This document shows, in pieces, positions 1-64,000 of a stretch of 64,000 nt of DNA. The position numbers and the translations under genes were made by a program. The notes beneath the pieces were generated by a model. It saw only the letters and a list, made by a program, of their open reading frames with translations. It searched no databases and had not been told where the DNA came from. The DNA is from Candidatus Omnitrophota bacterium (GTDB taxonomy: Bacteria > Ratteibacteria > UBA8468 > B48-G9 > JAFGKM01), in assembly GCA_023819375.1 (NCBI GenBank), contig JAMWDI010000004.1:130190-194189 (forward strand), written 5' to 3'. The first letter of the stretch is position 1. Every line of letters begins with the position of its first letter.

Positions 1-294
1 AATTGTATTTCTTGCAGGAACATAAGTTGAAGGTATCCCTCTAATCTTTCTTTCAGGTATTTTAATTTCATCTCTTGTAAGTGCTGATTTTAAAAATTTT
101 AAATTTATCTTCAAAATTAAATGTTCTTCTGCTTTTAAAAACTTTGCAACTTTCTTTGCAGATAATAATTCTTTTCTGCTCTTCTGCCCATAATCAATTG
201 TTAAACAATAAATTTTATATCCTTTTTTCTTTGCAATATAAGCAGATAAGAAACTGTCAATACCACCTGAAATTAAACAAACTGCTTTTTTCAT
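1..294 (-). CDS. queC: 7-cyano-7-deazaguanine synthase QueC. The N-terminal 98 aa are in the window and the 3' end runs off the window start.
   Basis: I translated this by hand: MKKAVCLISGGIDSFLSAYIAKKKGYKIYCLTIDYGQKSRKELLSAKKVAKFLKAEEH. This is the QueC PP-loop motif SGGxDS. The start codon at 292-294 overlaps queE by 4 bp. It is not in the ORF track because it is truncated at the window edge. Confidence 0.75.
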   Translation of the reverse strand, partial: MKKAVCLISGGIDSFLSAYIAKKKGYKIYCLTIDYGQKSRKELLSAKKVAKFLKAEEHLILKINLKFLKSALTRDEIKIPERKIRGIPSTYVPARNTI

Positions 295-887
295 TTTATT
301 TTTAAAATTTTTTGAATTTGAAATCTAAAATACCAGTTTTTTTCTGGATTTTTTTTTAAAAAATTAACAATATCTTTAGAAATCTTTTTGTCATTATTAA
401 GTGGTTGTAAAATAACAGGACTTTCTATTTTTCTATCAATAAATTCAAAAGTCTTTTTATTAATAATAACATATTTAAACTCATTGGCTACTTTTTTAAA
501 TTTGTTGTCGTAACCTGAAGGATGATAAATTTTACCTTCTTCTTTTGGACTTACCGTTATCCAATGAAATTTTATATCTCTCCATATAGTCCCATTTGTT
601 TCAACTGATATCCAGTAGTTTTTTCTTTTAAGGAATTCAAAGAGATATTCTATTTCCTGTAAATAAGGTTCTCCTCCTGTAAAGCACACTCTTTTGCAAT
701 CAAATTTTTCTACCTCTTTTAATATTTCTCTTGCCTCCATTTCTTTACCATTTTCCCAAGCATATTTTGTATCACACCATGAACATCTTAAATTGCATCC
801 TGTAAATCTTATAAAAACAAATGGCAATCCCTGAAGTAATCCCTCTCCCTGAATAGAATAAAAGATCTCATTTATCCGATATATCAT
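291..887 (-). CDS. queE: 7-carboxy-7-deazaguanine synthase QueE (radical SAM)
   Basis: MIYRINEIFYSIQGEG...CNLRCSWCDTKYAW matches the QueE N-terminus and its CxxxCxxC cluster motif. I chose the start at 887 (MIYRINEIF) rather than the track's 968. Translationally coupled to queC. Confidence 0.8.
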   Translation of the reverse strand: MIYRINEIFYSIQGEGLLQGLPFVFIRFTGCNLRCSWCDTKYAWENGKEMEAREILKEVEKFDCKRVCFTGGEPYLQEIEYLFEFLKRKNYWISVETNGTIWRDIKFHWITVSPKEEGKIYHPSGYDNKFKKVANEFKYVIINKKTFEFIDRKIESPVILQPLNNDKKISKDIVNFLKKNPEKNWYFRFQIQKILKIK

Positions 888-911
888 TTTCAATCCAGAA
901 ACTTTAAAATA

Positions 912-940
912 ATTTAAATAACTATATCTTTTACTGTCAA
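912..940 (-). promoter_or_regulatory. Candidate sigma70-like promoter for queE-queC: TTGACA, 17 nt, TTAAAT on the minus strand
   Basis: Reverse complement of 935-940 is TTGACA. A 17-nt spacer follows. Reverse complement of 912-917 is TTAAAT, about 24 nt upstream of the queE ATG. Confidence 0.3.
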
Positions 941-1003
941 ATTTTTCACAATATACAAAACTTGTCAAAAAAAATTGATCATGGTAATATATAAAAATAG
1001 GTT

Positions 1004-1076
1004 CCGGTGTAGCTCAACGGTAGAGCAGGCGGCTGTTAACCGCAAGGTTGTAGGTTCGAATCCTACCACCGGAGCC
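1004..1076 (+). tRNA. tRNA-Asn (anticodon GTT)
   Basis: Cloverleaf read by eye. Acceptor TCCGGTG pairs with CACCGGA. D-arm GCTC/GAGC. Anticodon stem GGCGG/CCGC with loop CTGTTAA (GTT). T-arm GTAGG-TTCGAAT-CCTAC. Discriminator G, then CC, then a T-run. The architecture matches E. coli tRNA-Asn, which also starts with U. Confidence 0.85.
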
Positions 1077-1213
1077 TTTTTATAAGGTAGGAAAATAAAA
1101 TCTGTTATATATAAATCAAGATTAACAATTGGGAAAAGGCGAAAAGAAAAATTTTTTGACTTTCATAATTTTCTATTTTATAAATCTAAAAAATCTCTGA
1201 TAAGAAATAGAAT

Positions 1214-3103
1214 TTAACCAAGGGTGAAAGATATAGGGGTTTTTGTTAACCAACTTATAATAATCCATAAACCAGCAGCAGTGAAACTTCCAAAAACCAT
1301 CCCAAGGAAAAATATTTTTACTGTAGAGTAAACTTTTGCTCCACCGTATTTTAATATTACTGTCTTTGCTATCCAAGCAAGAAAAATAGAAAACCAAGTA
1401 TGATAAATAGGATGGGGTATTCCAATAGTAAGTCCAATAGGTGATATAGGCCATCCAGGAATTTTACTTCTTGCTAAAAGAATTAAAATCATTAAGAGTG
1501 CTCCAACTATAGCAAATAAAAACTGTTTTTTACCGAAGATTACAGGATCTCTCATTATGTTTTTTATATACTCAGCCATAAAACTTGATGCATATCCGAA
1601 TTGCCAGGAAGACAAATTTATTCCGCCAAATTTATAAGCAAGGAAAAGAACTGTAATTGTTGAACTTATTAAAGTAAATATTATAGAAAGGAAAATGCCT
1701 AAAAGGAGTTTATTTAAATTTAGTTTAAAATTGTTAGCAAGTTTCAATCCATTAGATGTTGAAGCCATAACAGAAGTTCTAATGTCTGCAGCCCAAGGGA
1801 AAGTTAAACCGAGAGAAACCAATCCTTGATTTCCAATTAATTTGGAACCAAACGTATAGATTGTTACTGCTGAAGGGATAATTGGAGCCCTATAATATGC
1901 AAGTCCTGTTTGTGAAATAATTCTTGTTAGTCCAAGGAAGATAAGAATAGTTATTATAATAAAGTATATGGAAATTGAGAGTTTAAGCCCTGATTTACTT
2001 ATCCACCAAACACTGAAGATAAAGCAAAAAATAAATCCCCAGAAAGAAATTTTGTATAAAAATTTTTCTTCTTCCATATCTTTTATTTTTCCTATGCTAA
2101 TTAGAAATATCTGTTTTAAATGTCTTCTTGCAAACCATAAACAACTTAATGATAAAATCATTAAAGCACCGAAGGACTGAAAAGCAACTTCTTCACAGGC
2201 TGGATCTGAATAGGGAAGAAACATTCCTATAGAATAACCAGTCATTTTTAAGAAACCAGTTTCAAGAATAAAGATAAAAGCAAAAAGCCAAACACTTAAA
2301 AGAACATCTTTTGGTATTAAAAAAGCAAGTCCAATAACTTCAAATCTAACAGATAATATTAAAGAAATTGAGCGCCTGAAGATAGGGAGAGATTTACTAA
2401 GCACAGGGCCTTTAAAAATAGGAAAAAGATTTGAAAGTCCAATAAGAGAATAAAGGATAAATGGAATAAGAAAGCCAAGATAAAATAACTTATTTTTATG
2501 GATTGGATTTTCTTCATTTGCCATTTCAATAACAGGTTCAGTTAAGGGATAAGTTAATTTTTCTCTTTCAATCCACTGCTTACTTAACATTAGAATTAGA
2601 AAAATTAACAAAAAATAAAAAATAATTATGAATATGTACCAATTAAATAAAGGAGTTATCCATTGATTCCATGGAATTTTTGTATTTTTAGGAAGTCCTT
2701 CATATAAATACCAAATTGTTTTGTAATCCTTTGGAAATAAATGGGATGGTAAGTAAGGATGAATCATTTCATCCCATCTATTAGTTGGTGTTGCATAGTA
2801 AAAAATACCACCAAGAAGACCTATTAAATTCATAGTAAATCCCCAAGATGGAATAGCGCAAGCAACAATCATCATTATATAAACTGTAATAAGTTCAGAT
2901 GGTGTTAAATATAATTTTTTTATAAATTTTTTACTGAATTGATTAAAAAGTAGGATATAAATAAAAAAAATAAAAATTGCCCAACCAGTTGAATAATCAG
3001 CGGCTAAAGGAGAACCATGGATATAAAGAACATTTAAAGGTTCAAGGACTCCAATCAAAATACAAAAAATTATACCAATTATTATTGATTTTAAAGAAAC
3101 CAT
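1214..3103 (-). CDS. Polytopic integral membrane protein of unknown function (about 14 predicted TM helices)
   Basis: 629-aa ORF made of hydrophobic helix-length segments throughout. I recognise no family. Confidence 0.55.
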   Translation of the reverse strand: MVSLKSIIIGIIFCILIGVLEPLNVLYIHGSPLAADYSTGWAIFIFFIYILLFNQFSKKFIKKLYLTPSELITVYIMMIVACAIPSWGFTMNLIGLLGGIFYYATPTNRWDEMIHPYLPSHLFPKDYKTIWYLYEGLPKNTKIPWNQWITPLFNWYIFIIIFYFLLIFLILMLSKQWIEREKLTYPLTEPVIEMANEENPIHKNKLFYLGFLIPFILYSLIGLSNLFPIFKGPVLSKSLPIFRRSISLILSVRFEVIGLAFLIPKDVLLSVWLFAFIFILETGFLKMTGYSIGMFLPYSDPACEEVAFQSFGALMILSLSCLWFARRHLKQIFLISIGKIKDMEEEKFLYKISFWGFIFCFIFSVWWISKSGLKLSISIYFIIITILIFLGLTRIISQTGLAYYRAPIIPSAVTIYTFGSKLIGNQGLVSLGLTFPWAADIRTSVMASTSNGLKLANNFKLNLNKLLLGIFLSIIFTLISSTITVLFLAYKFGGINLSSWQFGYASSFMAEYIKNIMRDPVIFGKKQFLFAIVGALLMILILLARSKIPGWPISPIGLTIGIPHPIYHTWFSIFLAWIAKTVILKYGGAKVYSTVKIFFLGMVFGSFTAAGLWIIISWLTKTPISFTLG

Positions 3104-3310
3104 GTTAGAGTTATTTTACTTATAATTTTTCTGATGTCAAAATTAACTCTCTTAAATATTTGTCTTTCTAATTCTCTCATTTTTCTTAATCTTCAACTTT
3201 TCTCTTACGTTTTCTCTGCATGTAAAATTTCCATCCCTTTACAATATTTTTCCCTTGATTTTCCTTTAAATTTGAGACACATTCCTTAAAAGTTTTAACA
3301 GTTTTAAAAA

Positions 3311-4465
3311 TTATTTTTTCTGACTATTGTTTAACTTTACATTGTTAAAAAGAATATTTTTGCAATTGCGACATATTATACTATTATCTGAAAAATTTTC
3401 CATTTCTAAATTATTAAATGAGATATTATGAATTTCTATTTCGCTGTTTCCCTCTATAGTTAAAGGTCCTCCACTTTTTATAATTTTTATATTAGAAAAA
3501 TTTATATCTGAAATTCTTTCCAATTTAATTCCTTCTTCAACAGTTATCCATATAGGATTTAATTTGCTTTCAATTATTACATTTGAAAATAAAATATCAT
3601 GAACATTTGCGCAACCCTTACTATTTTCCAGTAAATAAACTTTTGGAAATTGAAATATAATTCCTCTTGTTCCTTCTATTATTAAATTTTTAAATACACA
3701 ATTTTTTATTTCTCCATCAGAAGGACATTCAATTCTTATTCCATTACAATCTGTTTTTAAAATACAATTTGAAACAGTTATATTTTCACAACTAACCTCT
3801 TCTTTATAAAATTGTTTTATACAACGAACTGCAATACAATCATCTTGAGTATCCATAATACAATCACTTATAACAACATTTTTACAACTGTCAACATCTA
3901 TTCCATCTATGTTTCTCATTCTTCTATCCCCGTATATTTTAACCTTATGAATATTTATATTCTCGCATTTCATTAACCAGATTGTCCAACAAGCAGAATT
4001 TACAAAAGAGATGCCTTCAAAAAAAACATTTTTACAATTATAAAACATAACTATTCTTGGCCTTGGAATTTCTGGTTTTTTATAATAATCTTTATAAAAA
4101 GAAAGTCCAGAACCATTTATTTCTCCACTTCCTGTTATTCCTAAATTTTCAGAATCAACTGCAATAATAAGTGCATTTTTTGTAATTTCTTTTTTGGGCT
4201 CTATCTTTTCCATAATAAAACCTTCTGCATCAAGTTCCTTATAGTCATTTAAACTTTCACTTCCGATAATTTTGCTTCCGTTTTCAAGATAAAGTTCAAC
4301 ATTACTTTTAAGAAAAATTGTTCCTGTTTTATATATTCCAGGTTGAAATATAATTCTTCCTCCTCCATTTTTATAACAGGTATCTATTGCTTTTTGTATC
4401 TTTTCTGTATTAATCGTTTTTCCATCTGGTCTTACCCCAAATTCAGTTATTCTATAAGTACTCAT
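3311..4465 (-). CDS. Glycoside hydrolase family 28-like (polygalacturonase / pectate-lyase-fold beta-helix) protein with no signal peptide
   Basis: N-terminus ITEFGVRPDGKTINTEKIQKAIDTC..GGGRIIFQPGIYKTGTIFLKSNVELYLE is typical of GH28. Later N/D/C-rich repeats (NITVSNC, NCVFKN, SNVIIE) fit the parallel beta-helix fold. SD AAAGGAAAG lies upstream. Confidence 0.65.
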   Translation of the reverse strand: MSTYRITEFGVRPDGKTINTEKIQKAIDTCYKNGGGRIIFQPGIYKTGTIFLKSNVELYLENGSKIIGSESLNDYKELDAEGFIMEKIEPKKEITKNALIIAVDSENLGITGSGEINGSGLSFYKDYYKKPEIPRPRIVMFYNCKNVFFEGISFVNSACWTIWLMKCENINIHKVKIYGDRRMRNIDGIDVDSCKNVVISDCIMDTQDDCIAVRCIKQFYKEEVSCENITVSNCILKTDCNGIRIECPSDGEIKNCVFKNLIIEGTRGIIFQFPKVYLLENSKGCANVHDILFSNVIIESKLNPIWITVEEGIKLERISDINFSNIKIIKSGGPLTIEGNSEIEIHNISFNNLEMENFSDNSIICRNCKNILFNNVKLNNSQKK

Positions 4466-4560
4466 TTTCTTTCCTTTTTATCTGAAACAATTACAACTTT
4501 TGCACTACTATTTATTATATCTCCACCTCTAACTTTCATTCCCAACTTTCCCCAATTTTC

Positions 4561-5532
4561 TTATTTATCTTTCGGTTTTACTCCCGGTATTCCCATCCCT
4601 TTATTTCTTCCCTTTTCATAGTATCCTTTATAAACATTACTACATATTCTCCATTCAGAAGAAGTTTCTTTACAATCTTTGTATCCACATATTTCTTTTG
4701 CTGATTTAATCCTCTTGAACAACCTTTCAAATAATTTCTTTGCGGTTAATATCATACCATAATTCATATCAAGTTTGAATAAAACATCTAAATCTTTTTT
4801 CTCATCTCTTAAGTTCATAGAAAAACCACCTATACAAAGATTTTTTTCAGGTATATAAGCACTACAAGGAGGACATATCATACAGGGACCTTCAATAAGT
4901 TTAATTGGTATTTCTGGATTTTTTCTTATTCTTTCAATAACTTCATAAAGATTATCCTCTAATATAGGTTGGTTTTTGCTTTCGGAAAAGCAAACCATAC
5001 ACATAAGATGATGGGGTCTTATTTTTAGAATTTTTGATTTATAAATTTTTTTAACAGATATCTTTTTTGATTTTTTTCTTTCTTCAAGTGAACGACCCGG
5101 AAAAATTGAATTAATACCTTCTTCTCTTAATTTTTCATAATCTGATTTTTCTGAATATTGACATCCTTTCCAGATTTTTGAATTTGGAATTCCTTTACAT
5201 ATCTCTTTTGTAGTTTCAATTGAATTAAATAATTTTTCTATAATAAATCTTGCAGGCATAATCGCTCCAGGGAAAAGGCCTATTAAACGAAGTATATCAA
5301 AATCCTGTTTTTTTCTGAATAATTCTTTTTTGTTTTTGATATTTTGAGGATTTTGATAAGAATAACTACCAGCAACTCTACAAACCAACATGATAGGTCT
5401 TTCTGGATTTTTAATTATTTTGTCAAGAATTGCTCTCAATTTTTTATCTTCTTTTGAATTTTTAAATCCTCTCTTTAATTTACATAAAATACAAAATAAT
5501 TGATAAGGATGAACTTTAATATATTTTCTCAT
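4561..5532 (-). CDS. Cys-rich protein with two tandem DUF1284-like repeats (RPHHLMC ... GPCMICPPC)
   Basis: Second half carries IRPHHLMCMVCF ... IPIKLIEGPCMICPPCSAY, which resembles the DUF1284 signature RPHHLLC...CxxCP. The first half is a degenerate copy (VHPYQLFCILC ... RPIMLVCRV). Family assignment is from memory. Confidence 0.4.
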   Translation of the reverse strand: MRKYIKVHPYQLFCILCKLKRGFKNSKEDKKLRAILDKIIKNPERPIMLVCRVAGSYSYQNPQNIKNKKELFRKKQDFDILRLIGLFPGAIMPARFIIEKLFNSIETTKEICKGIPNSKIWKGCQYSEKSDYEKLREEGINSIFPGRSLEERKKSKKISVKKIYKSKILKIRPHHLMCMVCFSESKNQPILEDNLYEVIERIRKNPEIPIKLIEGPCMICPPCSAYIPEKNLCIGGFSMNLRDEKKDLDVLFKLDMNYGMILTAKKLFERLFKRIKSAKEICGYKDCKETSSEWRICSNVYKGYYEKGRNKGMGIPGVKPKDK

Positions 5533-5534
5533 AA

Positions 5535-6599
5535 TTATCCCTTCTTAACTTTATATGGCAATAACCATCTTTTTCTTTTTATAAATTCCCCTCCTTTAAA
5601 TCTCTGTTCAATAACTTCTTTTTTCTCAAGGTAATTAAAACAACTTCTCATACAACCTCTTGAACCACATATTCCAAAACTTCCACCTTCTCCCCATTTT
5701 TGTAACATGGCATGCCCTTCTATGATATAACCCGATGGGAACTCCTCTGTTTTTCTCCATCTTCCTGTTGATAAAGTCCAGCAAAATTTATATGCAGTCT
5801 CTTCTGAAAAATCCTGTTTTCTTGCGTCTATATTCCAGCCAGGGAAATCTTTATGTATAAAAGGAGAAACTCTTGAATCACCCCCATGATAACTTAATGT
5901 ACATTTTCCAAGATGTATATCAGCCCATTCATAAACATAGTCCTCAATTTTTATCTGGATTTTTTTATTTTCTTTTATATGAGGTATTGCATAAGAAGGA
6001 CAGTCATTTACACATTCCATACATCTTTTACAGATACTACCTGGTTTTATAAGTGGATCTGGTTCAACTTCAAGGTCAGTTATAATTGCATGTAATCTCT
6101 GTCTTGGTCCAAATTTTTTAGTTAAAAAAACTTTACTCCATCCAATTTCCCCAAGTCCAGCACAAATACCTGCAATCCTTATAGCAAGATGAACATCAGG
6201 AGGTGGGAAATTTTTTCTTAATGGTTTTACTGGAGGTTGGGCTTCTGGTACTCCTGGATAATAAGGGACTGCTTCATATCCAAAATCTTCAATAAAACAG
6301 GCAAGTTGATAAAGAGGTTCAGGAATAAAAAAAGTATTTAAAAGACCATGATAATCAAAATAAGTATAAGAAATCCAGTTTGTCCCTTCTTCTATTCCAC
6401 GCCAACCACCCCTTAATATTCTTTTTCCAACAACTATAACTGTTTTACCTTCTGGAAATATGTTTTTCGGATTCATTCTTTCTGGAGCATTTTTGAATCT
6501 TTCAATATTTGCAAAACCAATTAAATCAAGTCCAAACTTATAACCTGTTTCTCTTATTAACTCTTTCGTTAGTTTTTTCATTTTTCTCCTATTCTTCAA
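5535..6599 (-). CDS. QueG / reductive-dehalogenase-superfamily Fe-S protein, paralog 1
   Basis: LDLIGFANIERF ... GKRILRGG.RGIEEGT ... GYEAVP ... AGLGEIGWSKVFLTKKFGPRQRLHAIITDLEVEPD ... CKRCMECVNDCPSYAIP. Compare QueG AGIGFSAKNCMITTPEYGS..LAEMITN..EPD and CxxCxxCxxxCP. The start could be M7 at 6581. Confidence 0.6.
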   Translation of the reverse strand: MKNRRKMKKLTKELIRETGYKFGLDLIGFANIERFKNAPERMNPKNIFPEGKTVIVVGKRILRGGWRGIEEGTNWISYTYFDYHGLLNTFFIPEPLYQLACFIEDFGYEAVPYYPGVPEAQPPVKPLRKNFPPPDVHLAIRIAGICAGLGEIGWSKVFLTKKFGPRQRLHAIITDLEVEPDPLIKPGSICKRCMECVNDCPSYAIPHIKENKKIQIKIEDYVYEWADIHLGKCTLSYHGGDSRVSPFIHKDFPGWNIDARKQDFSEETAYKFCWTLSTGRWRKTEEFPSGYIIEGHAMLQKWGEGGSFGICGSRGCMRSCFNYLEKKEVIEQRFKGGEFIKRKRWLLPYKVKKG

Positions 6600-7437
6600 T
6601 TATCTCGCCACTTTTATCAATTTTCCATACAGGTCTTTTTCTAAATTTTTCATTAAATAAATTTTTTATTCTTTTTGTTTCTTCAAGATGAAAAAGACAG
6701 GTTCTTGAGCATAAAGCAGCAATTCTATCTGGTTTTCCATTTTCATAATACATATTTGGTAAGACACCGTTTTTACATTTTTTACATATTTCATAATCAA
6801 TTTCTGCAACTATCATCTTTTTATCACATATTTCAATTTCTTTCTCTTTTTCCTTTATTGCTCCAAGTGGACATATCTTTAAACATTCTTTACATAAATC
6901 ACATATATTTTCTTTCTTTATTTGATCTGGTTCAATTTCTGCATCTGTAAGTATTATTTGAAATCTTTGCCTTGGACCAAATTCTTCAGTTAAGAATATC
7001 CTACAATATCCAATTTCTCCAAGTCCTGCTCTAATTGCTGTATCTTCAATATCTATTAAAACATTTGGTGCTGGTTTCCCTTTTTTAACAGGTATTCCCA
7101 TTGGTGGAACTTCAATTGGTATATCAGGCAAAGGAACTGCTTCATATCCGTTATCCTCAAGAAATTCACATATTTTAAAAGTTGTTAAAGCAAGTATTCT
7201 ATTGTTTAACCATTGATATCCATATAGATTATACAGGTGAAATTGTGTTCCTTCTTCAATTCCTCTTAAAGCCCCTCTTGTTATTCTCTTTCCTATTACA
7301 ATTATACTTTTTACTTCTGGGAATATACTTTCTGGGTGGTGTTGTTTGTTAATTCCTTTAAACCTATCTATGCTTGCAATACCTATTAAATCTGCTTTAA
7401 CTTCTTTTGCAAACTCTATTAATCTTTCTTTTTCCAT
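6589..7437 (-). CDS. QueG / reductive-dehalogenase-superfamily Fe-S protein, paralog 2
   Basis: ADLIGIASIDRFKG ... GKRITRGALRGIEEGT ... GYEAVPLP ... AGLGEIGYCRIFLTEEFGPRQRFQIILTDAEIEPD ... CDLCKECLKICPLGAI. Confidence 0.6.
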   Translation of the reverse strand: MEKERLIEFAKEVKADLIGIASIDRFKGINKQHHPESIFPEVKSIIVIGKRITRGALRGIEEGTQFHLYNLYGYQWLNNRILALTTFKICEFLEDNGYEAVPLPDIPIEVPPMGIPVKKGKPAPNVLIDIEDTAIRAGLGEIGYCRIFLTEEFGPRQRFQIILTDAEIEPDQIKKENICDLCKECLKICPLGAIKEKEKEIEICDKKMIVAEIDYEICKKCKNGVLPNMYYENGKPDRIAALCSRTCLFHLEETKRIKNLFNEKFRKRPVWKIDKSGEIIEE

Positions 7438-7453
7438 AAATAAAATCTTCCTT

Positions 7454-8485
7454 TTAAAATTTTTTAACTATGACTTCTTTAAAAACATTTTCACAGTAAG
7501 AACAATTTTGACATAGTTTATTACATTTTGTTATTTTTTCAAACCAATCATCTGGAAATCTTGAATTTTCAATTATATAAGGATATAAAATTTTACTATG
7601 AGATGGTTCAAATAAATCAAGTAAGTTGCCTTGATATTTTTCATCATAATATGCTTTTATAACTTTTTCAGGGTCCTGATTTGTCCTTGTTGCAAGTTTA
7701 ACAACATCAAAATATTTTTCATAATGATGCAAATCTTCTGGCCTTATCCACGAAGAATATGAAATTAAATATTTCCAGTTTTCTTTTTCTTTGTAAAAAG
7801 ACCAGCAATTACCAGGTATATTATCTGTCAAATTTGCTTTTGTAAATATTTCTGCTTCATGTGAAATAACATTATCATGAAAAGATTGAACAGGGCAGAA
7901 ATTTATACAACCACTATTTACAAGAATAGATAATTTTTTCCCTTTTTTATTACACCAATCTTTAATTTCTTCTATTCTTTCAAAATCCCTATTATACTCT
8001 CTTTGCATAACAAAATCATCAAATAAATCTTCTAATTGCTCCATCTGTTTTATTTTTCCGATTCTCATATTTACACTTGCTCTTACTTCAATATCTTTAA
8101 AATTTTTCTTAATTATATATGCAATAACTGGAGAGAAAGAAGTTATAGAATCAAGACCTATATTTTCCTGTAAATAATCAATAATTGAAATAACCATATT
8201 AGTAAGATTTATTGATAATGAATTTTCACCCCAGCAGGAAGCATTCAAAAGTAAATTAAGTTTTATTCCAAGTTTTTTTATTTTTTTTAATTCATATTCA
8301 AGTTGTTTCTGTACAAACCAATTTATATATCCAACCTTCTCAGCAATCGGTCCTCTTCCGCTGGGTAAATTAAGCCATGGGAAATAAACTTCTTCAATTC
8401 TATCCTTATATTTTTCAACAATATCTGAAAAAATTTGCTCCTCTTCTTTAAACTGATATCCAATAGAAAATTTTATTTTTCCCAT
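7454..8485 (-). CDS. Cys-rich hypothetical protein, possibly a peptidase-U32-like TIM-barrel Fe-S protein
   Basis: 343 aa with about 13 Cys. There is a C-terminal CNKLCQNCSYCENV (CxxxCxxC...C) and SGCINFCP. Loose positional resemblance to the U32 family (KLNLLLNASCW; DIEVRASVNMRIG; LSILVNSGCINFC versus VHGALC..SGRC). I could not verify this. Confidence 0.3.
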   Translation of the reverse strand: MGKIKFSIGYQFKEEEQIFSDIVEKYKDRIEEVYFPWLNLPSGRGPIAEKVGYINWFVQKQLEYELKKIKKLGIKLNLLLNASCWGENSLSINLTNMVISIIDYLQENIGLDSITSFSPVIAYIIKKNFKDIEVRASVNMRIGKIKQMEQLEDLFDDFVMQREYNRDFERIEEIKDWCNKKGKKLSILVNSGCINFCPVQSFHDNVISHEAEIFTKANLTDNIPGNCWSFYKEKENWKYLISYSSWIRPEDLHHYEKYFDVVKLATRTNQDPEKVIKAYYDEKYQGNLLDLFEPSHSKILYPYIIENSRFPDDWFEKITKCNKLCQNCSYCENVFKEVIVKKF

Positions 8486-9387
8486 TCAATATACCATACC
8501 TTTCTTTTTCTAAAAGGTTCCTTAAATTTGTTTTTTAATTTTCCTTCTTTTTCAAGATGTATCATACATGCTCTTATACACCCTCTTGCTCCTTCAATTG
8601 CTCTGGAATATATAATGACAGAACTTAGTTCTCCTATAAATGGATTGTATTTTTTATAAGGTGCCAATCCTTGAAATCCTTTTGTGCATGCGTCAACGTT
8701 TAGTTTTCCCCATTCTACTTCAGTTCCTATCGCTTTAAATCTAACTTTAACCGTTTCTTTTAAACTTATTGCTCCTGCTGAACATTCTTTTACACATAAC
8801 ATACATCTATCACAAATTGGTGGCCCTTCATAAATAGGATCTGGCTCAAGAGGAGCATCTGTTAAAATACATGCAAATCTCTGCCTTGGCCCAAATTCAG
8901 GTGTTAATAGTAGTTTACTATATCCAATCTCTCCAAGTCCTGCAAGGTATGCAGCAATCCTAAAATGAATAAATACATCAGGAGCAGGTTTTTCAGGAGA
9001 TACAGAACAAGACCAGTTTTCTTTGGGTTTTCCTGTTGCATAATCAATAGCGGGCCAGTTGTAATAATCATTAGGTATTGGTGTTGCTTCATATCCATAA
9101 TCTTCAATAAATCTCGCCAAATGATAAAGAATAAAAGGCATATAAATCATATTTATACTTCCATATCCCTGTGAAGAATAGGAGAGAAAATATGTTCCTT
9201 CCTCTATACCCCTTAAAGTTCCTCTTGGTATTCTTAAAGCAAGTACTATTAAAACTTTAGCATCTGGATTTATATATCTTGGGTCCATTTGCTTTGGTGC
9301 TCCTTCAAATCTGTTTACATCTGCAATTCCAACCAAATCTGCTCCTAATTTTTTTGCTACTTCTTTTACTTTTTTTGATGTTAACAT
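8473..9387 (-). CDS. QueG / reductive-dehalogenase-superfamily Fe-S protein, paralog 3
   Basis: AKKLGADLVGIADVNRFEGAPKQMDP ... LRGIEEGT ... GYEATPIP ... AGLGEIGYSKLLLTPEFGPRQRFACILTDAPLEPD ... CDRCMLCVKECSAGAI. Confidence 0.6.
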   Translation of the reverse strand: MLTSKKVKEVAKKLGADLVGIADVNRFEGAPKQMDPRYINPDAKVLIVLALRIPRGTLRGIEEGTYFLSYSSQGYGSINMIYMPFILYHLARFIEDYGYEATPIPNDYYNWPAIDYATGKPKENWSCSVSPEKPAPDVFIHFRIAAYLAGLGEIGYSKLLLTPEFGPRQRFACILTDAPLEPDPIYEGPPICDRCMLCVKECSAGAISLKETVKVRFKAIGTEVEWGKLNVDACTKGFQGLAPYKKYNPFIGELSSVIIYSRAIEGARGCIRACMIHLEKEGKLKNKFKEPFRKRKVWYIEWEK

Positions 9388-9403
9388 TTTTACCTCCTCC
9401 TTT

Positions 9404-10906
9404 TTATCTTTTAATTCTTATTTCATCTTCTCCATCTTTTGTTTCTACAACAAACTCAGCATCTCTTGGAATATCTTGAGGACTTCCTTTTACATAACAT
9501 AGTGGCTCTTTATTTAAATTTATTCCTTCTTTTATAAGTTTTTCTCTTAAAATTTCTGTATCAAGTTTTCTTGGCGAAATATTTTCTTTTATTGAAAGAG
9601 CAGACGCAGTTCCAGCAGCATGTCCCATAGTTATACATGTCATTATCAGTCGTGTTCCTGACTGTGCTTCAAAATCAGTTGAAATACATCTACCTGCAAC
9701 AAGAAGATTATCTATTTTTTTAGGAATAAGACATCTATAAGGAATTTCATAATACTGGCCTGGTTTTAAGTATGCTCTATATTTCCCTTTTGGATTATTT
9801 TTTACACAACATATTCTTCCATCTTCTCTTTCTTTATCTGTACAAAAAGCAGGTTCAATTGGTTGAGATAAATGAGTATGTTTTATATGAGGAAGATCAT
9901 CTATTGGATTATGTATATCAAAACCATGAGTGTCTCTTGCTATTGCATCTTTAAATTTTCTTGCAAGAGCTATATCTTTTCCTGTTAATTTATATTCACC
10001 AACTATCCTCCTTGACTCTCTAATCCCCAAAATTGATGCAGTATAACTTAAAAATGCCTTTTCAAATCCAATTACATTTTCTCTATAAAATTCAACAAGT
10101 TTCTGTATCTGGTCTCTCTGTTCAATTACTATTCTTGTTAAATCTTCTGCATCTGTTGTTCTACATTTTCTACTATGGGCAGTACACACATATACTTCTG
10201 TTTTTTCTTCTGGTCTATTTGGGAATGATCCTAAATATCCTTTTTCTACAAGTCGTGGCAATTTCCCTTCTTTTACTGCTTTTTCTATTTTCATCTGAAC
10301 AGTTGAGTAAAAGTCAGATGAAGAAAATGAATTTAAATCAACATTTGACATAACAAAATCAAGAGAAACTGCTTGATTATAACCATCCATCAAATCCCAT
10401 CCAGTCTCAACAGGAACTCCTGCAAAATATGAAATTTCTGCATCTCCTGTACAATCAATAACTCTTTTTGCTAAAATTGCACTTCTTCCTGAAATATTTT
10501 GAATTATTACTCCTTTTATTTCATTATTTTCAACTATTGAATCAATAACATAAGTCCAGTATAAAATTTTAACACCTGACTCAATTGCCATTTTTTCCAT
10601 GATATATTTTGTTATTTCAGGATCACAAATTCTATTTTCTCCAAGTCCTCTTTTTTCCTTTAACCTTTCAAGCAATTCTTTACCAATTCCTTCAGGATAA
10701 CCAGCCATATAACATACAAGACCTAAAGTTACAAGTCCACCAAGAGCACCATATTTTTCAACAAGCATTGTATTTGCTCCATTTCTACTTGCACTTATAG
10801 CAGCACCAAATCCAGCAGTTCCTCCACCAACTACAAGAACATCAACTTCATATTTAACTTTTACTTCTTCATTAAACTTTATTTTTCCTCCTTCTATCTT
10901 TACCAT
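9404..10906 (-). CDS. FAD-dependent oxidoreductase (FAD_oxidored / HI0933-related family)
   Basis: VLVVGGGTAGFGAAISASRNGANTMLVEKYGALGG is a Rossmann GxGxxG motif. It is a paralog of the protein at 35030-36385, with a shared C-terminal RCIS...GTR/IRVM.TC...GHAAG. Confidence 0.7.
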   Translation of the reverse strand: MVKIEGGKIKFNEEVKVKYEVDVLVVGGGTAGFGAAISASRNGANTMLVEKYGALGGLVTLGLVCYMAGYPEGIGKELLERLKEKRGLGENRICDPEITKYIMEKMAIESGVKILYWTYVIDSIVENNEIKGVIIQNISGRSAILAKRVIDCTGDAEISYFAGVPVETGWDLMDGYNQAVSLDFVMSNVDLNSFSSSDFYSTVQMKIEKAVKEGKLPRLVEKGYLGSFPNRPEEKTEVYVCTAHSRKCRTTDAEDLTRIVIEQRDQIQKLVEFYRENVIGFEKAFLSYTASILGIRESRRIVGEYKLTGKDIALARKFKDAIARDTHGFDIHNPIDDLPHIKHTHLSQPIEPAFCTDKEREDGRICCVKNNPKGKYRAYLKPGQYYEIPYRCLIPKKIDNLLVAGRCISTDFEAQSGTRLIMTCITMGHAAGTASALSIKENISPRKLDTEILREKLIKEGINLNKEPLCYVKGSPQDIPRDAEFVVETKDGEDEIRIKR

Positions 10907-13125
10907 TTTTTCTTCTCCCCTTTATACTTACAATTTCTTATACATTCTTCACAAATATTTAAATGCCTTTTTTGAACCCCTAATTTTAAATTCATTAAAT
11001 TTTCAATTAGTTTTCTGGTTTTATTTTTTGTAGGAACTTTAAAATCTACATTTATACCCATATATTTTGGCCCTTCTTTACCTATAAGTCCATATCTTTT
11101 AGCCCAATCACAAGAAAATTCATCAATTACAGGTATTTCAAAAATTTTATTTTCTATTTCAATTTTCACATTTTTTCTTTTTATTGCAGAGGTTGGGCAG
11201 TTTTTTATACATTCATAACAATCTTCACAAAAATTTTCACCATTATAAAGAGGATCATTTTCAAACTCAAAATCAGTTATTATACTAAAAAATCTCTGTC
11301 TTTGCCCAAATTCTTTAGTTATAGGTACTCCATTTTTTCCAATATATCCAAGTCCTGAAAGCAAAACAGAATAAGAATTACTTCTATTATCTGGCAAAAA
11401 CCCTCTTGAACTTAAAATTTTTGATGAAAGACCAGTTAAATCATAAGAATAAATTCCTTTATATCCACAATCATTTAATTTTTTTATAATTTTATAGGCA
11501 ATGTCTGTTAAAAGATTTAATGATTCAAATTGACTGAAAGCATAAGGTCCAACTGTTTCTGCAGGTGTTATTTTTGCTGTATCAAGACAAGCATCGGGAT
11601 AATGAAGTCCTATAACAATTACTGATTTTGCATCTTTTAAATAATCTTTTGGTTCTTTTAAATTAATTTTTTCTCTTTTAATTATAGGACTTATAGGTGC
11701 ATAAATGTGAGATATATCATATACCATTTCAACTTCTTCAGGCAAATTAAATTTTTTTAAAAATTCTTTTTTAAACTTCTCAAATCTATTGATGTTGAAA
11801 AATCCAACTAAATCTGCACCACATTCTTTACAGAAATTCCTAAATTTTTCTTTTTCAATTTTTTCTTTTTCAATTTTCCTTTTAATTTTAATTTCTTTTA
11901 GTTTTGCACTTACAAGGATTGTTGAGAAAATTGTATCTTCTTCCCATATCCCAATTTTTTGAGCGGTAAGATTATCATCTATCTTTGTTCCAGTTATTCC
12001 AGAATATCCATTTATATCAAAATAATGTGCAATATCAAAAGAGGCGTATTGTATTAATCTATGTTTTATATAATTTTCAATTTCTGTGTCATAATCTTTA
12101 GGTTTTTTTATTCCTATTGAAATTACTGAAGAAACATCTGGCAAATGTAATTTGGGATTTATTGAAAAATCATTTTTAAAGAAATTCACATTCTTTATAC
12201 AAAGGAAATCAATCAAATATTTATCAAAAATTTTCTTAATTTCCTCAATTTTTATTTCCTTCTTTTCCTTTTTTCTTCTTGGTGCTCTACAATAATTTTT
12301 ATCATAATATCTTTTACTTGGAACCATACAGAATTTTAGGCAACATCCTTCTTCTCCTGCAAAAAGTCCATATTTTTCAAGATTTTCAATTATTACATTC
12401 TCATCTATTTTTTCAGGTATTTTTAAAAATAGATTAAGACAGAAATTTTCAGCCCATCCACATCTCCATTTATTTGTATCTGGGAACTTAAATATTCTAC
12501 CATCTATTTCTATTTCATTTATTTTTTTGACTTCCTTTCTAAATGAATCTGTTGGACAATTTTTAACACATTCCATACATCTATCACATAATTTTTCTCC
12601 TTCATACATTGGATCTGGAATAAGTTCTGCTGATGTAATGATTGTAACAAGGCGAACCCTTGGTCCAAATTCTGGATGCAAAAATAAGCCACTCCATCCA
12701 ATTTCACCAAGTCCACAAGCAACAGCAGCATACCTGTGAGCAATGTCTGGAGCAAAATGTATTTTTAAATCCTTATATCCTTTATATCTCCAAATATTGC
12801 TTGAAACAATAGGAAGTGTATCATAACCTTTGTTTTCAAGAAATTTTGCCATTAAAAATGAAATATCATCAAGTTTTGGATTCATAACTGAACTTTGACT
12901 TCCATAAGGACCTATATTATGAGGAGTGGGCTCTCCACCAAGTTCAACACTGGCATCAAGATGATGGATACCGCAAACAATAACACTCTTCGCACTTGGC
13001 AATAAATCTTCTGGACTCATTCTTTTTGGAGCATTTTTAAATCTCTCAATACTTCCAATCCCTACTATATCTGCACCAAGTTTTTTTGCATATTCTTTAA
13101 CTTCTTTTGTTAAATTTTCATTCAT
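10900..13125 (-). CDS. Two-domain fusion of QueG / reductive-dehalogenase-like Fe-S modules (741 aa)
   Basis: N-terminal domain: ADIVGIGSIERFKNAP ... ACGLGEIGWSGLFLHPEFGPRVRLVTIITSAELIPD ... CDRCMECVKNCPTDS. C-terminal domain: ADLVGFFNINRFEKF ... SGLGYIGKNGVPITKEFGQRQRFFSIITDFEFENDP ... CEDCYECIKNCPTSAI. The C-terminal domain matches QueG AGLGWIGKN..ITPEFGS very closely. Confidence 0.65.
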   Translation of the reverse strand: MNENLTKEVKEYAKKLGADIVGIGSIERFKNAPKRMSPEDLLPSAKSVIVCGIHHLDASVELGGEPTPHNIGPYGSQSSVMNPKLDDISFLMAKFLENKGYDTLPIVSSNIWRYKGYKDLKIHFAPDIAHRYAAVACGLGEIGWSGLFLHPEFGPRVRLVTIITSAELIPDPMYEGEKLCDRCMECVKNCPTDSFRKEVKKINEIEIDGRIFKFPDTNKWRCGWAENFCLNLFLKIPEKIDENVIIENLEKYGLFAGEEGCCLKFCMVPSKRYYDKNYCRAPRRKKEKKEIKIEEIKKIFDKYLIDFLCIKNVNFFKNDFSINPKLHLPDVSSVISIGIKKPKDYDTEIENYIKHRLIQYASFDIAHYFDINGYSGITGTKIDDNLTAQKIGIWEEDTIFSTILVSAKLKEIKIKRKIEKEKIEKEKFRNFCKECGADLVGFFNINRFEKFKKEFLKKFNLPEEVEMVYDISHIYAPISPIIKREKINLKEPKDYLKDAKSVIVIGLHYPDACLDTAKITPAETVGPYAFSQFESLNLLTDIAYKIIKKLNDCGYKGIYSYDLTGLSSKILSSRGFLPDNRSNSYSVLLSGLGYIGKNGVPITKEFGQRQRFFSIITDFEFENDPLYNGENFCEDCYECIKNCPTSAIKRKNVKIEIENKIFEIPVIDEFSCDWAKRYGLIGKEGPKYMGINVDFKVPTKNKTRKLIENLMNLKLGVQKRHLNICEECIRNCKYKGEKKKW

Positions 13126-13874
13126 ATTTTATCTCCAAGTTTTAATGTAATTTCTTCACCTGCTTTTTTTAATTCATTTATAATTCTTTCTCTATTTCCT
13201 TTTCTAAACCTTACTGTTGGTAGATAAACACCAAGAGAGGCAATAATTTTTTTATCAGAACTGAAAATTGGAACTCCAATTGCTACTGTTCCTTCTTTTT
13301 CTATAATTTCAATTTTCCTTTTTCTTATTTTTTCAAATTCCTTTTTTAAATCTCTAAAATTTCTAATATTGTTCCAGGTTTCTTTGGGATATCCATTCTT
13401 TCTTATATACTCCTTAACCTCTTTTTCAGGTAAATATGAAAGCAGAATTCTTCCTGTTGCAGTTGAATAACAGGATGCTTTCTGGAACATATTCAAATTT
13501 ACATTTAAAAGATTATTTTCATAACTAACTTGTGCAATTGTATATCTTTCCCCCTTATAAAAAATACCAAGAACAACAGATTCTTTTATATTTTCTGCCA
13601 AATTTTTCATAACAGGTTCAGATATTTTAATTAGAAAATTTTTGCTTAAAAGAGGATAAAAAATATTTAATAATTTTTCAGAAATCCTATATTTTTTTGT
13701 ATTTTTGTCTTTCTCAAGGTATCCGAGAGAAAGTAATGTTGATAAAAGAGAGTGGGTTGTAGTAATTTTTAGATTTAAAAATTTTGAAATTTCTCCAACA
13801 CTTAAACCTTCATTTTCAGAATTTGAAATTATCTCTATTATTTTCATTATTTTTTCTACAACTTTTACTTTCAT
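13122..13874 (-). CDS. IclR-family transcriptional regulator
   Basis: I chose the start at MKVKVVEKIMKIIEIIS..GLSVGEISKFLNLKITTTHSLLSTLLSLGYLEKD, a winged HTH. An IclR-type effector domain follows. Its stop overlaps the start of the downstream gene (ATGA), so it heads the operon. Confidence 0.6.
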   Translation of the reverse strand: MKVKVVEKIMKIIEIISNSENEGLSVGEISKFLNLKITTTHSLLSTLLSLGYLEKDKNTKKYRISEKLLNIFYPLLSKNFLIKISEPVMKNLAENIKESVVLGIFYKGERYTIAQVSYENNLLNVNLNMFQKASCYSTATGRILLSYLPEKEVKEYIRKNGYPKETWNNIRNFRDLKKEFEKIRKRKIEIIEKEGTVAIGVPIFSSDKKIIASLGVYLPTVRFRKGNRERIINELKKAGEEITLKLGDKI

Positions 13875-13998
13875 TTTACGATATTGTCGTATTATTACAA
13901 TATTATCATAAAAATTTTTCTTGTCAAATTTTTTTCTCTTTTGGGTTAAAATATAATATCCAGATGGAATAAGGTATAATTTAGTAAAAGGAGATAAA

Positions 13999-14490
13999 AT
14001 GAGAAATTTATTTTTTCTTTTTTTTCTTTTTACACTTATGGGGTGTGCATCTAAAGAAGCAAAAAAAGCACCCGAGGTAGTATTTAATACAATTGATGGG
14101 AAAGTAATCAAAATAACAGATTATAAAGGAAAGAAAATTGTTTTAAATTTCTGGTCTGTTAATTGTTCTGCCTGTATAAGGGAAATACCAGAAATTGTGG
14201 ATTTTTATAATGAAAATAAGGAAAAAGTTGGAGTTATTAGTGTTGTTATTTTAAGTTCTAAAAAAGATGTTGAAGATTTGATAAAAAAATATAAAATAAA
14301 TTTTCCAATCTGTTTAGGTGATGAAAAAATTGCTGATTTATTTGGTGGAATAATATTTTTACCTACTACTTTTATAATTGACGAAGATGGATATATAAGA
14401 TTAAAGATAAATGGAGCGATAGGAAAAGTTGAATTGGAAAAAATTTTAAAATCTCTTGATTATAATGAGAAGGCCAAAAAAACAGAGTAA
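13999..14490 (+). CDS. TlpA/ResA-like thiol-disulfide oxidoreductase lipoprotein (thioredoxin fold)
   Basis: Lipobox LFTLMGCAS. LNFWSVNCSACIREIPEI carries a CxxC motif. SD AAAGGAG at 13987-13993. Confidence 0.7.
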   Translation: MRNLFFLFFLFTLMGCASKEAKKAPEVVFNTIDGKVIKITDYKGKKIVLNFWSVNCSACIREIPEIVDFYNENKEKVGVISVVILSSKKDVEDLIKKYKINFPICLGDEKIADLFGGIIFLPTTFIIDEDGYIRLKINGAIGKVELEKILKSLDYNEKAKKTE

Positions 14491-15120
14491 AACACCAATT
14501 GAAATTTCAATTTTTTCGTAATAATTTTTCATTTTATTCAAAAGTGAAGTCAATCCTTTTATGAATATAGAAAGAATTATAAAAGGTATTCCCATCCCAA
14601 AAGAATAAGAGAATAAAAGCAAAATTCCCCTTTTGACAGTTTTTTCCATTGAAGCAAGTATTAAAATTGAAGAAAGGACAGGTCCGACACAAGGAGTCCA
14701 GGCACCTGCAAGTCCCATTCCAAGTATAAATGCATTTAAATATCCAATATTTATTTTTTTAAATCTAAATCTTCTTATTTCATAAAATTTTCTGATTTTT
14801 AAAATGCCAATGATATGTAAACCAAAAATTATCATTAAAATTCCACCTATATATCTTAAAAAATTTTTTCCAGTCCCAATGAAATTACCTAAAAATGAAG
14901 CAGTCGCTCCAAGTGAAACAAAAACAGTTGTAAAACCAAGAACAAAGAGAAAACTTGGAAATAAGATTTTACTGTAAGAAATTTTTTTGTTTTTGAATTC
15001 TTCAATTGAATAACCTGTAATATAGGATAAATAAACAGGAATTAAAGGTAAAACGCAGGGACTGAAAAATGAAAGTAATCCACTGAAGAAACAGAAAAAT
15101 ACAGAGTAATTTTTAATCAT
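14446..15120 (-). CDS. ccdA: Cytochrome c-type biogenesis / disulfide-reductant transporter CcdA (DsbD transmembrane-domain family)
   Basis: FFSPCVLPLIPVYLSYITG and WTPCVGPVLSSIL are the two conserved CcdA Cys motifs in TM helices. Confidence 0.7.
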   Translation of the reverse strand: MIKNYSVFFCFFSGLLSFFSPCVLPLIPVYLSYITGYSIEEFKNKKISYSKILFPSFLFVLGFTTVFVSLGATASFLGNFIGTGKNFLRYIGGILMIIFGLHIIGILKIRKFYEIRRFRFKKINIGYLNAFILGMGLAGAWTPCVGPVLSSILILASMEKTVKRGILLLFSYSFGMGIPFIILSIFIKGLTSLLNKMKNYYEKIEISIGVLLCFFGLLIIIKRF

Positions 15121-15949
15121 TTTTAAGTAAAAATCTATTTAAAAAATGTGAAATACAAGATTGATCATTTGTATATTCAGAAACAAATTTTACAACTTTT
15201 TTCACTTTTTCTTTCGCATTTTTAGGAGCAACTGAAATTCCTGCAAAAAGAAGCATTTCAATATCATTTTCACCATCTCCAAATGCTATTATTTCATTTC
15301 TTTTTATTCCATAATATTTTGCAAGAACCTCAAGGCCTTTTCCCTTGTTAACTTCCTTTTTCATAAATTCAAGATATTCAGGGTTTGTTTTGACAATATT
15401 TAAAGAATTTCCAAAAATTTTTTTAAAATAATCATATTGATAATCCCTTGTTCTTGTTTCATCGGGATTTTCTGCATCTGTAATAAGTATTAATTTTGTT
15501 GGTTTTTTGTTTTTCATAATTTCAAGGTTTTCAATAAAATTATATTTTGCAGAGGTTTGTTTTGAATAAATTTCAGCATATTTTCTTAAAGATTCATCCT
15601 TTTGAGCATAAAGAATATCGTTGTAATAAAAGTTTAATAGAAATCTATTTTTAACGCAATAATCAATGATAAATCTTGAATATTTTAAAGGAACAGGTTT
15701 ATGATAGATTATTTTTCTTTTTTCCTTTTTACTCAATCTTACCATAGCCCCATTATAAACAATTAAAGGTGTATCTATTTCAAGAATTTCAGAATAGATT
15801 GAAACGCAATCTGTCATTCTTCCTGATGCAAGAGCAACAATTACTCCTTTTTGTGCAAATTTCTTTAAAGTTATTTTGTCTTCTTTACTTATTTTTCCTT
15901 TGCTATCTAATAAAGTTCCATCAAGGTCAATTGCAATTAATTTTATCAT
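15113..15949 (-). CDS. Cof-type HAD-IIB family hydrolase (sugar-phosphate phosphatase-like)
   Basis: MIKLIAIDLDGTLLDS (motif I DxDGT) ... ASGR ... GDGENDIEML (motif IV). Confidence 0.7.
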   Translation of the reverse strand: MIKLIAIDLDGTLLDSKGKISKEDKITLKKFAQKGVIVALASGRMTDCVSIYSEILEIDTPLIVYNGAMVRLSKKEKRKIIYHKPVPLKYSRFIIDYCVKNRFLLNFYYNDILYAQKDESLRKYAEIYSKQTSAKYNFIENLEIMKNKKPTKLILITDAENPDETRTRDYQYDYFKKIFGNSLNIVKTNPEYLEFMKKEVNKGKGLEVLAKYYGIKRNEIIAFGDGENDIEMLLFAGISVAPKNAKEKVKKVVKFVSEYTNDQSCISHFLNRFLLKND

Positions 15950-15973
15950 TTGGGATAATTATACATTACAAAT

Positions 15974-16002
15974 TTGAAATTACAAAAAATGTATTGTATA
16001 TT
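15974..16002 (+). promoter_or_regulatory. Candidate sigma70-like promoter upstream of parA-like: TTGAAA, 17 nt, TATATT
   Basis: TTGAAA at 15974-15979. TATATT at 15997-16002. Only 7 nt lie before the ATG at 16010, so the transcript may be leaderless. Confidence 0.3.
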
Positions 16003-16009
16003 TAATCAG

Positions 16010-16786
16010 ATGGAGATGAAAATTATTGCTTTTTCTAATCAAAAGGGTGGTACTGGCAAAACAACAATTTGTGTTAATCTTGCAGCAGGTCTTGTTAAAT
16101 TGAATGAGAGGGTTTTGATAATTGATCTTGATCCTCAGGGAAATTCAACAGTAAGTGTAGGTATAAATTTAAAGCCTGATGATTTAACAGTAAGAGAATT
16201 CATTCTTGGAGAGGCAAGGATTGAGGATGTTATGGTTGATAGTTATATGGCAGATCTTTCAATAATACCTTCTAATCCTGATCTTGCCCACGTTGAAATT
16301 GAGATTGCAAATAAAAGTAAAAATCAATTTTATTTAAAAAGAGCAATTGAAAATTCAAAAGAAGTATTAAAATCTTTTGATTACATTTTTATAGATTGTC
16401 CTCCATCTCTTTCAATTCTTACAATAAATGGGTTGTGTGCATCAAATTATGTTTTAATACCTGTTCTTGTAGATTACCTTTCACTACAAGGGCTTTCTAA
16501 TTTGCTTGAAACAATAGAGCAAGTAAAGAAAAAATTGAATCCAGGACTTGAAATTCTTGGAATTATCCCAAATATGCTTGATTATAGATTGAAAATTACA
16601 GAAGAAAGTTTGGAATTGTTGAAAGAAAATTTTAATGAGAAGGTTTTTAAAAATGGTATTAAAATTTGCAGTAGATTAAGAGAATCTCCGTCTTTTGGTA
16701 AAGCCATATTTGATTATGCCAGAAATTCACAGGCAGCAGTTGATTTTTTAAATCTGGCAAAAGAATTTAAAAGGAGATTAAAATGA
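16010..16786 (+). CDS. ParA/MinD-family (type Ib ParF-like) P-loop ATPase
   Basis: MEMKIIAFSNQKGGTGKTTICVNLAAGL is a deviant Walker A. IIDLDPQGNST follows. It has no N-terminal HTH. I chose the start at ATG 16010 rather than the track's TTG at 15974. ATG 16016 is an alternative. Confidence 0.7.
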   Translation: MEMKIIAFSNQKGGTGKTTICVNLAAGLVKLNERVLIIDLDPQGNSTVSVGINLKPDDLTVREFILGEARIEDVMVDSYMADLSIIPSNPDLAHVEIEIANKSKNQFYLKRAIENSKEVLKSFDYIFIDCPPSLSILTINGLCASNYVLIPVLVDYLSLQGLSNLLETIEQVKKKLNPGLEILGIIPNMLDYRLKITEESLELLKENFNEKVFKNGIKICSRLRESPSFGKAIFDYARNSQAAVDFLNLAKEFKRRLK

Positions 16787-16995
16787 AAAGATTGGGACCA
16801 CAGACGAAAAAATTATTTGAAATAAAAAAGAGTGAAGAAAAAGAAAGTAAAAAATTACAGCAAAAGACAAAAAAATATACTTTTATTCTTCCTGTAGATT
16901 TGATGAAAGAGGTTAAACATAAAGCAGTTGAAGAAGAAAAGACAATTTCCCAATTTGTTATTGATGCTCTGAAAAATTATCTGAAAATAACCTAA
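16783..16995 (+). CDS. Small ribbon-helix-helix (ParG/CopG-like) protein with a Lys-rich N-terminal tail
   Basis: YTFILPVDLMKEVKHKAVEEEKTISQFVIDALKNYL has a beta-strand, helix, helix pattern. It is 70 aa. ATGA overlap with parA-like. Confidence 0.55.
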   Translation: MKRLGPQTKKLFEIKKSEEKESKKLQQKTKKYTFILPVDLMKEVKHKAVEEEKTISQFVIDALKNYLKIT

Positions 16996-17035
16996 CTTGA
17001 CAGATTTTTATTTTGAAGGGTAAAATAAAGTTGCT

Positions 17036-18754
17036 ATGCCGACAAAGAGGGAAATTATTAATATTATCCAAAATGTAGGGCTGTGGGATAGAAAAAGTAT
17101 TGAATCTGCACTTGAGGAACAAGAAAGGACTGGTCAGCCATTAAGAGAGATTTTTCAGGGGAGGGGAATGCTTCCTTTTGGAGAAATAAGTCCTTCCTTT
17201 TATTTTCAACTTGGAATAGTTCAAAGAGAATTACCTTTAAGAGAAATCCCCCCAGAAGTAATAAGTATTCTTCCCCCTAAAGTAGTTAAACAACATAGAA
17301 TTGTTCCATGGGAAAAAAGAGAAGACACCCAAACACTTATTTTTGTTACAGATGATCCTATAAATATTCTTGCTGCTGATTATTTTAAAAAAATTGCTGG
17401 TATTGAAGGAATAAAAAATGTTGAGATTATTGTTACTTTTAAAGAAGAGATAGACCAGTTACTTGAAAAATATTATGGACAGGAAGAGATGGAAGATTTA
17501 ACTGCTATGCTTCAGGAGGCAAGCAGTGCTACAATAGATCTTGATTTGCCAAATATTGAAGAAGTTGAAGAAGATGAGGAAGCACTTGCTTTACAGGCAC
17601 CTGTTGTTAAAATTGTCAATTTGATATTTGTTGAAGCATTAAGAAGAAGAGCAAGTGATATACATCTTGAACCTCTTGAAAAAAAATTCAGAGTTAGATT
17701 TAGAATAGATGGTGTATTATATGAAATTGTTTCACCCCCAAAAAGAATAGAAAAGGCAGTAATAGCAAGAATAAAACTTATGTCAAAAATGGATATTGCA
17801 GAGAAACGTCTTCCACAGGATGGCAGAATAATGCTTGATATTGGTGGAAGACCGATTGATTTCCGAGTTTCAACATTGCCAGGGATTTATGGAGAAAGTG
17901 TTGTATTGAGAATTCTGGATAAAACAAGAATGCTTATAGGACTTGATAAACTTGGTTTCTTACCTGATGACCTTGAAAAATGGAATAGAATTTTACAATT
18001 TACAGGCGGTCTTGTTCTTGTTACAGGTCCAACAGGTTCGGGAAAAACAACGACTCTTTATGCTTCACTTCAAAAATTAAATACAATTGATAGGAAAATT
18101 ATGACAGTTGAAGAACCTGTTGAATATCAAATACCAGGAATAAACCAGACACCAGTTAATCCAGAAATAGGTTTAACTTTTGCAAATGTTTTAAGAGCAT
18201 TTTTAAGACAATCCCCAGATGTTATACTTGTTGGAGAAATTAGAGATAAAGAAACAGCAGATATTGCATTAAGAGCAGCATTAACAGGACATCTTGTATT
18301 TTCAACTTTACATACAAATGACGCTCCAAGTGCAATAACAAGATTAATTGATCTTGGAATGCCTCCATTTTTGGTTGCTTCTGCAGTTCAAGGAGTTATG
18401 GCTCAAAGATTGGTAAGAGTTTTGTGCCCATACTGTAAAGAAAAAATTGAACCAGATGAAAAGTTAAAAAGAGCACTTAAAATAAAAGAAGGGGAAGAAG
18501 TAAATGTTTGTCAACCTAAAGGATGTAATGAATGTGGATTTACAGGTTTTTATGGAAGAATTGGAATTTTTGAAATATTCATAATGAATGATGAATTGAG
18601 AGAACTCACTTTAAAAAGAGTTAGTGCTTCTGAATTGAGAGAAGCAGCAATAAAAGCAGGGATGAGAAGTATGTATGAAGACGGTATTTTAAAGGTAAAA
18701 ATGGGAATAACAACACTTGATGAAGTTATATCAGTTACAGGACAGGAGGAATAA
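17036..18754 (+). CDS. Type IV pilus / T2SS extension ATPase (PilB/GspE family), paralog 1
   Basis: GspE_N-like region. Walker A VTGPTGSGKTTTLYASL. C-terminal tetracysteine CPYCKEK...CNECGF. Asp box and His box are present. Confidence 0.8.
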   Translation: MPTKREIINIIQNVGLWDRKSIESALEEQERTGQPLREIFQGRGMLPFGEISPSFYFQLGIVQRELPLREIPPEVISILPPKVVKQHRIVPWEKREDTQTLIFVTDDPINILAADYFKKIAGIEGIKNVEIIVTFKEEIDQLLEKYYGQEEMEDLTAMLQEASSATIDLDLPNIEEVEEDEEALALQAPVVKIVNLIFVEALRRRASDIHLEPLEKKFRVRFRIDGVLYEIVSPPKRIEKAVIARIKLMSKMDIAEKRLPQDGRIMLDIGGRPIDFRVSTLPGIYGESVVLRILDKTRMLIGLDKLGFLPDDLEKWNRILQFTGGLVLVTGPTGSGKTTTLYASLQKLNTIDRKIMTVEEPVEYQIPGINQTPVNPEIGLTFANVLRAFLRQSPDVILVGEIRDKETADIALRAALTGHLVFSTLHTNDAPSAITRLIDLGMPPFLVASAVQGVMAQRLVRVLCPYCKEKIEPDEKLKRALKIKEGEEVNVCQPKGCNECGFTGFYGRIGIFEIFIMNDELRELTLKRVSASELREAAIKAGMRSMYEDGILKVKMGITTLDEVISVTGQEE

Positions 18755-19900
18755 ATGGCGAAAAGAATAGAAGAACTTCTGGAATTTGTGGTTAGAGAAA
18801 ATGCTTCAGACCTTCATTTAAATGTTGGTCTTCCACCTATGGCACGATTACATGGGGGTCTTCATAAACTTGATAGTGAACCTTTGACACCAGAAGATAC
18901 TGTAAACTATATGAAAGCAATAACATCAAGAGAACATCAGGAAGAGTTACAGAGAGTCGGAGGAACAGATTTTGGATTTGCCTTTAAAGATTTGGCAAGA
19001 TTTAGAGTAAGTGTTTTTAAAGAAAGAGGACATGTTGCTCTTGCTTTGAGATTGATTCCTTATAAATTTTTAACCTTCCAAGAAATAGGCCTTGATGAAA
19101 ATACAATGAAATATATATTAACAAGACCAAGAGGATTGATACTTGTCACAGGTCCAACAGGTTCAGGAAAAACAACAACTCTTGCAACAATGATTGATTG
19201 GATAAATACAAATCTTGACAAACATATAATAACGATAGAGGACCCAATAGAATATTATCATCCTCACAAAAGATCAATAATTAGTCAGAGAGAACTTGGA
19301 GTAGATGTTCCAACATTTGCAGAGGCATTAAGAAGAGGATTGAGACAGGATCCAGATGTATTTCTTGTTGGTGAAATGAGGGATCTTGAAACAATTGAAG
19401 CAGCAATAACAGCAGCAGAAACAGGTCATATTGTATTTGCTACATTACATACGACAGGTGCAGCAAGGACAGTTGATAGAATTGTTAATGTTTTTCCAGT
19501 TGCACAACAGGAACAAATACGTGTTATGCTTTCAGTTTCAATTTTAGCAATTATATCTCAAGTATTGTTAAAAAGAATAGATAAACCAGGAAGAGTTGCT
19601 GCTTTTGAAATAATGATTGCTACGCCCTCAATTCAGAATTTGATAAGGGAAAGGAAAACTTACAGGATCATTTCAGAAATACAGACAGGTGGAAAATGGG
19701 GAATGGTTACAATGGATTCCTTTTTAATGAAATTATTTAAGGAGGGGAAAATTGGTCTTGATGATGTTTTGACATACTCCTATGACCCAGAAAACGTGAA
19801 GGCACAACTTGTTGCAGAAGGTGTCCTTGGAGAAGAGGTTCTTGCTGAAAAAAGGAAAGAAGGAATAGAAGCAGAAATGGAAAGAGAAGGGGTAAAATAA
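18755..19900 (+). CDS. pilT: Twitching-motility retraction ATPase PilT with a C-terminal acidic extension
   Basis: LILVTGPTGSGKTTTLATMIDWIN. PilT signature IQNLIRE (consensus AIRNLIRE). About 345-aa core plus a 35-aa tail. Confidence 0.8.
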   Translation: MAKRIEELLEFVVRENASDLHLNVGLPPMARLHGGLHKLDSEPLTPEDTVNYMKAITSREHQEELQRVGGTDFGFAFKDLARFRVSVFKERGHVALALRLIPYKFLTFQEIGLDENTMKYILTRPRGLILVTGPTGSGKTTTLATMIDWINTNLDKHIITIEDPIEYYHPHKRSIISQRELGVDVPTFAEALRRGLRQDPDVFLVGEMRDLETIEAAITAAETGHIVFATLHTTGAARTVDRIVNVFPVAQQEQIRVMLSVSILAIISQVLLKRIDKPGRVAAFEIMIATPSIQNLIRERKTYRIISEIQTGGKWGMVTMDSFLMKLFKEGKIGLDDVLTYSYDPENVKAQLVAEGVLGEEVLAEKRKEGIEAEMEREGVK

Positions 19901-21618
19901 TGACTGCAAGAAAATTACTTGGGCAAATGTTAATAGAGGAAGGGCTTATAACAGAACAACAACTGAGAATTGCTTTAGAAAAACAGAGACAAACAGGTCA
20001 TTTCCTTGGCAGAATTCTTGTAGATCTTGGTTTTGTTTCAGAAAAAGATTTAAAAAGAGTGTTAAGTATTCAAGCAGGTGTTGAGATGATTGATTTGAAA
20101 AATACAGTTATTGACAGGAAAGCAATTGAAGTTTTTCCATCTGCTCTTGCAAAAACTTATAATGTAATGCCTGTAAAACTTGAAAAAGATACAATAACTC
20201 TTGCAGTTGGAGATACATTGAGTTTAAATATTCAAGATGATATTTCATTTATTCTTGGATATAAAATCAAAATGGTTCTTGCTGATGAAAATGATATTAA
20301 GGAAGCAATTGAAACACACTATGGAAAAGAAATAGAAACAATAGATGACCTTATAAAATGGCTTGCTCAAGATGTTGAAGAAATGGAAGAACTTGAAGCA
20401 ATAGCAAGCCAAGGAGAATATGCAACAATTACATCCCTTGAAGAAATTGCTTCTTTACCACCTGTAGTAAAATTATTTGATTTGATTTTGCTTCAAACTG
20501 TAAGAGATAATGCCTCTGACGTGCATCTTGAACCATTTGAGGATGATTTTAGAATAAGGTATAGAGTTGATGGTGTTTTATATGATCTTGTTCATCCACC
20601 AAAAGGACTTGCTTTTGCACTATTCTGTAGATTTAAAATTATGGCTGGAATGGATATAGCAGAAAGAAGATTACCACAAGATGGAAGAATTGAATTATCA
20701 GTTATGGGAAGAGCAGTTGACTTGCGTGTGAATACGGTTCCAACTGTTTTTGGTGAATGTCTTGCAATTCGTGTTCTTGATAGAGGAAAGACAATCTTTG
20801 AACTTGAAAATTTAGGTCTTTTACCAGAAGATATGGAAAAAATAGAGAAGATGATAAAAAAACCTCATGGAATAATTCTTGCAACAGGACCTACTGGATG
20901 TGGTAAAACAACAACTTTATATGCTATCTTAAGGAAATTAAATACACCAGATGTAAAAGTAATAACAACAGAGGACCCAGTTGAATACATGCTTGAGGGA
21001 GCAATACAGGTACCAATAAAAGAGCACATAGGACTTACTTTTGCAAGGTGTTTAAGAAGTATATTAAGACAGGACCCTGATATCATACTTGTTGGTGAAG
21101 TAAGGGATTTTGATACAGCACAGATGGCAATTCAGGCTTCATTGACAGGTCACATAGTTTTAAGTACACTTCACACAAATGATGCTCCAACTACAATTTA
21201 CCGACTTGTAGATATGAATGTTGAACCATTTTTACTTGCTTCTACAATTGAAGGAGTTATTGCACAACGACTTGTTAGAGTTTTGTGTCCAAGATGTAAA
21301 AAAGAATATAGACCAACAAAACAGGAATTAATGCAGGTTGGATTAACTCCTGAAAAAGCAGAAGGAATGAAATTTTATAAGGCAGTTGGTTGTCCTTTCT
21401 GTAGAGGCGGATATAAAGGAAGAACAGGTATTTTTGAAATTTTGACTCCAAATGAAAAATTCTGGCAGGCAATATATGAAAGAAGACCACTTGGAGAAAT
21501 AAGAGAAATTGCTGTAAGGGAATGTGGAATGAAAACATTGCTTGAAGATGGACTTAAAAAGATAGATATGGGTATAACAACTATAGAGGAAGTAGCAAGA
21601 GAAGTTCATGGTTATTAA
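19900..21618 (+). CDS. MshE-type PilB/GspE-family ATPase with a canonical N-terminal MshEN (c-di-GMP-binding) motif pair
   Basis: LLGQMLIEEGLITEQQLRIALEKQ and FLGRILVDLGFVSEKDLKRVLSIQ match the tandem MshEN 24-mer RLGxxLLxxGLLxxxxLxxxLxxQ. Walker A ATGPTGCGKTTTLYAIL. CPRCKK...CPFCRG. Confidence 0.75.
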   Translation: MTARKLLGQMLIEEGLITEQQLRIALEKQRQTGHFLGRILVDLGFVSEKDLKRVLSIQAGVEMIDLKNTVIDRKAIEVFPSALAKTYNVMPVKLEKDTITLAVGDTLSLNIQDDISFILGYKIKMVLADENDIKEAIETHYGKEIETIDDLIKWLAQDVEEMEELEAIASQGEYATITSLEEIASLPPVVKLFDLILLQTVRDNASDVHLEPFEDDFRIRYRVDGVLYDLVHPPKGLAFALFCRFKIMAGMDIAERRLPQDGRIELSVMGRAVDLRVNTVPTVFGECLAIRVLDRGKTIFELENLGLLPEDMEKIEKMIKKPHGIILATGPTGCGKTTTLYAILRKLNTPDVKVITTEDPVEYMLEGAIQVPIKEHIGLTFARCLRSILRQDPDIILVGEVRDFDTAQMAIQASLTGHIVLSTLHTNDAPTTIYRLVDMNVEPFLLASTIEGVIAQRLVRVLCPRCKKEYRPTKQELMQVGLTPEKAEGMKFYKAVGCPFCRGGYKGRTGIFEILTPNEKFWQAIYERRPLGEIREIAVRECGMKTLLEDGLKKIDMGITTIEEVAREVHGY

Positions 21619-21642
21619 TTTATAAAAAATTAAGGGGGTAAA

Positions 21643-22962
21643 ATGGCTCTCTTTCAATATAATGCAATAGATAGTTCTGGAAAGCCATTAAGTGGAACAA
21701 TAGATGCTTCAGGAGTTAGTGATGCTATAGCGAAATTGAAAAGTATGGGTTATTTTGTTACAAGTGTTACTCCAGCAAAGGGTACACCTACTAAGACAAC
21801 TGAAAAAGGAAAGACTACACAAACCAAGACAACAAAAAAAAGTAGTGCAAAAGGGCTTTCAATTTCCATATCCCTTCCCTTTCTCGGAAATAAAATAAAA
21901 CCAAAAGAGTTAATGATAATAACAAGACAGTTGGCAACATTAATTGGTGCAGGCCTTCCTCTTTTAAGATCATTGAGAGTTTTAAAAGAACAGAGAAGAG
22001 GAGCAGCAAGTAATATTCTTGGTAAAATAGCAGATGACATTGAACAAGGAGCATTATTTTCAGAAGCATTAAGTAAGCATCCCAGCAGTTTTCCAAGAAT
22101 ATATGTTGCTATGGTCAAAGCAGGTGAAGCAGGTGGTGCTCTTGAAATTGTTTTATCAAGACTTGCAGATTTTATGGAAAAAGAAGCAAAATTAAGAGGA
22201 AAAATAAAATCAGCAATGGCATATCCAACAGTTGTTCTTATAGTTACAATTGGTATGTTAACTTTTATTATGTTAAAAATAGTTCCTACATTTATTCAAA
22301 TATTTCAGGATATGGAAGTTGGAGACCTACCAGCACCTACAAAACTTGTTATTGCAATATCTAAACTACTTGCTCAGAAGTCACCATTTGTAGTAATGGG
22401 AATTTTTGCTCTCTTCATTTTTTATAGAATACTGTTAAAAATCAAATTTACAAGATACTGGATTGATATGCTTAAATTGAGGATTTTTCTTTTTGGACCA
22501 ATAATTTCAAAAACAATAATTGCAAGATTCGCAAGGACATTTGCTACATTGATTTCAAGTGGTGTTCCAATTTTACAATCTTTACAGATTGTTAGAGATA
22601 CTGTTGGAAATGAAGTAATAGCAAATGGAATAAATGAAATAAGAAACAGGGTAAGAGAAGGAGAAGGGATTGCCGGTCCAATGTTAAGAACAAAAGTATT
22701 TCCACCTATGGTAACAAACATGGTTGCAGTTGGAGAGGAAACAGGACAGATGGATGCGATGCTTGATAAAATTGCTGATGCTTATGAAGCAGAAGTAGAT
22801 TCAGCAGTTGCAGCACTTGCTTCAATGATAGAACCAATAATGATTGTATTTCTTGGTGGAGTTGTAGGATTTATTGTTATTTCTCTTTACATGCCATTAA
22901 TAAAAATTGCTATGAGTTTATCAGGAGCAACCGGAGGAGGTGGTGAAGGTGGTGGTGAGTAA
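21643..22962 (+). CDS. pilC: Type IV pilus / T2SS inner-membrane platform protein PilC/GspF
   Basis: N-terminus [39 protein letters not shown]. Two GspF repeats and three TM segments. It has an unusual Thr/Lys-rich insert and a Gly-rich C-terminal tail. Confidence 0.75.
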
Positions 22963-22976
22963 AAAAGGAGAAAATA

Positions 22977-23720
22977 ATGAGAAAAAAAACAGGTTTTACT
23001 TTAATGGAAGTTCTTATAGTGATTGCCATCATTTCATTTCTTGTTGGTTTACTCCTGCCTGCTTTATCCTCTGCAAGAGAAAGAGCAAGAAGAACGACCT
23101 GTGTGAATAATTTGAAACAATTAAGTGCTGCCTTTGAAATGTACGCTGAAGACCATTTTGAAAAATTTCCAGATGGAGAGACTGCTTTATATATAGGTAC
23201 AATAAATTCTTCTTTTAAATCAATTTATCCATTTTATATCAATACTGCTCAAACCTTTTATTGTCCAAGTTCAAGAGTTAGAGGATTGTTGCCACCAGAA
23301 AGTATTGGAGAAAAGTCTAATTTGCTTCCTTTAAATGATGGTGATCCTAAACCTGGTTATAGTTGGAAAGATTATAGAAATGAATGGTATGCTTCCTATT
23401 CTTTTGTTTTTGGTTTAAGCACTGGAAATAAATCAACAAAACCAGTTCCTATGATAAGTGATAGAGGAATTTATAATACAAGAGATTTATCAGGTTATCC
23501 AAATCTTTCTGGTTGCAATCCTAAAACTGGAAATCATGAATGGGGAATAAATGTTTTATATATTGATGGATCTGTTAACTGGATAAATCTAAAAGATATT
23601 ATATTTTCCTTGGATGCTGATGATGGAAGCCCTCGTATGGGAAATGTTGCTGCAAGACCAAATGGATATTCAGTTGTTCTCAATGAAGATGCAGAAAAAA
23701 CAGAATGGGGAGAGGATTGA
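22977..23720 (+). CDS. Prepilin-type N-terminal cleavage/methylation protein with H-x9-DG (DUF1559-type) C-terminus
   Basis: [39 protein letters not shown] ... [25 protein letters not shown] is 8 nt upstream. Confidence 0.75.
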
Positions 23721-23744
23721 TATTTTTATTTAAAGGAGGACAAA

Positions 23745-24425
23745 ATGAGAAAAAAAGGTTTTACGCTTGTAGAGATGCTTGTTGTTATTGCGATAATTGC
23801 TGTTCTTGCTTCACTTTTGTTTCCTGCTTTAAGTTCTGCAAGAGAAAAAGCGAGGAGAGCAACCTGTATGAATAATTTAAAACAGATAGGTCAGATTATT
23901 ATCATGTATGCTGATGATAATTATGAAACATTTCCTTATTCTGGTGAAAATTGTGATACTATAAGAGATGCAGAAATTGGGGATGAATTTAAAACATCCA
24001 TTGAAATTTATTTTGATAATTACCAGTTCTTTTACTGTCCGTCTAATAAAGCAAGATATTCAAGGTATAAGGAAAACTGGAATAGTGGTTTAATTGGTTA
24101 TACATATCTTGCCAATATTGACAAAAATTATGTTGATGATAACTATGAGTATTTAATACCTGAAACTTCTGCGAATAAAAGCATTAATAGATTGATTTTA
24201 ATGAGTGATAGGATTATTTATAATAAAAATCAAAACAGATGGGTAGAAGCAAATCATCCATCAGCAATCCAAAATCCAGAAAGTGAACCTCAAAAAGGAA
24301 AATTTTCTGCAGGTGGCAATTTTCTTTATGGAGATAGTAGTGTAAGATGGGTATCAGAGTTACAATTAGACACTGAAATTGTAAGTAGTTCTGGTTATTC
24401 TCAGAGATTAAAATTAAGTGAATAA
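23745..24425 (+). CDS. Prepilin-type pseudopilin-like protein (DUF1559-like with a degenerate C-terminal motif)
   Basis: [38 protein letters not shown] ... [23 protein letters not shown]. Confidence 0.7.
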
Positions 24426-24439
24426 AAAAGGAGAAAAAA

Positions 24440-25081
24440 ATGAGAAAAAAAGGATTTACAACAATTGAATTACTCGTTGTTATGGTTATTATTGCTTTTC
24501 TTGCAGGTCTTTTATTACCAGCGATAAGAAAATCAAGAAGCAAAGCATTAATAGATAAAGCAAAAGCAGAAATGGCAAATTTAGCAAGTATAATGACAAT
24601 GGTAAAAATGGATACTGGTTATTATGTAGAATTAAGATCTCTTGCATGTCCTATAATAGATGAAGATAACGAAGGAATATATATTGATTTATCAAGTAAT
24701 GATTGTGCTACTAATTCAGAAACAGTTTTTGCTTATTATAATAGAACAACTGGAAAGGACGATACTAGTTTTGAATCTCAATTAAGTAAATATGAAACAC
24801 CAAACTGGGATGGACCTTATATCACTTATCAACCAAATGCAACATATCAAGGAGGTAATGGTTCTGTTCCTGTTGTTGCTGCTTCTGGATGGGCAACTCC
24901 TTTGGAAAAAAAAGTTCCCTATGGTACTCCTCTTGACCCTTGGGGACATACATATCTTATTGCTTATAATGATACAGAAAAAGTTATGATAATTTATTCA
25001 GCAGGACCAAATGGAAAGATAGAGACTCCTGCCGGTGAAACAGAGCCTCGTGGGGATGACCTACTCTACAAATTTCGCTAA
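24440..25081 (+). CDS. GspG/PulG-like major pseudopilin
   Basis: MRKKGFTTIELLVVMVIIAFLAGLLLPA ... KAKAEMANLASIMTMVKMDTGYY ... DPWGHTYLIAY...IYSAGPNGK parallels E. coli GspG (..ALDMYKLDN..DPWGSDYQLL..FSLGPDG). Confidence 0.6.
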   Translation: MRKKGFTTIELLVVMVIIAFLAGLLLPAIRKSRSKALIDKAKAEMANLASIMTMVKMDTGYYVELRSLACPIIDEDNEGIYIDLSSNDCATNSETVFAYYNRTTGKDDTSFESQLSKYETPNWDGPYITYQPNATYQGGNGSVPVVAASGWATPLEKKVPYGTPLDPWGHTYLIAYNDTEKVMIIYSAGPNGKIETPAGETEPRGDDLLYKFR

Positions 25082-25116
25082 TTATTAAATTTTCTAAAAC
25101 TTCTTTTATTCATTTT

Positions 25117-25335
25117 TTATCTGATTAAAATTTTTCTCACTGTTTTCTTTGTCTTTTCATATGTCTGAATTATAAACTTCTTTGCCATTATCTTATCTGC
25201 CATTAACAATTCTCTATAACTGGATAATATATTTCTAAATTCTTCATTCTTTTCTAAAAATCTCTTCTGTAATCTTTTTGCCTCTCTTTTACTCTGTGAA
25301 ATAAATGCCTCTCTTAGCCATATATTACTTCTCAT
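25117..25335 (-). CDS. Small basic hypothetical protein (72 aa). Weak call.
   Basis: ORF only. No SD. It sits antisense between two same-strand pilin genes. Confidence 0.2.
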   Translation of the reverse strand: MRSNIWLREAFISQSKREAKRLQKRFLEKNEEFRNILSSYRELLMADKIMAKKFIIQTYEKTKKTVRKILIR

Positions 25336-25371
25336 ATCTTATCTACCTTGTCTACCTAAAAAGATTTTTTA

Positions 25372-25400
25372 TTGACAAAATAAATAATTATAGATAAAAT
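25372..25400 (+). promoter_or_regulatory. Candidate sigma70-like promoter: TTGACA, 17 nt, TAAAAT, followed by SD AAAGGAGG
   Basis: TTGACA at 25372-25377. TAAAAT at 25395-25400. SD at 25413-25420. ATG at 25429. Confidence 0.45.
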
Positions 25401-25419
25401 ATATATAAAATGAAAGGAG

Positions 25420-25497
25420 GTGAGAAAGATGAAAAGAGGTTTTACTTTAATAGAACTTCTTGTTGTAGTGGCAATAATTGCGATTCTGGCTGCTATG
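25420..25497 (+). repeat. 5' segment of the pilin gene that is nucleotide-identical to 26194-26271. At least 69 nt are identical from the ATG.
   Basis: By direct comparison, atgaaaagaggttttactttaatagaacttcttgttgtagtggcaataattgcgattctggctgctatg occurs in both genes. The sequences diverge after that. Confidence 0.8.
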
Positions 25498-26175
25498 CTT
25501 TTACCGGTTTTGGGAAGGGCAAGAGAAAGGGCAAGAACATCTTTATGTATGAATAATTTAAAACAAATTGCACTTGCGATTTTAGTTTATACCAATGATT
25601 ATGATGGTTATTTTCCTTCAAATTATACTTGCAGACAGGGTTGGGGTGGTTGGCCTGGTCCAGAAGCAGGATTAAACGCAAGATTTCCTGTTTGGAGTCA
25701 TATATTATGGAGGGATGGATATATAAAAGATAAGAAAATTTTTGCCTGTCCAAGTTATAGAGAAAAAAAGGGTGTGCCAAATGAATGGTTAAATGGGAAA
25801 TATGTTGGAGCAAGGGATTATGGTATGAATGGTTTCTTAAATGATTTATATATAGGTGGAAGAATACTTAAAATAGATAGGATTAAATCTCCTTCTTTTA
25901 TGTTTATGATTTTAGAAGGATTTAGAGAAGATATAACAGATAGATATGCAGCGGGTATTTATGCTTATCTTAATGATGCGGCAATAAGATATTTTAGAGC
26001 AAGTGCACATCTTGAAACAAGAAATGTCTGGGGTTCTTATCTTTATGGAAAAGGTGGAACAAATGTTGCTTTTTGTGATGGACATGTAGAATATATAACT
26101 GATTCAACAATGAGAGGAACTATGTTTGGAACTAAAAATTACTATTTATACTGGGATGCCAGAGTAACTTACTAA
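25429..26175 (+). CDS. Prepilin-type DUF1559 (H-x9-DG) protein
   Basis: [36 protein letters not shown] ... [11 protein letters not shown] chose ATG 25429, which has a good SD, over the track's GTG at 25420. Confidence 0.75.
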
Positions 26176-26202
26176 TTTTAAATTATATAAAAAGAGAGAA
26201 AG

Positions 26203-26940
26203 ATGAAAAGAGGTTTTACTTTAATAGAACTTCTTGTTGTAGTGGCAATAATTGCGATTCTGGCTGCTATGTTGTTGCCAGCATTATCAAAAGCGAGGGA
26301 AAGGGCAAGACAGGTAAGTTGTATGAATAATATGAAACAACTTGGATTTGCTGTTTTAATGTATGTAAATGATTATAATGAATTTACTCCTCCGAGAGGA
26401 TATAAATGGGGGACTTCATATCTTTACTTCCCTAAACTTCTTACTTTATGTGGATATATAAAAGTTCCTTTAAAAGATTTTGATAGTCGCGGATTTACAG
26501 ATAAAGGAGTTTTTAAATGTCCAAGTGCAATAATTCCTTACCCTGGATATAAATTTGGAGGCATAGGAATAGTTATAGGGGTAGATACTGGTGGTCATTA
26601 TATGCCTGGAGGTAATTTGTGGACTATGTGGTGGGATGATCACTGGCAGTTCCGTCCTCCTGCAAAATATGGGAAGATTAAACATCCTGACAAAAAAGCA
26701 ATGCTTGGTGATTCTGAAGAAAGAGGAATGAATGCAGCATACATTCAATGTCCTATATGCTATTCAAATCTTGGATCTCCATGGCCTGAGATTGGTCAAA
26801 CACAAATTATTGGATATCTTCCTTATAGACGACATTTAGGTGGTGGTAATGTATGTTTCTGGGATGGCCATGTTGAATGGGTGAGATATCAAGATGCGAA
26901 AGCAAATAAAAACGATATATGGGGTCATTATGAATGGTAA
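26203..26940 (+). CDS. Prepilin-type DUF1559 (H-x9-DG) protein
   Basis: [36 protein letters not shown] ... [17 protein letters not shown]. Confidence 0.75.
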
Positions 26941-26964
26941 TTATTAAGTGGAAAAAAGGAGTTA

Positions 26965-28635
26965 GTGATGAAAGTTTGTAAAAGTTTGATATTTTTTTTA
27001 ATTTCTTCTTTTATTTTTTGTGAAATAATAAATATTAAAGAAATTGGAGTAAAAGGAGATGGGACAGATGAAACAGAAATGGTTCAGAAAATTTTTAATG
27101 AAGTAAAAGATGGAACAGGTATATATTTTCCTGCAGGTAAATATTGTATAAGAGCAGTAAAAATAGAAGACAAAAAAGGGCTAAAAATTTTTGGAGACGG
27201 AAGCCAATCACAGATAATTTGTGCCAAAAAAGAAGAACCAAATACTCATATTTTTGATTTTATTGATTGTGATGATCTTACAATTGAAAATTTAACTTTT
27301 GATACATCTGGAGTAGAAAAATTTGGAGGGATAGGGATTTATGGTGGAGATAGAATTAGAATTATAAATAATAGATTTACAGACCCTTTACTTATAGAAT
27401 CTCTTGCAGAAAAAGGACCAATGACAGATAGATATGCTCTTTTAGCAATTGGCTGTAGAAACTTTTATTTTATAGGAAATATAGTTGAAAATTTACAAGT
27501 AGAATTTAACCATATAAAGAGTGGATTTTTTCTTAACAACAAAATTTATAATCCAATACATATGGGATTTGTTACAGCAACTACAACAAGAGGGGCATAT
27601 TTAGAAGATGTAATAATATCAAACAATATAATTGAAAATCCTTTGGGATATGCAATTGGAGCAGGTTATGATCCTTCATATGAAAATATAAAAATTAAAA
27701 ATATTATAATATCAAATAATATAATCAAATGTAGACCAAGAATAACAACAGATAATTTTGGAATTTTTTTAGGTACAAGACCTGGTATTAAATTGCGTGC
27801 TAAAAATTGTTTTTGGCAGAATATTCAGATTGTAAATAATCTTATAATTTACTACCCTTTAAATAATCTAAATTCTGAATTTGGGGGAATTATGCTTTCT
27901 CAACCTGAGGGAACAGATATTTATTTTGAGAATGTTGTTATTAAAGGAAATCAGATTCTTTTTAATGGGAAAGTTGATCATAAATCTAAAGTTGTATACA
28001 AATATTCCGATGGAAGACTGGTAGCAGAATATCCTTTTTGGAGAGAAGGATTTTGTGGAATATATGGATATAAAATAAAAAATTCATTGATAGAAGGGAA
28101 TTTCATAAGAGGGTTTCCTATAGGTATACATCTAAAGAATATTGAAAATTTGACTATTTACAATAATGTTGCTTTAAATCAAACAGAATTTGGATATATA
28201 ATTGAAATTTCAAATGGTAATAATATTTTTAAAGAAAATATATTTATAGGAGATATTAAGGATCCGATCAAAGTCAAGGATATTAAAGAAACAGATACAA
28301 TTGCTCAGTCTATCGTTAAGAATACTAAAATAGACAATATGTTTGATTATTTATTGCCATGGCCTTTATTTGAAGAAAAGAAAGAATTTCAAGAAGGGAT
28401 GATCGGAGAAATAGAGATGATTGGAGAAATAATAGATTTTTTACCTTCTGCTGATTGTATTATATTTAAAAGAGAAGATGGTCAGATTATGAATTTAAGA
28501 ATATCTCCGTGGAAAAGAAAATATGCTGCAAGAAAGGGGATAAAGAAATGTAAAATAATTTGTGAGAAAATACTTCCTTCTGAAGAAATCAGGATTAAAA
28601 AGATTGAAAGTTTAAACGGTGAAATTGTTAAGTGA
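26965..28635 (+). CDS. Secreted right-handed parallel beta-helix (pectate-lyase-superfamily) protein
   Basis: Signal peptide MMKVCKSLIFFLISSFIFC. GVKGDGTDETEMVQKIFNEV..GTGIYFPAGKY is a Pectate_lyase_3-like start. Repeated NN.I.N turns. Confidence 0.6.
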   Translation: MMKVCKSLIFFLISSFIFCEIINIKEIGVKGDGTDETEMVQKIFNEVKDGTGIYFPAGKYCIRAVKIEDKKGLKIFGDGSQSQIICAKKEEPNTHIFDFIDCDDLTIENLTFDTSGVEKFGGIGIYGGDRIRIINNRFTDPLLIESLAEKGPMTDRYALLAIGCRNFYFIGNIVENLQVEFNHIKSGFFLNNKIYNPIHMGFVTATTTRGAYLEDVIISNNIIENPLGYAIGAGYDPSYENIKIKNIIISNNIIKCRPRITTDNFGIFLGTRPGIKLRAKNCFWQNIQIVNNLIIYYPLNNLNSEFGGIMLSQPEGTDIYFENVVIKGNQILFNGKVDHKSKVVYKYSDGRLVAEYPFWREGFCGIYGYKIKNSLIEGNFIRGFPIGIHLKNIENLTIYNNVALNQTEFGYIIEISNGNNIFKENIFIGDIKDPIKVKDIKETDTIAQSIVKNTKIDNMFDYLLPWPLFEEKKEFQEGMIGEIEMIGEIIDFLPSADCIIFKREDGQIMNLRISPWKRKYAARKGIKKCKIICEKILPSEEIRIKKIESLNGEIVK

Positions 28636-28976
28636 TATGCAAATTAATTTTTTCTATACTTTTTTGAAATGTCTTTAGATACAAAGAACTGTTCTATTAA
28701 ACCACCTCTATTTATTGTAACCCAGTAAAGTAAAAACCAGAAAGAATATTGATATAATAGTGATTGGATTTGAAGATTACAGAGAACCAACAAAAAAGAA
28801 TTTATTAATTATTTGAAAGAAATTGGTAAAAATGATATTGCATAAAAAGTTGAAGAAAATAGAATACCTGAACCTTCATACAGTTGGGATTTTTATGAGG
28901 AATAAAAGATAATATCTAATCAACAAGACGATTTTTTAAATACCAAAGAAAATCATTATATTTTCTCCAAAAAAAT

Positions 28977-29012
28977 TTGACAAATTTATTAATACGTGTT
29001 AGTTTATTAACA
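28977..29012 (+). promoter_or_regulatory. Candidate promoter (TTGACA, 17 nt, TAGTTT) with an overlapping inverted repeat TGTTA-n6-TAACA as a putative LacI-family operator
   Basis: TTGACA at 28977-28982. TAGTTT at 29000-29005. The palindrome is at 28997-29012, just upstream of the lacI-family start. Confidence 0.3.
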
Positions 29013-29026
29013 TGAGAGAAGTTACA

Positions 29027-30052
29027 ATGAAAGATATTGCAAAAAAAGCAGGAGTTTCATATACAACTGTTTCTCTTACACTTAATGGGAAGGGGGATTT
29101 ATATAAAATCAAGAAGAAAACACAGGATAAAATTTTCAGGATTGCAAAAGAATTAAACTATAAAGGAAATATTTATGCAAGTTATTTAAGAAAAAGAAGA
29201 AGTAATTTTGTTGGAATAGTTGGTTCTACATATAATGTTCCAGTAAGGCAATATAGACAAAATTTAATTGCAGAAAAACTTAAAAGAATGGGATTTGATA
29301 TAATTATTCAGGATTTTCACTGGAGAAAGGATAGTTATATCTCGCTTATAGATGAAGTTTTAAAATTTAAACCAATAGGGCTTATAATTTCGGAACCAGA
29401 TGATCTTTCTTTGATGTACTATTTAAAGGATATAAAAAAATGGATTCCTGTAATTTTAATAGATGGACCTGAATATGATGGATTTGACCAGATTAGAATT
29501 GACAGAGAAAAAATTCCTTATATTGCAGTTCATCATTTGTGGAAAAGTGGATATAAAAATATTTATTTTACAATTCCATTTACTAAGGTAATATCCTATT
29601 GGGCAATAAAGGAAAGATATATGGGTTTTAAAAGGGCTTTTGAAGAAATTTTTGGTAAAAATAATGGAATAGAAAAGAATATGCTTTGGATAGATGAAAG
29701 TATTCAAAATCCTTATATGATAGGTTATAAAATAGCAGAGAAATATTTTGAAAAGTTCAAAAAAGATACAGGAATTGTTGCTTTAAATGACCAGATTGCA
29801 ATTGGAATTATGAAAAATTTACTTGAAAAAAATAAAAAAATTCCAGAAGAGATTGGCATTGTTGGAAGTGAAAATTTACCAGAAGGAGAATTTGTTATAA
29901 TTCCTCTTACTACAATAAGTTTTTCAATTGATAAATTAGTTGATAATGTGATTGAAATATTTTTGAAAAGAATAAATGGAGATAATAAGGATGTATTTAA
30001 AATAAAAATAAAACCAGAGATAATAATAAGAAAATCCACAGAAAGGAGGTGA
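29027..30052 (+). CDS. LacI-family transcriptional regulator
   Basis: [23 protein letters not shown] is a LacI HTH. A periplasmic-binding-fold sugar-binding domain follows. I chose the start at M6 of the track ORF. Confidence 0.7.
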
Positions 30053-30056
30053 AAAA

Positions 30057-30800
30057 ATGAGAAAGAATGGTTTCACTTTAATAGAATTACTTGTTGTAGT
30101 AGCAATAATTACAATTCTTGCTGCAATGCTTTTACCTGCATTAAGTAGAGCAAGGGAAAATGCAAGGAGAAGTGTATGTTTAAATAATTTAAAACAGATA
30201 GGTCTTGCAATTCATATGTATGCGCAGGATTACGATGACAATCTACCAACAAGATTGCCTCCACCTAGTTATGATGGACATGCTTTATGGTCAGGTAATG
30301 GTTATTATTGTGCACTTGGATTATTATTTCAAGGATATAGAGAATATGGAAAAGGTAAATATATTGCAGGGCCTGAGACATTTATATGTCCAAGTGCAAG
30401 AAAGACTTGGTCTTCTTTTGCTACTTTAAGAGGAATTAAAAATAATTTTGAAGTTGTAGGCCCTAATAAAGATGCAAGAGCAAATTATTCATATAATATC
30501 TCTAACATAATTTATGCTCCACCTGGATTTGCTTCTTGGGCTACTGTATATGGAAAATTATCAAGAGCAGTTGGAACTTCATATGCCTGTGCCGCTGATG
30601 CATTTAGTGTTGATTATGGATGGTTAAATCATCCTGATCCTAAAGATATTGGGCTTCCAGTTGGCTTTAATGTTTTATTATGGGATGGAAGTGTAAAGTG
30701 GATAGATGATAGGCATCATATTGTCTGTAATAGAAGTTCTTCAAATAGAAAACATAATCTTAATTTGTATTCTGATTTCTGGAGTTTTAAATTCAGATGA
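30057..30800 (+). CDS. Prepilin-type DUF1559-like protein
   Basis: [38 protein letters not shown] ... [25 protein letters not shown]. Confidence 0.75.
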
Positions 30801-31561
30801 TAAAAAAATTTACTTTTATATTTTTTACTTTTATCTTACTTTGCTTTTGTGAAAATGGCAGAATAATTTATAAAGGGGAAGGTATCTTTTCCTTTGAAGA
30901 ATTAACAGTTGAGATGTGGATAAAATTTAATTTTGATCCTAATGAAAAAACTGATAAAGTCTGGATACCAAAGGGTTCTATTTTAAATTTTGAAATACCT
31001 GAAGAAAAAACAATTTTTTCAATAAGTTGTGGACTTAAGGCAGGGAGAAAAGGGGAAGAGGACTCAAGATGTTATTTAAGAATTGGGTTTTGTATAGAAG
31101 GGAAAGAAATACCATATCCTGTTCTTATTGATTGTTCTAATTTTAGCAATAACTGGCATCATATAGCAATTTTATGGCAGGAGGGTAAAAAATTAACTAT
31201 TTATATTGATGGAAATGAAATTTTAAAGAGTTCATTACAGGAAAAAATTAAGAAAGATTTTGTAGGAAAATCAAAATTAATAATAGGAACTCCTCTTGTC
31301 TGGTTTTACGAAAATCAAATTGAAATAGATGAAATAAGGATATCTTCAATTGCAAGAAAGAAAGAGGAACTCTCAATTTATAAAAATATTATTGACCCAT
31401 ATGTTCTTTTTTATGAGAATTTTGAAAATATCAAAGAAGAAAATGGAGAAATTTTTACAGAACCATATATTGTGTCAATTGAAAGTAAAGGAAAATATAA
31501 AATAGAAAATGGAAAAATTGTTGAAGGCAAATTTGGAAAAGGATATTTATTTTCCAAATAG
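30797..31561 (+). CDS. Secreted concanavalin-A-like lectin / LamG-domain protein
   Basis: N-terminal hydrophobic signal. TVEMWIKF ... [25 protein letters not shown] ... IDEIRISS follows the LamG pattern. Confidence 0.55.
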
Positions 31562-31570
31562 GGGGATTGA

Positions 31571-34500
31571 ATGAGGAAATTTTTTATTTTGTTTTTAATT
31601 TGTTCCTTCTTTTCTTTTTCTTATGTTAAAAAATATGAAGAAATTGAAAAAGATGAATTTATTACATATAGATACCCAGTTATTAGAATACCATATGTTG
31701 AGAAAAAACCAGTTATAGATGGTATTGTAGATAAAGAAGAATGGGGAAATTTTGCTTTACTTTCACCTTTGATATCTTTACAAACAGGGAAAATGGTTGA
31801 TGGGATTGGGAATATTTATGCTGGATATGATAATGAAAATATTTATTTTGCCTTTCAATTTGGTAGACCTACTTATGCAGGTGAGCCAATTGCAGGTGAT
31901 GAACCGTTAAATGTTTGGGCAGATGATTGCATAGAATTTTTTATTAGACCTATTTTTGGAGAAAAATGGGAATATTCATTTGTTGGGAATGTTAAAAGTA
32001 TTTATGAAGAGGGAAAAAGAACACATTCAACAGATAAAAAATGGAAAATAAAATGGAATTTCAAGGCAAGAAAAACTGATTTTGGTTGGGAAGGTGAAAT
32101 GGAGATACCCTTAAAGGATATAGGGATAGAAAAAATTGAAAAAGGGAAAGTTATTGAAATAGCACCAACAAATAATCAAAAATCTCCAGTCGTAATGCAA
32201 TCTTGTTGGACTTATTTAAGAGACTGGTTTAGTCATTATGATTTTGGATATTTAATTTTAGGTGATAAGATACCATCTATAAGAATTTTGAAAGTAGGAG
32301 AGATAGATAAAAATCAGATAGGAGTTTTAATTGAAATTTCAAATTTTACAGATAAAAAATTTAATTATGATATTGAAATCTTTCTTTATAAACCTCTTTT
32401 GGAAGGATTAAATTATTTTAAATTTGTTGATGAAACATCAAATCCACTTGGAGCGCAGGCAGAAGTGGAACCAGAGACGGAAGCAAAGGATGTAATTTGT
32501 GAAGTAATGAAAAAATTGGAAGTTATTAAAGAATATAGAAAAAGTATAGAAATTGGAGAGAATTCTTCGGTAAGAATACCATTTTTATATGACTTTGAGG
32601 GAAAAGGTGATTTTGTTATTTACTATAAAATAAAGGATAAAAATGAGAATAAAATAATTGCATCATCAGCAATTCCATTTGAAAAAAAGTTACCTTTGAC
32701 AATTAAAATAATACCTTATATCTTATCTAAAGGTATTCTCGAAACTACAGTTGAATATTCAAAATTGAAAATAGATGAAAATTTTAATATAGAAATTTCT
32801 CTTATTGATGATGGAAAAACCCTGAAAAAATTAGAAAAAAAGGTTGATATTGAAAATCAAAAAAGTATATTTGAAATTCCTGTTAAAGATTTAATTCCAA
32901 AAAGTTATAAAATAAAATGTCAAATAAAAGATGAAGACAAAATCAAAGGCGAAATAGAGGAAATTTATAATATCCCACCCATTCCTGAATGGTGGGATAA
33001 TAAATTTGGTTATCCCGAAGTTTATGATGTAGTTCCAGAACCATGGAAACCTATGGAAAAAAAGAAAAATGGATTTAGTGTATGGAATAGAGAAATTATT
33101 TTTGATGAAATTAATGAAATAAAAAGTATAAAGAATTCTGGTAAAGAAATGCTAACAGGGCCAATAAGATTAAATTTTGAATTTTCTGATCCTTTTGAAT
33201 TTGGCAGAACAGAATGTATTGAAAGCAAAAAAACAAAGATAACATATAAAAAGGAATTTAAAAATGAAAAGCTAAAAGGGAAAATAATTCTTGAAAATGA
33301 ATTTGATGGATTTATGAAATATACACTTCTAATTGAACCCAAAGAAAAAATTGAGATAAAAAATCTTTTATTTGAAATACCATTAAAAAGGGAAATTGCT
33401 GAATATTACCAGAGAGGAAGCGTTGGGACACCATCTTCCTATCATGAAAGTTTAAAAGATCATAAAGATTATGGAAAAATACCAGAAAAAGGATTTAAGT
33501 TGCCTTTTGTTGAAGAAATATGGATAGGTAATGAAGAAATGGGAATAGAATATGTATGTGAAACAGATCAAAATTTTTCAAATTTAAATGATAAAGAAGT
33601 GGTTGAAGTTAAAGTTGATGGGAAAAATGTTATTTTAAAAATAAATTTTGTTAATAAACCAAAAGTTATAGAAAAACCTATTACATATCAATGGGCAATA
33701 ATACCTACACCTGTAAAACCCATGAACAAAGAGTTTTTGCATAATCTATATTTAACCCAATCTGGATTTTCAATAGAAAAAACTCTTGATAAAATACCGG
33801 AAACTACTTTTAGATTTATTGATGCAATTGTTGAGGGGGGAGCAAATGCTTTTTGTCAATGGGCCTGGAATAATCCTGAAAGTGTTTGGAATATAGATTT
33901 TGGTGCACCTGGATATAGGCCAACCGAAGAGAATAAGAAAAGAGAAAAGTTGTTTAGAGAAATTATTGACTATGCCCACAAGAAAGGAATTAAATGGGTT
34001 ATAATTTATGCAATATGGAATACATATCCTGATTGGCCAAATTTAAAAAATTATTGGGAAGAAACTGCTTTATATCCACTTTTACCAGGTTTTGGCGCTT
34101 ATATGTATTGTCCTCAAAAGCCATTTAGCGATTGGTATATTTATACTTTAAAAGAAACAATTGAAAAATTAAATATAGATGGTGTATATCTTGATAGTTC
34201 TGCACATCCAAGATTATGCACAAATATCCATCATGGTTGTGGATACATAGATGAAGATGGTAAAGTTCATGGAACATATCCAATATTTGCAACAAGAGAA
34301 TTTCATAAAAGGATTTATTTTTTATTTCATGGTGGATTGAAAAAAAATGGACTTGTATATGCTCACAATTCTCATTTTATTTATGCCTGTATTGAATCAT
34401 TTGTAGATGTTCATCATTGTGGAGAAGGTTCAACATTAACAAGAGATATTTTAATTCCAAAATTTTATGGATATCCTTTTGGAATACCTGTAAGTTTTAC

Positions 34501-35020
34501 AAGATGGAATAATCCTGTCTATCCTGAGACAAGAATGAATTCCTGGAGGTTTGTTTTACAATGTGATTCAACGATCAAAAGTCATCCTTCAATGATAATA
34601 AGTAAGAATATTTTTCCTGAGTATAAAGGTTTTGGTAGGGAATACTATATTAAACTTGGTTATGACACAAAAGGGGAGGTTGTTTATAAAATATGGCAAC
34701 TTTACAAAAAATTTGATTTTGAAAATTCTATATGGATACCAAATTGGAAAATTGAGAAATATGCGAAAGTGGAAGATCCTGATATATGGATATGTATGCA
34801 TTTAAATAAAGGTAAGGAAGCGATAGTTGTTGTATCTTCTTTTAAAGATGAAAATTTTGATGGATTTATTGAATTTAACTGGAAAGAGATGGGATTTGAA
34901 TATCCAAAATTTAAAATAATTGACTGGATAATAGACCAGGAAATAAAACCAGAGGAAAAGGGTGTAAAATTAAATGTAAAAGAAAAACTGTTTAGAGTAT
35001 TTTATATATCAAAAGATTGA
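31571..35020 (+). CDS. Large secreted multidomain protein: N-terminal CBM9-like carbohydrate-binding module, central beta-sandwich repeats, C-terminal glycoside-hydrolase-like TIM-barrel domain
   Basis: Signal peptide. IDGIVDKEEWGNFALLS..YAGYDNENIYFAFQF is CBM9/DOMON-like. C-terminal IKWVIIYAIWNTYPDWPN..DGVYLDSS..HHGCGYIDEDG resembles GH-like (beta/alpha)8 families. The exact family is not assigned. Confidence 0.55.
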   Translation: MRKFFILFLICSFFSFSYVKKYEEIEKDEFITYRYPVIRIPYVEKKPVIDGIVDKEEWGNFALLSPLISLQTGKMVDGIGNIYAGYDNENIYFAFQFGRPTYAGEPIAGDEPLNVWADDCIEFFIRPIFGEKWEYSFVGNVKSIYEEGKRTHSTDKKWKIKWNFKARKTDFGWEGEMEIPLKDIGIEKIEKGKVIEIAPTNNQKSPVVMQSCWTYLRDWFSHYDFGYLILGDKIPSIRILKVGEIDKNQIGVLIEISNFTDKKFNYDIEIFLYKPLLEGLNYFKFVDETSNPLGAQAEVEPETEAKDVICEVMKKLEVIKEYRKSIEIGENSSVRIPFLYDFEGKGDFVIYYKIKDKNENKIIASSAIPFEKKLPLTIKIIPYILSKGILETTVEYSKLKIDENFNIEISLIDDGKTLKKLEKKVDIENQKSIFEIPVKDLIPKSYKIKCQIKDEDKIKGEIEEIYNIPPIPEWWDNKFGYPEVYDVVPEPWKPMEKKKNGFSVWNREIIFDEINEIKSIKNSGKEMLTGPIRLNFEFSDPFEFGRTECIESKKTKITYKKEFKNEKLKGKIILENEFDGFMKYTLLIEPKEKIEIKNLLFEIPLKREIAEYYQRGSVGTPSSYHESLKDHKDYGKIPEKGFKLPFVEEIWIGNEEMGIEYVCETDQNFSNLNDKEVVEVKVDGKNVILKINFVNKPKVIEKPITYQWAIIPTPVKPMNKEFLHNLYLTQSGFSIEKTLDKIPETTFRFIDAIVEGGANAFCQWAWNNPESVWNIDFGAPGYRPTEENKKREKLFREIIDYAHKKGIKWVIIYAIWNTYPDWPNLKNYWEETALYPLLPGFGAYMYCPQKPFSDWYIYTLKETIEKLNIDGVYLDSSAHPRLCTNIHHGCGYIDEDGKVHGTYPIFATREFHKRIYFLFHGGLKKNGLVYAHNSHFIYACIESFVDVHHCGEGSTLTRDILIPKFYGYPFGIPVSFTRWNNPVYPETRMNSWRFVLQCDSTIKSHPSMIISKNIFPEYKGFGREYYIKLGYDTKGEVVYKIWQLYKKFDFENSIWIPNWKIEKYAKVEDPDIWICMHLNKGKEAIVVVSSFKDENFDGFIEFNWKEMGFEYPKFKIIDWIIDQEIKPEEKGVKLNVKEKLFRVFYISKD

Positions 35021-35029
35021 ATTTAAATT

Positions 35030-36385
35030 TCAATAATAACCTTCTTGTTCTTTAAGAATTTTTTGAATTTTTTTTACATCTATTTTATCAATTGGAACAT
35101 CTTTATCAAGAGAAATATATCCTGCAATTCCACCTGCATGCCCAATTGCCATACAGGTAGCCATAACTCTTATTGAAGCCATTGCTTTATGTTCTGCTGA
35201 AATACATCTTCCAACAACGATTAAATTTTTTGAACCCTCAGGGATTAGACATTTATAAGGTATACTGAAATAATCATTTTCAAGAGGTCCTAATTTTCTT
35301 TTTGTAGGTAAATAATCTCTAAATTTTTCTAAAGCAATACAATATTCTTTTGTAGAACACTCTTTTGTACATAAATGGACATTATCTTTCGTTCTTCCAA
35401 GAGGACAATGTATATCTATCCAGTAGGTCCCTCTACCTATACTATCTTCTGTCTTTTTGCCCTCTATTATATCTTGTTCTGTCAGAGTATATAAGCCCTT
35501 AATTTGCCTTGTTTCTCTTGCTCCTATATTTGTTGGTAAACATGAAATATATGAATTTTCAAATCCAGTTACATTTTCTTTTAAAAATTTCCAATATTTA
35601 TAAATTTGATCCCTTAAAAAGATTTCTCCATAAGTTAAATCAAAAACATCTGTTCCATCTCCACTATATCTTAATACATTGAAACTTCTTTCTCCTTTTC
35701 TAATAGTACTTCCTTTTCCTCCAAGTTCTTCATTATAAATTTTCAATTCACCTTTTTCTCTAAGTTTTCTTAATTTTTCCTTTGCTTCTTCAACAATTCT
35801 TTTCGTAATTTTATCCTCGTCAATCCCGGCAATTTTAAAAATACATCCAAGTGCCTGTGTTTTTCCATCAAAAAATCTACCTTTTACACATTTAAATCCG
35901 GATAAATAGGCAATATCAGCATCTCCTGTTGCATCAATGAATATTTTCCCTTTAATTTTCATTTTTCCACTTTTATTTACAACTTCTATTTCTTTTATTT
36001 CACCATTTTCAACTATAGAACTACAAACAAAAGAGTGGTACAAAATTTCCACTTTTTCTTCAAGTAATAATTTTTCACAGGATATTTTTAAAATTTCAGA
36101 ATCAAATGGTATTCCCCCTTTTTTATATGCAGTATCCCATTTTTCACATCCACCAAATTTATTGGTTTTTTCAATTAAAAATTTTAAAAATCCACCCACT
36201 GCAGGTTCTCTTTCATTCAAATAATGCCCCAAAATACTTCCAACAAGCCCATTTGTTGCCATTCCTCCTAAAAATCCATATCTTTCTATAAGTAAAACTT
36301 TTGCTCCAAGTTTAGCACAAGCCCAAGCAGAAGCCATTCCTGAAGGACCCCCTCCAACAACAATAATATCTCTTTCTATTACCAT
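35030..36385 (-). CDS. FAD-dependent oxidoreductase (FAD_oxidored family)
   Basis: IIVVGGGPSGMASAWACAKLGAKVLLIERYGFLGG. Paralog of 9404-10906. Confidence 0.7.
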   Translation of the reverse strand: MVIERDIIVVGGGPSGMASAWACAKLGAKVLLIERYGFLGGMATNGLVGSILGHYLNEREPAVGGFLKFLIEKTNKFGGCEKWDTAYKKGGIPFDSEILKISCEKLLLEEKVEILYHSFVCSSIVENGEIKEIEVVNKSGKMKIKGKIFIDATGDADIAYLSGFKCVKGRFFDGKTQALGCIFKIAGIDEDKITKRIVEEAKEKLRKLREKGELKIYNEELGGKGSTIRKGERSFNVLRYSGDGTDVFDLTYGEIFLRDQIYKYWKFLKENVTGFENSYISCLPTNIGARETRQIKGLYTLTEQDIIEGKKTEDSIGRGTYWIDIHCPLGRTKDNVHLCTKECSTKEYCIALEKFRDYLPTKRKLGPLENDYFSIPYKCLIPEGSKNLIVVGRCISAEHKAMASIRVMATCMAIGHAGGIAGYISLDKDVPIDKIDVKKIQKILKEQEGYY

Positions 36386-36547
36386 TTTTTAAAATTTTAA
36401 AATTTTTAAATGATACAACTTATTTCAAAAAAAATCAATAGAGGAAAAAAGAATTAAGAGAAATATCATAAGTATTTTAACTCTAATCCAGCATTCTTCT
36501 ATAAGCACAGATTACATTTTTCTTTATTGCTTTTACCTTTTATTAAG

Positions 36548-37489
36548 TTATAAATTATATTTCCCACAATTTGAACCAATTCTGCCGAGAAGTTTTCCAT
36601 TTTCATAAATATTGACAAGTTCACAATTATTTGTGCATTTATCACAAATAGTTGTTTCTGTTGAATAATCTTTTTCTAAAAATTCATATCCTTTAAATTT
36701 AAAATTACTATTTTCTTTCTCTAAAGATAAAATTGCAACACCAATTGCTCCTATTAAAAAACTATATTCTGGAACATAAACTTTTTCTCCAAGATAATCT
36801 TCTATTGCTTTTACTATTGCTTTGTTTTTACTTACACCACCGCAGAAAACATAAGGTGGAAAGATAGATTTTCCTTTAGCAAGCATACTAAAATAATTTC
36901 TTACAAGGGCATAGGCAACTCCCATTAGAATATCTTCCTTTTTAAAACCAAGATTTATTTTACTAACACAACAGGATGTTCCAAAAACAGCACATTTGCC
37001 ACTTATATTGGCAGGAGATTTACTTTTTAATGCATAATCTGAAAATTCTTCTACTTTTATTCCCAATCTTGCAGAAACATTTTCTATATATGCTCCACAA
37101 TTAGCAGAACATATTGTATTCATCGCAAAATCAACAAGAACACCATTTTTTATAATTAAGATTTTGCTATCTTCAAAACCCATTTCAAAACAAGTTGCAT
37201 TTTCAGGAAAATAATTCATAACTCCAATTGCTGTTGCAGTTATTTCAGTTGTTGTAATATTTGAAGAAAGCAAAATTGAACCAAGTTTTCTCCCAGCCCC
37301 TATAATTCCACAAGAGATAATAGTTACATTTTTATTTCTATCAAATAATTCCTTTAATGCTTTTTTAAGTGTTTCAATTATTCCCAAGTTTCTCGTATAA
37401 ATAAAATCAACAACTTCCTTTTTCTTATTTATTAAAACACATTTAATTGTTCCATTACCAATATCTATACCAAGTGCAAGTTTCTCCAT
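36548..37489 (-). CDS. BadF/BadG/BcrA/BcrD-type (HgdC-like) ASKHA ATPase, 'CoA-substrate-specific enzyme activase'
   Basis: MEKLALGIDIGNGTIKCVL ... ISCGIIGAGRKLG has the acetate/sugar-kinase-fold phosphate motifs. C-terminal Cys pairs. Confidence 0.55.
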   Translation of the reverse strand: MEKLALGIDIGNGTIKCVLINKKKEVVDFIYTRNLGIIETLKKALKELFDRNKNVTIISCGIIGAGRKLGSILLSSNITTTEITATAIGVMNYFPENATCFEMGFEDSKILIIKNGVLVDFAMNTICSANCGAYIENVSARLGIKVEEFSDYALKSKSPANISGKCAVFGTSCCVSKINLGFKKEDILMGVAYALVRNYFSMLAKGKSIFPPYVFCGGVSKNKAIVKAIEDYLGEKVYVPEYSFLIGAIGVAILSLEKENSNFKFKGYEFLEKDYSTETTICDKCTNNCELVNIYENGKLLGRIGSNCGKYNL

Positions 37490-38385
37490 TTTTTCCTCCT
37501 TATTAATTCACAAAAAGCATTTATTCTGTTGTCAATATTAACCTCAGAAACATTTTCATCAAACCTTAAAACCATAAAAGGGATATTATTTTCATCACAT
37601 ATTTTTTTTATAAAAGGTTCTGCAACACATTCAGGCATACAAGTTAAGGGCATAGCCAAAATAATTCCATCATAGCCTTTTCTTATAAAATAGATTGAAT
37701 TTACAATGCTATCAAAACCATGTCCTGCAATCATTTCTCCTTTTAATAATTTTTTTGCTATTTTTCTCTCTTTCCATTTTTCAATTCTGTCAAATTTTAA
37801 GCCATGCCTAATAAATTCACTTACATTCATCCCGATATCAACTTGTGCTCCATAATTCCTTAATTTTTGAACAAGGTTAAAATTTGCACTTGGTTCAATA
37901 CAAGTATAAAATTCTCCAACTATACCAATTTTAATATCACCTTTATTATTTTCCTTATCTCTTTTTTCAACTTCTTTTATATCTTCCCATGTTTCTTTTA
38001 CAATTTTAATAAGATTGAATTTATTAATTTCTGGTGCAATTTTGAAAATCCAAGAAAATAAATTCTTTGCTTTTGGAACGACCATTTTAAATTTATATCC
38101 TAATTCCCTTAACGCCATCTCCGCCATCACATAATAACATCTATATCTACAAAATCCTTGACTATTATACATAATTAGTGTATCTGCCCCTCTTTCCAGA
38201 GCATCAATAAAAGAGGAAAGAACGACTTTATATGGAAAACACATCATTTCTGGTGAAAAAAGGACTCCCTTTTCAATTAATTTTTTCCCGACAGGATTTG
38301 GTTCTATAACTTCTAACCCTAACTTTTTGAAAAATTTGACGCCAACTTCTGTGTAAATTCCAATTCGCGGAAAAGAAATCTTCAT
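37465..38385 (-). CDS. DUF2229-like protein (the uncharacterised CoA-enzyme-activase-associated domain)
   Basis: Overlaps the activase gene by 25 nt. Family assigned from memory of the DUF2229 architecture. Cys-rich (CFPYK, CRYRCYY, CMPEC). Confidence 0.4.
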   Translation of the reverse strand: MKISFPRIGIYTEVGVKFFKKLGLEVIEPNPVGKKLIEKGVLFSPEMMCFPYKVVLSSFIDALERGADTLIMYNSQGFCRYRCYYVMAEMALRELGYKFKMVVPKAKNLFSWIFKIAPEINKFNLIKIVKETWEDIKEVEKRDKENNKGDIKIGIVGEFYTCIEPSANFNLVQKLRNYGAQVDIGMNVSEFIRHGLKFDRIEKWKERKIAKKLLKGEMIAGHGFDSIVNSIYFIRKGYDGIILAMPLTCMPECVAEPFIKKICDENNIPFMVLRFDENVSEVNIDNRINAFCELIRRKKWRNLHLV

Positions 38386-38462
38386 TTTTAAAAATTATAC
38401 CTGTATTAATAAGGGATAGTAAATCTTAAAAAAATTATGTAATTGAGGTATAATTTTAAATA

Positions 38463-38678
38463 ATGATTGATTTTAATAGTCCTGAATGGAAAGAAAAGTT
38501 AAAGGGAAAAAGCGCTGAAGAAATTGCAAAAATTGTTGGTGAATATTATGAAGCAAAATATAAAAAAGAATATCCTGTTTTTCCCTGGAAAGTTTTAATT
38601 GCAATAATTTTTTTCTTTCTGTTGATTATTATTATATTGATTATTTTTATGAATTATCTTAAAAAAATTGCTTTTTAA
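38463..38678 (+). CDS. Small C-terminally membrane-anchored hypothetical protein (71 aa)
   Basis: ORF with one strongly hydrophobic C-terminal helix. TATAAT-like box upstream. No SD. Confidence 0.3.
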   Translation: MIDFNSPEWKEKLKGKSAEEIAKIVGEYYEAKYKKEYPVFPWKVLIAIIFFFLLIIIILIIFMNYLKKIAF

Positions 38679-39535
38679 ATTTCTGAAAGAATTGATTTTA
38701 TATATTCAAGATCCTGTTTCGCAAAATATTCTCTATCTCCTTCTCTTGGTGCTTCTATACAGATAGGACCTTTATAATTATTCTCTTTCAAAAGTTTTAA
38801 AAATTCTCTATTATTTATAATTCCATCGCTTAAAGGACACATTATATAATTTAGGTGTTCAATACCTTTTACAATAAAGAGATTCTTAAGATGAACATAA
38901 TATAATTTTTCTCCACATTTTTCTATTGATTCCTTTAAAGAAGTTGCATCTTTACGGAGTATAATATTTCCATAATCAAGATTTATACCAACATTTTTTT
39001 TACCTATTAAATCAACCAATTTTGTTGTACTTTCTACTGTGTCATGTAAATAACAATTATGAATTTCAAAGGCAAAGTAAAAGTCAAGTTCTTCTGCAAG
39101 TTCACCAAGTATTTTAAAACCATTCACAGCCCATTCCCAATGACAATCTTTTGCATAATTTGAACCATGTTTTTCAAAATGATGATAGGGAAATTCAGGA
39201 TTTATAAGTGGCCCTGTAGTAGTATTGCAGACAGTAAGTTTAAAATATTTTGAGGCTTTTCTGTAAAAATTTACTGCATCATCAATTTCTTTCTTTCTTA
39301 CATCTGGATTTTCATCCATTAAATTTGGACCAGGAGCACCAAATAAAATATATTTAAGTTTTGATTTTTCTACACTTTTTGCTAATTTCTCTAAATATTC
39401 ATCATCTTTCATATTTTTTATACTCCTTCTAAATTCAATACCATCAAAGCCAAGTTTTACTGCCTTTTCACATATTTCGTCAAATGTTTGTCCTTGTTCC
39501 ATATAGTTGATATGCATAATAATAAGGTTTTCCAT
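38675..39535 (-). CDS. Sugar-phosphate isomerase/epimerase (xylose-isomerase-like TIM barrel)
   Basis: AVKLGFDGIEFR ... FAFEIHNCYLHDT ... LDYGNIILRK. Confidence 0.6.
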   Translation of the reverse strand: MENLIIMHINYMEQGQTFDEICEKAVKLGFDGIEFRRSIKNMKDDEYLEKLAKSVEKSKLKYILFGAPGPNLMDENPDVRKKEIDDAVNFYRKASKYFKLTVCNTTTGPLINPEFPYHHFEKHGSNYAKDCHWEWAVNGFKILGELAEELDFYFAFEIHNCYLHDTVESTTKLVDLIGKKNVGINLDYGNIILRKDATSLKESIEKCGEKLYYVHLKNLFIVKGIEHLNYIMCPLSDGIINNREFLKLLKENNYKGPICIEAPREGDREYFAKQDLEYIKSILSEI

Positions 39536-39591
39536 TTTTATCTCCTTTTAAGTAAAAAAGAATTAAATCACAAATAGTTTTCAAGTCAAGT

Positions 39592-40620
39592 TTAGTAATT
39601 TTCTAATTTAATGGGTTTTCCTTCCTTTGCTGATTGGTCAGCTTTAAAAATTATTTTATGAGTAATTGCTGCATCTTCAAGGTCTGGAAATGGTTTTTTA
39701 TCATTTAAAATACAATCTACTAAATGGTTCACCTCTCCTTCAAAAGGATGATGTCTGACATCTCCACTGTCAGGTAGAATAGTTGGAATTGTAATATAAC
39801 CTATTTGACCAGGAAATTTTTCAGGAGCATATATGTTATTATTTCTTATAGTCCCTTTAGAACCAAATAGTTCAATATTAAAAATGTAGGGTGTTTTACA
39901 ATCAAGAGAAGAAGCAACTTTTCCAATTGTTCCATCTTCAAATTTAATTAACGTTACACTTGTAGGATCATACTCATATTCTTTAAAGTCAGGATTTTTA
40001 CTCCTTGTTGAATAAGAAAAAACTTCAACTGCTTTTTTATTCATAAACCATAATAAAGCATCTAAAGCATGACATCCTGCTGAAAGTAATGAACTACCTC
40101 CTATATCTTTTTTTACATTCCATTGGTATTGTTTATACCAAGGCCCTATTCCATGAAAGTAATCAACTTCTGCATAATAAATTTCACCAATTATTCCATC
40201 TTTTAAAAGTTTATCTATCGTCATCAAAAGAGGATTCCAATGTAAAACAAAACTTACAAGTGTTTTGACTTTATTCTTTTTTACAGCAGAAATCATTTTA
40301 TTTAAATCCTCTTCATTTAAAGCAACTGGTTTTTCAATTAATATATGCTTTTTATATTCAGCACACATTATTGTTTCTTCAGGATGTAAATTGTTTGGAG
40401 TACAAATAGAAACAATATCAATTTCTTCCTTTTCAAGCATTTCTTTTAAATCAGTATAAATTCTTGCCTTAAATCCATATTCATTCAGTTTCTTTTCTGC
40501 TGACTCTCTTGTTCTTCCACAAACAGCAACAAGTTCACAATGTGGATTTGCTATATAAGCAGACATATGTTCACCAGATACCCACCCAGTTCCAACAACT
40601 GCTACTTTTAATTTTTTCAT
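39592..40620 (-). CDS. Gfo/Idh/MocA-family NAD(P)-dependent oxidoreductase
   Basis: MKKLKVAVVGTGWVSGEHMSAY ... EKPVALN. Confidence 0.7.
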   Translation of the reverse strand: MKKLKVAVVGTGWVSGEHMSAYIANPHCELVAVCGRTRESAEKKLNEYGFKARIYTDLKEMLEKEEIDIVSICTPNNLHPEETIMCAEYKKHILIEKPVALNEEDLNKMISAVKKNKVKTLVSFVLHWNPLLMTIDKLLKDGIIGEIYYAEVDYFHGIGPWYKQYQWNVKKDIGGSSLLSAGCHALDALLWFMNKKAVEVFSYSTRSKNPDFKEYEYDPTSVTLIKFEDGTIGKVASSLDCKTPYIFNIELFGSKGTIRNNNIYAPEKFPGQIGYITIPTILPDSGDVRHHPFEGEVNHLVDCILNDKKPFPDLEDAAITHKIIFKADQSAKEGKPIKLENY

Positions 40621-42590
40621 TTTGTTCCTCCTTTTTGTAAAATTGATTTAATAAATTCTTCAATTACTTTATATTTCCAATCTTCTATCCAGGATGGAGA
40701 ACTTGGTGAAATATAAAGTTTTGTGAAAATCCATAAAGCACCTGCTTCCTCATATGAAATTTTAAAAGCATCTTTTAAGTATCTTTCAGTAGGTCTATTT
40801 TCAATCCATGATGGGTGTGGAGTTAAATAAATGCATGGAATAATTATTTTATCAGGACATAACTTATAATATTGATTTATTTCTAAATGTAATGAATTAG
40901 AGGAAACCCCACAATCAGGAGTAAGACGGAAACTATGTTGATAACCCCAGAGAATTACGTCAAAATAAGGTAAATATCCTTTTTTTACAAAATTTTCCAA
41001 GTGTTCATAGTAAACGCATACACCAAACTTTAAATCTGGATTTATACTTTTTATTTTCTCATAAATTTTTTTTGTATAATCAAGTGTAAAGAAATTTAAA
41101 TTTGCATCAAAATCATCTATCATTAAAATTTTTAAATTTTTTAATTCTGTAGATATTTTTGAAATTTCTTCAACCCATTTTACATAATCCATATCATAAG
41201 GAGGATATTTTCTTTCACTAATAGGTTTATACCTATTTATTGGTGCTTCACTTGGTGGAACAAGATAAACTATAACATTTATTCCTTCTTTTTCTCCTCT
41301 TCTACAAAATTCAGGTAATGCTTTTAAAACTTTTTCAGAATTTACTTGTATAACATATCCATACCATTTTATCCCTAAATTTTTAACTCTCATAATAATT
41401 TTTTCAATTTCAGGTTCACCATTTTGATTAAATTCCATACCTCCATATAATACAACCATCTCTTCAAAAGATAGTTTTTGCATTCTTTCTTTTTTTATCT
41501 TAATATTTTCTTGCTTTACTTTATCAATGTCTTCAACTTTTATCTTTCTTTTTATAAATAGTGTTCCATCAAGATATCCTTCAACTGTATAGTCTCCTGG
41601 TTTTGTTGGCGAAAAAGATATTTTAATTTCTTTTCTTTTATCACCCACATTTAAATTTATCTCTTTTTCTTTTTTTTCAATTATATTTTCCCCCTCTTTC
41701 AATAAAAAAATAGGATTTTTCTTTTCCTCTTTCTTCAAAATTTCACTGGATATAAGAAAATAAGAAAGTTCTATATTTTCATTTTTGCTGTATACTGTGG
41801 AAAACTCATTTTCTTTTAAAATAAACACTATGGGTATGCTTTCATTGTCAACATTTACAGTTTTTAAAGTAGGTAAGTTCCTTCCCTCTTTTGCCAAATT
41901 ATATTTTTCCTTAATTTCATCTTCTTTTAAAGGTCTTAAATAAATTTTAATTTCGTCTATAATACCTTTAAATGGCCAACCCATCCTAATTCCTTCTCCA
42001 TAACAACCTATTTTTATATCTGCAAAATTATTTCCAACAAGACCCTTTTCACATTTTCCTTTAGCCATTAATTGACCATCTACATATAAAAGTAGATCTT
42101 CTCCATCTCTAACAGCAACTATGTAATGCCATTGACCGTCTGCTATATCAATCCCTTTAATTATAGTTCTTTTATTTTCAATATAATTTCCAAATTGAAT
42201 AACTCCTTCATAATATCCAATCCACCATGCTGATTCTTCTCCAGAACCTGTCCATTTAGAAATATATATTTGTGAATCTTTACTTGTATGCTTTGTCCAA
42301 AACTCTATAGAATAATCACCTGAGAAACCCAATCCAATCTTATTGCTTTCTTTACAGAATAAATAACCATTTCCTTCAAGCAAGATACCATTTCCAATAA
42401 TACCTTTTGTTTTCTTTACTTTACCATAAATAGTTAAATGATTACCTTCGCCTGAATAATCATTGACTATTCCTTCCCCTTCGTCAAAACTCCAAAATGC
42501 AACAAGTTTCCTTTCAGGTATATTATCTGAATATGAAAAAAGCAATATGAGTAAAAAAATAAAAATTAATTTTTTAAAATTCATAACCAC
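40617..42590 (-). CDS. Secreted LamG-lectin plus glycoside-hydrolase-like TIM-barrel two-domain protein
   Basis: Signal peptide. FSGDYSIEFWTK ... GQWHYIVAVRDGEDLLLYVDGQLMAKG is LamG. C-terminal KNLGIKWYGYVIQ ... ILMIDDFD is GH-like. Confidence 0.55.
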   Translation of the reverse strand: MVMNFKKLIFIFLLILLFSYSDNIPERKLVAFWSFDEGEGIVNDYSGEGNHLTIYGKVKKTKGIIGNGILLEGNGYLFCKESNKIGLGFSGDYSIEFWTKHTSKDSQIYISKWTGSGEESAWWIGYYEGVIQFGNYIENKRTIIKGIDIADGQWHYIVAVRDGEDLLLYVDGQLMAKGKCEKGLVGNNFADIKIGCYGEGIRMGWPFKGIIDEIKIYLRPLKEDEIKEKYNLAKEGRNLPTLKTVNVDNESIPIVFILKENEFSTVYSKNENIELSYFLISSEILKKEEKKNPIFLLKEGENIIEKKEKEINLNVGDKRKEIKISFSPTKPGDYTVEGYLDGTLFIKRKIKVEDIDKVKQENIKIKKERMQKLSFEEMVVLYGGMEFNQNGEPEIEKIIMRVKNLGIKWYGYVIQVNSEKVLKALPEFCRRGEKEGINVIVYLVPPSEAPINRYKPISERKYPPYDMDYVKWVEEISKISTELKNLKILMIDDFDANLNFFTLDYTKKIYEKIKSINPDLKFGVCVYYEHLENFVKKGYLPYFDVILWGYQHSFRLTPDCGVSSNSLHLEINQYYKLCPDKIIIPCIYLTPHPSWIENRPTERYLKDAFKISYEEAGALWIFTKLYISPSSPSWIEDWKYKVIEEFIKSILQKGGTK

Positions 42591-43827
42591 CCCCTTTTAG
42601 GTTCTTTAAAATTTCCTTAAAACTGTCAATCAGGACTTCTCCAACATTCTCTTTAAATGGGAAAAATGTTGTGAATAAAGGAGCAATTGTTGATGCATAT
42701 CTTTTTTCTTTAAAATCTTCTTCGTCAGGAATATAACCAACATAATCATTTGAGTATCCAAAAAGAAAGTTATATTTAGAAAAAGACAATTTTTTTAATT
42801 CTAAACCAAATATTGTAAAAATTTCCCCAGGAGCAACAAAAAATGAACAAATATCGCTAAAACAAATAAATTGTATCTCTGTTGGTAAAAAATCTCTGCA
42901 ATTTTTATCAATTTTGTACAGAGTGATTTTTTTCCATTTTGGGAGAAATTTATCCCAATTTCTATATTCTTTTTCTCTAAATTCATTATAAAATTCCTCA
43001 ACATCTTTTTTTGTAGGAATTTTTAAAGGTAAATTTATAATTTCAGTCATATTTTTAATCTTTAAATTGTCTTTATATTCCAGTTTATTTATTACTTTTA
43101 AAATTTCCTCACCTACTTTTTCTCCATAAAATTTTGCCTTTTCAAAATCTCTTTGCCATCCCTCTTTTATATTTATATCTCCACAAAATCCTTGAAAGAA
43201 AATACTCTCACAATTTAAATCATTTTTTATTTTTTCGTTTGTATAAAATGGCCAATCACAAGTAAAAAGTCTATTTTCATGACTTAAACTTATACAGTGA
43301 GCATTATAGTTGTATAAAAATATCTTTTCTTTTTTATTTTCAAAAAACATAATTCTTAAACTTTTATCATAAGGTCCATTTTGTTTTGTTCTGTTATAAG
43401 CAATATCTACTTCTGTTTCTATAAACCCAATTTTTCCTTCTGAAGAATTTAATTTTGCATTAACAGCACTTTTCAATATTTTTTCTTCAAGGACAACCAT
43501 ATATCTTCTACTTATTTTTCCAAGGCCTTCAAGATATAAAGTTGCAGGGCCTGAATGTGTATGAGTGGATGAAATTGTTATATTCTGGGAAGATATGCCT
43601 ATGTTGTTAGAAATTTTTTCTTTTATTCTAACAATATTTTCTCTATTTATTCCTATTAAGTCACAGGAGATAAGTAAAATCTCATTTTCTCCATCATTTA
43701 AATATATACTTTTAGCATAAAGTGGGTCATGAATTCCTTCAGATTTTCTATTTAAATAAAAGCCATAACCACCCAGTTCAACACTAAATTTGGGAGTAAT
43801 ATCAATTTTACTATAACCTATTTTCAT
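42574..43827 (-). CDS. Neutral/alkaline ceramidase-like N-terminal-domain hydrolase with no signal peptide
   Basis: KIDITPKFSVELGGYG ... DPLYAKSIYLNDGENEILLISCDLIG ... ISSTHTHSGP. Confidence 0.5.
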   Translation of the reverse strand: MKIGYSKIDITPKFSVELGGYGFYLNRKSEGIHDPLYAKSIYLNDGENEILLISCDLIGINRENIVRIKEKISNNIGISSQNITISSTHTHSGPATLYLEGLGKISRRYMVVLEEKILKSAVNAKLNSSEGKIGFIETEVDIAYNRTKQNGPYDKSLRIMFFENKKEKIFLYNYNAHCISLSHENRLFTCDWPFYTNEKIKNDLNCESIFFQGFCGDINIKEGWQRDFEKAKFYGEKVGEEILKVINKLEYKDNLKIKNMTEIINLPLKIPTKKDVEEFYNEFREKEYRNWDKFLPKWKKITLYKIDKNCRDFLPTEIQFICFSDICSFFVAPGEIFTIFGLELKKLSFSKYNFLFGYSNDYVGYIPDEEDFKEKRYASTIAPLFTTFFPFKENVGEVLIDSFKEILKNLKGGGYEF

Positions 43828-45107
43828 TTCAATTCATCTATATTTTTTCTTAATTTGTAAAAACCTTCTGCTATATCTTCCATGTCTTTTTTTGTTCCGA
43901 GAAGCAACCTATGAACAATCCATATTGTTCTTCCTTTACAAACTTCTTCTACATTTTTACATGTTTCTTTAAACTTTTCATAATCAATTGGATTTTTTCT
44001 GCCTTTCATAAATGGAGAGTCACTTGAAAAATCAAGATTTTTAAATAATGGGTTATGATAAAGAGGATATAAATAACCAGATGATAAAGGGATTCCTTCT
44101 GCTTCCATTGCTTTTAATATTTTTTCAAGTGGAATATTATCCCATTCTTCAGGGAAATACCTTAAAATTGCAAGATGATGAGAGAATGTCTTTTGTTTTG
44201 GATTTAGTTTTATAGGTTTTATTCCAGGAAGGTCTTTTAATAATTCAACAAGATAGTTGTAATTTTTCATTCTTATCTCTGTTTGTTTTTTCAATCTCTT
44301 TAATTGAGTAAGTAATAATGCTCCTTGGAATTCACTCATCCTTAAATTCCATCCCAATCTTACATGTTCATACCATAAGCCATTTTTTTCTCTTCCATAA
44401 TGTCTTAAAGACCAAGAAAGTTCTGCAAGTTTGTCGTCATTTGTTGTTATTGCTCCTCCTTCTCCTGCAGTTAAATTTTTTGACTGTTGGAAACTAAAAA
44501 TTCCCATATCTCCAATTCCACCTGCACTTCTTCCGTCTTTATAAAATACATAATGTGCATGTGCTGCATCTTCAATTACTTTCAAATTATACTTTTTGCT
44601 TATCTCCATTATCTTATCCATATCTGGCATATTGCCACTAAAATGTACAGGTATAATTGCTTTTGTCCTTTCTGTTATTGCTTCCTCAATTTTATTTGCA
44701 TCTATTTGATATGTTTCAGGATCAATATCAACAAAAACAGGTAAAGCATAATGATTTAAGACACACATAACAGTTGCAATAAATGTATAAGGAGTTGTTA
44801 TTACTTCATCTCCAGGGCCAATCCCAAGTGCACGAACACATATTTCAAGAGCAGAAGAACCACTATTTACAGCAATACAATGTTTTACTTTTTGAACTTC
44901 TGCAAATTTCCTTTCAAATTTTTCAACATATGATAATCCTTTAACTTTTCCTGAAGCAAATTCTATTGGAGAATATGCATACATCCACCATTTTCCACTT
45001 CTTAAGACTTTCAAAATTTCTCTTTCTTCTTCTTTTCCAAATATAGGCCAACCTGGAAATGGTTTTTTTCTTACTGGTTTCCCTCCATTTATCGCAAGTT
45101 TAGCCAT
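43824..45107 (-). CDS. DegT/DnrJ/EryC1/StrS-family PLP-dependent aminotransferase
   Basis: AVNSGSSALEICVRALGIGPGDEVITTPYTFIATV ... SFQQSKNL (PLP Lys). Confidence 0.7.
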   Translation of the reverse strand: MAKLAINGGKPVRKKPFPGWPIFGKEEEREILKVLRSGKWWMYAYSPIEFASGKVKGLSYVEKFERKFAEVQKVKHCIAVNSGSSALEICVRALGIGPGDEVITTPYTFIATVMCVLNHYALPVFVDIDPETYQIDANKIEEAITERTKAIIPVHFSGNMPDMDKIMEISKKYNLKVIEDAAHAHYVFYKDGRSAGGIGDMGIFSFQQSKNLTAGEGGAITTNDDKLAELSWSLRHYGREKNGLWYEHVRLGWNLRMSEFQGALLLTQLKRLKKQTEIRMKNYNYLVELLKDLPGIKPIKLNPKQKTFSHHLAILRYFPEEWDNIPLEKILKAMEAEGIPLSSGYLYPLYHNPLFKNLDFSSDSPFMKGRKNPIDYEKFKETCKNVEEVCKGRTIWIVHRLLLGTKKDMEDIAEGFYKLRKNIDELK

Positions 45108-45124
45108 ACTTATTCCTCCTTTTT

Positions 45125-46087
45125 TTATAATCTTTCGTAATAGATCTTTTCAATAAGTTCCATAGTTTTTAGAGCATCAGTAAGATTTGTTAAAGGTTGT
45201 TTCTTTTGTTTTAAACAATCAATAAAATGTCGATTTTCATTATAGAAGCCTGCAATTTTATAAAAATCAGTACTTCCAACAATTTCTTCACTTTTTAAAG
45301 ATATACATTCTTCTTTGCCATTCATAAAAATAGTTGCAATTTTTTCTGGTTCAACATATGCAGTTATGCCTTTGGCATGAAGTTCTATACTGAAAATTCT
45401 TTTTCCTCCTATATAATTAGAAACTAAAAGACCTGTTGCTCCTGATTCAAATTCTAAAATTGCGTTGAAATTATTTTCATAATTTTTGTACCATTTTTTA
45501 ATTAATGAAGAAACTTTTTTTACTTCTCCTCCTATCCATCTTAAACAATCTACTGCATGAATTATGTCACTTGTTAAAAGATCAATAGCACCTCTAAAAT
45601 ATGGTGTCTCATCGTTAAAAAATTTTATAAAACGAACAATACATAAAATTACAGGGCCATTTCTTTCAACCAATTCCTTCACTTTAAGAGTTAATGGGCT
45701 AAATCTTCTTTGGAAACCTACCATAGTAATACATCCAAATTTTTCAGATTTTAAAGCCATCTGTCTTGTTTGTTCTTTACATATTCCAGGGGGTTTTTCA
45801 ATAAAAATATTTAATTTTCTTTCTAAACAATCTATTGCAGGATCAAAAATAATGTGGGGAGGTAAAGCAATGTAGACTGCATCTAGTGCTAATTTTTCTA
45901 TCATTTCTTTATAATTATTAAAAGTATTTACAATTTTATATTTTTCTTTTATCTCTACAAGTTTGTTTTCATCAATATCACAAACTCCACATATTTCAAC
46001 ATCTTCAAAAGACGATAAAGATGGCAAATGTGCTAATTTTACAATGTTACCACACCCTATAATTCCAATTTTGACTTTGTTATTCAT
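45125..46087 (-). CDS. Gfo/Idh/MocA-family oxidoreductase
   Basis: MNNKVKIGIIGCGNIVKLAHLPSL ... EKPPG. Confidence 0.65.
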   Translation of the reverse strand: MNNKVKIGIIGCGNIVKLAHLPSLSSFEDVEICGVCDIDENKLVEIKEKYKIVNTFNNYKEMIEKLALDAVYIALPPHIIFDPAIDCLERKLNIFIEKPPGICKEQTRQMALKSEKFGCITMVGFQRRFSPLTLKVKELVERNGPVILCIVRFIKFFNDETPYFRGAIDLLTSDIIHAVDCLRWIGGEVKKVSSLIKKWYKNYENNFNAILEFESGATGLLVSNYIGGKRIFSIELHAKGITAYVEPEKIATIFMNGKEECISLKSEEIVGSTDFYKIAGFYNENRHFIDCLKQKKQPLTNLTDALKTMELIEKIYYERL

Positions 46088-46088
46088 C

Positions 46089-46841
46089 CTAAAAAGTAAA
46101 AACTTTCATATTAACAGTTATTCCATAATTTACACCAGGATTTAAACTTCCACTTGCATTTCTTGAACCCTTTAGACACGCCCTTAATCTTGATGGCTCA
46201 CATGCTTCTACATGTCCATCTGAAAAGAGTGTGTTACACTTTCCCATATGTCTAAAATGAAATGTGTGATAATCTACAGGAGATGAAGTATCAAATACAT
46301 AATTTAAACATAATCCATATTGGCTATTTCTTGAAAGATAAAGTGAATCAGCAAGAAGAATAAAATTTGATGGTTTTGTAATTTTTGGGAAATAAATATA
46401 AAATACATATCCTCCTGGAACAGGACGCATATAAAATGTCCCAACATCATCAGGTGGGGCTGTTATACTTGAAACATATTGATTTACTCCATAAACATAT
46501 TGCCATCCCTTGTAAACTTTTGGCTCAGCAGATGGACAGACTAATATTGTAGGTTTACCTACTTTAGGTTCAGGAAGATAAGAACTTATAGGTCCTGTTA
46601 ACCATATATTCCAATATTGAATAGGTGAACTTCTGTAAACAGTCCAGTATCCATCGTAATCGTTTGCATACATTAAAATTGCTTGTCCTATTTGCTTTAA
46701 GTTATTGAAGCATACTGCCTGTCTTGCTCTTTCACGTGCTTTTGATAAAGCAGGTAGCAACATCGCTGCTAAAATTGCTATGATTGCCACCACAACAAGC
46801 AACTCTATTAATGTAAAACCTCTTCTTTTCATTTTTATCAC
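46089..46841 (-). CDS. Prepilin-type DUF1559 (H-x9-DG) protein
   Basis: [38 protein letters not shown] ... [19 protein letters not shown]. Confidence 0.75.
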
Positions 46842-46886
46842 CCCCCTTTCTTATTTTATTTTTTATTTCTAAACAATACCTTTCCA

Positions 46887-48080
46887 TTATTCTTCACCTC
46901 CTTTTATTATTCGGTTTTTAAATATGTCTGCAATACATAAATTTGTCCCTTTTAAGATTCCTTCATTTTCATCAATATTAGAAAATTCAATTTTTAAATC
47001 TTCAAGAAGTAGTGGTAATGCCTCTTTTAATATTGAATTTTTAATTATTGAAAGAAGGAAATCACCTGCTTTTATAAGAGGACCACCAAAAACAATTACA
47101 TCAGGATTAAAAATGTTGACTAACATTGCGCTCACTTTTCCTATATACTTTCCAGCATTTTCTATTACTTCAATACACAATTTATCTCTTCTATTTATGC
47201 ATTCCACTATATCTTCAATTTTTATTTTCTCTATATTGCCATTTACAATCTTTTCTATCTCTGAATGAACCCCCTCTTTTAAGCCATTTTTTATTTTTTC
47301 AATTATAGAACTTATGTTTGCAAATTTCTCAAGACATCCATAATTCCCACAATAACATCTCTCCCCATCTTTTTCTACAATTATATGTCCTATTTCTCCA
47401 CAGTTTCCACTACTTCCATAAAATATTTTTCCATTTAGAATTATTCCAAGTCCAATTCCTTCTCCAAGATATATGTATAGAAGATTTTTTGTATTTTCAT
47501 TTTTCCTTATTTCAAATTCCATCCTTGCAAGAACATCAGGATTATCAAAAAGAAAAATATCTTTTTTAAATTCTTCTTCTAAAATTTTTCTCAAATTAAT
47601 TCTTTCCCATTTTTTCCAACCACATAATCCTAAAACTTCCCCTGTTTTTATATCTATGGCTCCAAGTAAAGATATTCCTATATTTTTCCATTTCGCTTCA
47701 TCTAATTTAGAATTTTCTTTTAAGTTTTTTATAAATGATATCATTCTTGAAATAAAAAGTTCCTCATCCTTTTCTGAAAATTCTTTATCCTCTTTGAAAA
47801 TTATTTTATTCCCATAATTTGTCACTCCACCTATTATTTTATTTCCATCATAAGATATAATTATTGAATGATAAAAGTCTGGATTTATTCTGTAAAAACT
47901 TAGTCTTCTTCCTCTCCCTCTGATAATTTTTCCGTCTTTTACAATTTTCCCTTCATTAATTAGAATTTTTATAATTTTGCTAACTGTTATATTTCCAATA
48001 CCTGATTTTTCTACAATTTCTTTTCTTGATAAAGGTTCTTTTTCTAAAATTAATTTTAAAATTAAATTTTTTTTCTTCAT
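46887..48080 (-). CDS. ROK-family transcriptional regulator (NagC/XylR-like)
   Basis: N-terminal HTH LSRKEIVEKSGIGNITVSKIIKIL. ROK Zn motif GHIIVE...CYCGNYGCLE. Confidence 0.65.
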   Translation of the reverse strand: MKKKNLILKLILEKEPLSRKEIVEKSGIGNITVSKIIKILINEGKIVKDGKIIRGRGRRLSFYRINPDFYHSIIISYDGNKIIGGVTNYGNKIIFKEDKEFSEKDEELFISRMISFIKNLKENSKLDEAKWKNIGISLLGAIDIKTGEVLGLCGWKKWERINLRKILEEEFKKDIFLFDNPDVLARMEFEIRKNENTKNLLYIYLGEGIGLGIILNGKIFYGSSGNCGEIGHIIVEKDGERCYCGNYGCLEKFANISSIIEKIKNGLKEGVHSEIEKIVNGNIEKIKIEDIVECINRRDKLCIEVIENAGKYIGKVSAMLVNIFNPDVIVFGGPLIKAGDFLLSIIKNSILKEALPLLLEDLKIEFSNIDENEGILKGTNLCIADIFKNRIIKGGEE

Positions 48081-48395
48081 TTTTCTTTTCTTTTTTTATA
48101 TTTTTAAACATAATTTTATTTTTGTCAAATTTTTTTATTTCAAAAGTAAAATGTTTTGCATTTTTTTTGTTTAAAATATGTAAAAATGTTTAAGAATTAA
48201 ATAAAATTTCAAAATAACAATTTTTTATTTTATAAAGGTTAACAAGAGCAGCATGTAAAGGAAGAATTTAAAAATTTTACTTTATAGGTCTAATAAGTTG
48301 GTTAATTTGTTAGTAGTGGTTTATTAATAAAATTGATTTAATCACAGAAAAAAACTGGAAGTGTACTTTTCTGGATTTAAAATTTAGTTCTTAAT

Positions 48396-49631
48396 TCATG
48401 CGTTTATTCCTGCAACATAACCAGTAGAAAAACACATTTGTAAATTGTAACCGCCTGTTTTCCCATCTACATCTATTACTTCACCTGCAAAATAAATATT
48501 ATTTACAATTTTAGATTCCATAGTTTTTGGATTTATTTCGTCAACACAAATTCCTCCTCTTGTAACCATACTATCATAAAAAGGACGTGGTTTTTTTACT
48601 GTTAATTGGAAATTTAGAAGTTTTTCTATAATTATATTTCTCTCCTGTTTTGTTAACTGATTGACTTTCTTATATGGATCAAGTGATGCTAAAAGTAAAA
48701 ATTCATAAATTAAACCAGATGGCAAAAGATTTTTCATAAAATTTTTTAAAATTTTGTTTTGATTTTCTTTTATTTCTTTTTGTAATCTTTTATCAAGAAT
48801 TTCTTTATTTAAGGCAGGTTTGAAATTTATTATTAATTTTATCTCGCCTTTTTCAAAGTTTTCAGAAATGTCTCCACTTATATTTAAAATTGCAGGTCCA
48901 CTTACTCCATAATGAGTAAACAAAACTTCTCCAAATTCTTCTCCTATTTTTTTATTACTTAAAAAAGCACTTACTTTTACATTTTTTAAAGTTATTCCTT
49001 GCCAATTTTTTAAGAATTTTTCTTTAATTTCAATTCCACATAAAGCAGGACATGGTTTTATAATTTTATGACCAAACTTTTCAGCAAAAATAAAACCATC
49101 TCCTTCAGAGCCAGTTTTAGGAAAACTTTTACCCCCTGTGGCAATAACAATTTTCTTACTTTTTAGAATTCTTTTGTCAGTAATAACCTTAAACTCATCC
49201 TTTAAATTTTCAATATCAATGACTTTCTCTTTCAAAAAAAGTTTAACTTTGTTTCTATCTAACATTTTTCTTATTGTTTTGACTACATCTTCTGCGTTTT
49301 CACTTTCTGGATAAACTCTTTTGCCTGTATCAATTTTTAATTTAAGACCATTTTTTTCAAAAAACTCATAAAGGTCTTGATTAGAAAACTGATAAAAGAC
49401 ATTTATTAAAAATTTTCCATTTTTATATTTTGAAAGATATTCATCATTTATTTCATTCATATTTGTTAAGTTGCATTTTCCTTTGCCTGTTAAAAGTAGT
49501 TTTTTACATATTTGATTATTTTTATCAATTATTGCAGTTTTTCTTTTTCTTTCAGATGAAAAAATACCTGCAAAACTTCCTGCTGGTCCCCCTCCAACTA
49601 TAACTACATCAAATTCTTCAATGTTATTCAT
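48396..49631 (-). CDS. HI0933-family (BaiN / aminoacetone-oxidase-like) NAD(FAD)-utilising flavoprotein
   Basis: FDVVIVGGGPAGSFAG ... LLTGKGKCNLTN. Confidence 0.7.
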   Translation of the reverse strand: MNNIEEFDVVIVGGGPAGSFAGIFSSERKRKTAIIDKNNQICKKLLLTGKGKCNLTNMNEINDEYLSKYKNGKFLINVFYQFSNQDLYEFFEKNGLKLKIDTGKRVYPESENAEDVVKTIRKMLDRNKVKLFLKEKVIDIENLKDEFKVITDKRILKSKKIVIATGGKSFPKTGSEGDGFIFAEKFGHKIIKPCPALCGIEIKEKFLKNWQGITLKNVKVSAFLSNKKIGEEFGEVLFTHYGVSGPAILNISGDISENFEKGEIKLIINFKPALNKEILDKRLQKEIKENQNKILKNFMKNLLPSGLIYEFLLLASLDPYKKVNQLTKQERNIIIEKLLNFQLTVKKPRPFYDSMVTRGGICVDEINPKTMESKIVNNIYFAGEVIDVDGKTGGYNLQMCFSTGYVAGINA

Positions 49632-50560
49632 TTTCGCCTGTAATATTTTTCTTTTTTATATATAACTTCAACAATATCACCTCTATTAATTAGATTTTTA
49701 AGCACGTCAAAAGAACCGCCATTTTCATTTAGAAATTTTTTAATTTCATTTTCGCTCATAGGATGAACAGATATAATACTTAAAATATCCTTAATTAAAT
49801 CGCCGGTGAAACCAAATTTACCTCCTTTTTTTTCTTCAATAATTTTCACATTTAAGTTCATACTTTTAAGAATAATATAAGCAAGATCAATTTTTTCTTT
49901 TTCAGGTATTTCTACCCATTTTTCTGCCGGTGGTCTTGTTGGATAACCAATATAGGCAATTACTGGTTTTATCTTTTTTAAGAATATCCCTATTTTTTCT
50001 ATCTCTTCTTTCTTATCATTTATTTTTTTTACTAACAGAGTCTCTGTTAATAACTCACCTTTAAATTCCTTTGCAAAAATTTCAATCCCTTTCAGTATAT
50101 TTTCAAATTTAATATTTGAAATTGGTCTATTTATTTTTTTCCAAGTTGTTTTATTAACTGTATCTATCTTTAATGATACACAATCTGCTTTTTTTAAATC
50201 ATTTCTTACATCTTCTCTCCATATCAAAGAAGCATTTGTAATAACAGCAATTTTAATCCCAAAATCTTTTAAAACTTCTATTTCTTCTCCAAGGTTTACG
50301 TCAAGAGTTGGTTCACCATCAGGAACAAAAGAAATATAATCAATTTTTTTGTCTTTTAAGTTTTCAATTGCTTCCTTTACTTGTCTTTTTATTTCTTCAG
50401 GTTTATAAAATTCTTTTCTTTCCTTATAATAAAATTCAGTTTTTCCAATTTGACAGTAAATACAGGAATAACTACATTTTTTAGGGAAAGAAATATTGTT
50501 AATTCCTAAACTTTGTCCAAAACGTCTTGAAGGCACAGGGCCAAAAACTATTCTTTCCAT
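49628..50560 (-). CDS. Radical SAM protein of unknown function
   Basis: FGPVPSRRFGQSLGINNIS ... CSYSCIYCQ is a CxxxCxxC motif. Confidence 0.65.
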   Translation of the reverse strand: MERIVFGPVPSRRFGQSLGINNISFPKKCSYSCIYCQIGKTEFYYKERKEFYKPEEIKRQVKEAIENLKDKKIDYISFVPDGEPTLDVNLGEEIEVLKDFGIKIAVITNASLIWREDVRNDLKKADCVSLKIDTVNKTTWKKINRPISNIKFENILKGIEIFAKEFKGELLTETLLVKKINDKKEEIEKIGIFLKKIKPVIAYIGYPTRPPAEKWVEIPEKEKIDLAYIILKSMNLNVKIIEEKKGGKFGFTGDLIKDILSIISVHPMSENEIKKFLNENGGSFDVLKNLINRGDIVEVIYKKEKYYRRK

Positions 50561-50760
50561 ATAAAAAATTATACTTCTTTTTTATATTTTGACGAATGTT
50601 TATAAAGTTTTTCATATATGTTCAGGATTTTGAAGATAATCTGTCTGGAAAGAATTAATCATTGCAAGGAAAGAAATATAGAAGATGACTTAAATGAATT
50701 ACAAAGGAGAGGGCAAATAGATGTGAAAAAATTGTTTAGAATTCTTTATAATATCAAATT

Positions 50761-51774
50761 TTAAAACCTTTGTGATGTAAACATTTCTACTATTGTAATT
50801 ATGTTTTCAAGTGGAGTTTCAGGTCTTATAGGTTTTGCACATCCAAGAATATAACCCCCACCTTTTCCCATTTCTTTACATAACCTTTCTATTTCTTTTT
50901 TTAGTTGTTCTGGTTTTCCAAAAGGTATTATACTCTGACTTCCAAGTCCTCCCCAGAAAGTAATTTTATCTCCATATCTTCTTTTTAAATTATAAGGGTT
51001 CATATTCCTTGCTTCTGGTTGTACAGATTGTAAAACATCAAGACCAATTTCAACAATATCATCCATAATGTCATAAATAGAACCGCAACAGTGGCTTAAA
51101 ACAACTTTTCCACTTTTTTTAACCTTTTCATATAATTTTGCAACTTTTCCCTTTATAAACTTTCTCCATCTTTCAGGCCCAAGTATAACTCCTCTTTGAT
51201 CCCCCCAGTCATCTGAAAACATAACTCCATCAATTGGTAATTCAAGACAGATGTCAAGAAAACTGTTTTGTAATTTGTAAATTTTATTCAACAGTTCTTC
51301 ATAAAAATCTGGTTTTGTAACTGACCAGATTAAAGCGTTTTCAAAACCGCAAATTGTCCATGTTCTTTCAAATAATCCAAATCCAATTCTTGCTACAATA
51401 AATTTATCTTTATTTTCTTCTATAAATCTTTTAACTTCACAAATTCTTTCTTCTTCAATAAATTCTTCTATATCAGGGAATCTATAATTTTTAAAATCAG
51501 GTTGGGTTAATCCTGGTTTTTCAAGATGCATTGGTTTTAAATCTATCCTCCATATACTTCCATAAATATCAATAACATAATTTTTGTCCATCTCTTTCCT
51601 TTTTTCAGTATCAATTGGGCTTACACTTAAAATATAATTCTTTATTTTCTCTTTCCAAATATCATAAAATTTCTTATATTTCTCAATTGTTTCTTCTTCA
51701 AAATCAATAGTATAAGGAATAAAATCTGTTTGCTTATGATTAATCACTTCATAGACAAGTTCTTTCTGAGTCAT
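50761..51774 (-). CDS. Uroporphyrinogen-decarboxylase (URO-D)-family protein, MtaA/MtbA-like methyltransferase fold
   Basis: VMFSDDWGDQRG ... FWGGLGSQSIIPFG. Confidence 0.5.
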   Translation of the reverse strand: MTQKELVYEVINHKQTDFIPYTIDFEEETIEKYKKFYDIWKEKIKNYILSVSPIDTEKRKEMDKNYVIDIYGSIWRIDLKPMHLEKPGLTQPDFKNYRFPDIEEFIEEERICEVKRFIEENKDKFIVARIGFGLFERTWTICGFENALIWSVTKPDFYEELLNKIYKLQNSFLDICLELPIDGVMFSDDWGDQRGVILGPERWRKFIKGKVAKLYEKVKKSGKVVLSHCCGSIYDIMDDIVEIGLDVLQSVQPEARNMNPYNLKRRYGDKITFWGGLGSQSIIPFGKPEQLKKEIERLCKEMGKGGGYILGCAKPIRPETPLENIITIVEMFTSQRF

Positions 51775-51776
51775 TT

Positions 51777-53954
51777 TTACAAATCAAGAAAATGGAAGAC
51801 TTTTTCTAAACTAAAAGTAAATTTTCCATCTATAGTTTTCCCTATTTTTGCATTTTTACAATAAATACATTTTAACCTTTCTTCTGCTTTTATTTTAAAT
51901 TTTATGGATTTATCTTTCTTTTCACATTCTATATCAAAAGGTATATCTCTTAAAGTAATATTTCTAATTTCAAAATTTTTAAGTTCAGAATACCAAAATG
52001 GAGCAAAAAATATTATATTATTTCTCCCATCTATCTGTATTCCACAAACTCTTCTTATTAAAATATCGTTAAAAATACCACCCCATCCATAATTAAAAAT
52101 ATTATGTGTTGAATAGGGAAAACCAGTAAAAGGATTGTAATTTTCATAACAGTTTGGTTCTCCTGTGGCAATACATAAATTTATCGTTTTTTCAATCAAT
52201 TCTTTGCCTGTTTCTAAAAAATTATTTCTTATAAGTGATTCAATAATCAACCAGTTTATATTTGGCCAAACCCTTCCGTTCCAGTAACTTTGATATTCGT
52301 CAAGAGAGTTAAAATAAGGATCATCAAGAGAAAGAGTTGGAATAGGATAATTTGTCCAGAATTCTTTTGGATTTAAAAGGTGTTTCAAAATTTTCTTTTT
52401 TTTATTTTCATCAGGAATAAAACCAAGCATCGGGATCATTCCGCCTGGTGTTTTAACAAAGATTTTTTCTTCATCTATATACATATCTAAATAAAGCCCT
52501 ATATTTTCATCCCACATTTTTTCTATTTCTTTTTTTAATACTTTTTCTCTTTTTTCATATTCTTTCAAAATATCTTCGCAATTTAATTCCTTTGCCATTT
52601 TCTTTATTAAATATCTGCCAAGATAAATATATAAATTAAAATCTGGTGAAAAAATGTATCTATTTTCTTTAATAAGTGGAGAATTTCTCTGAATAAATGG
52701 TGGTTCTGGAATGTATCTTCTTGAATTATCCCATCCACTTTCTCCTGGAACTTTTAAATAAACAAGTCCTTTCTCCATTCTGTATTTTTCCAAGTATCTA
52801 TCAAATCTTATAAGTGCAGGTAAGAATTCTTTCAAAATTTCTTTACTTCCTTTTTTTAAATATATATCCCATATTGCAATAGGCAAAATAAATGGTTGAA
52901 CAAGTTCTTTTGTTATAATCTCATCAATCGCAAGAGTAAATGGTAAATGTCCTTCACTTGATTGATTTTGAATTATGTTTCTCAAAGAAGAAATTGAAAT
53001 TTCAGTATTAATATATTTTTCATAAATTGAATGAAAAGCAGAATCCCAGAACCATTGAGGAAGTAGTCTAAATTTTGAAGGACATGTAAATGGATTTTTA
53101 AAATTTCCTTCTTTAAAATCATAGATATTGCTATAAGACACATAATTACAGAAATAATAAATTTTATTTAATTTTAAAGAATTTGAATTAAAATATGGGA
53201 CTTTCTTAATAAAAAACTCATTTAAAAATTTTTTCCTTTCTTCAAAGAAAAATTCAGGGTTTTCTATTGCTTTTTTAACTTTTTTTATTCCTTCATCCTT
53301 ATTTTTGGAATAAGAAACTGCAAAAACAATTTTTTCCCATTCTGCATGAATAGAAAAAAGAGTGGATTTCAGTTTAATTGGTATTTCAAGATAAAATTTA
53401 TCGTTTTCTTTTTTAAGGGTGAAATTTTTGTTAAAAGAAAAGATTTTATAGAAATTTCTATGTACACCATCTTTTTCAAACAGATAAAAAATATTATCAA
53501 TTAAATTAAATTCATAATCAAATTTTTCTTTTTCTACATAATTTTCATCAAAAAACAGATCTTTTTTTTCAAACAAAATTCTCGGAACTATTTCACAAAC
53601 GATTTTAAAATTGCAGTCAACCTCATTTGATAAAAAAATTAAATCTACAAAAACATCATCCCATATAGTCTTTCTTTCCTTTATGTAAGTTCTTCTGTAG
53701 CCTATATATTCCGCTTTAATTTCAAAAGGATTCCATGAATAATTGGTAATATAAACACCTTTTCTTCCTTCTGGAGAAATAATATAAATATTAGCGTCAG
53801 ACCCATCCAGAGGGCTACAATGATCAAAATTTTTACCTTTCCCATCCCATATGTTTAAACTGCCACCACCTAAAAATGAAGTATATGAAGTCAAAAATTT
53901 ATCTGAAATTTCAAATTTATCTTTTCTTTTCAATAGATTTTCAATATCAATCAT
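51777..53954 (-). CDS. (alpha/alpha)6-barrel glycoside hydrolase, GH63/GH37-like, with no signal peptide
   Basis: WFWDSAFHSIY ... GWDNSRRY ... YQSYWNGRVWPNINWLIIESL. N-terminal beta-sandwich. Family resolution is uncertain. Confidence 0.45.
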   Translation of the reverse strand: MIDIENLLKRKDKFEISDKFLTSYTSFLGGGSLNIWDGKGKNFDHCSPLDGSDANIYIISPEGRKGVYITNYSWNPFEIKAEYIGYRRTYIKERKTIWDDVFVDLIFLSNEVDCNFKIVCEIVPRILFEKKDLFFDENYVEKEKFDYEFNLIDNIFYLFEKDGVHRNFYKIFSFNKNFTLKKENDKFYLEIPIKLKSTLFSIHAEWEKIVFAVSYSKNKDEGIKKVKKAIENPEFFFEERKKFLNEFFIKKVPYFNSNSLKLNKIYYFCNYVSYSNIYDFKEGNFKNPFTCPSKFRLLPQWFWDSAFHSIYEKYINTEISISSLRNIIQNQSSEGHLPFTLAIDEIITKELVQPFILPIAIWDIYLKKGSKEILKEFLPALIRFDRYLEKYRMEKGLVYLKVPGESGWDNSRRYIPEPPFIQRNSPLIKENRYIFSPDFNLYIYLGRYLIKKMAKELNCEDILKEYEKREKVLKKEIEKMWDENIGLYLDMYIDEEKIFVKTPGGMIPMLGFIPDENKKKKILKHLLNPKEFWTNYPIPTLSLDDPYFNSLDEYQSYWNGRVWPNINWLIIESLIRNNFLETGKELIEKTINLCIATGEPNCYENYNPFTGFPYSTHNIFNYGWGGIFNDILIRRVCGIQIDGRNNIIFFAPFWYSELKNFEIRNITLRDIPFDIECEKKDKSIKFKIKAEERLKCIYCKNAKIGKTIDGKFTFSLEKVFHFLDL

Positions 53955-54757
53955 ATAATTCCTCCCCTTTTTAATATACTATAACCAACTTCATAAAAAA
54001 ACTTTTCAAGATAATCTTTACAACCAATCCTTTCAAAAAATTTTTTAATATCATTTATATAAGCAGGAATTCTATCATAATAAATATCTGAACCAAATAA
54101 AATTTTCCCTTTTTTTATTATGCTGTTTTCACCAAGAACTTTATTATCTATCCAGAAAATCTCTTTAAAAAATTCATAATTTCGTGAATAAATACATGGC
54201 CCTGACAGATCAAAATAAATATTTGGGTTTACTCTTGCAACTTCAACTGCTTCTTCATACCAAGGATAACCAAGGTGTGCTCCAATTATTATAAGTTTTG
54301 GAAAATTTCTTGAAATTGTTTCAAGATACACAGGTCTCATTCTAGAAGAAGATATGTTTTCTTGCTTGTTTTCTGCAGTTTTTCTTGAAACAATTCCTGT
54401 ATGAAATAAACAAATTAAATTTTCTTTTTCTGCTTTCTCATAAATAGGAAAATATTCTTCATCATCATAATTTTTTAACGGCCCTATAAATTTTAAACCT
54501 TTAAATCCAATTTTTAAAAATTTGTCTATTCTTTCTTTTTTGTCAATTCCAAGACGAAAATGGGCAAAAGGTATAACAAAGGAAGGATATTTTTTATAAA
54601 TTTTAATAACTTCCTCATTTCCCAAAATATATTCCCAATAGTTTCCCTCAATACCAGCCAGAACAATTTTTTCACATTTTATTTTTTTAATAATCTCCTT
54701 TAATTTTTCTTCTACTTTCTCAATTTTATATAAATGTGAATGAATATCTATTATCAT
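53951..54757 (-). CDS. Amidohydrolase-2-family metal-dependent TIM-barrel hydrolase
   Basis: MIIDIHSHLY ... AHLGYPW ... FGSD. Confidence 0.55.
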   Translation of the reverse strand: MIIDIHSHLYKIEKVEEKLKEIIKKIKCEKIVLAGIEGNYWEYILGNEEVIKIYKKYPSFVIPFAHFRLGIDKKERIDKFLKIGFKGLKFIGPLKNYDDEEYFPIYEKAEKENLICLFHTGIVSRKTAENKQENISSSRMRPVYLETISRNFPKLIIIGAHLGYPWYEEAVEVARVNPNIYFDLSGPCIYSRNYEFFKEIFWIDNKVLGENSIIKKGKILFGSDIYYDRIPAYINDIKKFFERIGCKDYLEKFFYEVGYSILKRGGII

Positions 54758-54759
54758 TT

Positions 54760-56136
54760 TTATTTTAGTTTTTTTACTGCTTTTTCCCAGATTTTATTAA
54801 GTTCTTCTGACTGTTTTTCATCTCTTTTAAAGTTATGCTTATTTAAAATTTCAATTGCTTTTTCTCTTGCTTTTTGCCATATTGATTTCTTTCCATTCTT
54901 TTCCCATATGTTGAATGTTTCATTTGAAAATATTTCAGAAACAAATAAATTCCTTTTATAATTTTGAAGTGTTTCAGGATGAGTGAGAAAAGTATTTTCT
55001 TTTAAAATACATTCTTCCATTAATTCTATATTCATTTTATTCTCATCAAATTCAACACCTTCTAACAAACTTAAACAACTTTTTAAAATTTCATACTGAA
55101 TTATTACCTGTTCAATAGAAGCAATTTCATCTATACAACACATTCCTGCCCAACCAAACATTTTAAAGCCCATAAGTAAAGACAATATAACTCCTGCAGA
55201 GGAAAATCCTACTTGTGCATCTCCTGGATATTTTCCCATAGTATTGAAAACTTTTGCCATAATTTCTATTCCGTAAAATTTTCCTATCTGATATAGTAAT
55301 AAATTTAACTTTATAAAATCTGGTCCCCCAAATACTATACTTCCATATTTCATGTCAAATGGATAAACAAATGGAGAAAAATATACTTCATTATTAGGAG
55401 ATAAAATTTTTAAAATTGAGGCCCCTCCTATAACTTCTGCTATACTCTGGGCAATTGAAGAAAAGAAATCAACAGGGGAGGTTGCCCCAATCATAGGCAT
55501 TGTTCCAACCGAAAAAGTTGTTTTTTTATCAAAATATCTTGAAGCATTTTCAATTAAGAATTTATCAAAAGCCATAGGACTTATCATATGCATACCAATT
55601 TCATATTTCCCTTCTATAAGACAAATAATTTCCTGAACTATATCAAAAACATAATTATCACTAAAAATGCCAGCCCCATATATTCTATCTGAAACATCAA
55701 GGCAAAACTTATAAGTTGCAATTTCTGCTAATTTTTGGGGTAAATCTGATGGAAATACAAGAGCACAACCATAAGCACCAAGAGTATGAGCAATTTTTGT
55801 AAAAATAATTAAATCATTTAAAGTTGGCTTCCTTATCTCACCTGTATATAGGTCATAACATCTTAATGAATATCCAGAAACGTAAAATTTAATTTCCTTA
55901 TTTTGTTCTTTTTGTTTTTTTGGGAATGGCCCAAATAATTCTTCAATTTTTTCTGGTTTTATGTAAACTCTATTATTCTTTATAAAAATATTTTTATCCT
56001 GTGGTATCATTTTTAAAATATTTTCAGAAGGAATGAGAATTCCAATTTTTTCAATCAATCTTAAGGCAAAATCATGTATTTTTTTTATTTCTTCATCTGT
56101 AAGACCACCTTTTAATTCCCACGTTATCTTTCTCAT
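54760..56136 (-). CDS. MttB-superfamily (trimethylamine / glycine-betaine:corrinoid methyltransferase-like) protein
   Basis: The N-terminus LTDEEIKKIHDFALRLIEKIGI parallels the MttB-family LSEEQIEKIHEASLEILEETGV. About 460 aa is typical for the family. Confidence 0.45.
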   Translation of the reverse strand: MRKITWELKGGLTDEEIKKIHDFALRLIEKIGILIPSENILKMIPQDKNIFIKNNRVYIKPEKIEELFGPFPKKQKEQNKEIKFYVSGYSLRCYDLYTGEIRKPTLNDLIIFTKIAHTLGAYGCALVFPSDLPQKLAEIATYKFCLDVSDRIYGAGIFSDNYVFDIVQEIICLIEGKYEIGMHMISPMAFDKFLIENASRYFDKKTTFSVGTMPMIGATSPVDFFSSIAQSIAEVIGGASILKILSPNNEVYFSPFVYPFDMKYGSIVFGGPDFIKLNLLLYQIGKFYGIEIMAKVFNTMGKYPGDAQVGFSSAGVILSLLMGFKMFGWAGMCCIDEIASIEQVIIQYEILKSCLSLLEGVEFDENKMNIELMEECILKENTFLTHPETLQNYKRNLFVSEIFSNETFNIWEKNGKKSIWQKAREKAIEILNKHNFKRDEKQSEELNKIWEKAVKKLK

Positions 56137-56960
56137 TTTTTAAATGTTCCCAAAATTATATCAACTTTAATTGAAATTAAATAAATATCTTCTACAGGAT
56201 AAAAAATATGAGGGTTTTTTTCAACTATTAAATATCCTGAATAATTTATTTCATTAAGTGTTTTTTTAAATTTTGCCCAGTCAACGTCTCCATCTAAAAT
56301 TGGAACAAAAATATTTTCTTTTTCTTTAAAATCTTTTAAATGTATTTGAATAATATAATCCTTAAGAATTCTTAACCAACTATCTGGATATCCATAGCCG
56401 ATAACATTTCCTGTATCAAAATAGATTTTAATATATTGACTTCCAACCTTTTCTATAAAATCTAAAAAACTCAAAGGTGTCAATAAAAATTTATTTCTTA
56501 CATTTTCAATTCCAATATAGATTTTATATTCTTCAGCAATTTTAGAAATTTCTCTAAAAAAATTCAAAGCATTTTGATAACCGGTTAAATAATCAATATT
56601 TTCATTTATCCATCCTTCACATATAAGAACAACTTTGCAGTCCAATTCTTTTGCAATTTCAATACTTTTTTCAGTAAGTTTTAACAATCTTTTTCTTTTG
56701 TTTAAAGAAGTAGTTGGTAACAATCTGTAAGTTTCAACACATAATAAAGAAGGAATTTCTAATTTAAAATTTTTTGCTATATCTTTAATCTCTTTAATAA
56801 AACTCTTTGATGACTTAATATTTAATCTCCCACCTTCACTAAAGAAGTTTAATTCTATTCCATAAAATCCTGCTTTTTTTCCTATATCAAATATTTTCTC
56901 GTAGTTAAGTTTTTCTGGAAATGCACTTTCATTTATTCCTTTTTTAATATTCATCTGCAT
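56133..56960 (-). CDS. Sugar-phosphate isomerase/epimerase (xylose-isomerase-like TIM barrel)
   Basis: KKAGFYGIELNF ... IGIENV ... FDTGN. Confidence 0.55.
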   Translation of the reverse strand: MQMNIKKGINESAFPEKLNYEKIFDIGKKAGFYGIELNFFSEGGRLNIKSSKSFIKEIKDIAKNFKLEIPSLLCVETYRLLPTTSLNKRKRLLKLTEKSIEIAKELDCKVVLICEGWINENIDYLTGYQNALNFFREISKIAEEYKIYIGIENVRNKFLLTPLSFLDFIEKVGSQYIKIYFDTGNVIGYGYPDSWLRILKDYIIQIHLKDFKEKENIFVPILDGDVDWAKFKKTLNEINYSGYLIVEKNPHIFYPVEDIYLISIKVDIILGTFKK

Positions 56961-58314
56961 TTCCTACAAGTTTTTGAACATTGTAAGGAAGTTTATTTAA
57001 TTCTTCAACTTTTTTTCCAAATTTTCCACAAGTATTCTCTATAACCACAAAATCCATATCAGGTATAATAACATCATTCCAATAATCCCCAATTCCTCTT
57101 ACTGCTACATCAAGCATTATAACTATTTGATTACCAAGAGGTTGTGTTGAATTCAATGTTATTGCTCCATAAAATTCCTGACACTCAGTATATCCTGCAT
57201 TATGAGTTCCTGTATATGGTTTCAATTTTTCAAGTTCAATTTTTTTACCATAAATTTTACTTACTTCATCTGATTTTGATCTGAAAAAGTCTACAAGTGC
57301 CTTTTCCTGTAAATATGCAGGTAAATTTTCTTCACTTATTTTTTTCAACCAGAAAAGCCCTACTTTATATGCTTCTTCAATAAAACTAAACCAATATTTC
57401 TGATTTTCAGTTAATTTTTTTGGATTTTTAACTGCAATGACAGACCTTCTCACACAACTATTTAAACCATCTCTTTTTGGAGCAACTCCAAGATGAACAT
57501 AGTCACCCTCATTTATAACTCTATTTAATGCCTTTCCTATTAAAGTTCTATTTGCTGTGTTGGCTCCAACCATTATGTCCCACCCAAATTCTTCTGCACC
57601 AAGTTCTTTTGCAACAAGATATCCCCATCCTGCAACCTGAGTTTCAAGCATTCCAGGTTTTAAAACTGCAAGCATACATCTTAAAACAGTATCTCCAATC
57701 ATACAGGAATCTCTGATAAGCCGCATTTCATTATCACTTTTTTCATATTTAATTTTGTAATAAATTTCCTGTGCATCAACAACATTTTCTTTCCCATAAA
57801 CTTTTTCAAGATATTCAACAATACTTGCAGGAATGACTTGGCGAGGTGTTAAAAGAGCAATTGTTTTTGCCTTTCCATTGTTTGCCTCTTCAATAACATC
57901 TTCAATTTTTTCTGCTTTAATAGGATACTCTTCATCTGCAAGTTTTAGCATTTCAACTTTATGAACTTTTGCTTTTGCTCTTTCTGCAAGTTGTTCTGCA
58001 ATATAACCACCTTCAAGTCCAGCAATTATATGAAAACCTGTTTTTCCAATTACTCCTGCAACCTGTTCAATTTGTATGTTTGTATTTCCACCAAGATATG
58101 CAACGTCTCCATCATAATGTTCGTCAGAAAAAACAAATCCAACATCAAATCCATTTTCACTTAAAGCATTATAAACCTTTTTTTGCCTTTCTATAAACTC
58201 TTCTGTTGGTATTGAAAAAAATTTATCAATTGTTGGACAGTTTGAGAGAATTTTTTCAATTAATTTAAATTCTTTTTTAAATTCTTTTATTCTTATTTCA
58301 CCGATACCCTTCAT
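56944..58314 (-). CDS. M24-family metallopeptidase (Xaa-Pro aminopeptidase/creatinase-like) with N-terminal creatinase-type domain
   Basis: DSCMIGDTVL ... DYVHLGVAPKRDGLNSCVRRSVIAV is the pita-bread fold. Confidence 0.55.
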   Translation of the reverse strand: MKGIGEIRIKEFKKEFKLIEKILSNCPTIDKFFSIPTEEFIERQKKVYNALSENGFDVGFVFSDEHYDGDVAYLGGNTNIQIEQVAGVIGKTGFHIIAGLEGGYIAEQLAERAKAKVHKVEMLKLADEEYPIKAEKIEDVIEEANNGKAKTIALLTPRQVIPASIVEYLEKVYGKENVVDAQEIYYKIKYEKSDNEMRLIRDSCMIGDTVLRCMLAVLKPGMLETQVAGWGYLVAKELGAEEFGWDIMVGANTANRTLIGKALNRVINEGDYVHLGVAPKRDGLNSCVRRSVIAVKNPKKLTENQKYWFSFIEEAYKVGLFWLKKISEENLPAYLQEKALVDFFRSKSDEVSKIYGKKIELEKLKPYTGTHNAGYTECQEFYGAITLNSTQPLGNQIVIMLDVAVRGIGDYWNDVIIPDMDFVVIENTCGKFGKKVEELNKLPYNVQKLVGNADEY

Positions 58315-59303
58315 TTCTCCTCCTTTTTTCTATAAACTTCCTGGAGTATTTTAACTGATTTTATATTCTCCTCAATAGTTATACCTTTTACTTCCTCATC
58401 AAAATTCCCCTCTATTGCTTTTTTAAATTTATCAAGAGTCCATAGAAGAGAATCCTTAAATTCTTCCTTAGGAATATTTAAATATTCAATTCTATCTGAT
58501 TCTACTGGAGAATTTTTTCCATAAACGTAAAAAACTTTTCCATCTCTCAAATAGAGGACTCCATTTTCACCCTCTATCGTCCAGTAACCGGTCCAATCAG
58601 TTTGAATTCCTTTGCCTATCCACGTTGCATAATAATCAATAAAAATATCATCAAAAATCATATTTATAGAAACACACGCATTTCCCTTATAAGGACTATA
58701 TGAGGGATTAAATGAGTAAAATGATATTACTTTTTTTATCTCCTTTTCAAGAACATATCTTAAATCATCAAAATGGTGTATACTCATGTCATCCAAAACA
58801 GGCTCTTTTATCTCTTCTCTCCAATCATATGTTCTCATAATTCTTGAAAAATATATTGAAACATATGAAATTTTGCCCAATCTACCACTTTTTATAATCT
58901 CTCTCATAACTTTTAATTGTGGTGTACTTCTTTGATTCTGATTAACTAAAAAGACTACATTTTTTTCATTCTTTAATTTTAAAATCTCGGGTATTTCTTC
59001 AAAATTTAAAGTAAGTGGCTTTTCACATAAAATATTCATATTTTTAGATATTGCTTCCTTTGCAATCTTTAAATGGGTATCTGGAGGAGTAACAATAATG
59101 CATCCATCAATTTTTTCTTTTATTTCATTAAGTTCAGAATAAATAGGGAAATTTCTATATTTTTCATTATCTCTTAATTCTTTCCTTACTTTTTCAGATA
59201 CTTCAACAATACCTCCTATTTCCCAATCTTTCTCTTCAATAATATAATCAATCCACCTTCTTCCAAGTTTACCGGCACCAACAATAACAACTTTTTTTCT
59301 CAT
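58311..59303 (-). CDS. Gfo/Idh/MocA-family oxidoreductase
   Basis: MRKKVVIVGAGKLGRRWIDYI ... EKPLTLN. Confidence 0.65.
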   Translation of the reverse strand: MRKKVVIVGAGKLGRRWIDYIIEEKDWEIGGIVEVSEKVRKELRDNEKYRNFPIYSELNEIKEKIDGCIIVTPPDTHLKIAKEAISKNMNILCEKPLTLNFEEIPEILKLKNEKNVVFLVNQNQRSTPQLKVMREIIKSGRLGKISYVSIYFSRIMRTYDWREEIKEPVLDDMSIHHFDDLRYVLEKEIKKVISFYSFNPSYSPYKGNACVSINMIFDDIFIDYYATWIGKGIQTDWTGYWTIEGENGVLYLRDGKVFYVYGKNSPVESDRIEYLNIPKEEFKDSLLWTLDKFKKAIEGNFDEEVKGITIEENIKSVKILQEVYRKKEEK

Positions 59304-61180
59304 TCTTTCACCTCTTCTTTTGCTCTCTTAATACTATTAAAGAAACTTTCAGGTTTACCTTCAAGTAAATTTGGAACAAAGGGTTTAATTTCTCCTTTTT
59401 TTATTTTCTCTTCCATTTCCTCTCTTTTCTTTTTATCCATCCAATAATATTCATACCAACCATATCCAGGTGTATAACTTTGCCAATAAATCCAAACATA
59501 GTCAGAATAACTTTCTCTTAAAAGTGGAATAAGTTTTTCGTACATACCACCGTCTTCTCTTTCTCTGCCTGGTGCTTCATATGTATTTGCTCTTCCACCA
59601 ACTCCACTATTTAAAAATAATTTTTCAGGTTCAACCTTTATATCAAAATTTTCCTTTAAAAATGGCATAACTTCAACAAAAAACTTTGTATTGTAGTAAG
59701 GTCCTTTAATTGTATCTCCTATATGTGGTGAATATTCTCCATCTATAATCTTTGTCTTTCCTTTACTTCCAGAAATCATCCCTGAGAGAAAAGAATAGAA
59801 TAATCTATGTTTCATATCAGGATATAAATAACCAGGAGAAACAGATGATTTTTCTAAATTTCCCCAATGACATTGAAAAATACTTCTTCCAAGTCCAACC
59901 ATTCTTGAACCATCAACACTTATAACAACTATATCTGGTTTTTCTTCTTGTAAAATTTCAATAATTTCTTTACCCTTTTCAAAGGCTCTTTTTGCGCAAT
60001 CTTCAAAATTATATTTTTCTTTATAATATCCATGATAAGTAAAAATATGTGTTTTTTTACCAGGTGTTTCACAGTCAAGAAATATTCCTTTACAGTTTGT
60101 TTCTTTTACAATTTTACCTATTATTCTGAAATTTTCTTTAATTATTTCCCATATTTTTTCGTCAAATAACCAATCAACATTCTCTTCATTTCTTAAATAA
60201 GCACTAACCCATAAAAAATTATCCTTCCATCTTTCAAATTTCAAATTTTTCAGTATATCAATCTGTGGTTTTAATTTTTCATAATCAATTTTAACTGTAT
60301 AAGAAAATGGCCAGAAACCACCATAAGGACAGATATTATCAATATTATCAAATCCTATTGTAATTCCATCAAAATAAAAATACTGTTCTTCAAGTTCTTT
60401 TAATCTTTCTTTCAATTGAGATACTGAAATTCTTCCCCATCCACTTTGAATTAACTTAGGATAAGTTACTGGTGGATAAACAAATGAAATTTTTTCAATA
60501 TTATCTTTATATTTTAAAGAAAAGAAACTATCTTTTTTTACTTCCTTTTTTATTAAAATTAAATTCCACCCCTTATTTATTTTAAATTTAAATTCGTCTT
60601 TCCCTTCAATTAATTCTCCATTTACAAAAAATTTAATCTCATTATCTGAACTTATAAAAAAGTTGCTTTCCTTTTCATCTGATGAAAATAACCAGAAAGA
60701 AAGATAATAAACACCTTCTTCAAATCCTTCAAATTTTAATATATCTAAAGTTGAACCAAAAAATTTCCACTCAGGTAAAGATGGTTTTATTTCTTTTTCA
60801 TTCAACTTCTTTTTCGCAGGCCCTTTTATTAAAAAAGTTCTTAAATATTTCTCTGTCTTTACTTCTCTTATTTCTGATTTTGCTTTTTCTCCTTCTATTG
60901 TTTGTGATTCAACATAAAAATAAATAGTAAAATCTGAAGGAAGATATGAAATTTCAAATTTGTGTTTTTTTCTCAAGTTTTTATCAATTAAAAATGCACA
61001 ATATTGTGAATTAAGCAATGACTTAAATGGACTATAAAATAATCTTGAATCTGCTTCTTTATCTGTTTCCCATTCAATTGTTACTGAAAAGGAATTTGAA
61101 TATGTTTTAAGATTTAAAATTTCTAATCCTTTGCAACTTAAAAAAGAAAAAATATAAATAATAATAAAATATCTTCTCAT
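59300..61180 (-). CDS. Secreted hypothetical protein: N-terminal beta-sandwich, C-terminal glycoside-hydrolase-like domain
   Basis: Signal peptide MRRYFIIIYIFSFLSC. I recognise no family. Confidence 0.45.
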   Translation of the reverse strand: MRRYFIIIYIFSFLSCKGLEILNLKTYSNSFSVTIEWETDKEADSRLFYSPFKSLLNSQYCAFLIDKNLRKKHKFEISYLPSDFTIYFYVESQTIEGEKAKSEIREVKTEKYLRTFLIKGPAKKKLNEKEIKPSLPEWKFFGSTLDILKFEGFEEGVYYLSFWLFSSDEKESNFFISSDNEIKFFVNGELIEGKDEFKFKINKGWNLILIKKEVKKDSFFSLKYKDNIEKISFVYPPVTYPKLIQSGWGRISVSQLKERLKELEEQYFYFDGITIGFDNIDNICPYGGFWPFSYTVKIDYEKLKPQIDILKNLKFERWKDNFLWVSAYLRNEENVDWLFDEKIWEIIKENFRIIGKIVKETNCKGIFLDCETPGKKTHIFTYHGYYKEKYNFEDCAKRAFEKGKEIIEILQEEKPDIVVISVDGSRMVGLGRSIFQCHWGNLEKSSVSPGYLYPDMKHRLFYSFLSGMISGSKGKTKIIDGEYSPHIGDTIKGPYYNTKFFVEVMPFLKENFDIKVEPEKLFLNSGVGGRANTYEAPGREREDGGMYEKLIPLLRESYSDYVWIYWQSYTPGYGWYEYYWMDKKKREEMEEKIKKGEIKPFVPNLLEGKPESFFNSIKRAKEEVKE

Positions 61181-61191
61181 TTTTTATTTTT

Positions 61192-61911
61192 TTATTCATA
61201 AAAAGCACTCCAGACAGCATATTTTACATGAAAAGTACTCCAGTCAATAAGTTTTACACTTCCATCACAGAATAAAACATTATAGCCTATTAAATGAGGT
61301 TGAGGAACTCTTAGTCTTTCTCCATTATAATCATAAAATCCATTACAAGCAGGTGTCATAACCCTTATTCCACCTAAAGCAGAAGCATCTGTTACCGGAA
61401 AACAAACCATATAATAAAAGTTTCTTGGTTTTGTTTCTGTTAAAAGTATTTGTGTTGATGGCTTTTTAATTTTACTTATTTTATAATTACCTGCCCATCT
61501 GCCCTCAAAAAGAGTCATTCCATAATCAGAAAAATAAGTTCTACCACATCCCCAACCTCCTCCCGGATCGTAATTCCATCTATTGAATTTTAAAATTGAT
61601 GGGCATTTTAGTAATTTCGTATCTTTTAAATATCCTCTATCTATAAATCTGTTATACCAAAAAGCCTCTGAATTAGGAGTATTTAAGAAAACAGTTGATT
61701 CAATAAATTTTGGTAAATAATCATCATAATCAATTGTATACATGGCAAAAGCAAGTCCTAATTGTCTTAAATTATTCATACAACTTGCCTGTCTTGCTCT
61801 CTCCCTTGCTTTTGAAAGAGCTGGTAGCAACATTGCAGCAAGGATAGCAATTATCGCAACTACAACAAGTAATTCTATTAATGTAAATCCCTTCCTTTTC
61901 ATATTTCTCAC
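61192..61911 (-). CDS. Prepilin-type DUF1559 (H-x9-DG) protein
   Basis: [38 protein letters not shown] ... [18 protein letters not shown]. Confidence 0.75.
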
Positions 61912-62007
61912 CTCCCTTCATTTTATATATATTATACATTAGTTTTTATTTTGTCAAATTCTTTCCTCTTTTGAATTCGGAGGACGGGGCTTGTCTTTAT
62001 ATAAAAA

Positions 62008-63996
62008 TTAATTAAAATCAAGAGTTGCTTTTTCATACAGATTTGCTTTTTTTCTCATTTCTATTGTTTTTATCAGTCCTGCTTCTTTTAATCTGCCATA
62101 TGGAAGATAGCCATGAAAAATATATTTATTTTCAAGTAATTTCAATAATTCAAGTATAAATTTTTCTCTTTCTTCTGGACTTTTACCTGAAATAATTAAT
62201 GAATTCTCTTTTATATATATACCAGTTTTACCAAAATCACCTATCAAGATACCTTTATCTGTCTTAAATTCTTTTTTTCTTATTATTGGCATATTTATCT
62301 CATATCTTTTATCAAGTGCTTCACTATACCAAACCCTAAAAAATGCATATATTCTTTTCCCTGCTCTTTCATCAATAAAATCATAATTATCTGGAATAAC
62401 TATAGGTAAACCATTTAGATTTTCATCAATATATTTAAAATTGATAATTTCAGCCTTTGATGATAAAAAAATTTCTGATTGGAATTCAATTTTTATATTT
62501 AAATTTTTAGTTTTTGGCAAAAGGAATCTTCCTGTTTTTTTATCAACTATTTCAAATTTGGTTGGCTTTTCATTTATAACTACATTTTCTACTTTATGAT
62601 TGTCAGGGATTAGAAATTCACAGATAATATTTTCAGGTAACTTTTCAAAATTTAAATAACCACTTATTTGTTTTCCATAATCTTTTTCTTCCATTTTAAA
62701 ACTACCTTTACCTTTATTTTCTTTTAAATCTTTAATCTTCATAATTACAAGAAATATATCTGCATCCCACCTTTTTAATTCATAAGAAAATTCTGAAAAA
62801 TCTTTATTGAAATTTAATTCAACCGGTAAACCAAAATATTCACAGATTAAGAAAACACCATCGCCAAATATATTATTTTCAATTTTAAATTTAAATCTTT
62901 TCTTTTCTGGATAAGTATTTCCAATAGATAAAATACTTCCAATACCATCTCCAAATCTTGAACATATTACCATTTCATCTTCACATCTTAATCCAGAAAT
63001 AGGTCTATATCCTGATAAGTTTTCTTTTTCTGGTATGTCAGATACTTTAATCATTTCAGGAACTCCCATAACATCATCAACACTAAAAGTAGTGCCAAAA
63101 CATAAAGCACCAATCTTTGTAAAACCAAACATCTTTCTATAAATATCTCTTAAAAATTCAGATGAAAATTTCTCAATATCAATCCTATAAGGAACTTGTC
63201 TATCTCCCCAGTGTGTGCAATGTAAACTTATTGGTTTTGTTCCAAGTCTTATTCTGTTTATAAATTGTGCATAAATTGGGTTATCTACATTCCCCCCAAA
63301 TGAACCTCCTTCTAATAAAAATACATCTGTATTCATACATGTGGGCCATGTATTTGAAGCATCACTTGCTACTGCCAATCTGTATCCTCTTTTATCTTTT
63401 GGTAAATTCCTTATTGCGTTAAATAACTGAGAGATACCAATACCTTCATCTACATATAAACCTTTTTCGTCAAATGATAAACCTTCTGTCTTTGATAATA
63501 CTTTTTCACCTCTATATTTAAAGCCACCATTTCCTCTTATATTGTCCATACATATTGCTGATAAAGAAATTTCTTCTCTAATTTTTTCAAAATCCTTTAA
63601 AGTATCTTCCCCAAATTTTGTATACCACCAATACATTCTTGGTCCACCATTATTTCTTCCTAATGGGCCATAATTATAAATACAATGTGGTAAGCCCTCT
63701 TTTATATCTTCATCTTTATAGATTTTATTTGCAAGTTCTTCTTCACAGAAATTGCATAAATAAAATCCAACTGCACATCCAGAATTTATGACCTTACCTG
63801 CCCAAATATTTTTTCTCCAGTTGTGAAATTTATCATAATCTTCAAGATATTCCCAGTAAGGTGTCTTTTTCCATCCTTCTTCTTGTTTATATCCAGAAAA
63901 ATATTCTTTTTTACCATACCAATCCCCAAGGCGTTTATATCCTCCAAATTTCCAGTACCATCCTTGTCCAAATCTTCTAAATAATTCAAGTGACAA
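62008..63996 (-). CDS. Large hypothetical protein, possibly glycoside-hydrolase-like. The N-terminus may extend beyond the window.
   Basis: 662-aa ORF that reaches the window edge. No signal peptide in the visible N-terminus. Confidence 0.4.
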   Translation of the reverse strand: MSLELFRRFGQGWYWKFGGYKRLGDWYGKKEYFSGYKQEEGWKKTPYWEYLEDYDKFHNWRKNIWAGKVINSGCAVGFYLCNFCEEELANKIYKDEDIKEGLPHCIYNYGPLGRNNGGPRMYWWYTKFGEDTLKDFEKIREEISLSAICMDNIRGNGGFKYRGEKVLSKTEGLSFDEKGLYVDEGIGISQLFNAIRNLPKDKRGYRLAVASDASNTWPTCMNTDVFLLEGGSFGGNVDNPIYAQFINRIRLGTKPISLHCTHWGDRQVPYRIDIEKFSSEFLRDIYRKMFGFTKIGALCFGTTFSVDDVMGVPEMIKVSDIPEKENLSGYRPISGLRCEDEMVICSRFGDGIGSILSIGNTYPEKKRFKFKIENNIFGDGVFLICEYFGLPVELNFNKDFSEFSYELKRWDADIFLVIMKIKDLKENKGKGSFKMEEKDYGKQISGYLNFEKLPENIICEFLIPDNHKVENVVINEKPTKFEIVDKKTGRFLLPKTKNLNIKIEFQSEIFLSSKAEIINFKYIDENLNGLPIVIPDNYDFIDERAGKRIYAFFRVWYSEALDKRYEINMPIIRKKEFKTDKGILIGDFGKTGIYIKENSLIISGKSPEEREKFILELLKLLENKYIFHGYLPYGRLKEAGLIKTIEMRKKANLYEKATLDFN

Positions 63997-64000
63997 AATA

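Follow-up and report, generated by a model that had tools for sequence, protein, structure and literature searches.

The closest described relatives of the proteins considered here are the class-III cobalamin/[4Fe-4S] oxidoreductases, namely QueG and the reductive dehalogenases RdhA. In QueG, the D-Y-H active-site motif is strictly conserved and two [4Fe-4S] clusters are held by C184, C187, C190, and C243 and by C194, C210, C236, and C239, while a Tyr located above the corrin is retained in every solved class-III enzyme (PMC4646009). Arg141 of QueG lies under the corrin, and the Bacillus subtilis enzyme ends in a HEAT-like tRNA-binding domain (residues 257 to 385) (PMC5175355). The RdhAs considered here are PceA of Sulfurospirillum and Dehalobacter, and NpRdhA; dehalogenators typically carry several rdhA paralogs in one genome (PMC12219181). 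A further point of comparison is the U32 family (UbiU/UbiV, TrhP, RlhA, and the structure Mk0906), whose members, as far as characterised, act as Fe-S hydroxylases rather than as methyltransferases (PMC6747719, PMC10990095), with the four-Cys motif CX6CX15CX3/4C (PMC6747719).

The DNA analysed was a single window of 64,000 nt from an uncultured Omnitrophota bacterium. Gene calling recovered the eight minus-strand genes of the preliminary description, in the same order and at the same coordinates, as a tightly packed operon spanning positions 4561 to 13874. The features of the operon and its flanks are as follows:

13900-13927, minus strand, candidate sigma-70-like promoter (TTGACA-16-TAATAT with TG), a consensus match alone
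13122-13874, minus strand, IclR-family regulator, 250 aa
10900-13125, minus strand, double RdhA/QueG-like module of 741 aa (N-terminal module, about residues 1-310; C-terminal module, about residues 410-741)
9404-10906, minus strand, FAD-dependent oxidoreductase (PF12831), 500 aa
8473-9387, minus strand, single RdhA/QueG-like module Q304, 304 aa
7454-8485, minus strand, U32-like TIM-barrel Cys protein, 343 aa
6589-7437, minus strand, single RdhA/QueG-like module Q282, 282 aa
5535-6599, minus strand, single RdhA/QueG-like module Q354, 354 aa from a TTG start
4561-5532, minus strand, Cys-rich protein with a tandem double DUF1284, 323 aa
3311-4465, minus strand, GH28 glycoside hydrolase, 384 aa
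1214-3103, minus strand, DUF6785/DUF6784 polytopic membrane protein, 629 aa

The junctions from the IclR gene to the DUF1284 gene measure -4 (the overlap of the IclR gene and the 741-aa gene), -7, +16, -13, +16, -11, and +2 nt. The tight spacing claimed earlier stood (-13 to +16 nt), but ATGA or GTGA overlaps do not account for all of the junctions. If Q354 starts at the ATG at 6581 (348 aa), as other gene callers chose, the -11 junction becomes approximately +7. An ORF check found no internal stop codon in any operon gene, and the GH28 gene follows the DUF1284 gene after 95 nt, as had been described. The promoter candidate sits just upstream of the IclR start; since promoter-like sites in the AT-rich region were not enriched over shuffles (84 found, 74.6 expected), the evidence for it is weak. 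The DUF6785 gene has a promoter-like site of its own (3113 to 3140). A QueE-like radical SAM gene and a tRNA-Asn gene were also seen just beyond the operon, and MttB-family and MtaA-like genes elsewhere in the window.

The operon encodes five modules (741N, 741C, Q304, Q282, and Q354), both halves of the 741-aa protein aligning with the single modules. All five have in common D17, G20, R26, GLGxIG, FGxRxR, and seven invariant Cys, and their pairwise identity of 27 to 46% (BLAST E values of 1e-17 to 1e-65) is far beyond chance. The count of five copies and their nature as intact, divergent paralogs in a compact IclR-headed operon agree with the preliminary description, whose motifs needed small amendments: 741C reads GLGYIG and FGQRQR, 741N reads FGPRVR, the first motif ends in GF in Q354 and 741C, and the ferredoxin motif of Q304 is CxxCxxCxxxCS, not CP. 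Q282 and Q354 are deep paralogs, and Q304 is a member of a pan-phylum clade paired with the U32-like gene.

The modules belong to the class-III superfamily of RdhA and QueG: RdhAs are their best matches in both sequence and structure, and a nitroreductase-type B12-binding domain is followed by a ferredoxin-type domain. The naming as QueG or RdhA by profile, in turn, did not hold. With TIGR00276 (QueG, curated cutoff of 200 bits), the 741-aa protein scored 87.8, Q304 25.4, Q282 34.8, and Q354 29.2 bits, the best score being that of 741N (E of 6.8e-25); with TIGR02486 (RdhA, cutoff of 160 bits), the scores were 48 to 85 bits, the highest for the 741-aa protein; and PF13486 gave no match in the modules at E<=0.01. 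Identity with either enzyme by curated models was therefore rejected. The HEAT-like domain of QueG is missing, and its D-Y-H motif is not conserved, the family consensus being N-x-F-P-W and the Q304 sequence NDYY; QueG is moreover a housekeeping enzyme, whereas the family genes are multicopy and regulated. CblC (MMACHC), also among the matches and of the same fold, lacks a ferredoxin domain and is much less similar. As part of the overall explanation developed below, it seems somewhat probable that the modules form a distinct, uncharacterised third branch of the superfamily.

We then determined residue conservation over 100 family sequences. The seven Cys were conserved in 100% of them, whereas position 265 was Glu in 67% and Cys in 24%; Q354 carries Cys here, where most members have Glu, and this Glu/Cys could be, judging by the alignment, an eighth cluster ligand. 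Relative to RdhAs, the second Fe-S motif has shrunk to C...(E/C)x4CxxxC, the canonical CxxCxxxC being kept by 741C only. R170 was found in 99 of the 100 sequences and in all five modules; it aligns with R305 of PceA and K488 of NpRdhA and so matches the catalytic basic residue in the FGPxx(R/K) segment of RdhAs. R143 (94%) aligns with Arg141 of QueG, as seen for 741N from sequence alignment alone, and D137 (96%) is one position off the residue aligning with the catalytic Asp134. In Q282, the Arg and Asp are replaced by E at 143 and N at 137, and the MAFFT alignment of 741C gives gaps or S at these positions. Because Q282 and 741C have no Arg143 equivalent, neither catalysis nor corrinoid binding need apply to all of the modules. 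The corrin-facing Tyr was not mapped with confidence in the family, Y70 and Y75 being candidates only. From the fold and these few aligned residues we infer that the modules bind cobalamin.

The U32-like gene, a mere list item in the preliminary description, turned out to be the best conserved of the family's partners: it adjoins a family gene in 37 of 79 loci and lies directly downstream in 29 of the 50 loci with adequate flanks, approximately 40% of the well-flanked loci being without it. Its orthologs are 44 to 51% identical across phyla. The 343-aa protein has a U32-type TIM barrel, with U32 as its best structural match; its PF01136 match is subthreshold (19.6 versus 22.4 bits, E of 5.9e-4, residues 102 to 178 only), and no NCBIfam model matched. 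Its eight invariant Cys (C84-x108-C193-x3-C197-x29-C227 and C321x3C325x2C328x2C331) depart from the four-Cys motif of the U32 family and include an extra C-terminal Cx3Cx2Cx2C, and an SCP2/UbiT-like partner is absent. No description of a U32 protein paired with an RdhA/QueG-like one, and no publication on the family, was found in the literature searched.

At 50% identity (E<1e-30) the family resolves into approximately 400 clusters from at least ten phyla, and the arrangement, implied earlier to be singular, is not: operons with an IclR regulator, a double module, a single module, the U32-like gene, further modules and, in some, the FAD protein recur in related Omnitrophota/Ratteibacteria-like contigs, and the operon type is conserved across related lineages. 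The double-module architecture (725 to 836 aa) accounts for about one-third of the best 150 cluster representatives, and family genes are multiplied in tandem in 21 of 79 loci. The related operons each end in a different glycoside-hydrolase-like gene, and the GH28 gene is kept at the same position in L001 and L002. Around the family as a whole we found sugar transporters, glycoside hydrolases, sulfatases, and SusC/SusD; the 111 same-strand neighbours include SSF transporters (6), GFO_IDH_MocA (6), GH2 (3), DUF6259 (3), GH39, GH95, CBM9, and heparinase. A rumen Bacteroidales MAG has the order Q-U32L-SSF-SusC-SusD, another Q-U32L pair lies beside two sulfatases and a ulvan lyase, and in the cultured Oligosphaera ethanolica GH43 is near the pair. 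The hosts are fermenters from the gut, the rumen, digesters, and hot springs, and some family members lie inside polysaccharide utilisation loci; the neighbourhoods are diverse, and a single substrate class is not apparent among them. This carbohydrate context, an association by proximity in MAG contigs and by raw counts that was touched upon earlier through GH28 only, is the strongest functional clue.

Pfam and NCBIfam searches confirmed the earlier naming of the IclR, FAD-dependent, DUF1284, and GH28 products. The regulator exceeded the thresholds of PF09339 (HTH_IclR, 33.4 bits) and PF01614 (IclR_C, 89.5 bits) and reached no NCBIfam equivalog cutoff, its closest models, PcaR/PobR and KdgR (E of 1e-34), both being far below theirs. 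The flavoprotein (PF12831, E of 2.5e-105) matched solved structures at its FAD-binding N terminus only; homologs occur near the family in 8 of 86 loci, and it is a candidate electron-input protein. In the DUF1284 protein (PF06935, E of 3.8e-9), for which no relative with a solved structure was found, both halves share 31% identity (E of 8e-16), which indicates a tandem domain duplication; three related operons extending past the Q modules (L012, L015, and L094) have a second PF12831 gene in its position, and in L094 this copy is the last gene of the operon. The GH28 protein (PF00295, 83.2 bits against a threshold of 22.9, E of 2.4e-23) reached no specific NCBIfam equivalog; its best solved relative is 3jur, a Thermotoga exo-poly-alpha-D-galacturonosidase (E of 2e-33). 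Its N terminus is not hydrophobic and has no signal peptide, the protein being cytoplasmic, and its gene probably belongs to the transcription unit of the operon or to a linked one. The DUF6785 protein (PF20581, E of 2.4e-108; PF20580, E of 6.6e-23), with its many hydrophobic segments, is a candidate importer.

The occurrence of relatives beside sugar-degradation genes in many anaerobic phyla points to a reductive step in carbohydrate breakdown, and the modules are most likely cytoplasmic corrinoid/Fe-S reductases whose substrates are small molecules derived from glycans. By analogy with solved relatives, each of these soluble modules would bind a base-off corrinoid on top of a two-cluster Fe-S chain, through which low-potential electrons, perhaps from the flavoprotein, the double module, or the Cys-rich DUF1284 protein, would reduce cobalt to Co(I). 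The Co(I), assisted by the conserved Asp137, Arg143, Arg170, and Tyr residues, may then act on a small substrate in the cytoplasm by two-electron reductive elimination or substitution. The Q304-type module most likely forms a working pair with the TIM-barrel Fe-S (or Zn) protein of the U32-like gene directly downstream. The gene neighbourhood suggests the catabolism of imported glycan fragments as the setting, here because of the KdgR/PcaR-like IclR protein, the cytoplasmic GH28, and the putative importer, and elsewhere because of the SSF transporters, glycoside hydrolases, sulfatases, and SusC/SusD. At the Omnitrophota locus the fragments are probably pectin-type uronate oligomers. Corrinoid use by the Omnitrophota host is plausible: its window contains MttB-family and MtaA-like genes, and in a Lentisphaerae MAG BtuF-like and CobB genes stand directly upstream of a family member. 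We hold this explanation as a whole, distinct-branch corrinoid/Fe-S reductases in the catabolism of imported glycan fragments, with moderate confidence. A bolder proposal, put forward tentatively, is that the family with its U32-like partner is an unrecognised class of carbohydrate-active enzymes, corrinoid/Fe-S reductases of anaerobes that use Co(I) chemistry on sugars derived from glycans. If so, reductive deoxygenation, opening of anhydro or ether bridges, O-dealkylation, and desulfonation would be candidate reactions, and paralog arrays would provide differing specificities or successive steps, like arrays of sulfatases or glycoside hydrolases. A multistep pathway was suggested earlier, but the paralogs might just as well represent parallel specificities.

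The leading alternative, although an unlikely one, is that corrinoid binding was lost and that the modules are plain Fe-S (possibly flavin) proteins for electron transfer or substrate activation. A site-differentiated proximal cluster might then, for example, bind the substrate directly, as in IspG/IspH or aconitase, and catalysis proper would be left to the U32-like protein or the flavoprotein. The proximal cluster of the family has three invariant Cys only, besides the Glu/Cys at 265. The fold goes back to that of FMN nitroreductases, the Arg under the corrin is missing from two of the five modules, and genes for B12 uptake or synthesis adjoin the family in only 1 of approximately 80 loci. 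The Cys count, the missing Arg, and the rarity of B12 genes also speak against the main explanation, as do the unmapped Tyr, the diverse neighbourhoods, and the loci lacking a U32-like gene.

Two further readings appear improbable, and equally so. The modules might be reductive dehalogenases of the cytoplasmic catabolic type, to which NpRdhA and BhbA belong, that strip halogens from natural organohalogens accompanying algal or plant glycans, the paralogs serving different halogenated substrates. RdhAs as the best matches, the retained FGPRxR-type motif with its catalytic basic residue, and the multiple paralogs known from dehalogenator genomes (PMC12219181) would fit this. So would solubility: a scan for RR plus a hydrophobic region found no Tat signal or transmembrane segment in any module, so that the modules, soluble like catabolic RdhAs, differ from the respiratory type with its Tat signal and RdhB, and no small membrane-protein gene of the RdhB kind lies within the operon. 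Against it stand the low TIGR02486 scores and the missing PF13486 match, the module length (approximately 300 aa versus 443 to 700 aa for the RdhA targets), the lack of an NpRdhA-type NAD(P)H reductase, fused or adjacent, and a context of carbohydrate catabolism rather than organohalide respiration, organohalides being no obvious nutrient in fermenter habitats and polysaccharide utilisation loci. The U32-like partner, to our knowledge, is part of no known dehalogenase system.

The other reading has the module as a self-reactivating corrinoid carrier in alkyl or methyl transfer, without net reduction: a methyl or other alkyl group would pass to Co(I) from a sugar that is O-methylated or otherwise etherified, the U32-like barrel would be the substrate-activating or acceptor methyltransferase, and the Fe-S chain would merely re-reduce Co(II). 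The known corrinoid methyltransferases (MtaA/URO-D, MtaB, MttB, MeTr, and MetH domains) have TIM-barrel folds, and in many of them Cys residues bind zinc; the partner, too, is a TIM barrel, and it has eight invariant Cys. CblC, which shares the module fold, dealkylates cobalamins. URO-D/MtaA-like genes occur no more than 10 kb away in 7 of approximately 80 loci and make up 3 of 111 operon partners, MttB-family and MtaA-like genes are present in the window, and no B12-binding corrinoid protein was matched by Pfam among the window proteins scanned individually. We know, however, of no class-III enzyme that performs methyl transfer; the conserved Asp/Arg/Arg set looks like the sites at which QueG and RdhA carry out acid-assisted reduction; the URO-D linkage is infrequent; genes for folate or thiol acceptors are not consistently nearby; and the characterised U32 members are hydroxylases (PMC6747719, PMC10990095).

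That one or more modules are the epoxyqueuosine reductase of the organism, or act with the U32-like protein on free queuosine-type nucleosides or another RNA modification, is very improbable, as the RNA-modification roles of QueG, RlhA, and TrhP, the QueG-model match of 741N, the nearby QueE-like and tRNA-Asn genes, and the label "epoxyqueuosine reductase" given to some homologs by JGI pipelines are set against QueG-model scores of 25 to 88 bits, the missing tRNA-binding domain (PMC5175355) and D-Y-H motif, and multicopy genes under IclR/AraC control within sugar-uptake and glycoside-hydrolase loci, including one with SusC/SusD. In public annotation the family proteins are otherwise "hypothetical," and PGAP names some U32-like homologs "U32 family peptidase."

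The operon at 4561-13874 of the minus strand represents an unannotated branch of the superfamily of class-III cobalamin/[4Fe-4S] oxidoreductases (the RdhA/QueG superfamily), a branch marked by a conserved U32-like partner and by its carbohydrate context. The ORF listing confirmed the compact minus-strand block with tight junctions reported in the preliminary description, and the Pfam/NCBIfam check of the neighbors matched IclR, PF12831, DUF1284, GH28, and DUF6785/DUF6784. The genes are the following, the Q proteins being RdhA/QueG-like modules named by length:

13122-13874, minus strand: IclR regulator, 250 aa (ORF listing, Pfam/NCBIfam)
10900-13125, minus strand: Q741, double module with halves 741N and 741C, 741 aa (ORF listing)
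9404-10906, minus strand: PF12831 flavoprotein, 500 aa (PF12831, E 2.5e-105)
8473-9387, minus strand: Q304, single module (ORF listing)
7454-8485, minus strand: U32-like protein, 343 aa (ORF listing)
6589-7437, minus strand: Q282, single module (ORF listing)
5535-6599, minus strand: Q354, single module (ORF listing)
4561-5532, minus strand: DUF1284-type protein, 323 aa (Pfam/NCBIfam)
3311-4465, minus strand: GH28 (Pfam/NCBIfam)
1214-3103, minus strand: DUF6785/DUF6784 membrane protein (Pfam/NCBIfam)

The seven junctions among the first eight genes measure -4, -7, +16, -13, +16, -11, and +2 nt and are followed by gaps of 95 nt before the GH28 gene and 207 nt before the membrane protein gene. 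No product of the operon block contains a stop codon, and the DUF1284 protein consists of the same domain twice in tandem. The proteins, encoded on a 227-kb contig of a Candidatus Omnitrophica MAG, are deposited as MCM8772549-MCM8772555 under the names "hypothetical protein" or "DUF1284 domain-containing protein," and several Logan metagenome contigs carry identical or near-identical loci. As a mechanical ORF, the IclR gene extends over 13122-14111 (minus strand), with a TTG at 14111, and would overlap a divergent redoxin gene at 13999-14490 (plus strand); the ATG start at 13874, giving 250 aa, is the choice of other gene callers and agrees with a promoter-like site at 13900-13927. The promoter and terminator scan gave no excess over the shuffled background, and the Rfam scan of the window, in which a tRNA-Asn was the sole match, revealed no riboswitch and no hint of a ligand.

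Q304, Q282, Q354, 741N, and 741C share a full-length alignment, with BLAST E values of 1e-17 to 1e-65. Invariant in all five (Q304 numbering) are D17, G20, R26, G150-L-G-x-I-G155, F165-G-x-R-x-R170, T176, and D183, as well as seven cysteines (C192, C195, C198, C202, C234, C270, and C274), while a Tat signal or hydrophobic segment is absent from all of them. In this alignment the motifs listed earlier proved essentially right, with small deviations in some modules. Since every module is full length, free of stops, and retains all the motifs, the possibility that these are pseudogenised fragments was rejected, and the domains are intact. A recent duplication was rejected as well, because the paralogs are 27 to 46% identical in pairwise comparison and deeply branching. 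In the neighbor-joining tree, Q282 and Q354 lie on deep branches confined to Omnitrophota/Ratteibacteria-like lineages plus one Prolixibacteraceae sequence, Q304 lies within a pan-phylum clade, and both halves of Q741 fall outside that clade. The paralogs are old rather than recent duplicates.

A profile built from 39 sequences of the Q304-type family matched solved structures solely among class-III B12 enzymes, namely PceA of Dehalobacter (E 1.6e-19), PceA of Sulfurospirillum (1.5e-15), NpRdhA (1.4e-10), and QueG (3e-9); the superfamily originally assigned was the right one. These enzymes are known only to reduce organohalides and to complete the synthesis of queuosine. The modules reached 25 to 88 bits with TIGR00276 (QueG; cutoff, 200 bits) and 48 to 85 bits with TIGR02486 (RdhA; cutoff, 160 bits), thus staying below both cutoffs, and had no match to PF13486 in the Pfam scan. 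Unlike QueG, they lack the C-terminal HEAT-like tRNA-binding domain (PMC5175355), since they end about 30 residues past the last Cys, and unlike RdhA, they lack the Tat signal, the RdhB anchor, and the fused reductase. With the curated models below cutoff and these features missing, the family belongs to neither RdhA nor QueG by their own criteria and is about equally distant in fold from both. No function-revealing domain fusion was found among the odd-length relatives checked, which were fragments or double modules only.

We then determined the conservation of residues bearing on the mechanism in 100 family sequences from other genomes and in HMM alignments (Q304 numbering). R170, in the FGPRxR segment, was conserved in 99% of the 100 sequences and aligns with R305 of PceA and with K488 of NpRdhA, the residue altered in the K488Q variant 6zy0. 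R143 (94%) aligned to Arg141 of Bacillus subtilis QueG, a residue situated 4 Å below the corrin, where it obstructs the lower axial site (PMC5175355), and D137 (96%) is in the loop preceding R143, one residue off the position aligning with the catalytic Asp134 of QueG. A Tyr above the corrin is kept in all solved class-III enzymes (PMC4646009); Y70 and Y75, conserved in at least 98% of the 100 sequences, are candidates for its counterpart. In S. thermophilus QueG, the distal cluster is held by C184, C187, C190, and C243 and the proximal one by C194, C210, C236, and C239 (PMC4646009). Seven of these eight ligands have equivalents in the family, and the eighth position is non-Cys. Residue 265 (window, ~8593-8595), five before C270 of the CxxxC pair, is Glu in 67% of the family sequences and Cys in another 24%, being Cys in Q354, and 741C keeps the canonical CxxCxxxC. 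These observations make a proximal cluster with Cys3-Glu or Cys4 ligation plausible and suggest that this cluster, the one closest to the presumed corrinoid, switches between the two across the family. In the MAFFT alignment, Q282 has E at 143 and N at 137, and 741C has gaps or S there; the modules are therefore not equivalent.

The family turned out to be widespread. A word-seeded HMMER search gave 4584 homologs at E ≤ 1e-3, and scanning all 1.84 billion representatives clustered at 50% identity gave 401 clusters with E ≤ 1e-30 (1865 with E ≤ 1e-10), with double modules of 725 to 836 aa making up about one-third of the best 150 cluster representatives. In GTDB (one genome per species), more than 535 relatives were confirmed, the best 80 of which come from Omnitrophota, Armatimonadota/"Zipacnadia," Kiritimatiellae, Lentisphaerae/Victivallales (among them the cultured carrier Oligosphaera ethanolica DSM 24202), Planctomycetota, Verrucomicrobiota, Clostridia, Bacteroidales, Spirochaetales, Anaerolineae, and WS1. 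The homologs are named "hypothetical protein," "ferredoxin," or, by JGI pipelines, "epoxyqueuosine reductase," and full-text literature searches aimed at the family or its parts found no published description. The supposition that the arrangement is unique was thus wrong: the operon is one representative, and a rich one, of a branch of the RdhA/QueG superfamily that is both widespread and unannotated. Nor is its organization without parallel, as had been thought: the neighborhood comparison found the same operon type (IclR, double module, [FAD], Q, U32-like, Q, Q, [Q], [FAD2], where Q is a family gene) in five further loci, L012, L015, L018, L092, and L094, all of them Omnitrophota/Ratteibacteria-like contigs. 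The gene downstream varies, being GH28 in the window and GHL10 in L094.

All ORFs of the fetched loci, 79 of them non-redundant, were searched with the window's proteins. Tandem arrays of two to five family genes occurred in 21 of the 79, and in 37 the Q304-type gene was immediately followed by a U32-like gene (29 of the 50 having at least 1.2 kb on both sides). Orthologs of the U32-like protein in Kiritimatiellae and another phylum are 44 to 51% identical to that of the window. Its profile barely touched the U32 protein 5d88 by sequence (E 0.05), and PF01136 stayed under the threshold. Eight cysteines are invariant (C84, C193, C197, C227, and the C-terminal C321x3C325x2C328x2C331). UbiU/UbiV (and, by inference, TrhP and RlhA) bind [4Fe-4S] via CX6CX15CX3/4C or CXnCX12CX3C and catalyze hydroxylations that need no O2, the oxygen coming from prephenate (PMC6747719, PMC10990095). 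Since the Cys spacing of these characterized proteins differs from that found here, we call the protein U32-like rather than a family member; the conserved pairing offers a new context for the poorly understood U32 family.

In other phyla, the same-strand operon partners (n = 111) were dominated by sodium:solute symporters (6), GFO/IDH/MocA (6), GH2 (3), URO-D (3), DUF6259/DUF5696 glycosidase-like proteins, GH39, GH95, CBM9, heparinase-like proteins, and parts of ABC sugar transporters. The order Q-U32-like-SSF-SusC-SusD was found in a rumen Bacteroidales MAG (L089), the pair adjoined AraC, two sulfatases, and an ulvan lyase in Caldicoprobacterales (L093), and GH43 was close to it in O. ethanolica (L048). 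Such gene proximity in the loci examined suggests an association of the family with carbohydrates. The regulators vary, with IclR in 13 of 86 fetched loci and AraC-type regulators adjoining family genes in others. Three linkages are weak leads to function. URO-D/MtaA-like genes lay within 10 kb of the family in 7 loci. A cysteate synthase equivalog (L057, 6607-7926; 478.7 bits, cutoff 324.9) was located, together with MFS and SSF transporters, between two Q-U32-like pairs and could tie the system to sulfite or organosulfonate handling; L065 and L069 encode homologs of this synthase, and all three loci are from Prolixibacteraceae MAGs. In the Lentisphaerae genome GWF2_44_16 (L008, 5131-9908), the only locus with B12 genes adjoining the family, an AraC regulator gene and the family gene are immediately preceded by genes for a BtuF/IsdE-like binding protein and for CobB (cobyrinic acid a,c-diamide synthase, E 2.7e-155). 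A glycyl-radical-enzyme activase (TIGR02494; 255.9 bits, above the cutoff) was divergent beside Q-U32-like-SSF in an Alistipes MAG (L081, 8940-9689), and its homolog was near the family in L076.

The interpretation with the most support is that of a soluble corrinoid/Fe-S reductase system, its cofactor and substrate both inferred, that would act on small molecules from imported glycans. Three features of the window suggest that these molecules come from pectin-type oligomers: the KdgR/PcaR-like regulator, the GH28 without a signal peptide, and the polytopic membrane protein next to it. The closest solved relative of this GH28 is an exo-polygalacturonosidase. The PF12831 flavoprotein, the double module, and the DUF1284 protein would be, by position, candidate electron-supply or maturation parts, and the chemistry could be QueG-like reductive deoxygenation, opening of ether or anhydro bridges, dealkylation, desulfonation, or dehalogenation. 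We consider it unlikely that the corrinoid has been lost and that a site-differentiated Fe-S cluster performs the chemistry instead. That the modules form a catabolic dehalogenase is quite improbable, as size, context, and partner disagree with it even though the fold and the FGPRxR segment agree, and a similarly small chance is given to the transfer of alkyl or methyl groups by the corrinoid, in which the TIM barrel would be a transferase-like partner. A QueG or RNA-modification role, to which the QueE-like gene and tRNA-Asn nearby would point, is very improbable, given the missing tRNA-binding domain and the multicopy genes within sugar-utilization loci.

If the reductase reading is true, the family would be a third class-III B12 branch, widespread, multicopy, and regulated within sugar-utilization loci of gut, rumen, digester, sediment, and hot-spring anaerobes, and thus an unrecognized B12-dependent step in anaerobic glycan turnover and a new reason for corrinoid competition in fibre- and mucin-degrading communities. 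A correct assignment would mend thousands of annotations, because the family is now "hypothetical" or mislabeled "epoxyqueuosine reductase," and O. ethanolica, being cultured, renders the question testable.

Just past the operon end, a QueE-like radical SAM gene (291-968, minus strand; 7-carboxy-7-deazaguanine synthase models E 5e-32 to 1e-24, all below the cutoff) adjoins tRNA-Asn(GTT) (1003-1076, plus strand), a queuosine-carrying tRNA type. Their position beside a QueG-like operon may be a coincidence, but they indicate that the organism probably produces 7-deazaguanines and hence requires some oQ reductase. A second PF12831 flavoprotein (35033-38385, minus strand; E 4e-105) is at one end of a long minus-strand cluster, beside genes for a BcrAD/BadFG-type activase ATPase and a DUF2229/HGD-D-like protein, which together resemble a 2-hydroxyacyl-CoA dehydratase and the protein that activates it. 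An MtaA/URO-D-like gene (50764-51774, minus strand) and an MttB-family gene (54763-56136, minus strand), both of corrinoid-dependent methyltransferase families, share a cluster with GH63/MGH1-like, Amidohydro_2, and AP_endonuc_2 genes; no window protein scanned individually had a Pfam match to a B12-binding corrinoid protein. Pseudopilin/T2SS genes (three T2SSE/MshEN ATPases, one T2SSF gene, and seven DUF1559/N-methyl pseudopilin-like genes), a set typical of PVC-type genomes, are scattered amid the sugar clusters (17036-26940 and 30057-30800, plus strand; 46089-46841 and 61192-61911, minus strand). A second beta-helix (pectate-lyase/RHGA-like) protein, a LacI regulator, and a 1149-aa GH123-like protein (26965-28635, 29012-30052, and 31571-35020, plus strand) point to more glycan-degradation capacity near the operon. 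Three GFO/IDH/MocA genes, two AP_endonuc_2 TIM barrels, a DegT aminotransferase, and a ceramidase-like protein are encoded at 38678-46087 and 56136-59303 (minus strand); near the family in other phyla, GFO/IDH/MocA was found in 10 loci and AP_endonuc_2 in L010 and L054.

What the first reader, a model, noticed from the sequence alone, without database searches (positions are those of the whole stretch)
15974..22962. ParA/ParG-like partition pair fused onto a pilus ATPase operon (parA-RHH-pilB-pilT-pilB'-pilC)
A small type-Ib ParA-like ATPase and a 70-aa RHH protein with a Lys-rich tail (ParF/ParG-like) sit 40 nt upstream of pilB. They are co-directional, and all downstream junctions are 0 to 24 nt. 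ParA/MinD-like ATPases are known to position flagella (FlhG), Tad pili (TadZ/CpaE) and chemosensory arrays. A ParF/ParG-type pair leading a PilB/PilT/PilC operon suggests spatial positioning of this pilus or secretion machine. Alternatively it is a plasmid-derived partition module.
Basis: partly seen in the sequence, partly recalled or inferred. Interest (0 to 1): 0.6.

Follow-up and report, generated by a model that had tools for sequence, protein, structure and literature searches.

The report
ParA–RHH cassette before pilus-motor operon
A DNA-partition-type gene pair (a ParA ATPase and a tiny DNA-binding partner) sits just upstream of a pilus-motor operon in one group of uncultured Omnitrophota/Ratteibacteria, but it has its own promoter and no link to the pilus is shown.

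Summary
The window holds parA (true start ATG 16010, not TTG 15974), a 70-aa ribbon-helix-helix (RHH) gene, then pilB1-pilT-pilB2-pilC and pseudopilin genes, with the stated gaps.

The ATPase is Soj-type, not ParF-type. The partner has an invariant N-terminal peptide (RLGPQxKKLF), a Lys-rich linker and an RHH domain. The peptide repeats the hydrophobic pattern of ParB's ParA-binding motif.

The context is chromosomal. The RHH protein has no plasmid homologue. I found no iterons, no parS and no conserved operator.

The parA-RHH-pil order holds in every informative relative: 27 loci, 17 of them GTDB species representatives.

Three facts weaken a functional link:
- pilB1 has its own conserved, apparently leaderless promoter.
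- Five sister lineages have the same operon and promoter without the cassette, behind rbfA-argS.
- That unrelated rbfA-argS adjacency is equally conserved.

Most likely this is a working type-Ib-style ParA/adaptor module whose cargo is DNA. A role in positioning or regulating the pilus remains possible (about 0.25-0.3) but is unproven.

It is a new variant of a known kind, of moderate interest.

The parts
15974..16002 (+). Putative parA promoter: -35 TTGAAA (15974-15979), 17-nt spacer, -10 TATATT (15997-16002). The ATG follows 7 nt later, so the transcript is probably leaderless.
   Evidence: Promoter scan scored 10/12. Equivalent TTGAT[GA]-N17-TATACT-N6/7-ATG sites precede parA in most orthologous loci. 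No usable SD precedes ATG 16010.
16010..16786 (+). parA: a Soj-type deviant Walker-A ATPase of 258 aa.
   Evidence: AAA_31 at 202 bits. Best solved relatives are chromosomal ParA/Soj: 8ray 186 bits, Thermus Soj 159, H. pylori Soj 152. McdA, delta and MinD score only 55-63 bits. K12, K17, D39, D41, D129 and the non-specific-DNA-binding Arg222 are invariant in 22/22 clade members.
16783..16995 (+). Gene for a 70-aa 'mini-ParB' adaptor. It has an invariant N-terminal peptide M-x-RLGPQ-x-KKLF, a variable Lys-rich linker, and an RHH domain (strand KKYTFILP plus two helices).
   Evidence: Alignments A1/A2. PDB profile hit to 9kkd, a CopG-family RHH protein, at E=3.4e-5. AF2 model and Foldseek hits. 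PHROG Arc-like repressor families. Translationally coupled to parA: ATGA overlap and an AAAGGAGA SD.
16997..17026 (+). pilB1 promoter: -35 TTGACA (16997-17002), 18-nt spacer, -10 TAAAAT (17021-17026). The ATG follows 9 nt later with no SD.
   Evidence: Promoter scan scored 11/12. Present in all 20 aligned clade loci, sometimes overlapping the RHH stop codon. Also present in sister loci L034 and L036, which lack parA-RHH. SD comparison.
17036..18754 (+). pilB1: a GspE/PilB-family assembly ATPase of 572 aa.
   Evidence: T2SSE 460 bits; TIGR02533 611 bits and TIGR02538 590 bits, both just under their equivalog cutoffs.
18755..19900 (+). pilT: retraction ATPase of 381 aa.
   Evidence: TIGR01420 PilT/PilU family at 446 bits, above the 319 cutoff.
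19900..21618 (+). pilB2: a second PilB/GspE-family ATPase, carrying an N-terminal MshEN-type c-di-GMP-binding motif.
   Evidence: T2SSE 431 bits. NF053729 c-di-GMP motif at 70.6 bits (cutoff 38) on residues 7-58; this motif is absent from pilB1.
21643..22962 (+). pilC/gspF: inner-membrane platform protein.
   Evidence: T2SSF domain matched twice, 218 bits. PilC and GspF models score 390-393 bits.
22977..26940 (+). Five prepilin-type genes with N_methyl plus DUF1559/HX9DG or T2SSG domains (22977-23720, 23745-24425, 24440-25081, 25420-26175, 26203-26940).
   Evidence: Pfam and NCBIfam hits.

Best explanation
This is a self-contained two-gene ParA/adaptor cassette of type-Ib (ParA + RHH) architecture. 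It was acquired once at the base of one Omnitrophota/Ratteibacteria subclade. Since then it has sat directly in front of the older promoter of a type-IV-pilus-like motor operon.

Proposed mechanism:
1. The Soj-type ParA binds ATP, dimerises and coats nucleoid DNA non-specifically through Arg222 and a basic C-terminus.
2. The 70-aa partner dimerises through its RHH domain. It reads a specific, still unidentified DNA site with the invariant Lys31/Thr33 strand and the helix-2 N-cap (K53, T54, S56).
3. The partner's invariant N-terminal amphipathic peptide (RLGPQxKKLF) docks in the pocket where ParB's ParA-binding motif docks, and triggers ATP hydrolysis.

The thing moved or positioned is therefore RHH-bound DNA (a chromosomal locus), as in ParF/ParG, delta/omega and SegA/SegB. 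It is not the pilus proteins directly.

Shown: gene content, folds, conservation, separate promoters, lineage distribution. Inferred: every biochemical step, and the nature of the cargo. The link to the pilus operon is so far only positional.
For: - ParA is Soj-type, with all catalytic residues and the nsDNA-binding Arg invariant. That Arg corresponds to M. xanthus ParA R238, whose R238E variant lacks DNA binding (PMC12462528).
- Five of the six ParB-binding-pocket residues defined in M. xanthus ParA (V116, L150, L152, L155, L192) stay hydrophobic in nearly all of the 22 clade ParAs (one Pro at the V116 position) (residue list from PMC12462528).
- The small protein is an RHH protein.
- Its N-terminus is invariant in 44 homologues. 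It has hydrophobic positions at i, i+4, i+7 and i+8, with Gly at i+1. This is the pattern of ParB's LGRGLxxLI motif, seen in the ParBs beside outgroup Soj genes.
- parA and the RHH gene are translationally coupled and have their own promoter.
- Both genes are under clear purifying selection across 60-100% identical orthologues.
- The RHH family is found only in this cassette: 71 proteins in the word-index search and 3 clusters among 1.84 billion representatives.
- Every known ParA+RHH pair has a DNA cargo (reviews PMC9178275 and PMC11407121).
Against: - No centromere-like repeats, no conserved operator and no parS were found in or around the locus. Some loci have only 31-40 nt of non-coding DNA on either side.
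- I could not test whether these genomes also carry canonical ParAB/parS, so the chromosomal role is unresolved.
- The cassette's arrival coincides with the pil operon's move away from rbfA-argS. The par-pil junction has never been broken, while the upstream junction changed at least four times. This would fit a pilus-related function.
- The central basic residue of the ParB motif (position i+2) is Pro here, and the sixth pocket position (Mx L187) is Glu in 14/22 clade ParAs. The docking mode may therefore differ.
Confidence: 0.45

Rival explanations
1. Pilus-machine positioning or assembly control. The ParA gradient on the nucleoid, together with the RHH adaptor, decides where or how many pilus motors assemble. 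It could do so by contacting PilB/PilT/PilC directly. Alternatively it could position the pil locus, so that co-transcriptional membrane insertion of PilC happens at a defined site.
For: - The gene order parA-RHH-pilB1-pilT-pilB2-pilC is invariant in all 27 informative loci, including the most divergent RHH homologue. The upstream neighbour, by contrast, varies: HAD hydrolase, fucosidase, amidohydrolase and others.
- A/D ATPases are usually encoded beside their cargo, and TadZ/CpaE, BcsQ and VirC1 are precedents for envelope machines (PMC11407121).
- The cassette was acquired at the same node at which the pil operon left its ancestral rbfA-argS site.
Against: - The pil operon has its own ancestral promoter and works without the cassette in five sister lineages.
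- The adaptor is a DNA-binding fold with invariant DNA-contact positions and no recognisable protein-cargo domain.
- ParA has no N-terminal receiver-like domain such as TadZ's, and no MinD/FlhG-type family match.
- PilB1's N-terminus is essentially the same in sister lineage L034, which lacks the cassette.
- The unrelated argS-pilB1 adjacency is equally conserved, so synteny alone proves little.
- A 1-kb insertion between the RHH gene and pilB1 is tolerated in L033.
Confidence: 0.25
2. Transcriptional switch. The RHH protein is an Arc/CopG/AmrZ-like repressor of the parA promoter and/or the adjacent pilB1 promoter. ParA acts as an ATP-dependent co-regulator, as ParF does for ParG and Soj does for sporulation promoters.
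For: - The best profile and fold matches are transcriptional repressors: CopG, Arc, AmrZ and PHROG Arc-like repressor families.
- The RHH stop codon lies 1-60 nt from, or inside, the -35 box of the pilB1 promoter.
- Type-Ib centromere-binding proteins are autorepressors (PMC9178275).
Against: - Apart from the -35 and -10 hexamers, nothing is conserved in either promoter across 20 loci, and no k-mer is shared by the two promoters of a locus. Yet the DNA-reading strand of the protein is invariant.
- The pilB1 promoter is the same in lineages without the RHH protein.
- A plain repressor would not need a conserved ParA-activating peptide or a catalytically intact ParA.
Confidence: 0.15
3. VirC1/VirC2-like DNA hand-off. 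The RHH protein marks a DNA substrate and ParA delivers it to the retractile pilus machine, for DNA uptake or export.
For: - VirC1 (ParA-like) plus VirC2 (RHH) recruit DNA to a secretion machine driven by a PilT/GspE-superfamily ATPase (PMC11407121).
- The operon has PilT, so it encodes a retractile filament of the type used for DNA uptake.
Against: - No relaxase, oriT, coupling protein or competence DNA-channel genes were seen in the parts of the window and loci that were annotated.
- VirC1 models score far below threshold: PF07015 21.9 bits against a 24 cutoff, NF010423 24 bits against 313.
Confidence: 0.05
4. Inert relic of an integrated plasmid or ICE partition module, kept only by synteny inertia.
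For: - Type-Ib architecture is typical of plasmids.
- The cassette is lineage-specific and appeared together with a rearrangement.
Against: - There is strong purifying selection: catalytic residues, the N-terminal peptide and the RHH strand are invariant over ParA divergence down to 60% identity, with no pseudogenes among the informative loci.
- The RHH protein has no plasmid homologue, and ParA is no closer to plasmid than to chromosomal ParAs.
- No mobile-element genes flank it.
Confidence: 0.05

Closest known systems
Type Ib plasmid partition systems (ParF-ParG of TP228; delta-omega of pSM19035)
   Same: A small deviant Walker-A ParA without an N-terminal HTH. A downstream dimeric RHH partner of about 70 aa whose flexible basic N-terminal tail activates the ATPase. 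The two genes are translationally coupled.
   Different: The ATPase belongs to the chromosomal Soj subfamily, and ParF does not appear among hits at E<=1e-10. The tail carries a ParB-like hydrophobic motif. The locus is chromosomal. No adjacent centromere repeats were found. The RHH family has no plasmid homologue.
Chromosomal ParABS (Soj-Spo0J/ParB)
   Same: ParA is 42-49% identical to Soj proteins. The catalytic residues, the nsDNA-binding Arg and 5 of 6 ParB-pocket residues are conserved. The partner's N-terminus mimics ParB's ParA-binding motif.
   Different: The partner has no HTH, ParB/Srx CTPase or dimerisation domains; it is a 70-aa RHH protein. No parS is present in the window. The outgroup Soj genes are followed by canonical ParB, but this one is not.
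SegA-SegB (Sulfolobus chromosome segregation)
   Same: A chromosomally encoded ParA-type ATPase plus an RHH site-specific DNA-binding partner (PMC9178275).
   Different: SegAB is archaeal, with no detectable sequence relationship to this pair. SegB binding sites lie next to the genes, whereas none were found here.
TadZ/CpaE of Tad (type IVc) pili
   Same: An A/D-family ATPase gene placed directly upstream of the pilus ATPase gene. It positions the machine (PMC11407121).
   Different: TadZ has an N-terminal receiver-like domain, an atypical Walker A and no RHH partner, and it acts at the pole rather than on DNA. Here the machine is of PilB/PilT/PilC (T4a/T2SS-like) type, for which neither the 2024 A/D-ATPase review nor the 2024 PilB-cofactor review mentions any ParA-type factor.
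VirC1-VirC2 of the Agrobacterium Ti plasmid
   Same: A ParA-like ATPase plus an RHH DNA-binding partner, functionally tied to an envelope machine powered by a PilT/GspE-superfamily ATPase.
   Different: VirC acts on T-DNA border/overdrive DNA together with a relaxase and a T4SS, and none of these is present here. VirC1 models score below threshold.

Membership tests
Type Ib partition system (ParA + RHH centromere-binding protein) | Small deviant Walker-A ParA lacking an N-terminal HTH/regulatory domain | tested here: met
   258 aa. The Walker A motif KGGTGKTT starts at residue 12. AAA_31 covers residues 15-194 of the 270-aa ORF. Aligns end to end with 250-260-aa Soj structures.
Type Ib partition system (ParA + RHH centromere-binding protein) | Partner is a small RHH-fold DNA-binding protein encoded immediately downstream | tested here: met
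   Profile hit to 9kkd, a CopG-family RHH protein, at E=3.4e-5. AF2 model and Foldseek hits to CopG, Arc, AmrZ and ParG. 4-nt overlap with parA.
Type Ib partition system (ParA + RHH centromere-binding protein) | Flexible basic N-terminal tail that contacts and activates the ATPase | tested here: inconclusive
   An invariant RLGPQxKKLF peptide plus a Lys-rich, low-pLDDT linker is present. ATPase activation cannot be tested with these tools.
Type Ib partition system (ParA + RHH centromere-binding protein) | Cis-acting centromere (arrays of short repeats) next to the genes | tested here: not met
   No repeat family above chance in window 15700-17300. No conserved or locally enriched k-mers across 20 loci. 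Flanking non-coding DNA is as short as 31-40 nt. Sites elsewhere in the genome cannot be excluded.
Type Ib partition system (ParA + RHH centromere-binding protein) | ATPase of the ParF subfamily | tested here: not met
   The top solved relatives are chromosomal ParA/Soj at 152-186 bits. No ParF chain scores at E<=1e-10.
Chromosomal ParABS | ParB partner with ParB/Srx CTPase and HTH domains | tested here: not met
   The downstream gene is a 70-aa RHH protein with no ParBc hit. Outgroup Soj genes are followed by 282-288-aa ParB.
Chromosomal ParABS | 16-bp parS palindromes (TGTTNCACGTGAAACA) | tested here: not met
   The best match in the 64-kb window has 2 mismatches, at 46461. The two matches inside pilB1 have 3 mismatches; the one at 18019 overlaps the Walker A codons. 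The rest of the genome was not available.
TadZ/CpaE pilus-positioning ATPases | N-terminal receiver-like domain plus atypical ParA/MinD domain, encoded in a tad locus next to TadA/CpaF | tested here: not met
   No N-terminal extension is present. The neighbouring ATPases are PilB/GspE and PilT families; TadA-type models score about 50 bits against a cutoff of 373.
VirC1/VirC2 | VirC1-family ATPase with T4SS/relaxase context | tested here: not met
   PF07015 scores 21.9 bits (cutoff 24) and NF010423 24 bits (cutoff 313). No relaxase or VirB/D4 genes were seen in the annotated parts of the window or in the loci.
Type IVa-pilus-like motor module (PilB-PilT-PilC) | Assembly ATPase, PilT retraction ATPase and PilC platform encoded together with prepilin-type genes | tested here: met
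   T2SSE 460 and 431 bits. PilT family 446 bits, above the 319 cutoff. T2SSF matched twice. Five N_methyl pseudopilin genes. No secretin or PilMNO genes were seen among the genes annotated between 15974 and 39535.

The most novel reading that the evidence does not exclude
This would be the first ParA-type positioning system for a PilB/PilT/PilC-class (type IVa/T2SS-like) machine. A nucleoid-bound Soj-type ATPase and a 'mini-ParB' RHH adaptor would place the pil locus on the nucleoid. Through coupled transcription, translation and membrane insertion, or through direct contact with the motor ATPases, they would then fix where the pilus motors assemble in ultra-small Omnitrophota cells.
Probability: 0.2. 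Interest if true: 0.75.

Novelty: new variant of a known kind. Interest (0 to 1): 0.45.

Why it matters
ParA/MinD ATPases are the main known way bacteria place large cargos. For envelope machines, only TadZ/CpaE, BcsQ and VirC1 are described. Nothing comparable is known for PilB/PilT/PilC-type pili or type II secretion.

A conserved ParA-adaptor pair at the head of such an operon gives a concrete, testable candidate. The test materials are a 258-aa ATPase, a 70-aa adaptor and a 12-residue peptide.

Even if the pilus link is coincidental, the adaptor is instructive. It joins a ParB-style ParA-binding motif to an RHH domain. That suggests how Soj-type ATPases can swap a CTPase ParB for a minimal DNA-binding partner on a chromosome.

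The case also shows that conserved gene adjacency in these lineages can persist without function, as with argS-pilB1.

Tried and rejected
1. Iterons or a centromere near 15950-16010, or between the RHH gene and pilB1. The repeat finder on the window and k-mer presence and enrichment scans across 20 loci found only promoter hexamers and coding words. The two ATTACAAA copies are not conserved.
2. Canonical parS. Absent from the window.
3. Plasmid or phage origin. The RHH protein has no tblastn hit in 72,556 plasmids; ParA is at most 42.6% identical. PADLOC found nothing meaningful. PHROGs gave only generic ParA-like and Arc-like families.
4. A shared operator between the parA and pilB1 promoters of the same locus. 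None found.
5. Distant relatives of the RHH family. An exhaustive profile search gave only generic RHH matches beyond three clusters of the family itself.
6. Whether the same genomes carry canonical ParB or a second Soj.
It was redone with database homologues.
8. L019 looked like an exception, with no RHH gene after parA. Its contig ends 480 nt after parA inside a duplicated repeat element, so it is uninformative. L008 ends at parA.
9. GC skew changes sign at about 15 kb and 35 kb, but this follows gene strand, so it says nothing about oriC.

Full report
**Observation.** The + strand between 15974 and 22962 carries six co-directional ORFs.
- The first is a ParA/Soj-type ATPase (AAA_31 202 bits, CbiA 81 bits).
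- The second is a 70-aa ORF with only weak single-sequence RHH hits.
- The next four are a GspE/PilB-family ATPase, a PilT-family ATPase (446 bits, cutoff 319), a second PilB carrying an MshEN-type c-di-GMP motif, and a PilC/GspF platform protein.
- Five prepilin-type genes with DUF1559/HX9DG domains follow.

One correction concerns the parA start. The TTG at 15974 is the -35 hexamer of a TTGAAA-17-TATATT promoter. The real start is ATG 16010, which matches the 256-258-aa database homologues.

**The organism and replicon.** The window has about 29% G+C. Identical proteins are annotated from Omnitrophica/WOR-3 MAGs on a contig of 227 kb. Related MAGs are labelled Omnitrophota or Ratteibacteria.

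The annotated parts of the window hold metabolic genes, glycoside hydrolases, regulators and a tRNA. Orthologous loci are flanked by BamA, LpxC/D/A, dxs, NAD kinase and LexA/DinB. This is a chromosome, not a plasmid.

**The ATPase.**
- Its nearest solved relatives are chromosomal ParA/Soj proteins: 8ray 186 bits, Thermus Soj 159, H. pylori Soj 152. McdA, delta and MinD score 55-63 bits, and no ParF chain reaches E<=1e-10.
- In the protein database it forms a discrete clade of 60-100% identity (P0001-P0047). Identity then drops to 49% or less, into generic Soj.
- The signature Lys12, Lys17, Asp39/41 and Asp129 are invariant.
- Arg222 is invariant in 22/22 clade members. It aligns with M. xanthus ParA R238, whose R238E variant lacks non-specific DNA binding (PMC12462528). 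The numbering offset was checked through the D60A substitution visible in 8ray.
- The clade has a specific basic C-terminal end, E-[IF]-K-R-R-x-K.

**The small protein.** Orthologues from 20 loci align over three parts:
- an invariant N-terminus, M-x-R-L-G-P-Q-x-K-K-L-F;
- a variable Lys-rich linker;
- an invariant K-K-Y-T-F-I-L-P strand followed by two helices.

A profile of the family hits the CopG-family RHH structure 9kkd at E=3.4e-5. An AF2 model has pLDDT about 91 in the RHH part. It retrieves StnY, CopG, CopA, CdbA, Arc, AmrZ and, over its full length, ParG. PHROGs assign Arc-like repressor families.

The family is tiny. The word-indexed search of 5.8 billion proteins found 71 members. 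Exhaustive HMMER over 1.84 billion representatives found three clusters, and everything else matched only the generic RHH portion.

**The N-terminal peptide resembles ParB's ParA-binding motif.**
- The outgroup Soj genes recovered are followed by canonical ParB proteins beginning K-R-L-G-[KR]-G-L-x-A-L-I.
- In M. xanthus ParB, the ParA-binding determinants are L11, L15, L18 and I19 around a central R13 (PMC12462528). That is a pattern of i, i+4, i+7 and i+8, with Gly at i+1.
- The RHH protein has L4, A/T/V8, L11 and F12 with G5, which is the same pattern. The basic residues are shifted to K9/K10, and Pro replaces the central Arg.
- Five of the six ParA pocket residues mutated in that study stay hydrophobic in nearly all of the 22 clade ParAs (one Pro at the V116 position). 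The sixth, Mx L187, is Glu in 14/22.
- I infer that the peptide docks in the same pocket. This inference is not tested.

**Transcription units.** parA and the RHH gene overlap (ATGA) behind a strong AAAGGAGA SD in most loci. Between the RHH stop and pilB1, every one of 20 loci has TTGAC[AT]-N17/18-TAnAAT followed 6-9 nt later by the pilB1 ATG.
- In several loci the -35 box overlaps the RHH stop codon.
- pilB1 and parA lack an SD, while the internal genes (RHH, pilT, pilB2, pilC, pseudopilins) have one. Both therefore look like leaderless first cistrons.
- No terminator-like site was found anywhere in 15000-30000, so read-through is possible. It would present the pilB1 AUG internally, without an SD.

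The pair is adjacent to the pilus operon, not fused into it.

**Conservation and history.** tblastn of the six window proteins against all fetched loci shows the order parA-RHH-pilB1-pilT-pilB2-pilC wherever the contig extends far enough.
- This covers 17 GTDB species representatives plus the window and nine metagenome or MAG loci. Two of these carry the most divergent RHH homologue.
- ParA identity runs from 60 to 86%, and PilB1 identity from 74 to 93%.
- L033 tolerates a 301-aa ORF inserted between the RHH gene and the pilB1 promoter.
- L008 and L019 end too early to judge.
- The upstream neighbour varies: amidohydrolase in most loci, HAD hydrolase in the window, fucosidase in L001/L039, others in L007, L010 and L021.

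Five sister loci have PilB1 at 73, 71, 70, 58 and 55% identity. They carry the same operon but no parA-RHH. Instead they share ftsK(-)|rbfA-argS-pilB1. Two of the three whose upstream DNA I read (L034, L036) also have the same promoter layout; L035 has a leader with an SD.

So the cassette is a single lineage-specific acquisition that coincided with the operon's relocation. The sister arrangement also matters as a control. An adjacency with no obvious functional meaning (argS-pilB1) is conserved over a larger divergence. Synteny alone therefore cannot establish a par-pil functional link.

**Search for a DNA target.** The invariance of K31, T33 and the helix-2 N-cap (K53, T54, S56) implies a conserved DNA site. 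I found none near the genes.
- Repeats in window 15700-17300 are no more than chance-like.
- No k-mer beyond promoter hexamers and coding words is shared across loci, shared between the two promoters of a locus, or locally enriched.
- Some loci leave only 31-40 nt of non-coding DNA on either side of the pair.
- Canonical parS is absent from the window.

The target may lie in coding DNA or elsewhere in the genome.

**Interpretation.** Shown: a catalytically intact, nucleoid-binding-competent Soj-type ParA; a co-translated RHH partner with a ParB-like activating peptide; strong purifying selection; chromosomal location; its own promoter; strict but possibly inertial adjacency to a pilus-motor operon.

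Inferred: the pair works as a type-Ib-style Brownian-ratchet module whose cargo is RHH-bound DNA (confidence 0.45).

The rivals are:
- positioning or assembly control of the pilus machine, 0.25;
- a promoter-level regulatory switch, 0.15;
- VirC1/VirC2-like DNA hand-off, 0.05;
- an inert relic, 0.05.

**Comparison with what is known.**
- The architecture is that of ParF-ParG or delta-omega, and of archaeal SegAB (PMC9178275). The ATPase, however, is of the ParABS class.
- Reviews of A/D ATPases list only TadZ/CpaE, BcsQ and VirC1 for envelope machines (PMC11407121).
- A 2024 review of PilB cofactors mentions no ParA, MinD or TadZ factor (PMC11656802).
- Literature searches found no description of this cassette.

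**Verdict.** This is a new variant of a known kind, with interest about 0.45. The key unknowns are the RHH DNA target and whether these genomes also carry ParABS.

Noticed in passing
window 16997-17038 and 15974-16012; L034 and L036 just upstream of 8001: First cistrons here appear to be leaderless. A near-consensus TTGACA-N17/18-TAnAAT promoter sits 6-9 nt before the ATG with no Shine-Dalgarno sequence, while internal genes have strong ones. The layout is conserved across the clade and in two of three sister loci checked.
   Followed up: partly
window 19900-21618 (PilB2 residues 7-58) versus 17036-18754: Only the second PilB carries the MshEN-type c-di-GMP-binding motif (NF053729, 70.6 bits). 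The operon thus pairs a probably c-di-GMP-responsive assembly ATPase with one lacking that motif, around a PilT gene.
   Followed up: no
window 22977-35020: DUF1559/HX9DG prepilin-type genes are interspersed with a beta-helix pectate-lyase-like protein (26965-28635), a LacI-family regulator (29012-30052), a lectin-like protein and a GH123-like 1149-aa protein. This suggests pseudopilin genes tied to polysaccharide use. No secretin or PilMNO genes were seen among the genes annotated between 15974 and 39535.
   Followed up: no
L034, L035, L036, L040, L041 (PilB1 at 8001 or 6001): In sister lineages the pil operon sits behind ftsK(-)|rbfA-argS. This adjacency is conserved from 73% down to 55% PilB1 identity despite no evident functional relation.
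   Followed up: yes
P0370 (76 aa, from the representative library): An unrelated small protein has an even more ParB-like N-terminus (MKRGLGEKGKGIF), then a Lys-rich linker and an RHH domain. This hints at a wider, unnamed class of 'mini-ParB' RHH adaptors. Its genomic context could not be looked up.
   Followed up: no
RHH residue 8 and ParA residue 171 (alignments A1, A3): The window's subclade has Thr8 in the peptide and Q/M/Y/L at ParA position 171 (M. xanthus L187, a ParB-pocket residue). The other lineages have Ala/Val8 and mostly Glu171 (one His). This is a single phylogenetic split, so it is only a hint of co-variation at a predicted contact.
   Followed up: partly
L033 9270-10175: A 301-aa ORF is inserted between the RHH stop and the intact pilB1 promoter. 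Strict contiguity of the pair with pilB1 is therefore not required.
   Followed up: partly
L019 10832-11314: Downstream of parA the contig ends in two copies of an element of roughly 190 nt, about 270 nt apart (starting AATGAAAAGAAAGGGAAC...GGCTCACTCA...). It may be a repeat that broke the assembly. No RHH gene is visible there.
   Followed up: partly
L039 16931-17789: A nucleotidyltransferase/HepT-like toxin-antitoxin pair is inserted among the pseudopilin genes of one orthologous locus.
   Followed up: no
window, 11 sites (e.g. 46461-46476, 17302-17317, 18019-18034): Matches to parS with up to 3 mismatches are more frequent than in shuffles (11 versus 1.7 expected, 0 of 100 shuffles). Palindromic sites are counted on both strands, and the match at 18019 overlaps the Walker A codons (VTGPT). 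None has fewer than 2 mismatches.
   Followed up: partly
window 25117-25335 (- strand): A 72-aa basic ORF lies antisense in the gap between two pseudopilin genes, next to a strong TTGACA-17-TAAAAT promoter at 25372-25400. Its function is unknown.
   Followed up: no

Follow-up and report, generated by a model that had tools for sequence, protein, structure and literature searches.

The 64,000-nucleotide stretch of Omnitrophota DNA analysed here (the window) raises the question of why genes for DUF1559 proteins recur beside genes for sugar-type regulators and exported glycan-type proteins. The original prediction described three such cassettes (a, b and c). Pfam confirmed all three where they had been placed, save that the LacI gene of cassette a starts at 29012 and not at 29027, but a fourth cassette (d) and a pilus engine with two DUF1559 genes had been overlooked; the pattern is real and wider than first described. 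The layout is a promoter, often a sugar-type repressor, a pilin, then at least one large protein exported by Sec, whose domains are of the CBM, LamG, beta-helix, GH123-like or TIM-barrel kinds, and cytoplasmic enzymes of sugar-modifying families. The plus-strand cassettes are as follows.

25372-28635, plus: fourth cassette (d), with promoter box (Pfam; promoter box)
25420/25429-26175, plus: first DUF1559 pilin of d (Pfam)
26203-26940, plus: second DUF1559 pilin of d (Pfam)
26965-28635, plus: exported 556-aa beta-helix protein of d, pectate-lyase/GH28-like (Pfam; signal-peptide-like N-terminus)
28977-35020, plus: cassette a, whole, with promoter box (Pfam, signal peptides, NCBI names, promoter box)
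29012-30052, plus: LacI regulator of a (Pfam)
30057-30800, plus: DUF1559/N_methyl pilin of a (Pfam)
30797-31561, plus: exported LamG protein of a (Pfam; signal peptide)
31571-35020, plus: exported 1149-aa GH123_N-like protein of a (Pfam GH123_N, E 4e-19; signal peptide)

The 1149-aa protein is named 'DUF6067 family' by NCBI and has a weak GHL6 match in Pfam. The CBM9 domain once ascribed to it was not detected by Pfam, and its link to a CBM9 protein is a weak BLAST match only. The minus-strand cassettes comprise longer series of enzymes.

38675-48135, minus: cassette b, whole, with promoter box (Pfam)
48080-46887, minus: ROK regulator of b (Pfam)
46841-46089, minus: DUF1559 pilin of b (Pfam)
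46087-45125, minus: pilin-proximal Gfo/Idh/MocA protein of b (Pfam)
45107-43824, minus: DegT aminotransferase of b (Pfam)
43827-42574, minus: ceramidase-N-like protein of b (Pfam Ceramidase_alk, N-terminal part only)
42590-40617, minus: exported 657-aa LamG protein of b (Pfam)
40620-39592, minus: distal Gfo/Idh/MocA protein of b (Pfam)
39535-38675, minus: xylose-isomerase-like (XI-like) TIM protein of b (Pfam)
50761-61960, minus: cassette c, whole, with promoter box (Pfam)
61911/61902-61192, minus: DUF1559 pilin of c (Pfam)
61180-59300, minus: exported 626-aa protein of c, two beta-sandwich domains and a TIM barrel (AF2)
after the 626-aa gene, minus: Gfo/Idh/MocA, M24, XI-like TIM, MttB-like and Amidohydro_2 proteins of c (Pfam)
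53954-51777, minus: GH63/MGH1-like protein of c (Pfam)
51774-50761, minus: MtaA/URO-D-like protein of c (Pfam)
62008-63996 and beyond, minus: 3ʹ part of the gene for a 1102-aa protein (no Pfam match)

Family-model searches with the 626-aa protein gave no match. Its AF2 model, of middling confidence (pLDDT 68), combines a signal peptide with a pair of beta-sandwich domains and a (beta/alpha)8 barrel of generic type, making the description 'GH-like' plausible. A likeness to Cwp19 was rejected, the match being no better than those to dozens of generic TIM barrels. Cassette c carries no regulator; upstream of it lies the 1102-aa gene, which has a signal-peptide-like extension upstream of its called start and ends another cassette. 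In a near-identical MAG (L098), this fifth cassette, just past the window end, reads DUF1559, a 757-aa CBM9 protein, a 236-aa protein, MttB-like, GH88-like and the 1102-aa protein. None of the window cassettes contains a transporter gene. An IclR-led operon without DUF1559 (14111-1214), taken as a control, encodes no exported protein.

The window has four intergenic TTGACAAA boxes, each 35-57 bp upstream of a cassette's first gene and predicted to be a sigma-70-like promoter.

25372, plus: TTGACAAA box of the fourth cassette
28977, plus: TTGACAAA box of cassette a
48128, minus: TTGACAAA box of cassette b
61957, minus: TTGACAAA box of cassette c

The promoters and 5ʹUTRs of cassettes c and d are about 85% identical, suggesting that the pilin gene was duplicated along with its promoter.

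What kind of proteins are the DUF1559 products? All seven in the window carry the G|FTL(I/V/M)E motif and score over the TIGR02532 cut-off, with PF07596 and N_methyl above cut-offs and an H-X9-DG motif, placing them in the same family as the DUF1559/SBP_bac_10/H-X9-DG prepilins of the PVC group. In the AF2 model (pLDDT 88, pTM 0.84), an N-terminal helix of 50 residues carries a head of beta-sheet. They are true type IV pilin-fold proteins. The prepilin-peptidase site, Glu5 and the assembly helix are common to all paralogues, and identity is about 71% over the first 55 residues (the assembly helix) and about 23% over the remainder (the head), a pattern to be expected of substrate-specific subunits. 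Two of the seven belong to the engine operon, and each other pilin or pilin pair heads a cassette.

17036-22962, plus: type IVa pilus engine genes, ATPases and platform protein (Pfam T2SSE, T2SSF)
17036-18754, plus: PilB assembly ATPase (phmmer against PDB, PilB, E 1e-140)
18755-19900, plus: PilT retraction ATPase (phmmer against PDB, PilT, E 2e-103)
19900-21618, plus: second PilB/GspE-type ATPase (Pfam T2SSE)
21643-22962, plus: PilC/GspF platform protein (Pfam T2SSF)
22977-23720, plus: DUF1559 pilin (Pfam N_methyl with SBP_bac_10; TIGR02532)
23745-24425, plus: DUF1559 pilin (Pfam N_methyl with SBP_bac_10; TIGR02532)
24440-25081, plus: GspG-like pilin (Pfam N_methyl with T2SSG; TIGR02532)

This operon (17036-25081: PilB, PilT, second PilB/GspE, PilC and three pilins) adjoins the cassettes, and the order PilC, DUF1559, GspG-like pilin is found again in an Omnitrophota MAG (L002). 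As extension and retraction ATPases are both encoded, the engine is predicted to be retractile. No secretin, prepilin peptidase or PilMNOP gene was found within the window. The idea of a shared machine thus stands, in that a pilus engine adjoins the cassettes, but because that engine includes a true PilT, 'type IV pilin' is preferred to 'pseudopilin', and 'secretion machine' is likewise less apt.

The linkage was counted in the window and nine relatives' loci. These ten lineage loci, a small sample picked for their likeness to either one pilin or the 626-aa protein, hold 17 DUF1559 runs apart from those of the engine operon; counting was done by hand on gene-context tables, and signal peptides were called by a crude hydrophobicity rule. 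Directly after 15 of the 17 runs comes a Sec-exported protein at least 250 aa long (P ~4e-12 to 1e-11), in most cases with CBM, LamG or GH-like domains, bearing out, for this lineage, the claim that DUF1559 genes mark glycan-type gene clusters. Of eight sugar-type regulators, five have a DUF1559 run as their immediate downstream neighbour (P ~5e-5 to 1e-3): LacI and ROK in the window, and LacI-like, GntR/PBP and DeoR in relatives (L100-L102). The regulator-then-pilin order accordingly holds for cassettes a and b but fails for cassette c; 12 of the 17 runs lack a regulator directly upstream, and in only two of these 12 (L084, L089) is one found within three genes. The claim that the pilin start overlaps or abuts the regulator's stop fits cassette a, with its 4-nt gap (30052/30057); a spacing of 4-5 nt occurs in two lineages, which suggests co-transcription.

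Whole cassettes are kept at 56-63% protein identity in L082 and L103. In L082, a pilin 56% identical to that of cassette b occurs with a DegT gene (41%) and a Gfo-family gene (28%), which may be a paralogue, its best window match being the distal Gfo gene. L103 has a counterpart of cassette c, 63-89% identical; there, the orthologue of its pilin (72%) precedes a different 732-aa protein, and that of the 626-aa protein follows another pilin paralogue. Pilin-partner pairing is therefore not strictly conserved between relatives.

Does the rule extend beyond this lineage? Among 82 upstream neighbours from 80 PVC-wide loci, none was LacI or an upstream ROK, so the genome-wide claim fails when extended to the PVC group. 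Neighbours were heterogeneous (more than 120 families; 144 different Pfam families matched), and neither the regulator rule nor a dominant CAZyme link was found across the 80 loci. The neighbour counts show enrichment for exported partners and regulators in the lineage, but PVC-wide only an excess of exported neighbours (34/56 versus 112/299, P 0.0017). This excess was already noted in 2021: Tuwongella immobilis has a large DUF1559 paralogous expansion whose flanking genes often encode signal peptides, and whose products are expressed and fractionate with membranes (PMC8567305). In Planctopirus limnophila, no other group of paralogues is as large as this family (PMC10632474). Such published reports neither assign a function nor connect the family with sugar regulators or CAZyme-like genes. 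In the Planctomycetota sample, a small exported neighbour (<200 aa) accompanies 44% of DUF1559 genes versus 23% of control genes, whereas in the window's lineage the neighbour is large, CBM/LamG/GH-like and often under a sugar repressor.

We tentatively favour the reading that each cassette supplies its own inducible pilin to one retractile pilus shared by all, which would serve to capture glycans or display enzymes. The cognate sugar would relieve the repressor, so that a cassette's pilin and exported proteins are made together; the shared engine could polymerise any paralogue into a common filament, since the peptidase site, Glu5 and helix are kept in all. The divergent head would form a substrate-specific filament surface that binds glycan or serves as a dock for the exported proteins with which the cassette binds and cuts it. 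PilT-driven retraction would then bring captured polymer to the cell surface, where the exported enzymes would cut it, the products being imported and processed in the cytoplasm. Pili-like fibres of Planctomycetes do bind dextran (PMC5394234). Against this reading count the pilin head, in which no lectin or CBM fold is recognisable, the cassette b pilin, directly followed by a cytoplasmic enzyme and not by an exported protein, the failure to find a docking module common to the exported partners, and the loose pairing between relatives. So do the failure to find secretin, prepilin peptidase or PilMNOP genes in the window, the mixed neighbours across the PVC group, and the question of import: a type IV pilus is not known to carry sugars across the inner membrane, and the window cassettes encode no transporter.

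It is rather unlikely that DUF1559 proteins are instead cassette-specific, T2SS-like pseudopilins that recognise folded exoenzymes and push them through the outer membrane. Classical T2SS (GspG-K) likewise combine prepilin-type subunits with a GspE-type ATPase and a GspF-type platform, and their likely clients are exported hydrolases too, but they have no PilT, and GspC, D, L and M were not found within the window. All seven DUF1559 proteins fail the GspG equivalog (36-45 bits against a cut-off of 88.85), with the helix alone matching; they exceed GspG by about 100 residues and form many client-linked paralogues instead of a fixed set of five pseudopilins. L103 does not keep the window's cognate pairing, which such adaptors imply.

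An apparatus for predatory or epibiotic attack, in which pilins and lytic proteins target host or prey envelope glycans, peptidoglycan and glycolipids while cytoplasmic enzymes salvage amino sugars, is improbable. Control by LacI, ROK, GntR and DeoR is typical of free-glycan catabolism, as are CBM9, CBM4_9, GH29, sulfatase, GH2 and pectate-lyase-like partners; dozens of generic TIM barrels equal the Cwp19 match, and the window holds no giant gene.

Distinctly improbable, too, is a lack of any functional coupling, whereby abundant, often duplicated DUF1559 genes with their own strong promoter land or persist at the heads of operons, and neighbours are shuffled as the genes recombine through their conserved 5ʹ ends. 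The c/d promoter and 5ʹUTR similarity, which implies duplication with the promoter, would fit, as would the modules shuffled between the window and L103, the >120 neighbour families across 80 PVC loci and the T. immobilis genes 'evenly spread around the genome' (PMC8567305). However, the lineage enrichment of downstream partners (P ~1e-11) and regulators (P ~1e-4), the broad-sample exported-neighbour excess, the conservation of cassettes at 56-63% identity and the 4-5 nt spacing in two lineages argue otherwise.

That the cassettes are biosynthetic, with Gfo/Idh/MocA and DegT making an unusual amino sugar to decorate pilin or surface glycan, is very hard to credit: pilin glycosylation genes often adjoin pilin genes, and the cassette b pair resembles nucleotide-sugar 3-dehydrogenase/aminotransferase pairs (closest NCBIfam models, UDP-GlcNAc 3-dehydrogenase and PseC), but it occurs in one window cassette only and scores far below the equivalog cut-offs, as all cassette enzymes score below theirs, while glycosyltransferase, oligosaccharyltransferase, flippase and nucleotidyltransferase are absent from every cassette and catabolic-type repressors and GH/CBM partners predominate.

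The pilus-loading reading has partial precedents. The chitin-regulated pilus (ChiRP) of Vibrio is a substrate-linked type IV pilus, and Streptococcus sanguinis PilC is a modular type IV pilin with a grafted lectin module. The latter resembles the proposed arrangement in having a glycan-binding module of concanavalin-A/LamG type displayed on a pilus, but here LamG and CBM modules sit on separate Sec-exported proteins encoded beside the pilin. CbpC/GP25 of Ruminococcus albus is a cellulose-binding pilin (PMC3672088). Like ChiRP, it is a type IV pilin tied to adhesion to a polysaccharide, or induced by one, within a utilisation programme, with PilB and PilT engines; both differ in having one pilus, one substrate and a pilin inside the pilus gene cluster, whereas here many divergent pilins, with different enzyme cassettes and their own sugar regulators, share one engine.

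The SusC/SusD analogy originally drawn holds for layout but not for hardware. Bacteroidota polysaccharide-utilisation loci (PULs) likewise occur as many paralogous loci per genome, with a substrate-responsive regulator, a surface-component marker gene that makes them recognisable from sequence, exported glycan-binding and -cutting proteins and downstream sugar-processing enzymes. The window, however, has no TonB-dependent transporter and no SusD fold, the cassettes show no uptake route, and Sus-type import clusters are lacking in Omnitrophota (preprint 10.64898/2026.06.07.730766). The regulators of the cassettes are LacI, ROK, GntR and DeoR rather than HTCS, ECF-sigma and SusR, in about two thirds of loci none adjoins the pilin, and what marks them is a protein of type IV pilin fold that depends on a separate shared engine. 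If our reading is true, the pilin would fill the surface glycan-capture role of SusD/E/F-type proteins with entirely different hardware, and one retractable pilus with interchangeable substrate-specific subunits would forage for polysaccharides.

Scanning every ORF of 100 aa or more in the window with Pfam bore out the three DUF1559-led gene clusters of the original prediction (cassettes a, b and c) at the coordinates given there and located a fourth, cassette d, which that prediction had not included. The G+C content of the window was 26-35%. Directly upstream of the cassettes lay a type IVa pilus operon (17036-25081, plus strand; the engine), the core of which looked complete and which carried three pilin genes.

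Pilus engine and DUF1559-led cassettes of the window
17036-18754, plus: PilB assembly ATPase (E 1e-140 against solved PilB structures)
18755-19900, plus: PilT retraction ATPase (E 2e-103 against solved PilT structures)
19900-21618, plus: second PilB/GspE-type ATPase
21643-22962, plus: PilC/GspF
Downstream of PilC/GspF in the engine operon, plus: two DUF1559 genes and a GspG-like pilin
25420-28635, plus: cassette d, two DUF1559 genes (25420-26940); exported beta-helix protein (26965-28635)
29012-35020, plus: cassette a, LacI (29012-30052); DUF1559/N_methyl (30057-30800, after a 4-nt spacer); LamG (30797-31561); 1149-aa protein
48080-38675, minus: cassette b, ROK (48080-46887); DUF1559 (46841-46089); Gfo/Idh/MocA; DegT; Ceramidase_alk-N-like; 657-aa LamG; Gfo/Idh/MocA; xylose isomerase (XI)-like TIM barrel
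61911-50761, minus: cassette c, DUF1559 (61911-61192); 626-aa protein; Gfo/Idh/MocA; M24; XI-like TIM barrel; MttB-like; Amidohydro_2; GH63/MGH1-like; URO-D-like

The gene order PilC, DUF1559, GspG-like pilin was also found in another Omnitrophota MAG (locus L002). No prepilin peptidase, secretin or PilMNOP was seen within the 64-kb window, and no GspC, GspD secretin, GspL or GspM among its ORFs of at least 100 aa; the latter result, together with the PilT match, ruled out a classical type II secretion system (T2SS). The gene content of the engine therefore indicates that the window combines seven DUF1559 genes with a retractile type IVa pilus engine rather than a classical T2SS.

All seven DUF1559 proteins of the window had a prepilin-peptidase site, K/R-G↓F-T-L-(I/V/M)-E with Glu5, followed by a hydrophobic helix. 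They scored 23-35 bits against TIGR02532 (cut-off 16.3), also exceeded the cut-off of Pfam N_methyl, and reached 39.6-53 bits against PF07596 (SBP_bac_10; cut-off 23.3), the last match covering only profile positions 2 to ~46 of 268. TIGR04294, the model of the C-terminal H-X9-DG motif (cut-off 19 bits), was passed by three of them (46089-46841, 25420-26175 and 26203-26940), and the alignment showed the DG(S/H)V part of this motif in every one, the histidine being missing from 30057-30800. Assignment to GspG was rejected, as all seven failed the equivalog TIGR01710 (36-45 bits, cut-off 88.85) and matched it over the N-terminal 55-65 residues only, except 61192-61911, which reached profile position 88 of 134. 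The Verru_Chthon cassette model TIGR02596 was likewise rejected (19-22 bits, cut-off 70), with the N-terminal helix alone matching. The AlphaFold2 model of the cassette b pilin (110 homologues; pLDDT 87.9, pTM 0.84) consisted of a helix at residues 11-61 and a beta-rich head, that is, a type IV pilin fold; on this predicted structure the Pfam name 'SBP_bac_10' is misleading, the protein being a pilin with an enlarged head and not a solute-binding protein. The window proteins belong to the type IV pilin superfamily and, by their PF07596 scores, to the DUF1559/H-X9-DG family. Mean identity among the seven paralogues was 71% over the first 55 mature residues and 23% over the heads, and such a conserved stem with a divergent head is as expected of subunits that have one common engine and different surfaces.

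A regulator had been predicted to come first in every cassette. Cassette c has none, and the rule fits about a third of the cassettes. Upstream of cassette c lies the 3ʹ part of a gene whose 1102-aa product had no Pfam match; in L098, a near-identical MAG locus that continues past the end of the window, this gene closes a further cassette (DUF1559, CBM9 protein, 236-aa protein, MttB-like, GH88-like, 1102-aa protein). Sites of the form TTGACAAA occurred ten times in the window, four of them intergenic (25372 and 28977 on the plus strand, 48128 and 61957 on the minus strand), and these four lay 35-57 bp ahead of the first gene of a cassette, namely the cassette d pilin, LacI, ROK and the cassette c pilin. 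From this placement, each cassette seems to be headed by one promoter type, situated either ahead of the regulator or immediately ahead of the pilin. A consensus promoter scan of the AT-rich region did no better than shuffled sequence, the TTGACAAA box alone standing out. Operator motifs for LacI and ROK, which the original prediction had proposed as a check, did not emerge, the repeat finder giving no palindromes upstream of LacI, ROK or the cassette c and d pilins.

To compare relatives of the window lineage, we collected homologues of the cassette b pilin on long contigs and the neighborhoods of relatives of the 626-aa protein, and annotated their contexts with Pfam.

DUF1559-led loci of the lineage sample, genes in order
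L082: DUF1559; CBM_4_9 protein (1006 aa); 307-aa protein; Gfo; DegT; further genes; Amidohydro_2; GHL6/GHL10
L084: GntR two genes upstream; DUF1559; exported 420-aa protein; CBM_4_9 with GH123_cat; GHL10; phosphodiesterase; Ceramidase_alk
L086: two DUF1559 genes; PcRGLX/LamG protein (1330 aa)
L088: DUF1559; DUF4838
L089: GntR/PBP; XI-like TIM barrel; IS110 element; DUF1559; GH123; 892-aa protein; DUF1559; Fe-S protein; Gfo; URO-D
L100: LacI-like; 5-nt gap; DUF1559; CBM_4_9 protein (1316 aa); GH29 fucosidase; sulfatase; URO-D
L101: GntR/PBP; DUF1559; GH123; LamG
L102: DeoR; DUF1559; LamG protein (1064 aa); F5/8-type C; CBM9; DUF6785/6784; URO-D
L103: 1167-aa protein; two DUF1559 genes; 732-aa protein; DUF1559; GH2_N; DUF1559; 707-aa protein; Gfo; M24; MttB; Amidohydro_2; GH63; URO-D

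With the engine operon left out, 17 runs of one or more consecutive DUF1559 genes were counted. By hand count from the context tables, 15 of the 17 were immediately followed by a gene for a protein of 250 aa or more with a Sec signal (binomial P ~4e-12 at a background of ~13%); cassette b and, in L089, the second run did not conform. These loci were picked by similarity to one pilin or one partner protein and signal peptides were called by a simple hydrophobicity rule, so orders of magnitude weigh more than exact values. Eight sugar-type regulators were present, three of them in the window (IclR, LacI and ROK) and the other five in relatives; of the eight, five stood directly upstream of a DUF1559 run (P between 5e-5 and 1e-3 across the backgrounds assumed). 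The placement of pilins after sugar repressors is tight, and the two are probably co-transcribed. Within this lineage the recurrence is real and strongly non-random. As side observations, public gene calls appeared 5ʹ-truncated at L098 9279-9989, L098 5625-5865 and L100 10848-11487; the L098 DUF1559 gene was called at 195 aa and gave no Pfam match, and signal-peptide-like sequence lay ahead of the called starts of the 1102-aa and 1316-aa partners.

The refuting condition of the original prediction, DUF1559 genes without enrichment beside regulators or secreted CAZyme-like genes, was applied here to the PVC group as a whole. For a broad sample, 80 loci were taken from GTDB species genomes, mostly of Planctomycetota and Verrucomicrobiota, and their genes were predicted with an in-house caller that used the DUF1559 genes as anchors. 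The 82 upstream neighbors matched 144 Pfam families, of which LamG was the most frequent (5), and the 96 downstream same-strand genes matched 125 families. Phmmer searches of the 80 loci with the window regulators returned no LacI and two ROK genes, both downstream; when the regulators of relatives were added as queries, six sugar-type regulators were found in all, four of them (in L071, L081, L014 and L049) directly adjacent to a DUF1559 run. For the most part this survey argued against any regulator or CAZyme rule of universal reach, and a cassette rule for the whole family everywhere found no support in these 80 loci. Heterogeneous neighbors and the lack of LacI indicate that the regulator/CAZyme rule is specific to certain lineages. 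The only general signal was an excess of exported neighbors: 34 of the 56 next same-strand genes encoded a signal-peptide-like N-terminus, compared to 112 of 299 controls (P 0.0017). In Planctomycetota (L013-L080), the gene after DUF1559 had such an N-terminus in 69% of cases (controls, 36%) and was shorter than 200 aa in 44% (controls, 23%); this follower appears to be another, small kind of partner protein.

Conservation among relatives showed which parts of a cassette stay together. Cassette c was kept in L103 and L104, with identities of 63% for the 626-aa protein, 67% for Gfo, 89% for M24, 67% for MttB, 68% for the amidohydrolase and 68% for GH63. The cassette b pilin recurred in L082 (56% identical), where a DegT gene (41%) and a member of the Gfo family accompanied it; the Gfo-family gene, only 28% identical and matching best the distal Gfo gene of the window, is perhaps a paralogue. 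The L103 orthologue of the cassette c pilin (72% identical overall, 71% in the head) preceded a 732-aa protein without a window homologue, and the orthologue of the 626-aa protein came after a different pilin paralogue; this orthology pattern ruled out strict cognate pilin-partner pairs. The orthologues of the cassette d and cassette c pilins stood in tandem in L103. Judging from the sequence comparison, the cassette d pilin of the window has moved beside the engine, carrying its promoter and 5ʹUTR. The promoters and 5ʹUTRs of the cassette c and d pilins were ~85% identical, including the GGAGGTGA ribosome-binding site, which indicates that the gene was duplicated along with its promoter. Taken together, the pairing and tandem patterns of L103 indicate that modules are shuffled, the pilin staying with the larger locus and not with one client protein; the shuffling may proceed through recombination between pilin paralogues. 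Separately, DUF1559 genes alternated strictly with genes for large exported proteins in L103 1-12124 (1167-aa protein, two pilins, 732-aa protein, pilin, GH2_N, pilin, 707-aa protein), and a four-gene block of this array was missing from the window.

The exported partners were diverse. They carried CBM9, CBM4_9, LamG, beta-helix, GH123, GH2_N, DUF4838 or PcRGLX domains, or nothing recognizable, and a search for a common docking module among them found none. In the 1149-aa protein of cassette a, where a CBM9 domain had been proposed, Pfam detected no CBM9 and matched GH123_N (NCBI name, DUF6067 family). The 626-aa protein of cassette c had no match in Pfam, NCBIfam or PDB sequences and eight detectable homologues; its AlphaFold2 model (pLDDT 68) predicted a signal peptide, two beta-sandwich domains and a (beta/alpha)8 barrel. 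Naming substrates from the enzyme families was abandoned, since every cytoplasmic enzyme fell below its NCBIfam equivalog cut-off and the substrates therefore cannot be named.

An operon on the minus strand (14111-1214), headed by IclR (14111-13122), offered a comparison. Its co-directional genes included four paralogous Fe-S proteins, at least one of them QueG/DUF1730-like, an FAD oxidoreductase, a U32-like protein, DUF1284, a GH28 without signal peptide and a 10-TM DUF6785/6784 protein, with no DUF1559 gene and no exported protein. The joint absence of the last two fits a link of the pilins to exported proteins and not to sugar operons generally. A 774-aa Fe-S protein related to those of this operon lay directly after a DUF1559 gene in L089 (10749-13073). 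None of the window cassettes encoded a membrane transporter. The multi-pass DUF6785/DUF6784 protein (1214-3103, minus) had a 35%-identical homologue inside the DUF1559 cassette of L102 (15482-17416) and is the sole candidate inner-membrane importer near any cassette.

Several further gene associations were observed. MttB-superfamily and MtaA/URO-D-like genes recurred together in or near DUF1559 cassettes (window 54760-56136 and 50761-51774, minus; L098, L102 and L103), URO-D-like genes alone in L089, L100 and L018, and an MttB-like gene alone in L069. No corrinoid-binding protein was visible alongside these genes in the cassettes, and the recurrence may reflect demethylation of methylated sugars or amines. 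GH123 is a family known for glycosphingolipid beta-N-acetylgalactosaminidases. In L084 (12027-20197), GH123, a type I phosphodiesterase and a neutral/alkaline ceramidase-like gene shared one cassette; the ceramidase-like protein of cassette b (42574-43827, minus) matched the N-terminal part of Ceramidase_alk and had no signal peptide. A glycolipid target of such cassettes is conceivable. Between cassettes a and b (35030-38385, minus) lay genes for an FAD-dependent oxidoreductase, a BadF/BcrAD-type ATPase and a DUF2229/HGD-D-like protein, the latter two resembling the activator and a component of 2-hydroxyacyl-CoA dehydratase.

We tentatively propose, on gene content and order, that the cassette pilins would be induced along with their own cassettes and that the shared engine would build them into one filament. 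The surface they lend it would be substrate-specific and serve to capture glycans or to display enzymes, and PilT retraction would then draw the substrate to the cell. It is decidedly more doubtful that DUF1559 pilins in general are interchangeable, substrate-induced subunits of a retractile glycan-capturing pilus, an Omnitrophota/PVC counterpart of SusD-type capture proteins. The order of pilin and then exported protein would also suit secretion adaptors, but PilT is present, other T2SS parts are absent and pilin-partner pairing is not conserved, and we regard this role as rather unlikely. An attack on prey or host cell walls, to which the Omnitrophota literature and the GHL10, GH123 and ceramidase content point, bears on the substrate more than on the mechanism, and we hold it to be unlikely. 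Set beside the recurrence in this lineage, a lack of any functional coupling between pilins and neighbors seems quite improbable, and pilin glycosylation as the explanation deserves very little credence.

Considered as a hypothesis, capture or display on a shared retractile filament would be well motivated by these gene arrangements. Precedents for polysaccharide-tied pili are the chitin-regulated pilus of Vibrio, the cellulose-binding pilin CbpC/GP25 of Ruminococcus albus (PMC3672088) and the dextran-binding fibers of Planctomycetes (PMC5394234). The suggested likeness to the polysaccharide utilization loci of Bacteroidota held for the layout and failed for SusC and SusD: the TonB_dep_Rec, Plug and SusD models had no match in the window ORFs or in the contexts of relatives. 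The cassettes are thus an analogue of such loci, not a member. No earlier idea of pilin-led cassettes was found in the searchable literature outside subscription journals, nor was a description there of many divergent pilin paralogues, each in its own sugar-regulated enzyme cassette, combined with one engine.

Among protein families without an assigned function, DUF1559 is one of the largest in Planctomycetota, Verrucomicrobiota, Lentisphaerota and Omnitrophota. A genome carries from tens to about a hundred copies, and the searchable papers give the family no function. The window lineage offers a clear lead, as sugar-responsive repressors, exported glycan-type proteins and a retractile engine all adjoin the pilin genes, and it bears on how PVC-type bacteria without Sus or TonB capture polysaccharides; it also provides a sequence marker by which glycan-utilization loci could be sought in uncultured lineages. 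Were the pilins tied to nothing more than secretion, or to an assault on the cell walls of prey, their supply together with their own clients would still make an unusual case. If DUF1559 pilins in general are such interchangeable capture subunits, this would give a reason for DUF1559 being the largest unexplained paralogue family of these phyla, account for the composition of the dextran-binding fibers of Planctomycetes and explain polymer harvest in lineages without Sus-type or TonB-type glycan importers; pilin-led cassettes could then predict PVC glycan-utilization loci from sequence alone.
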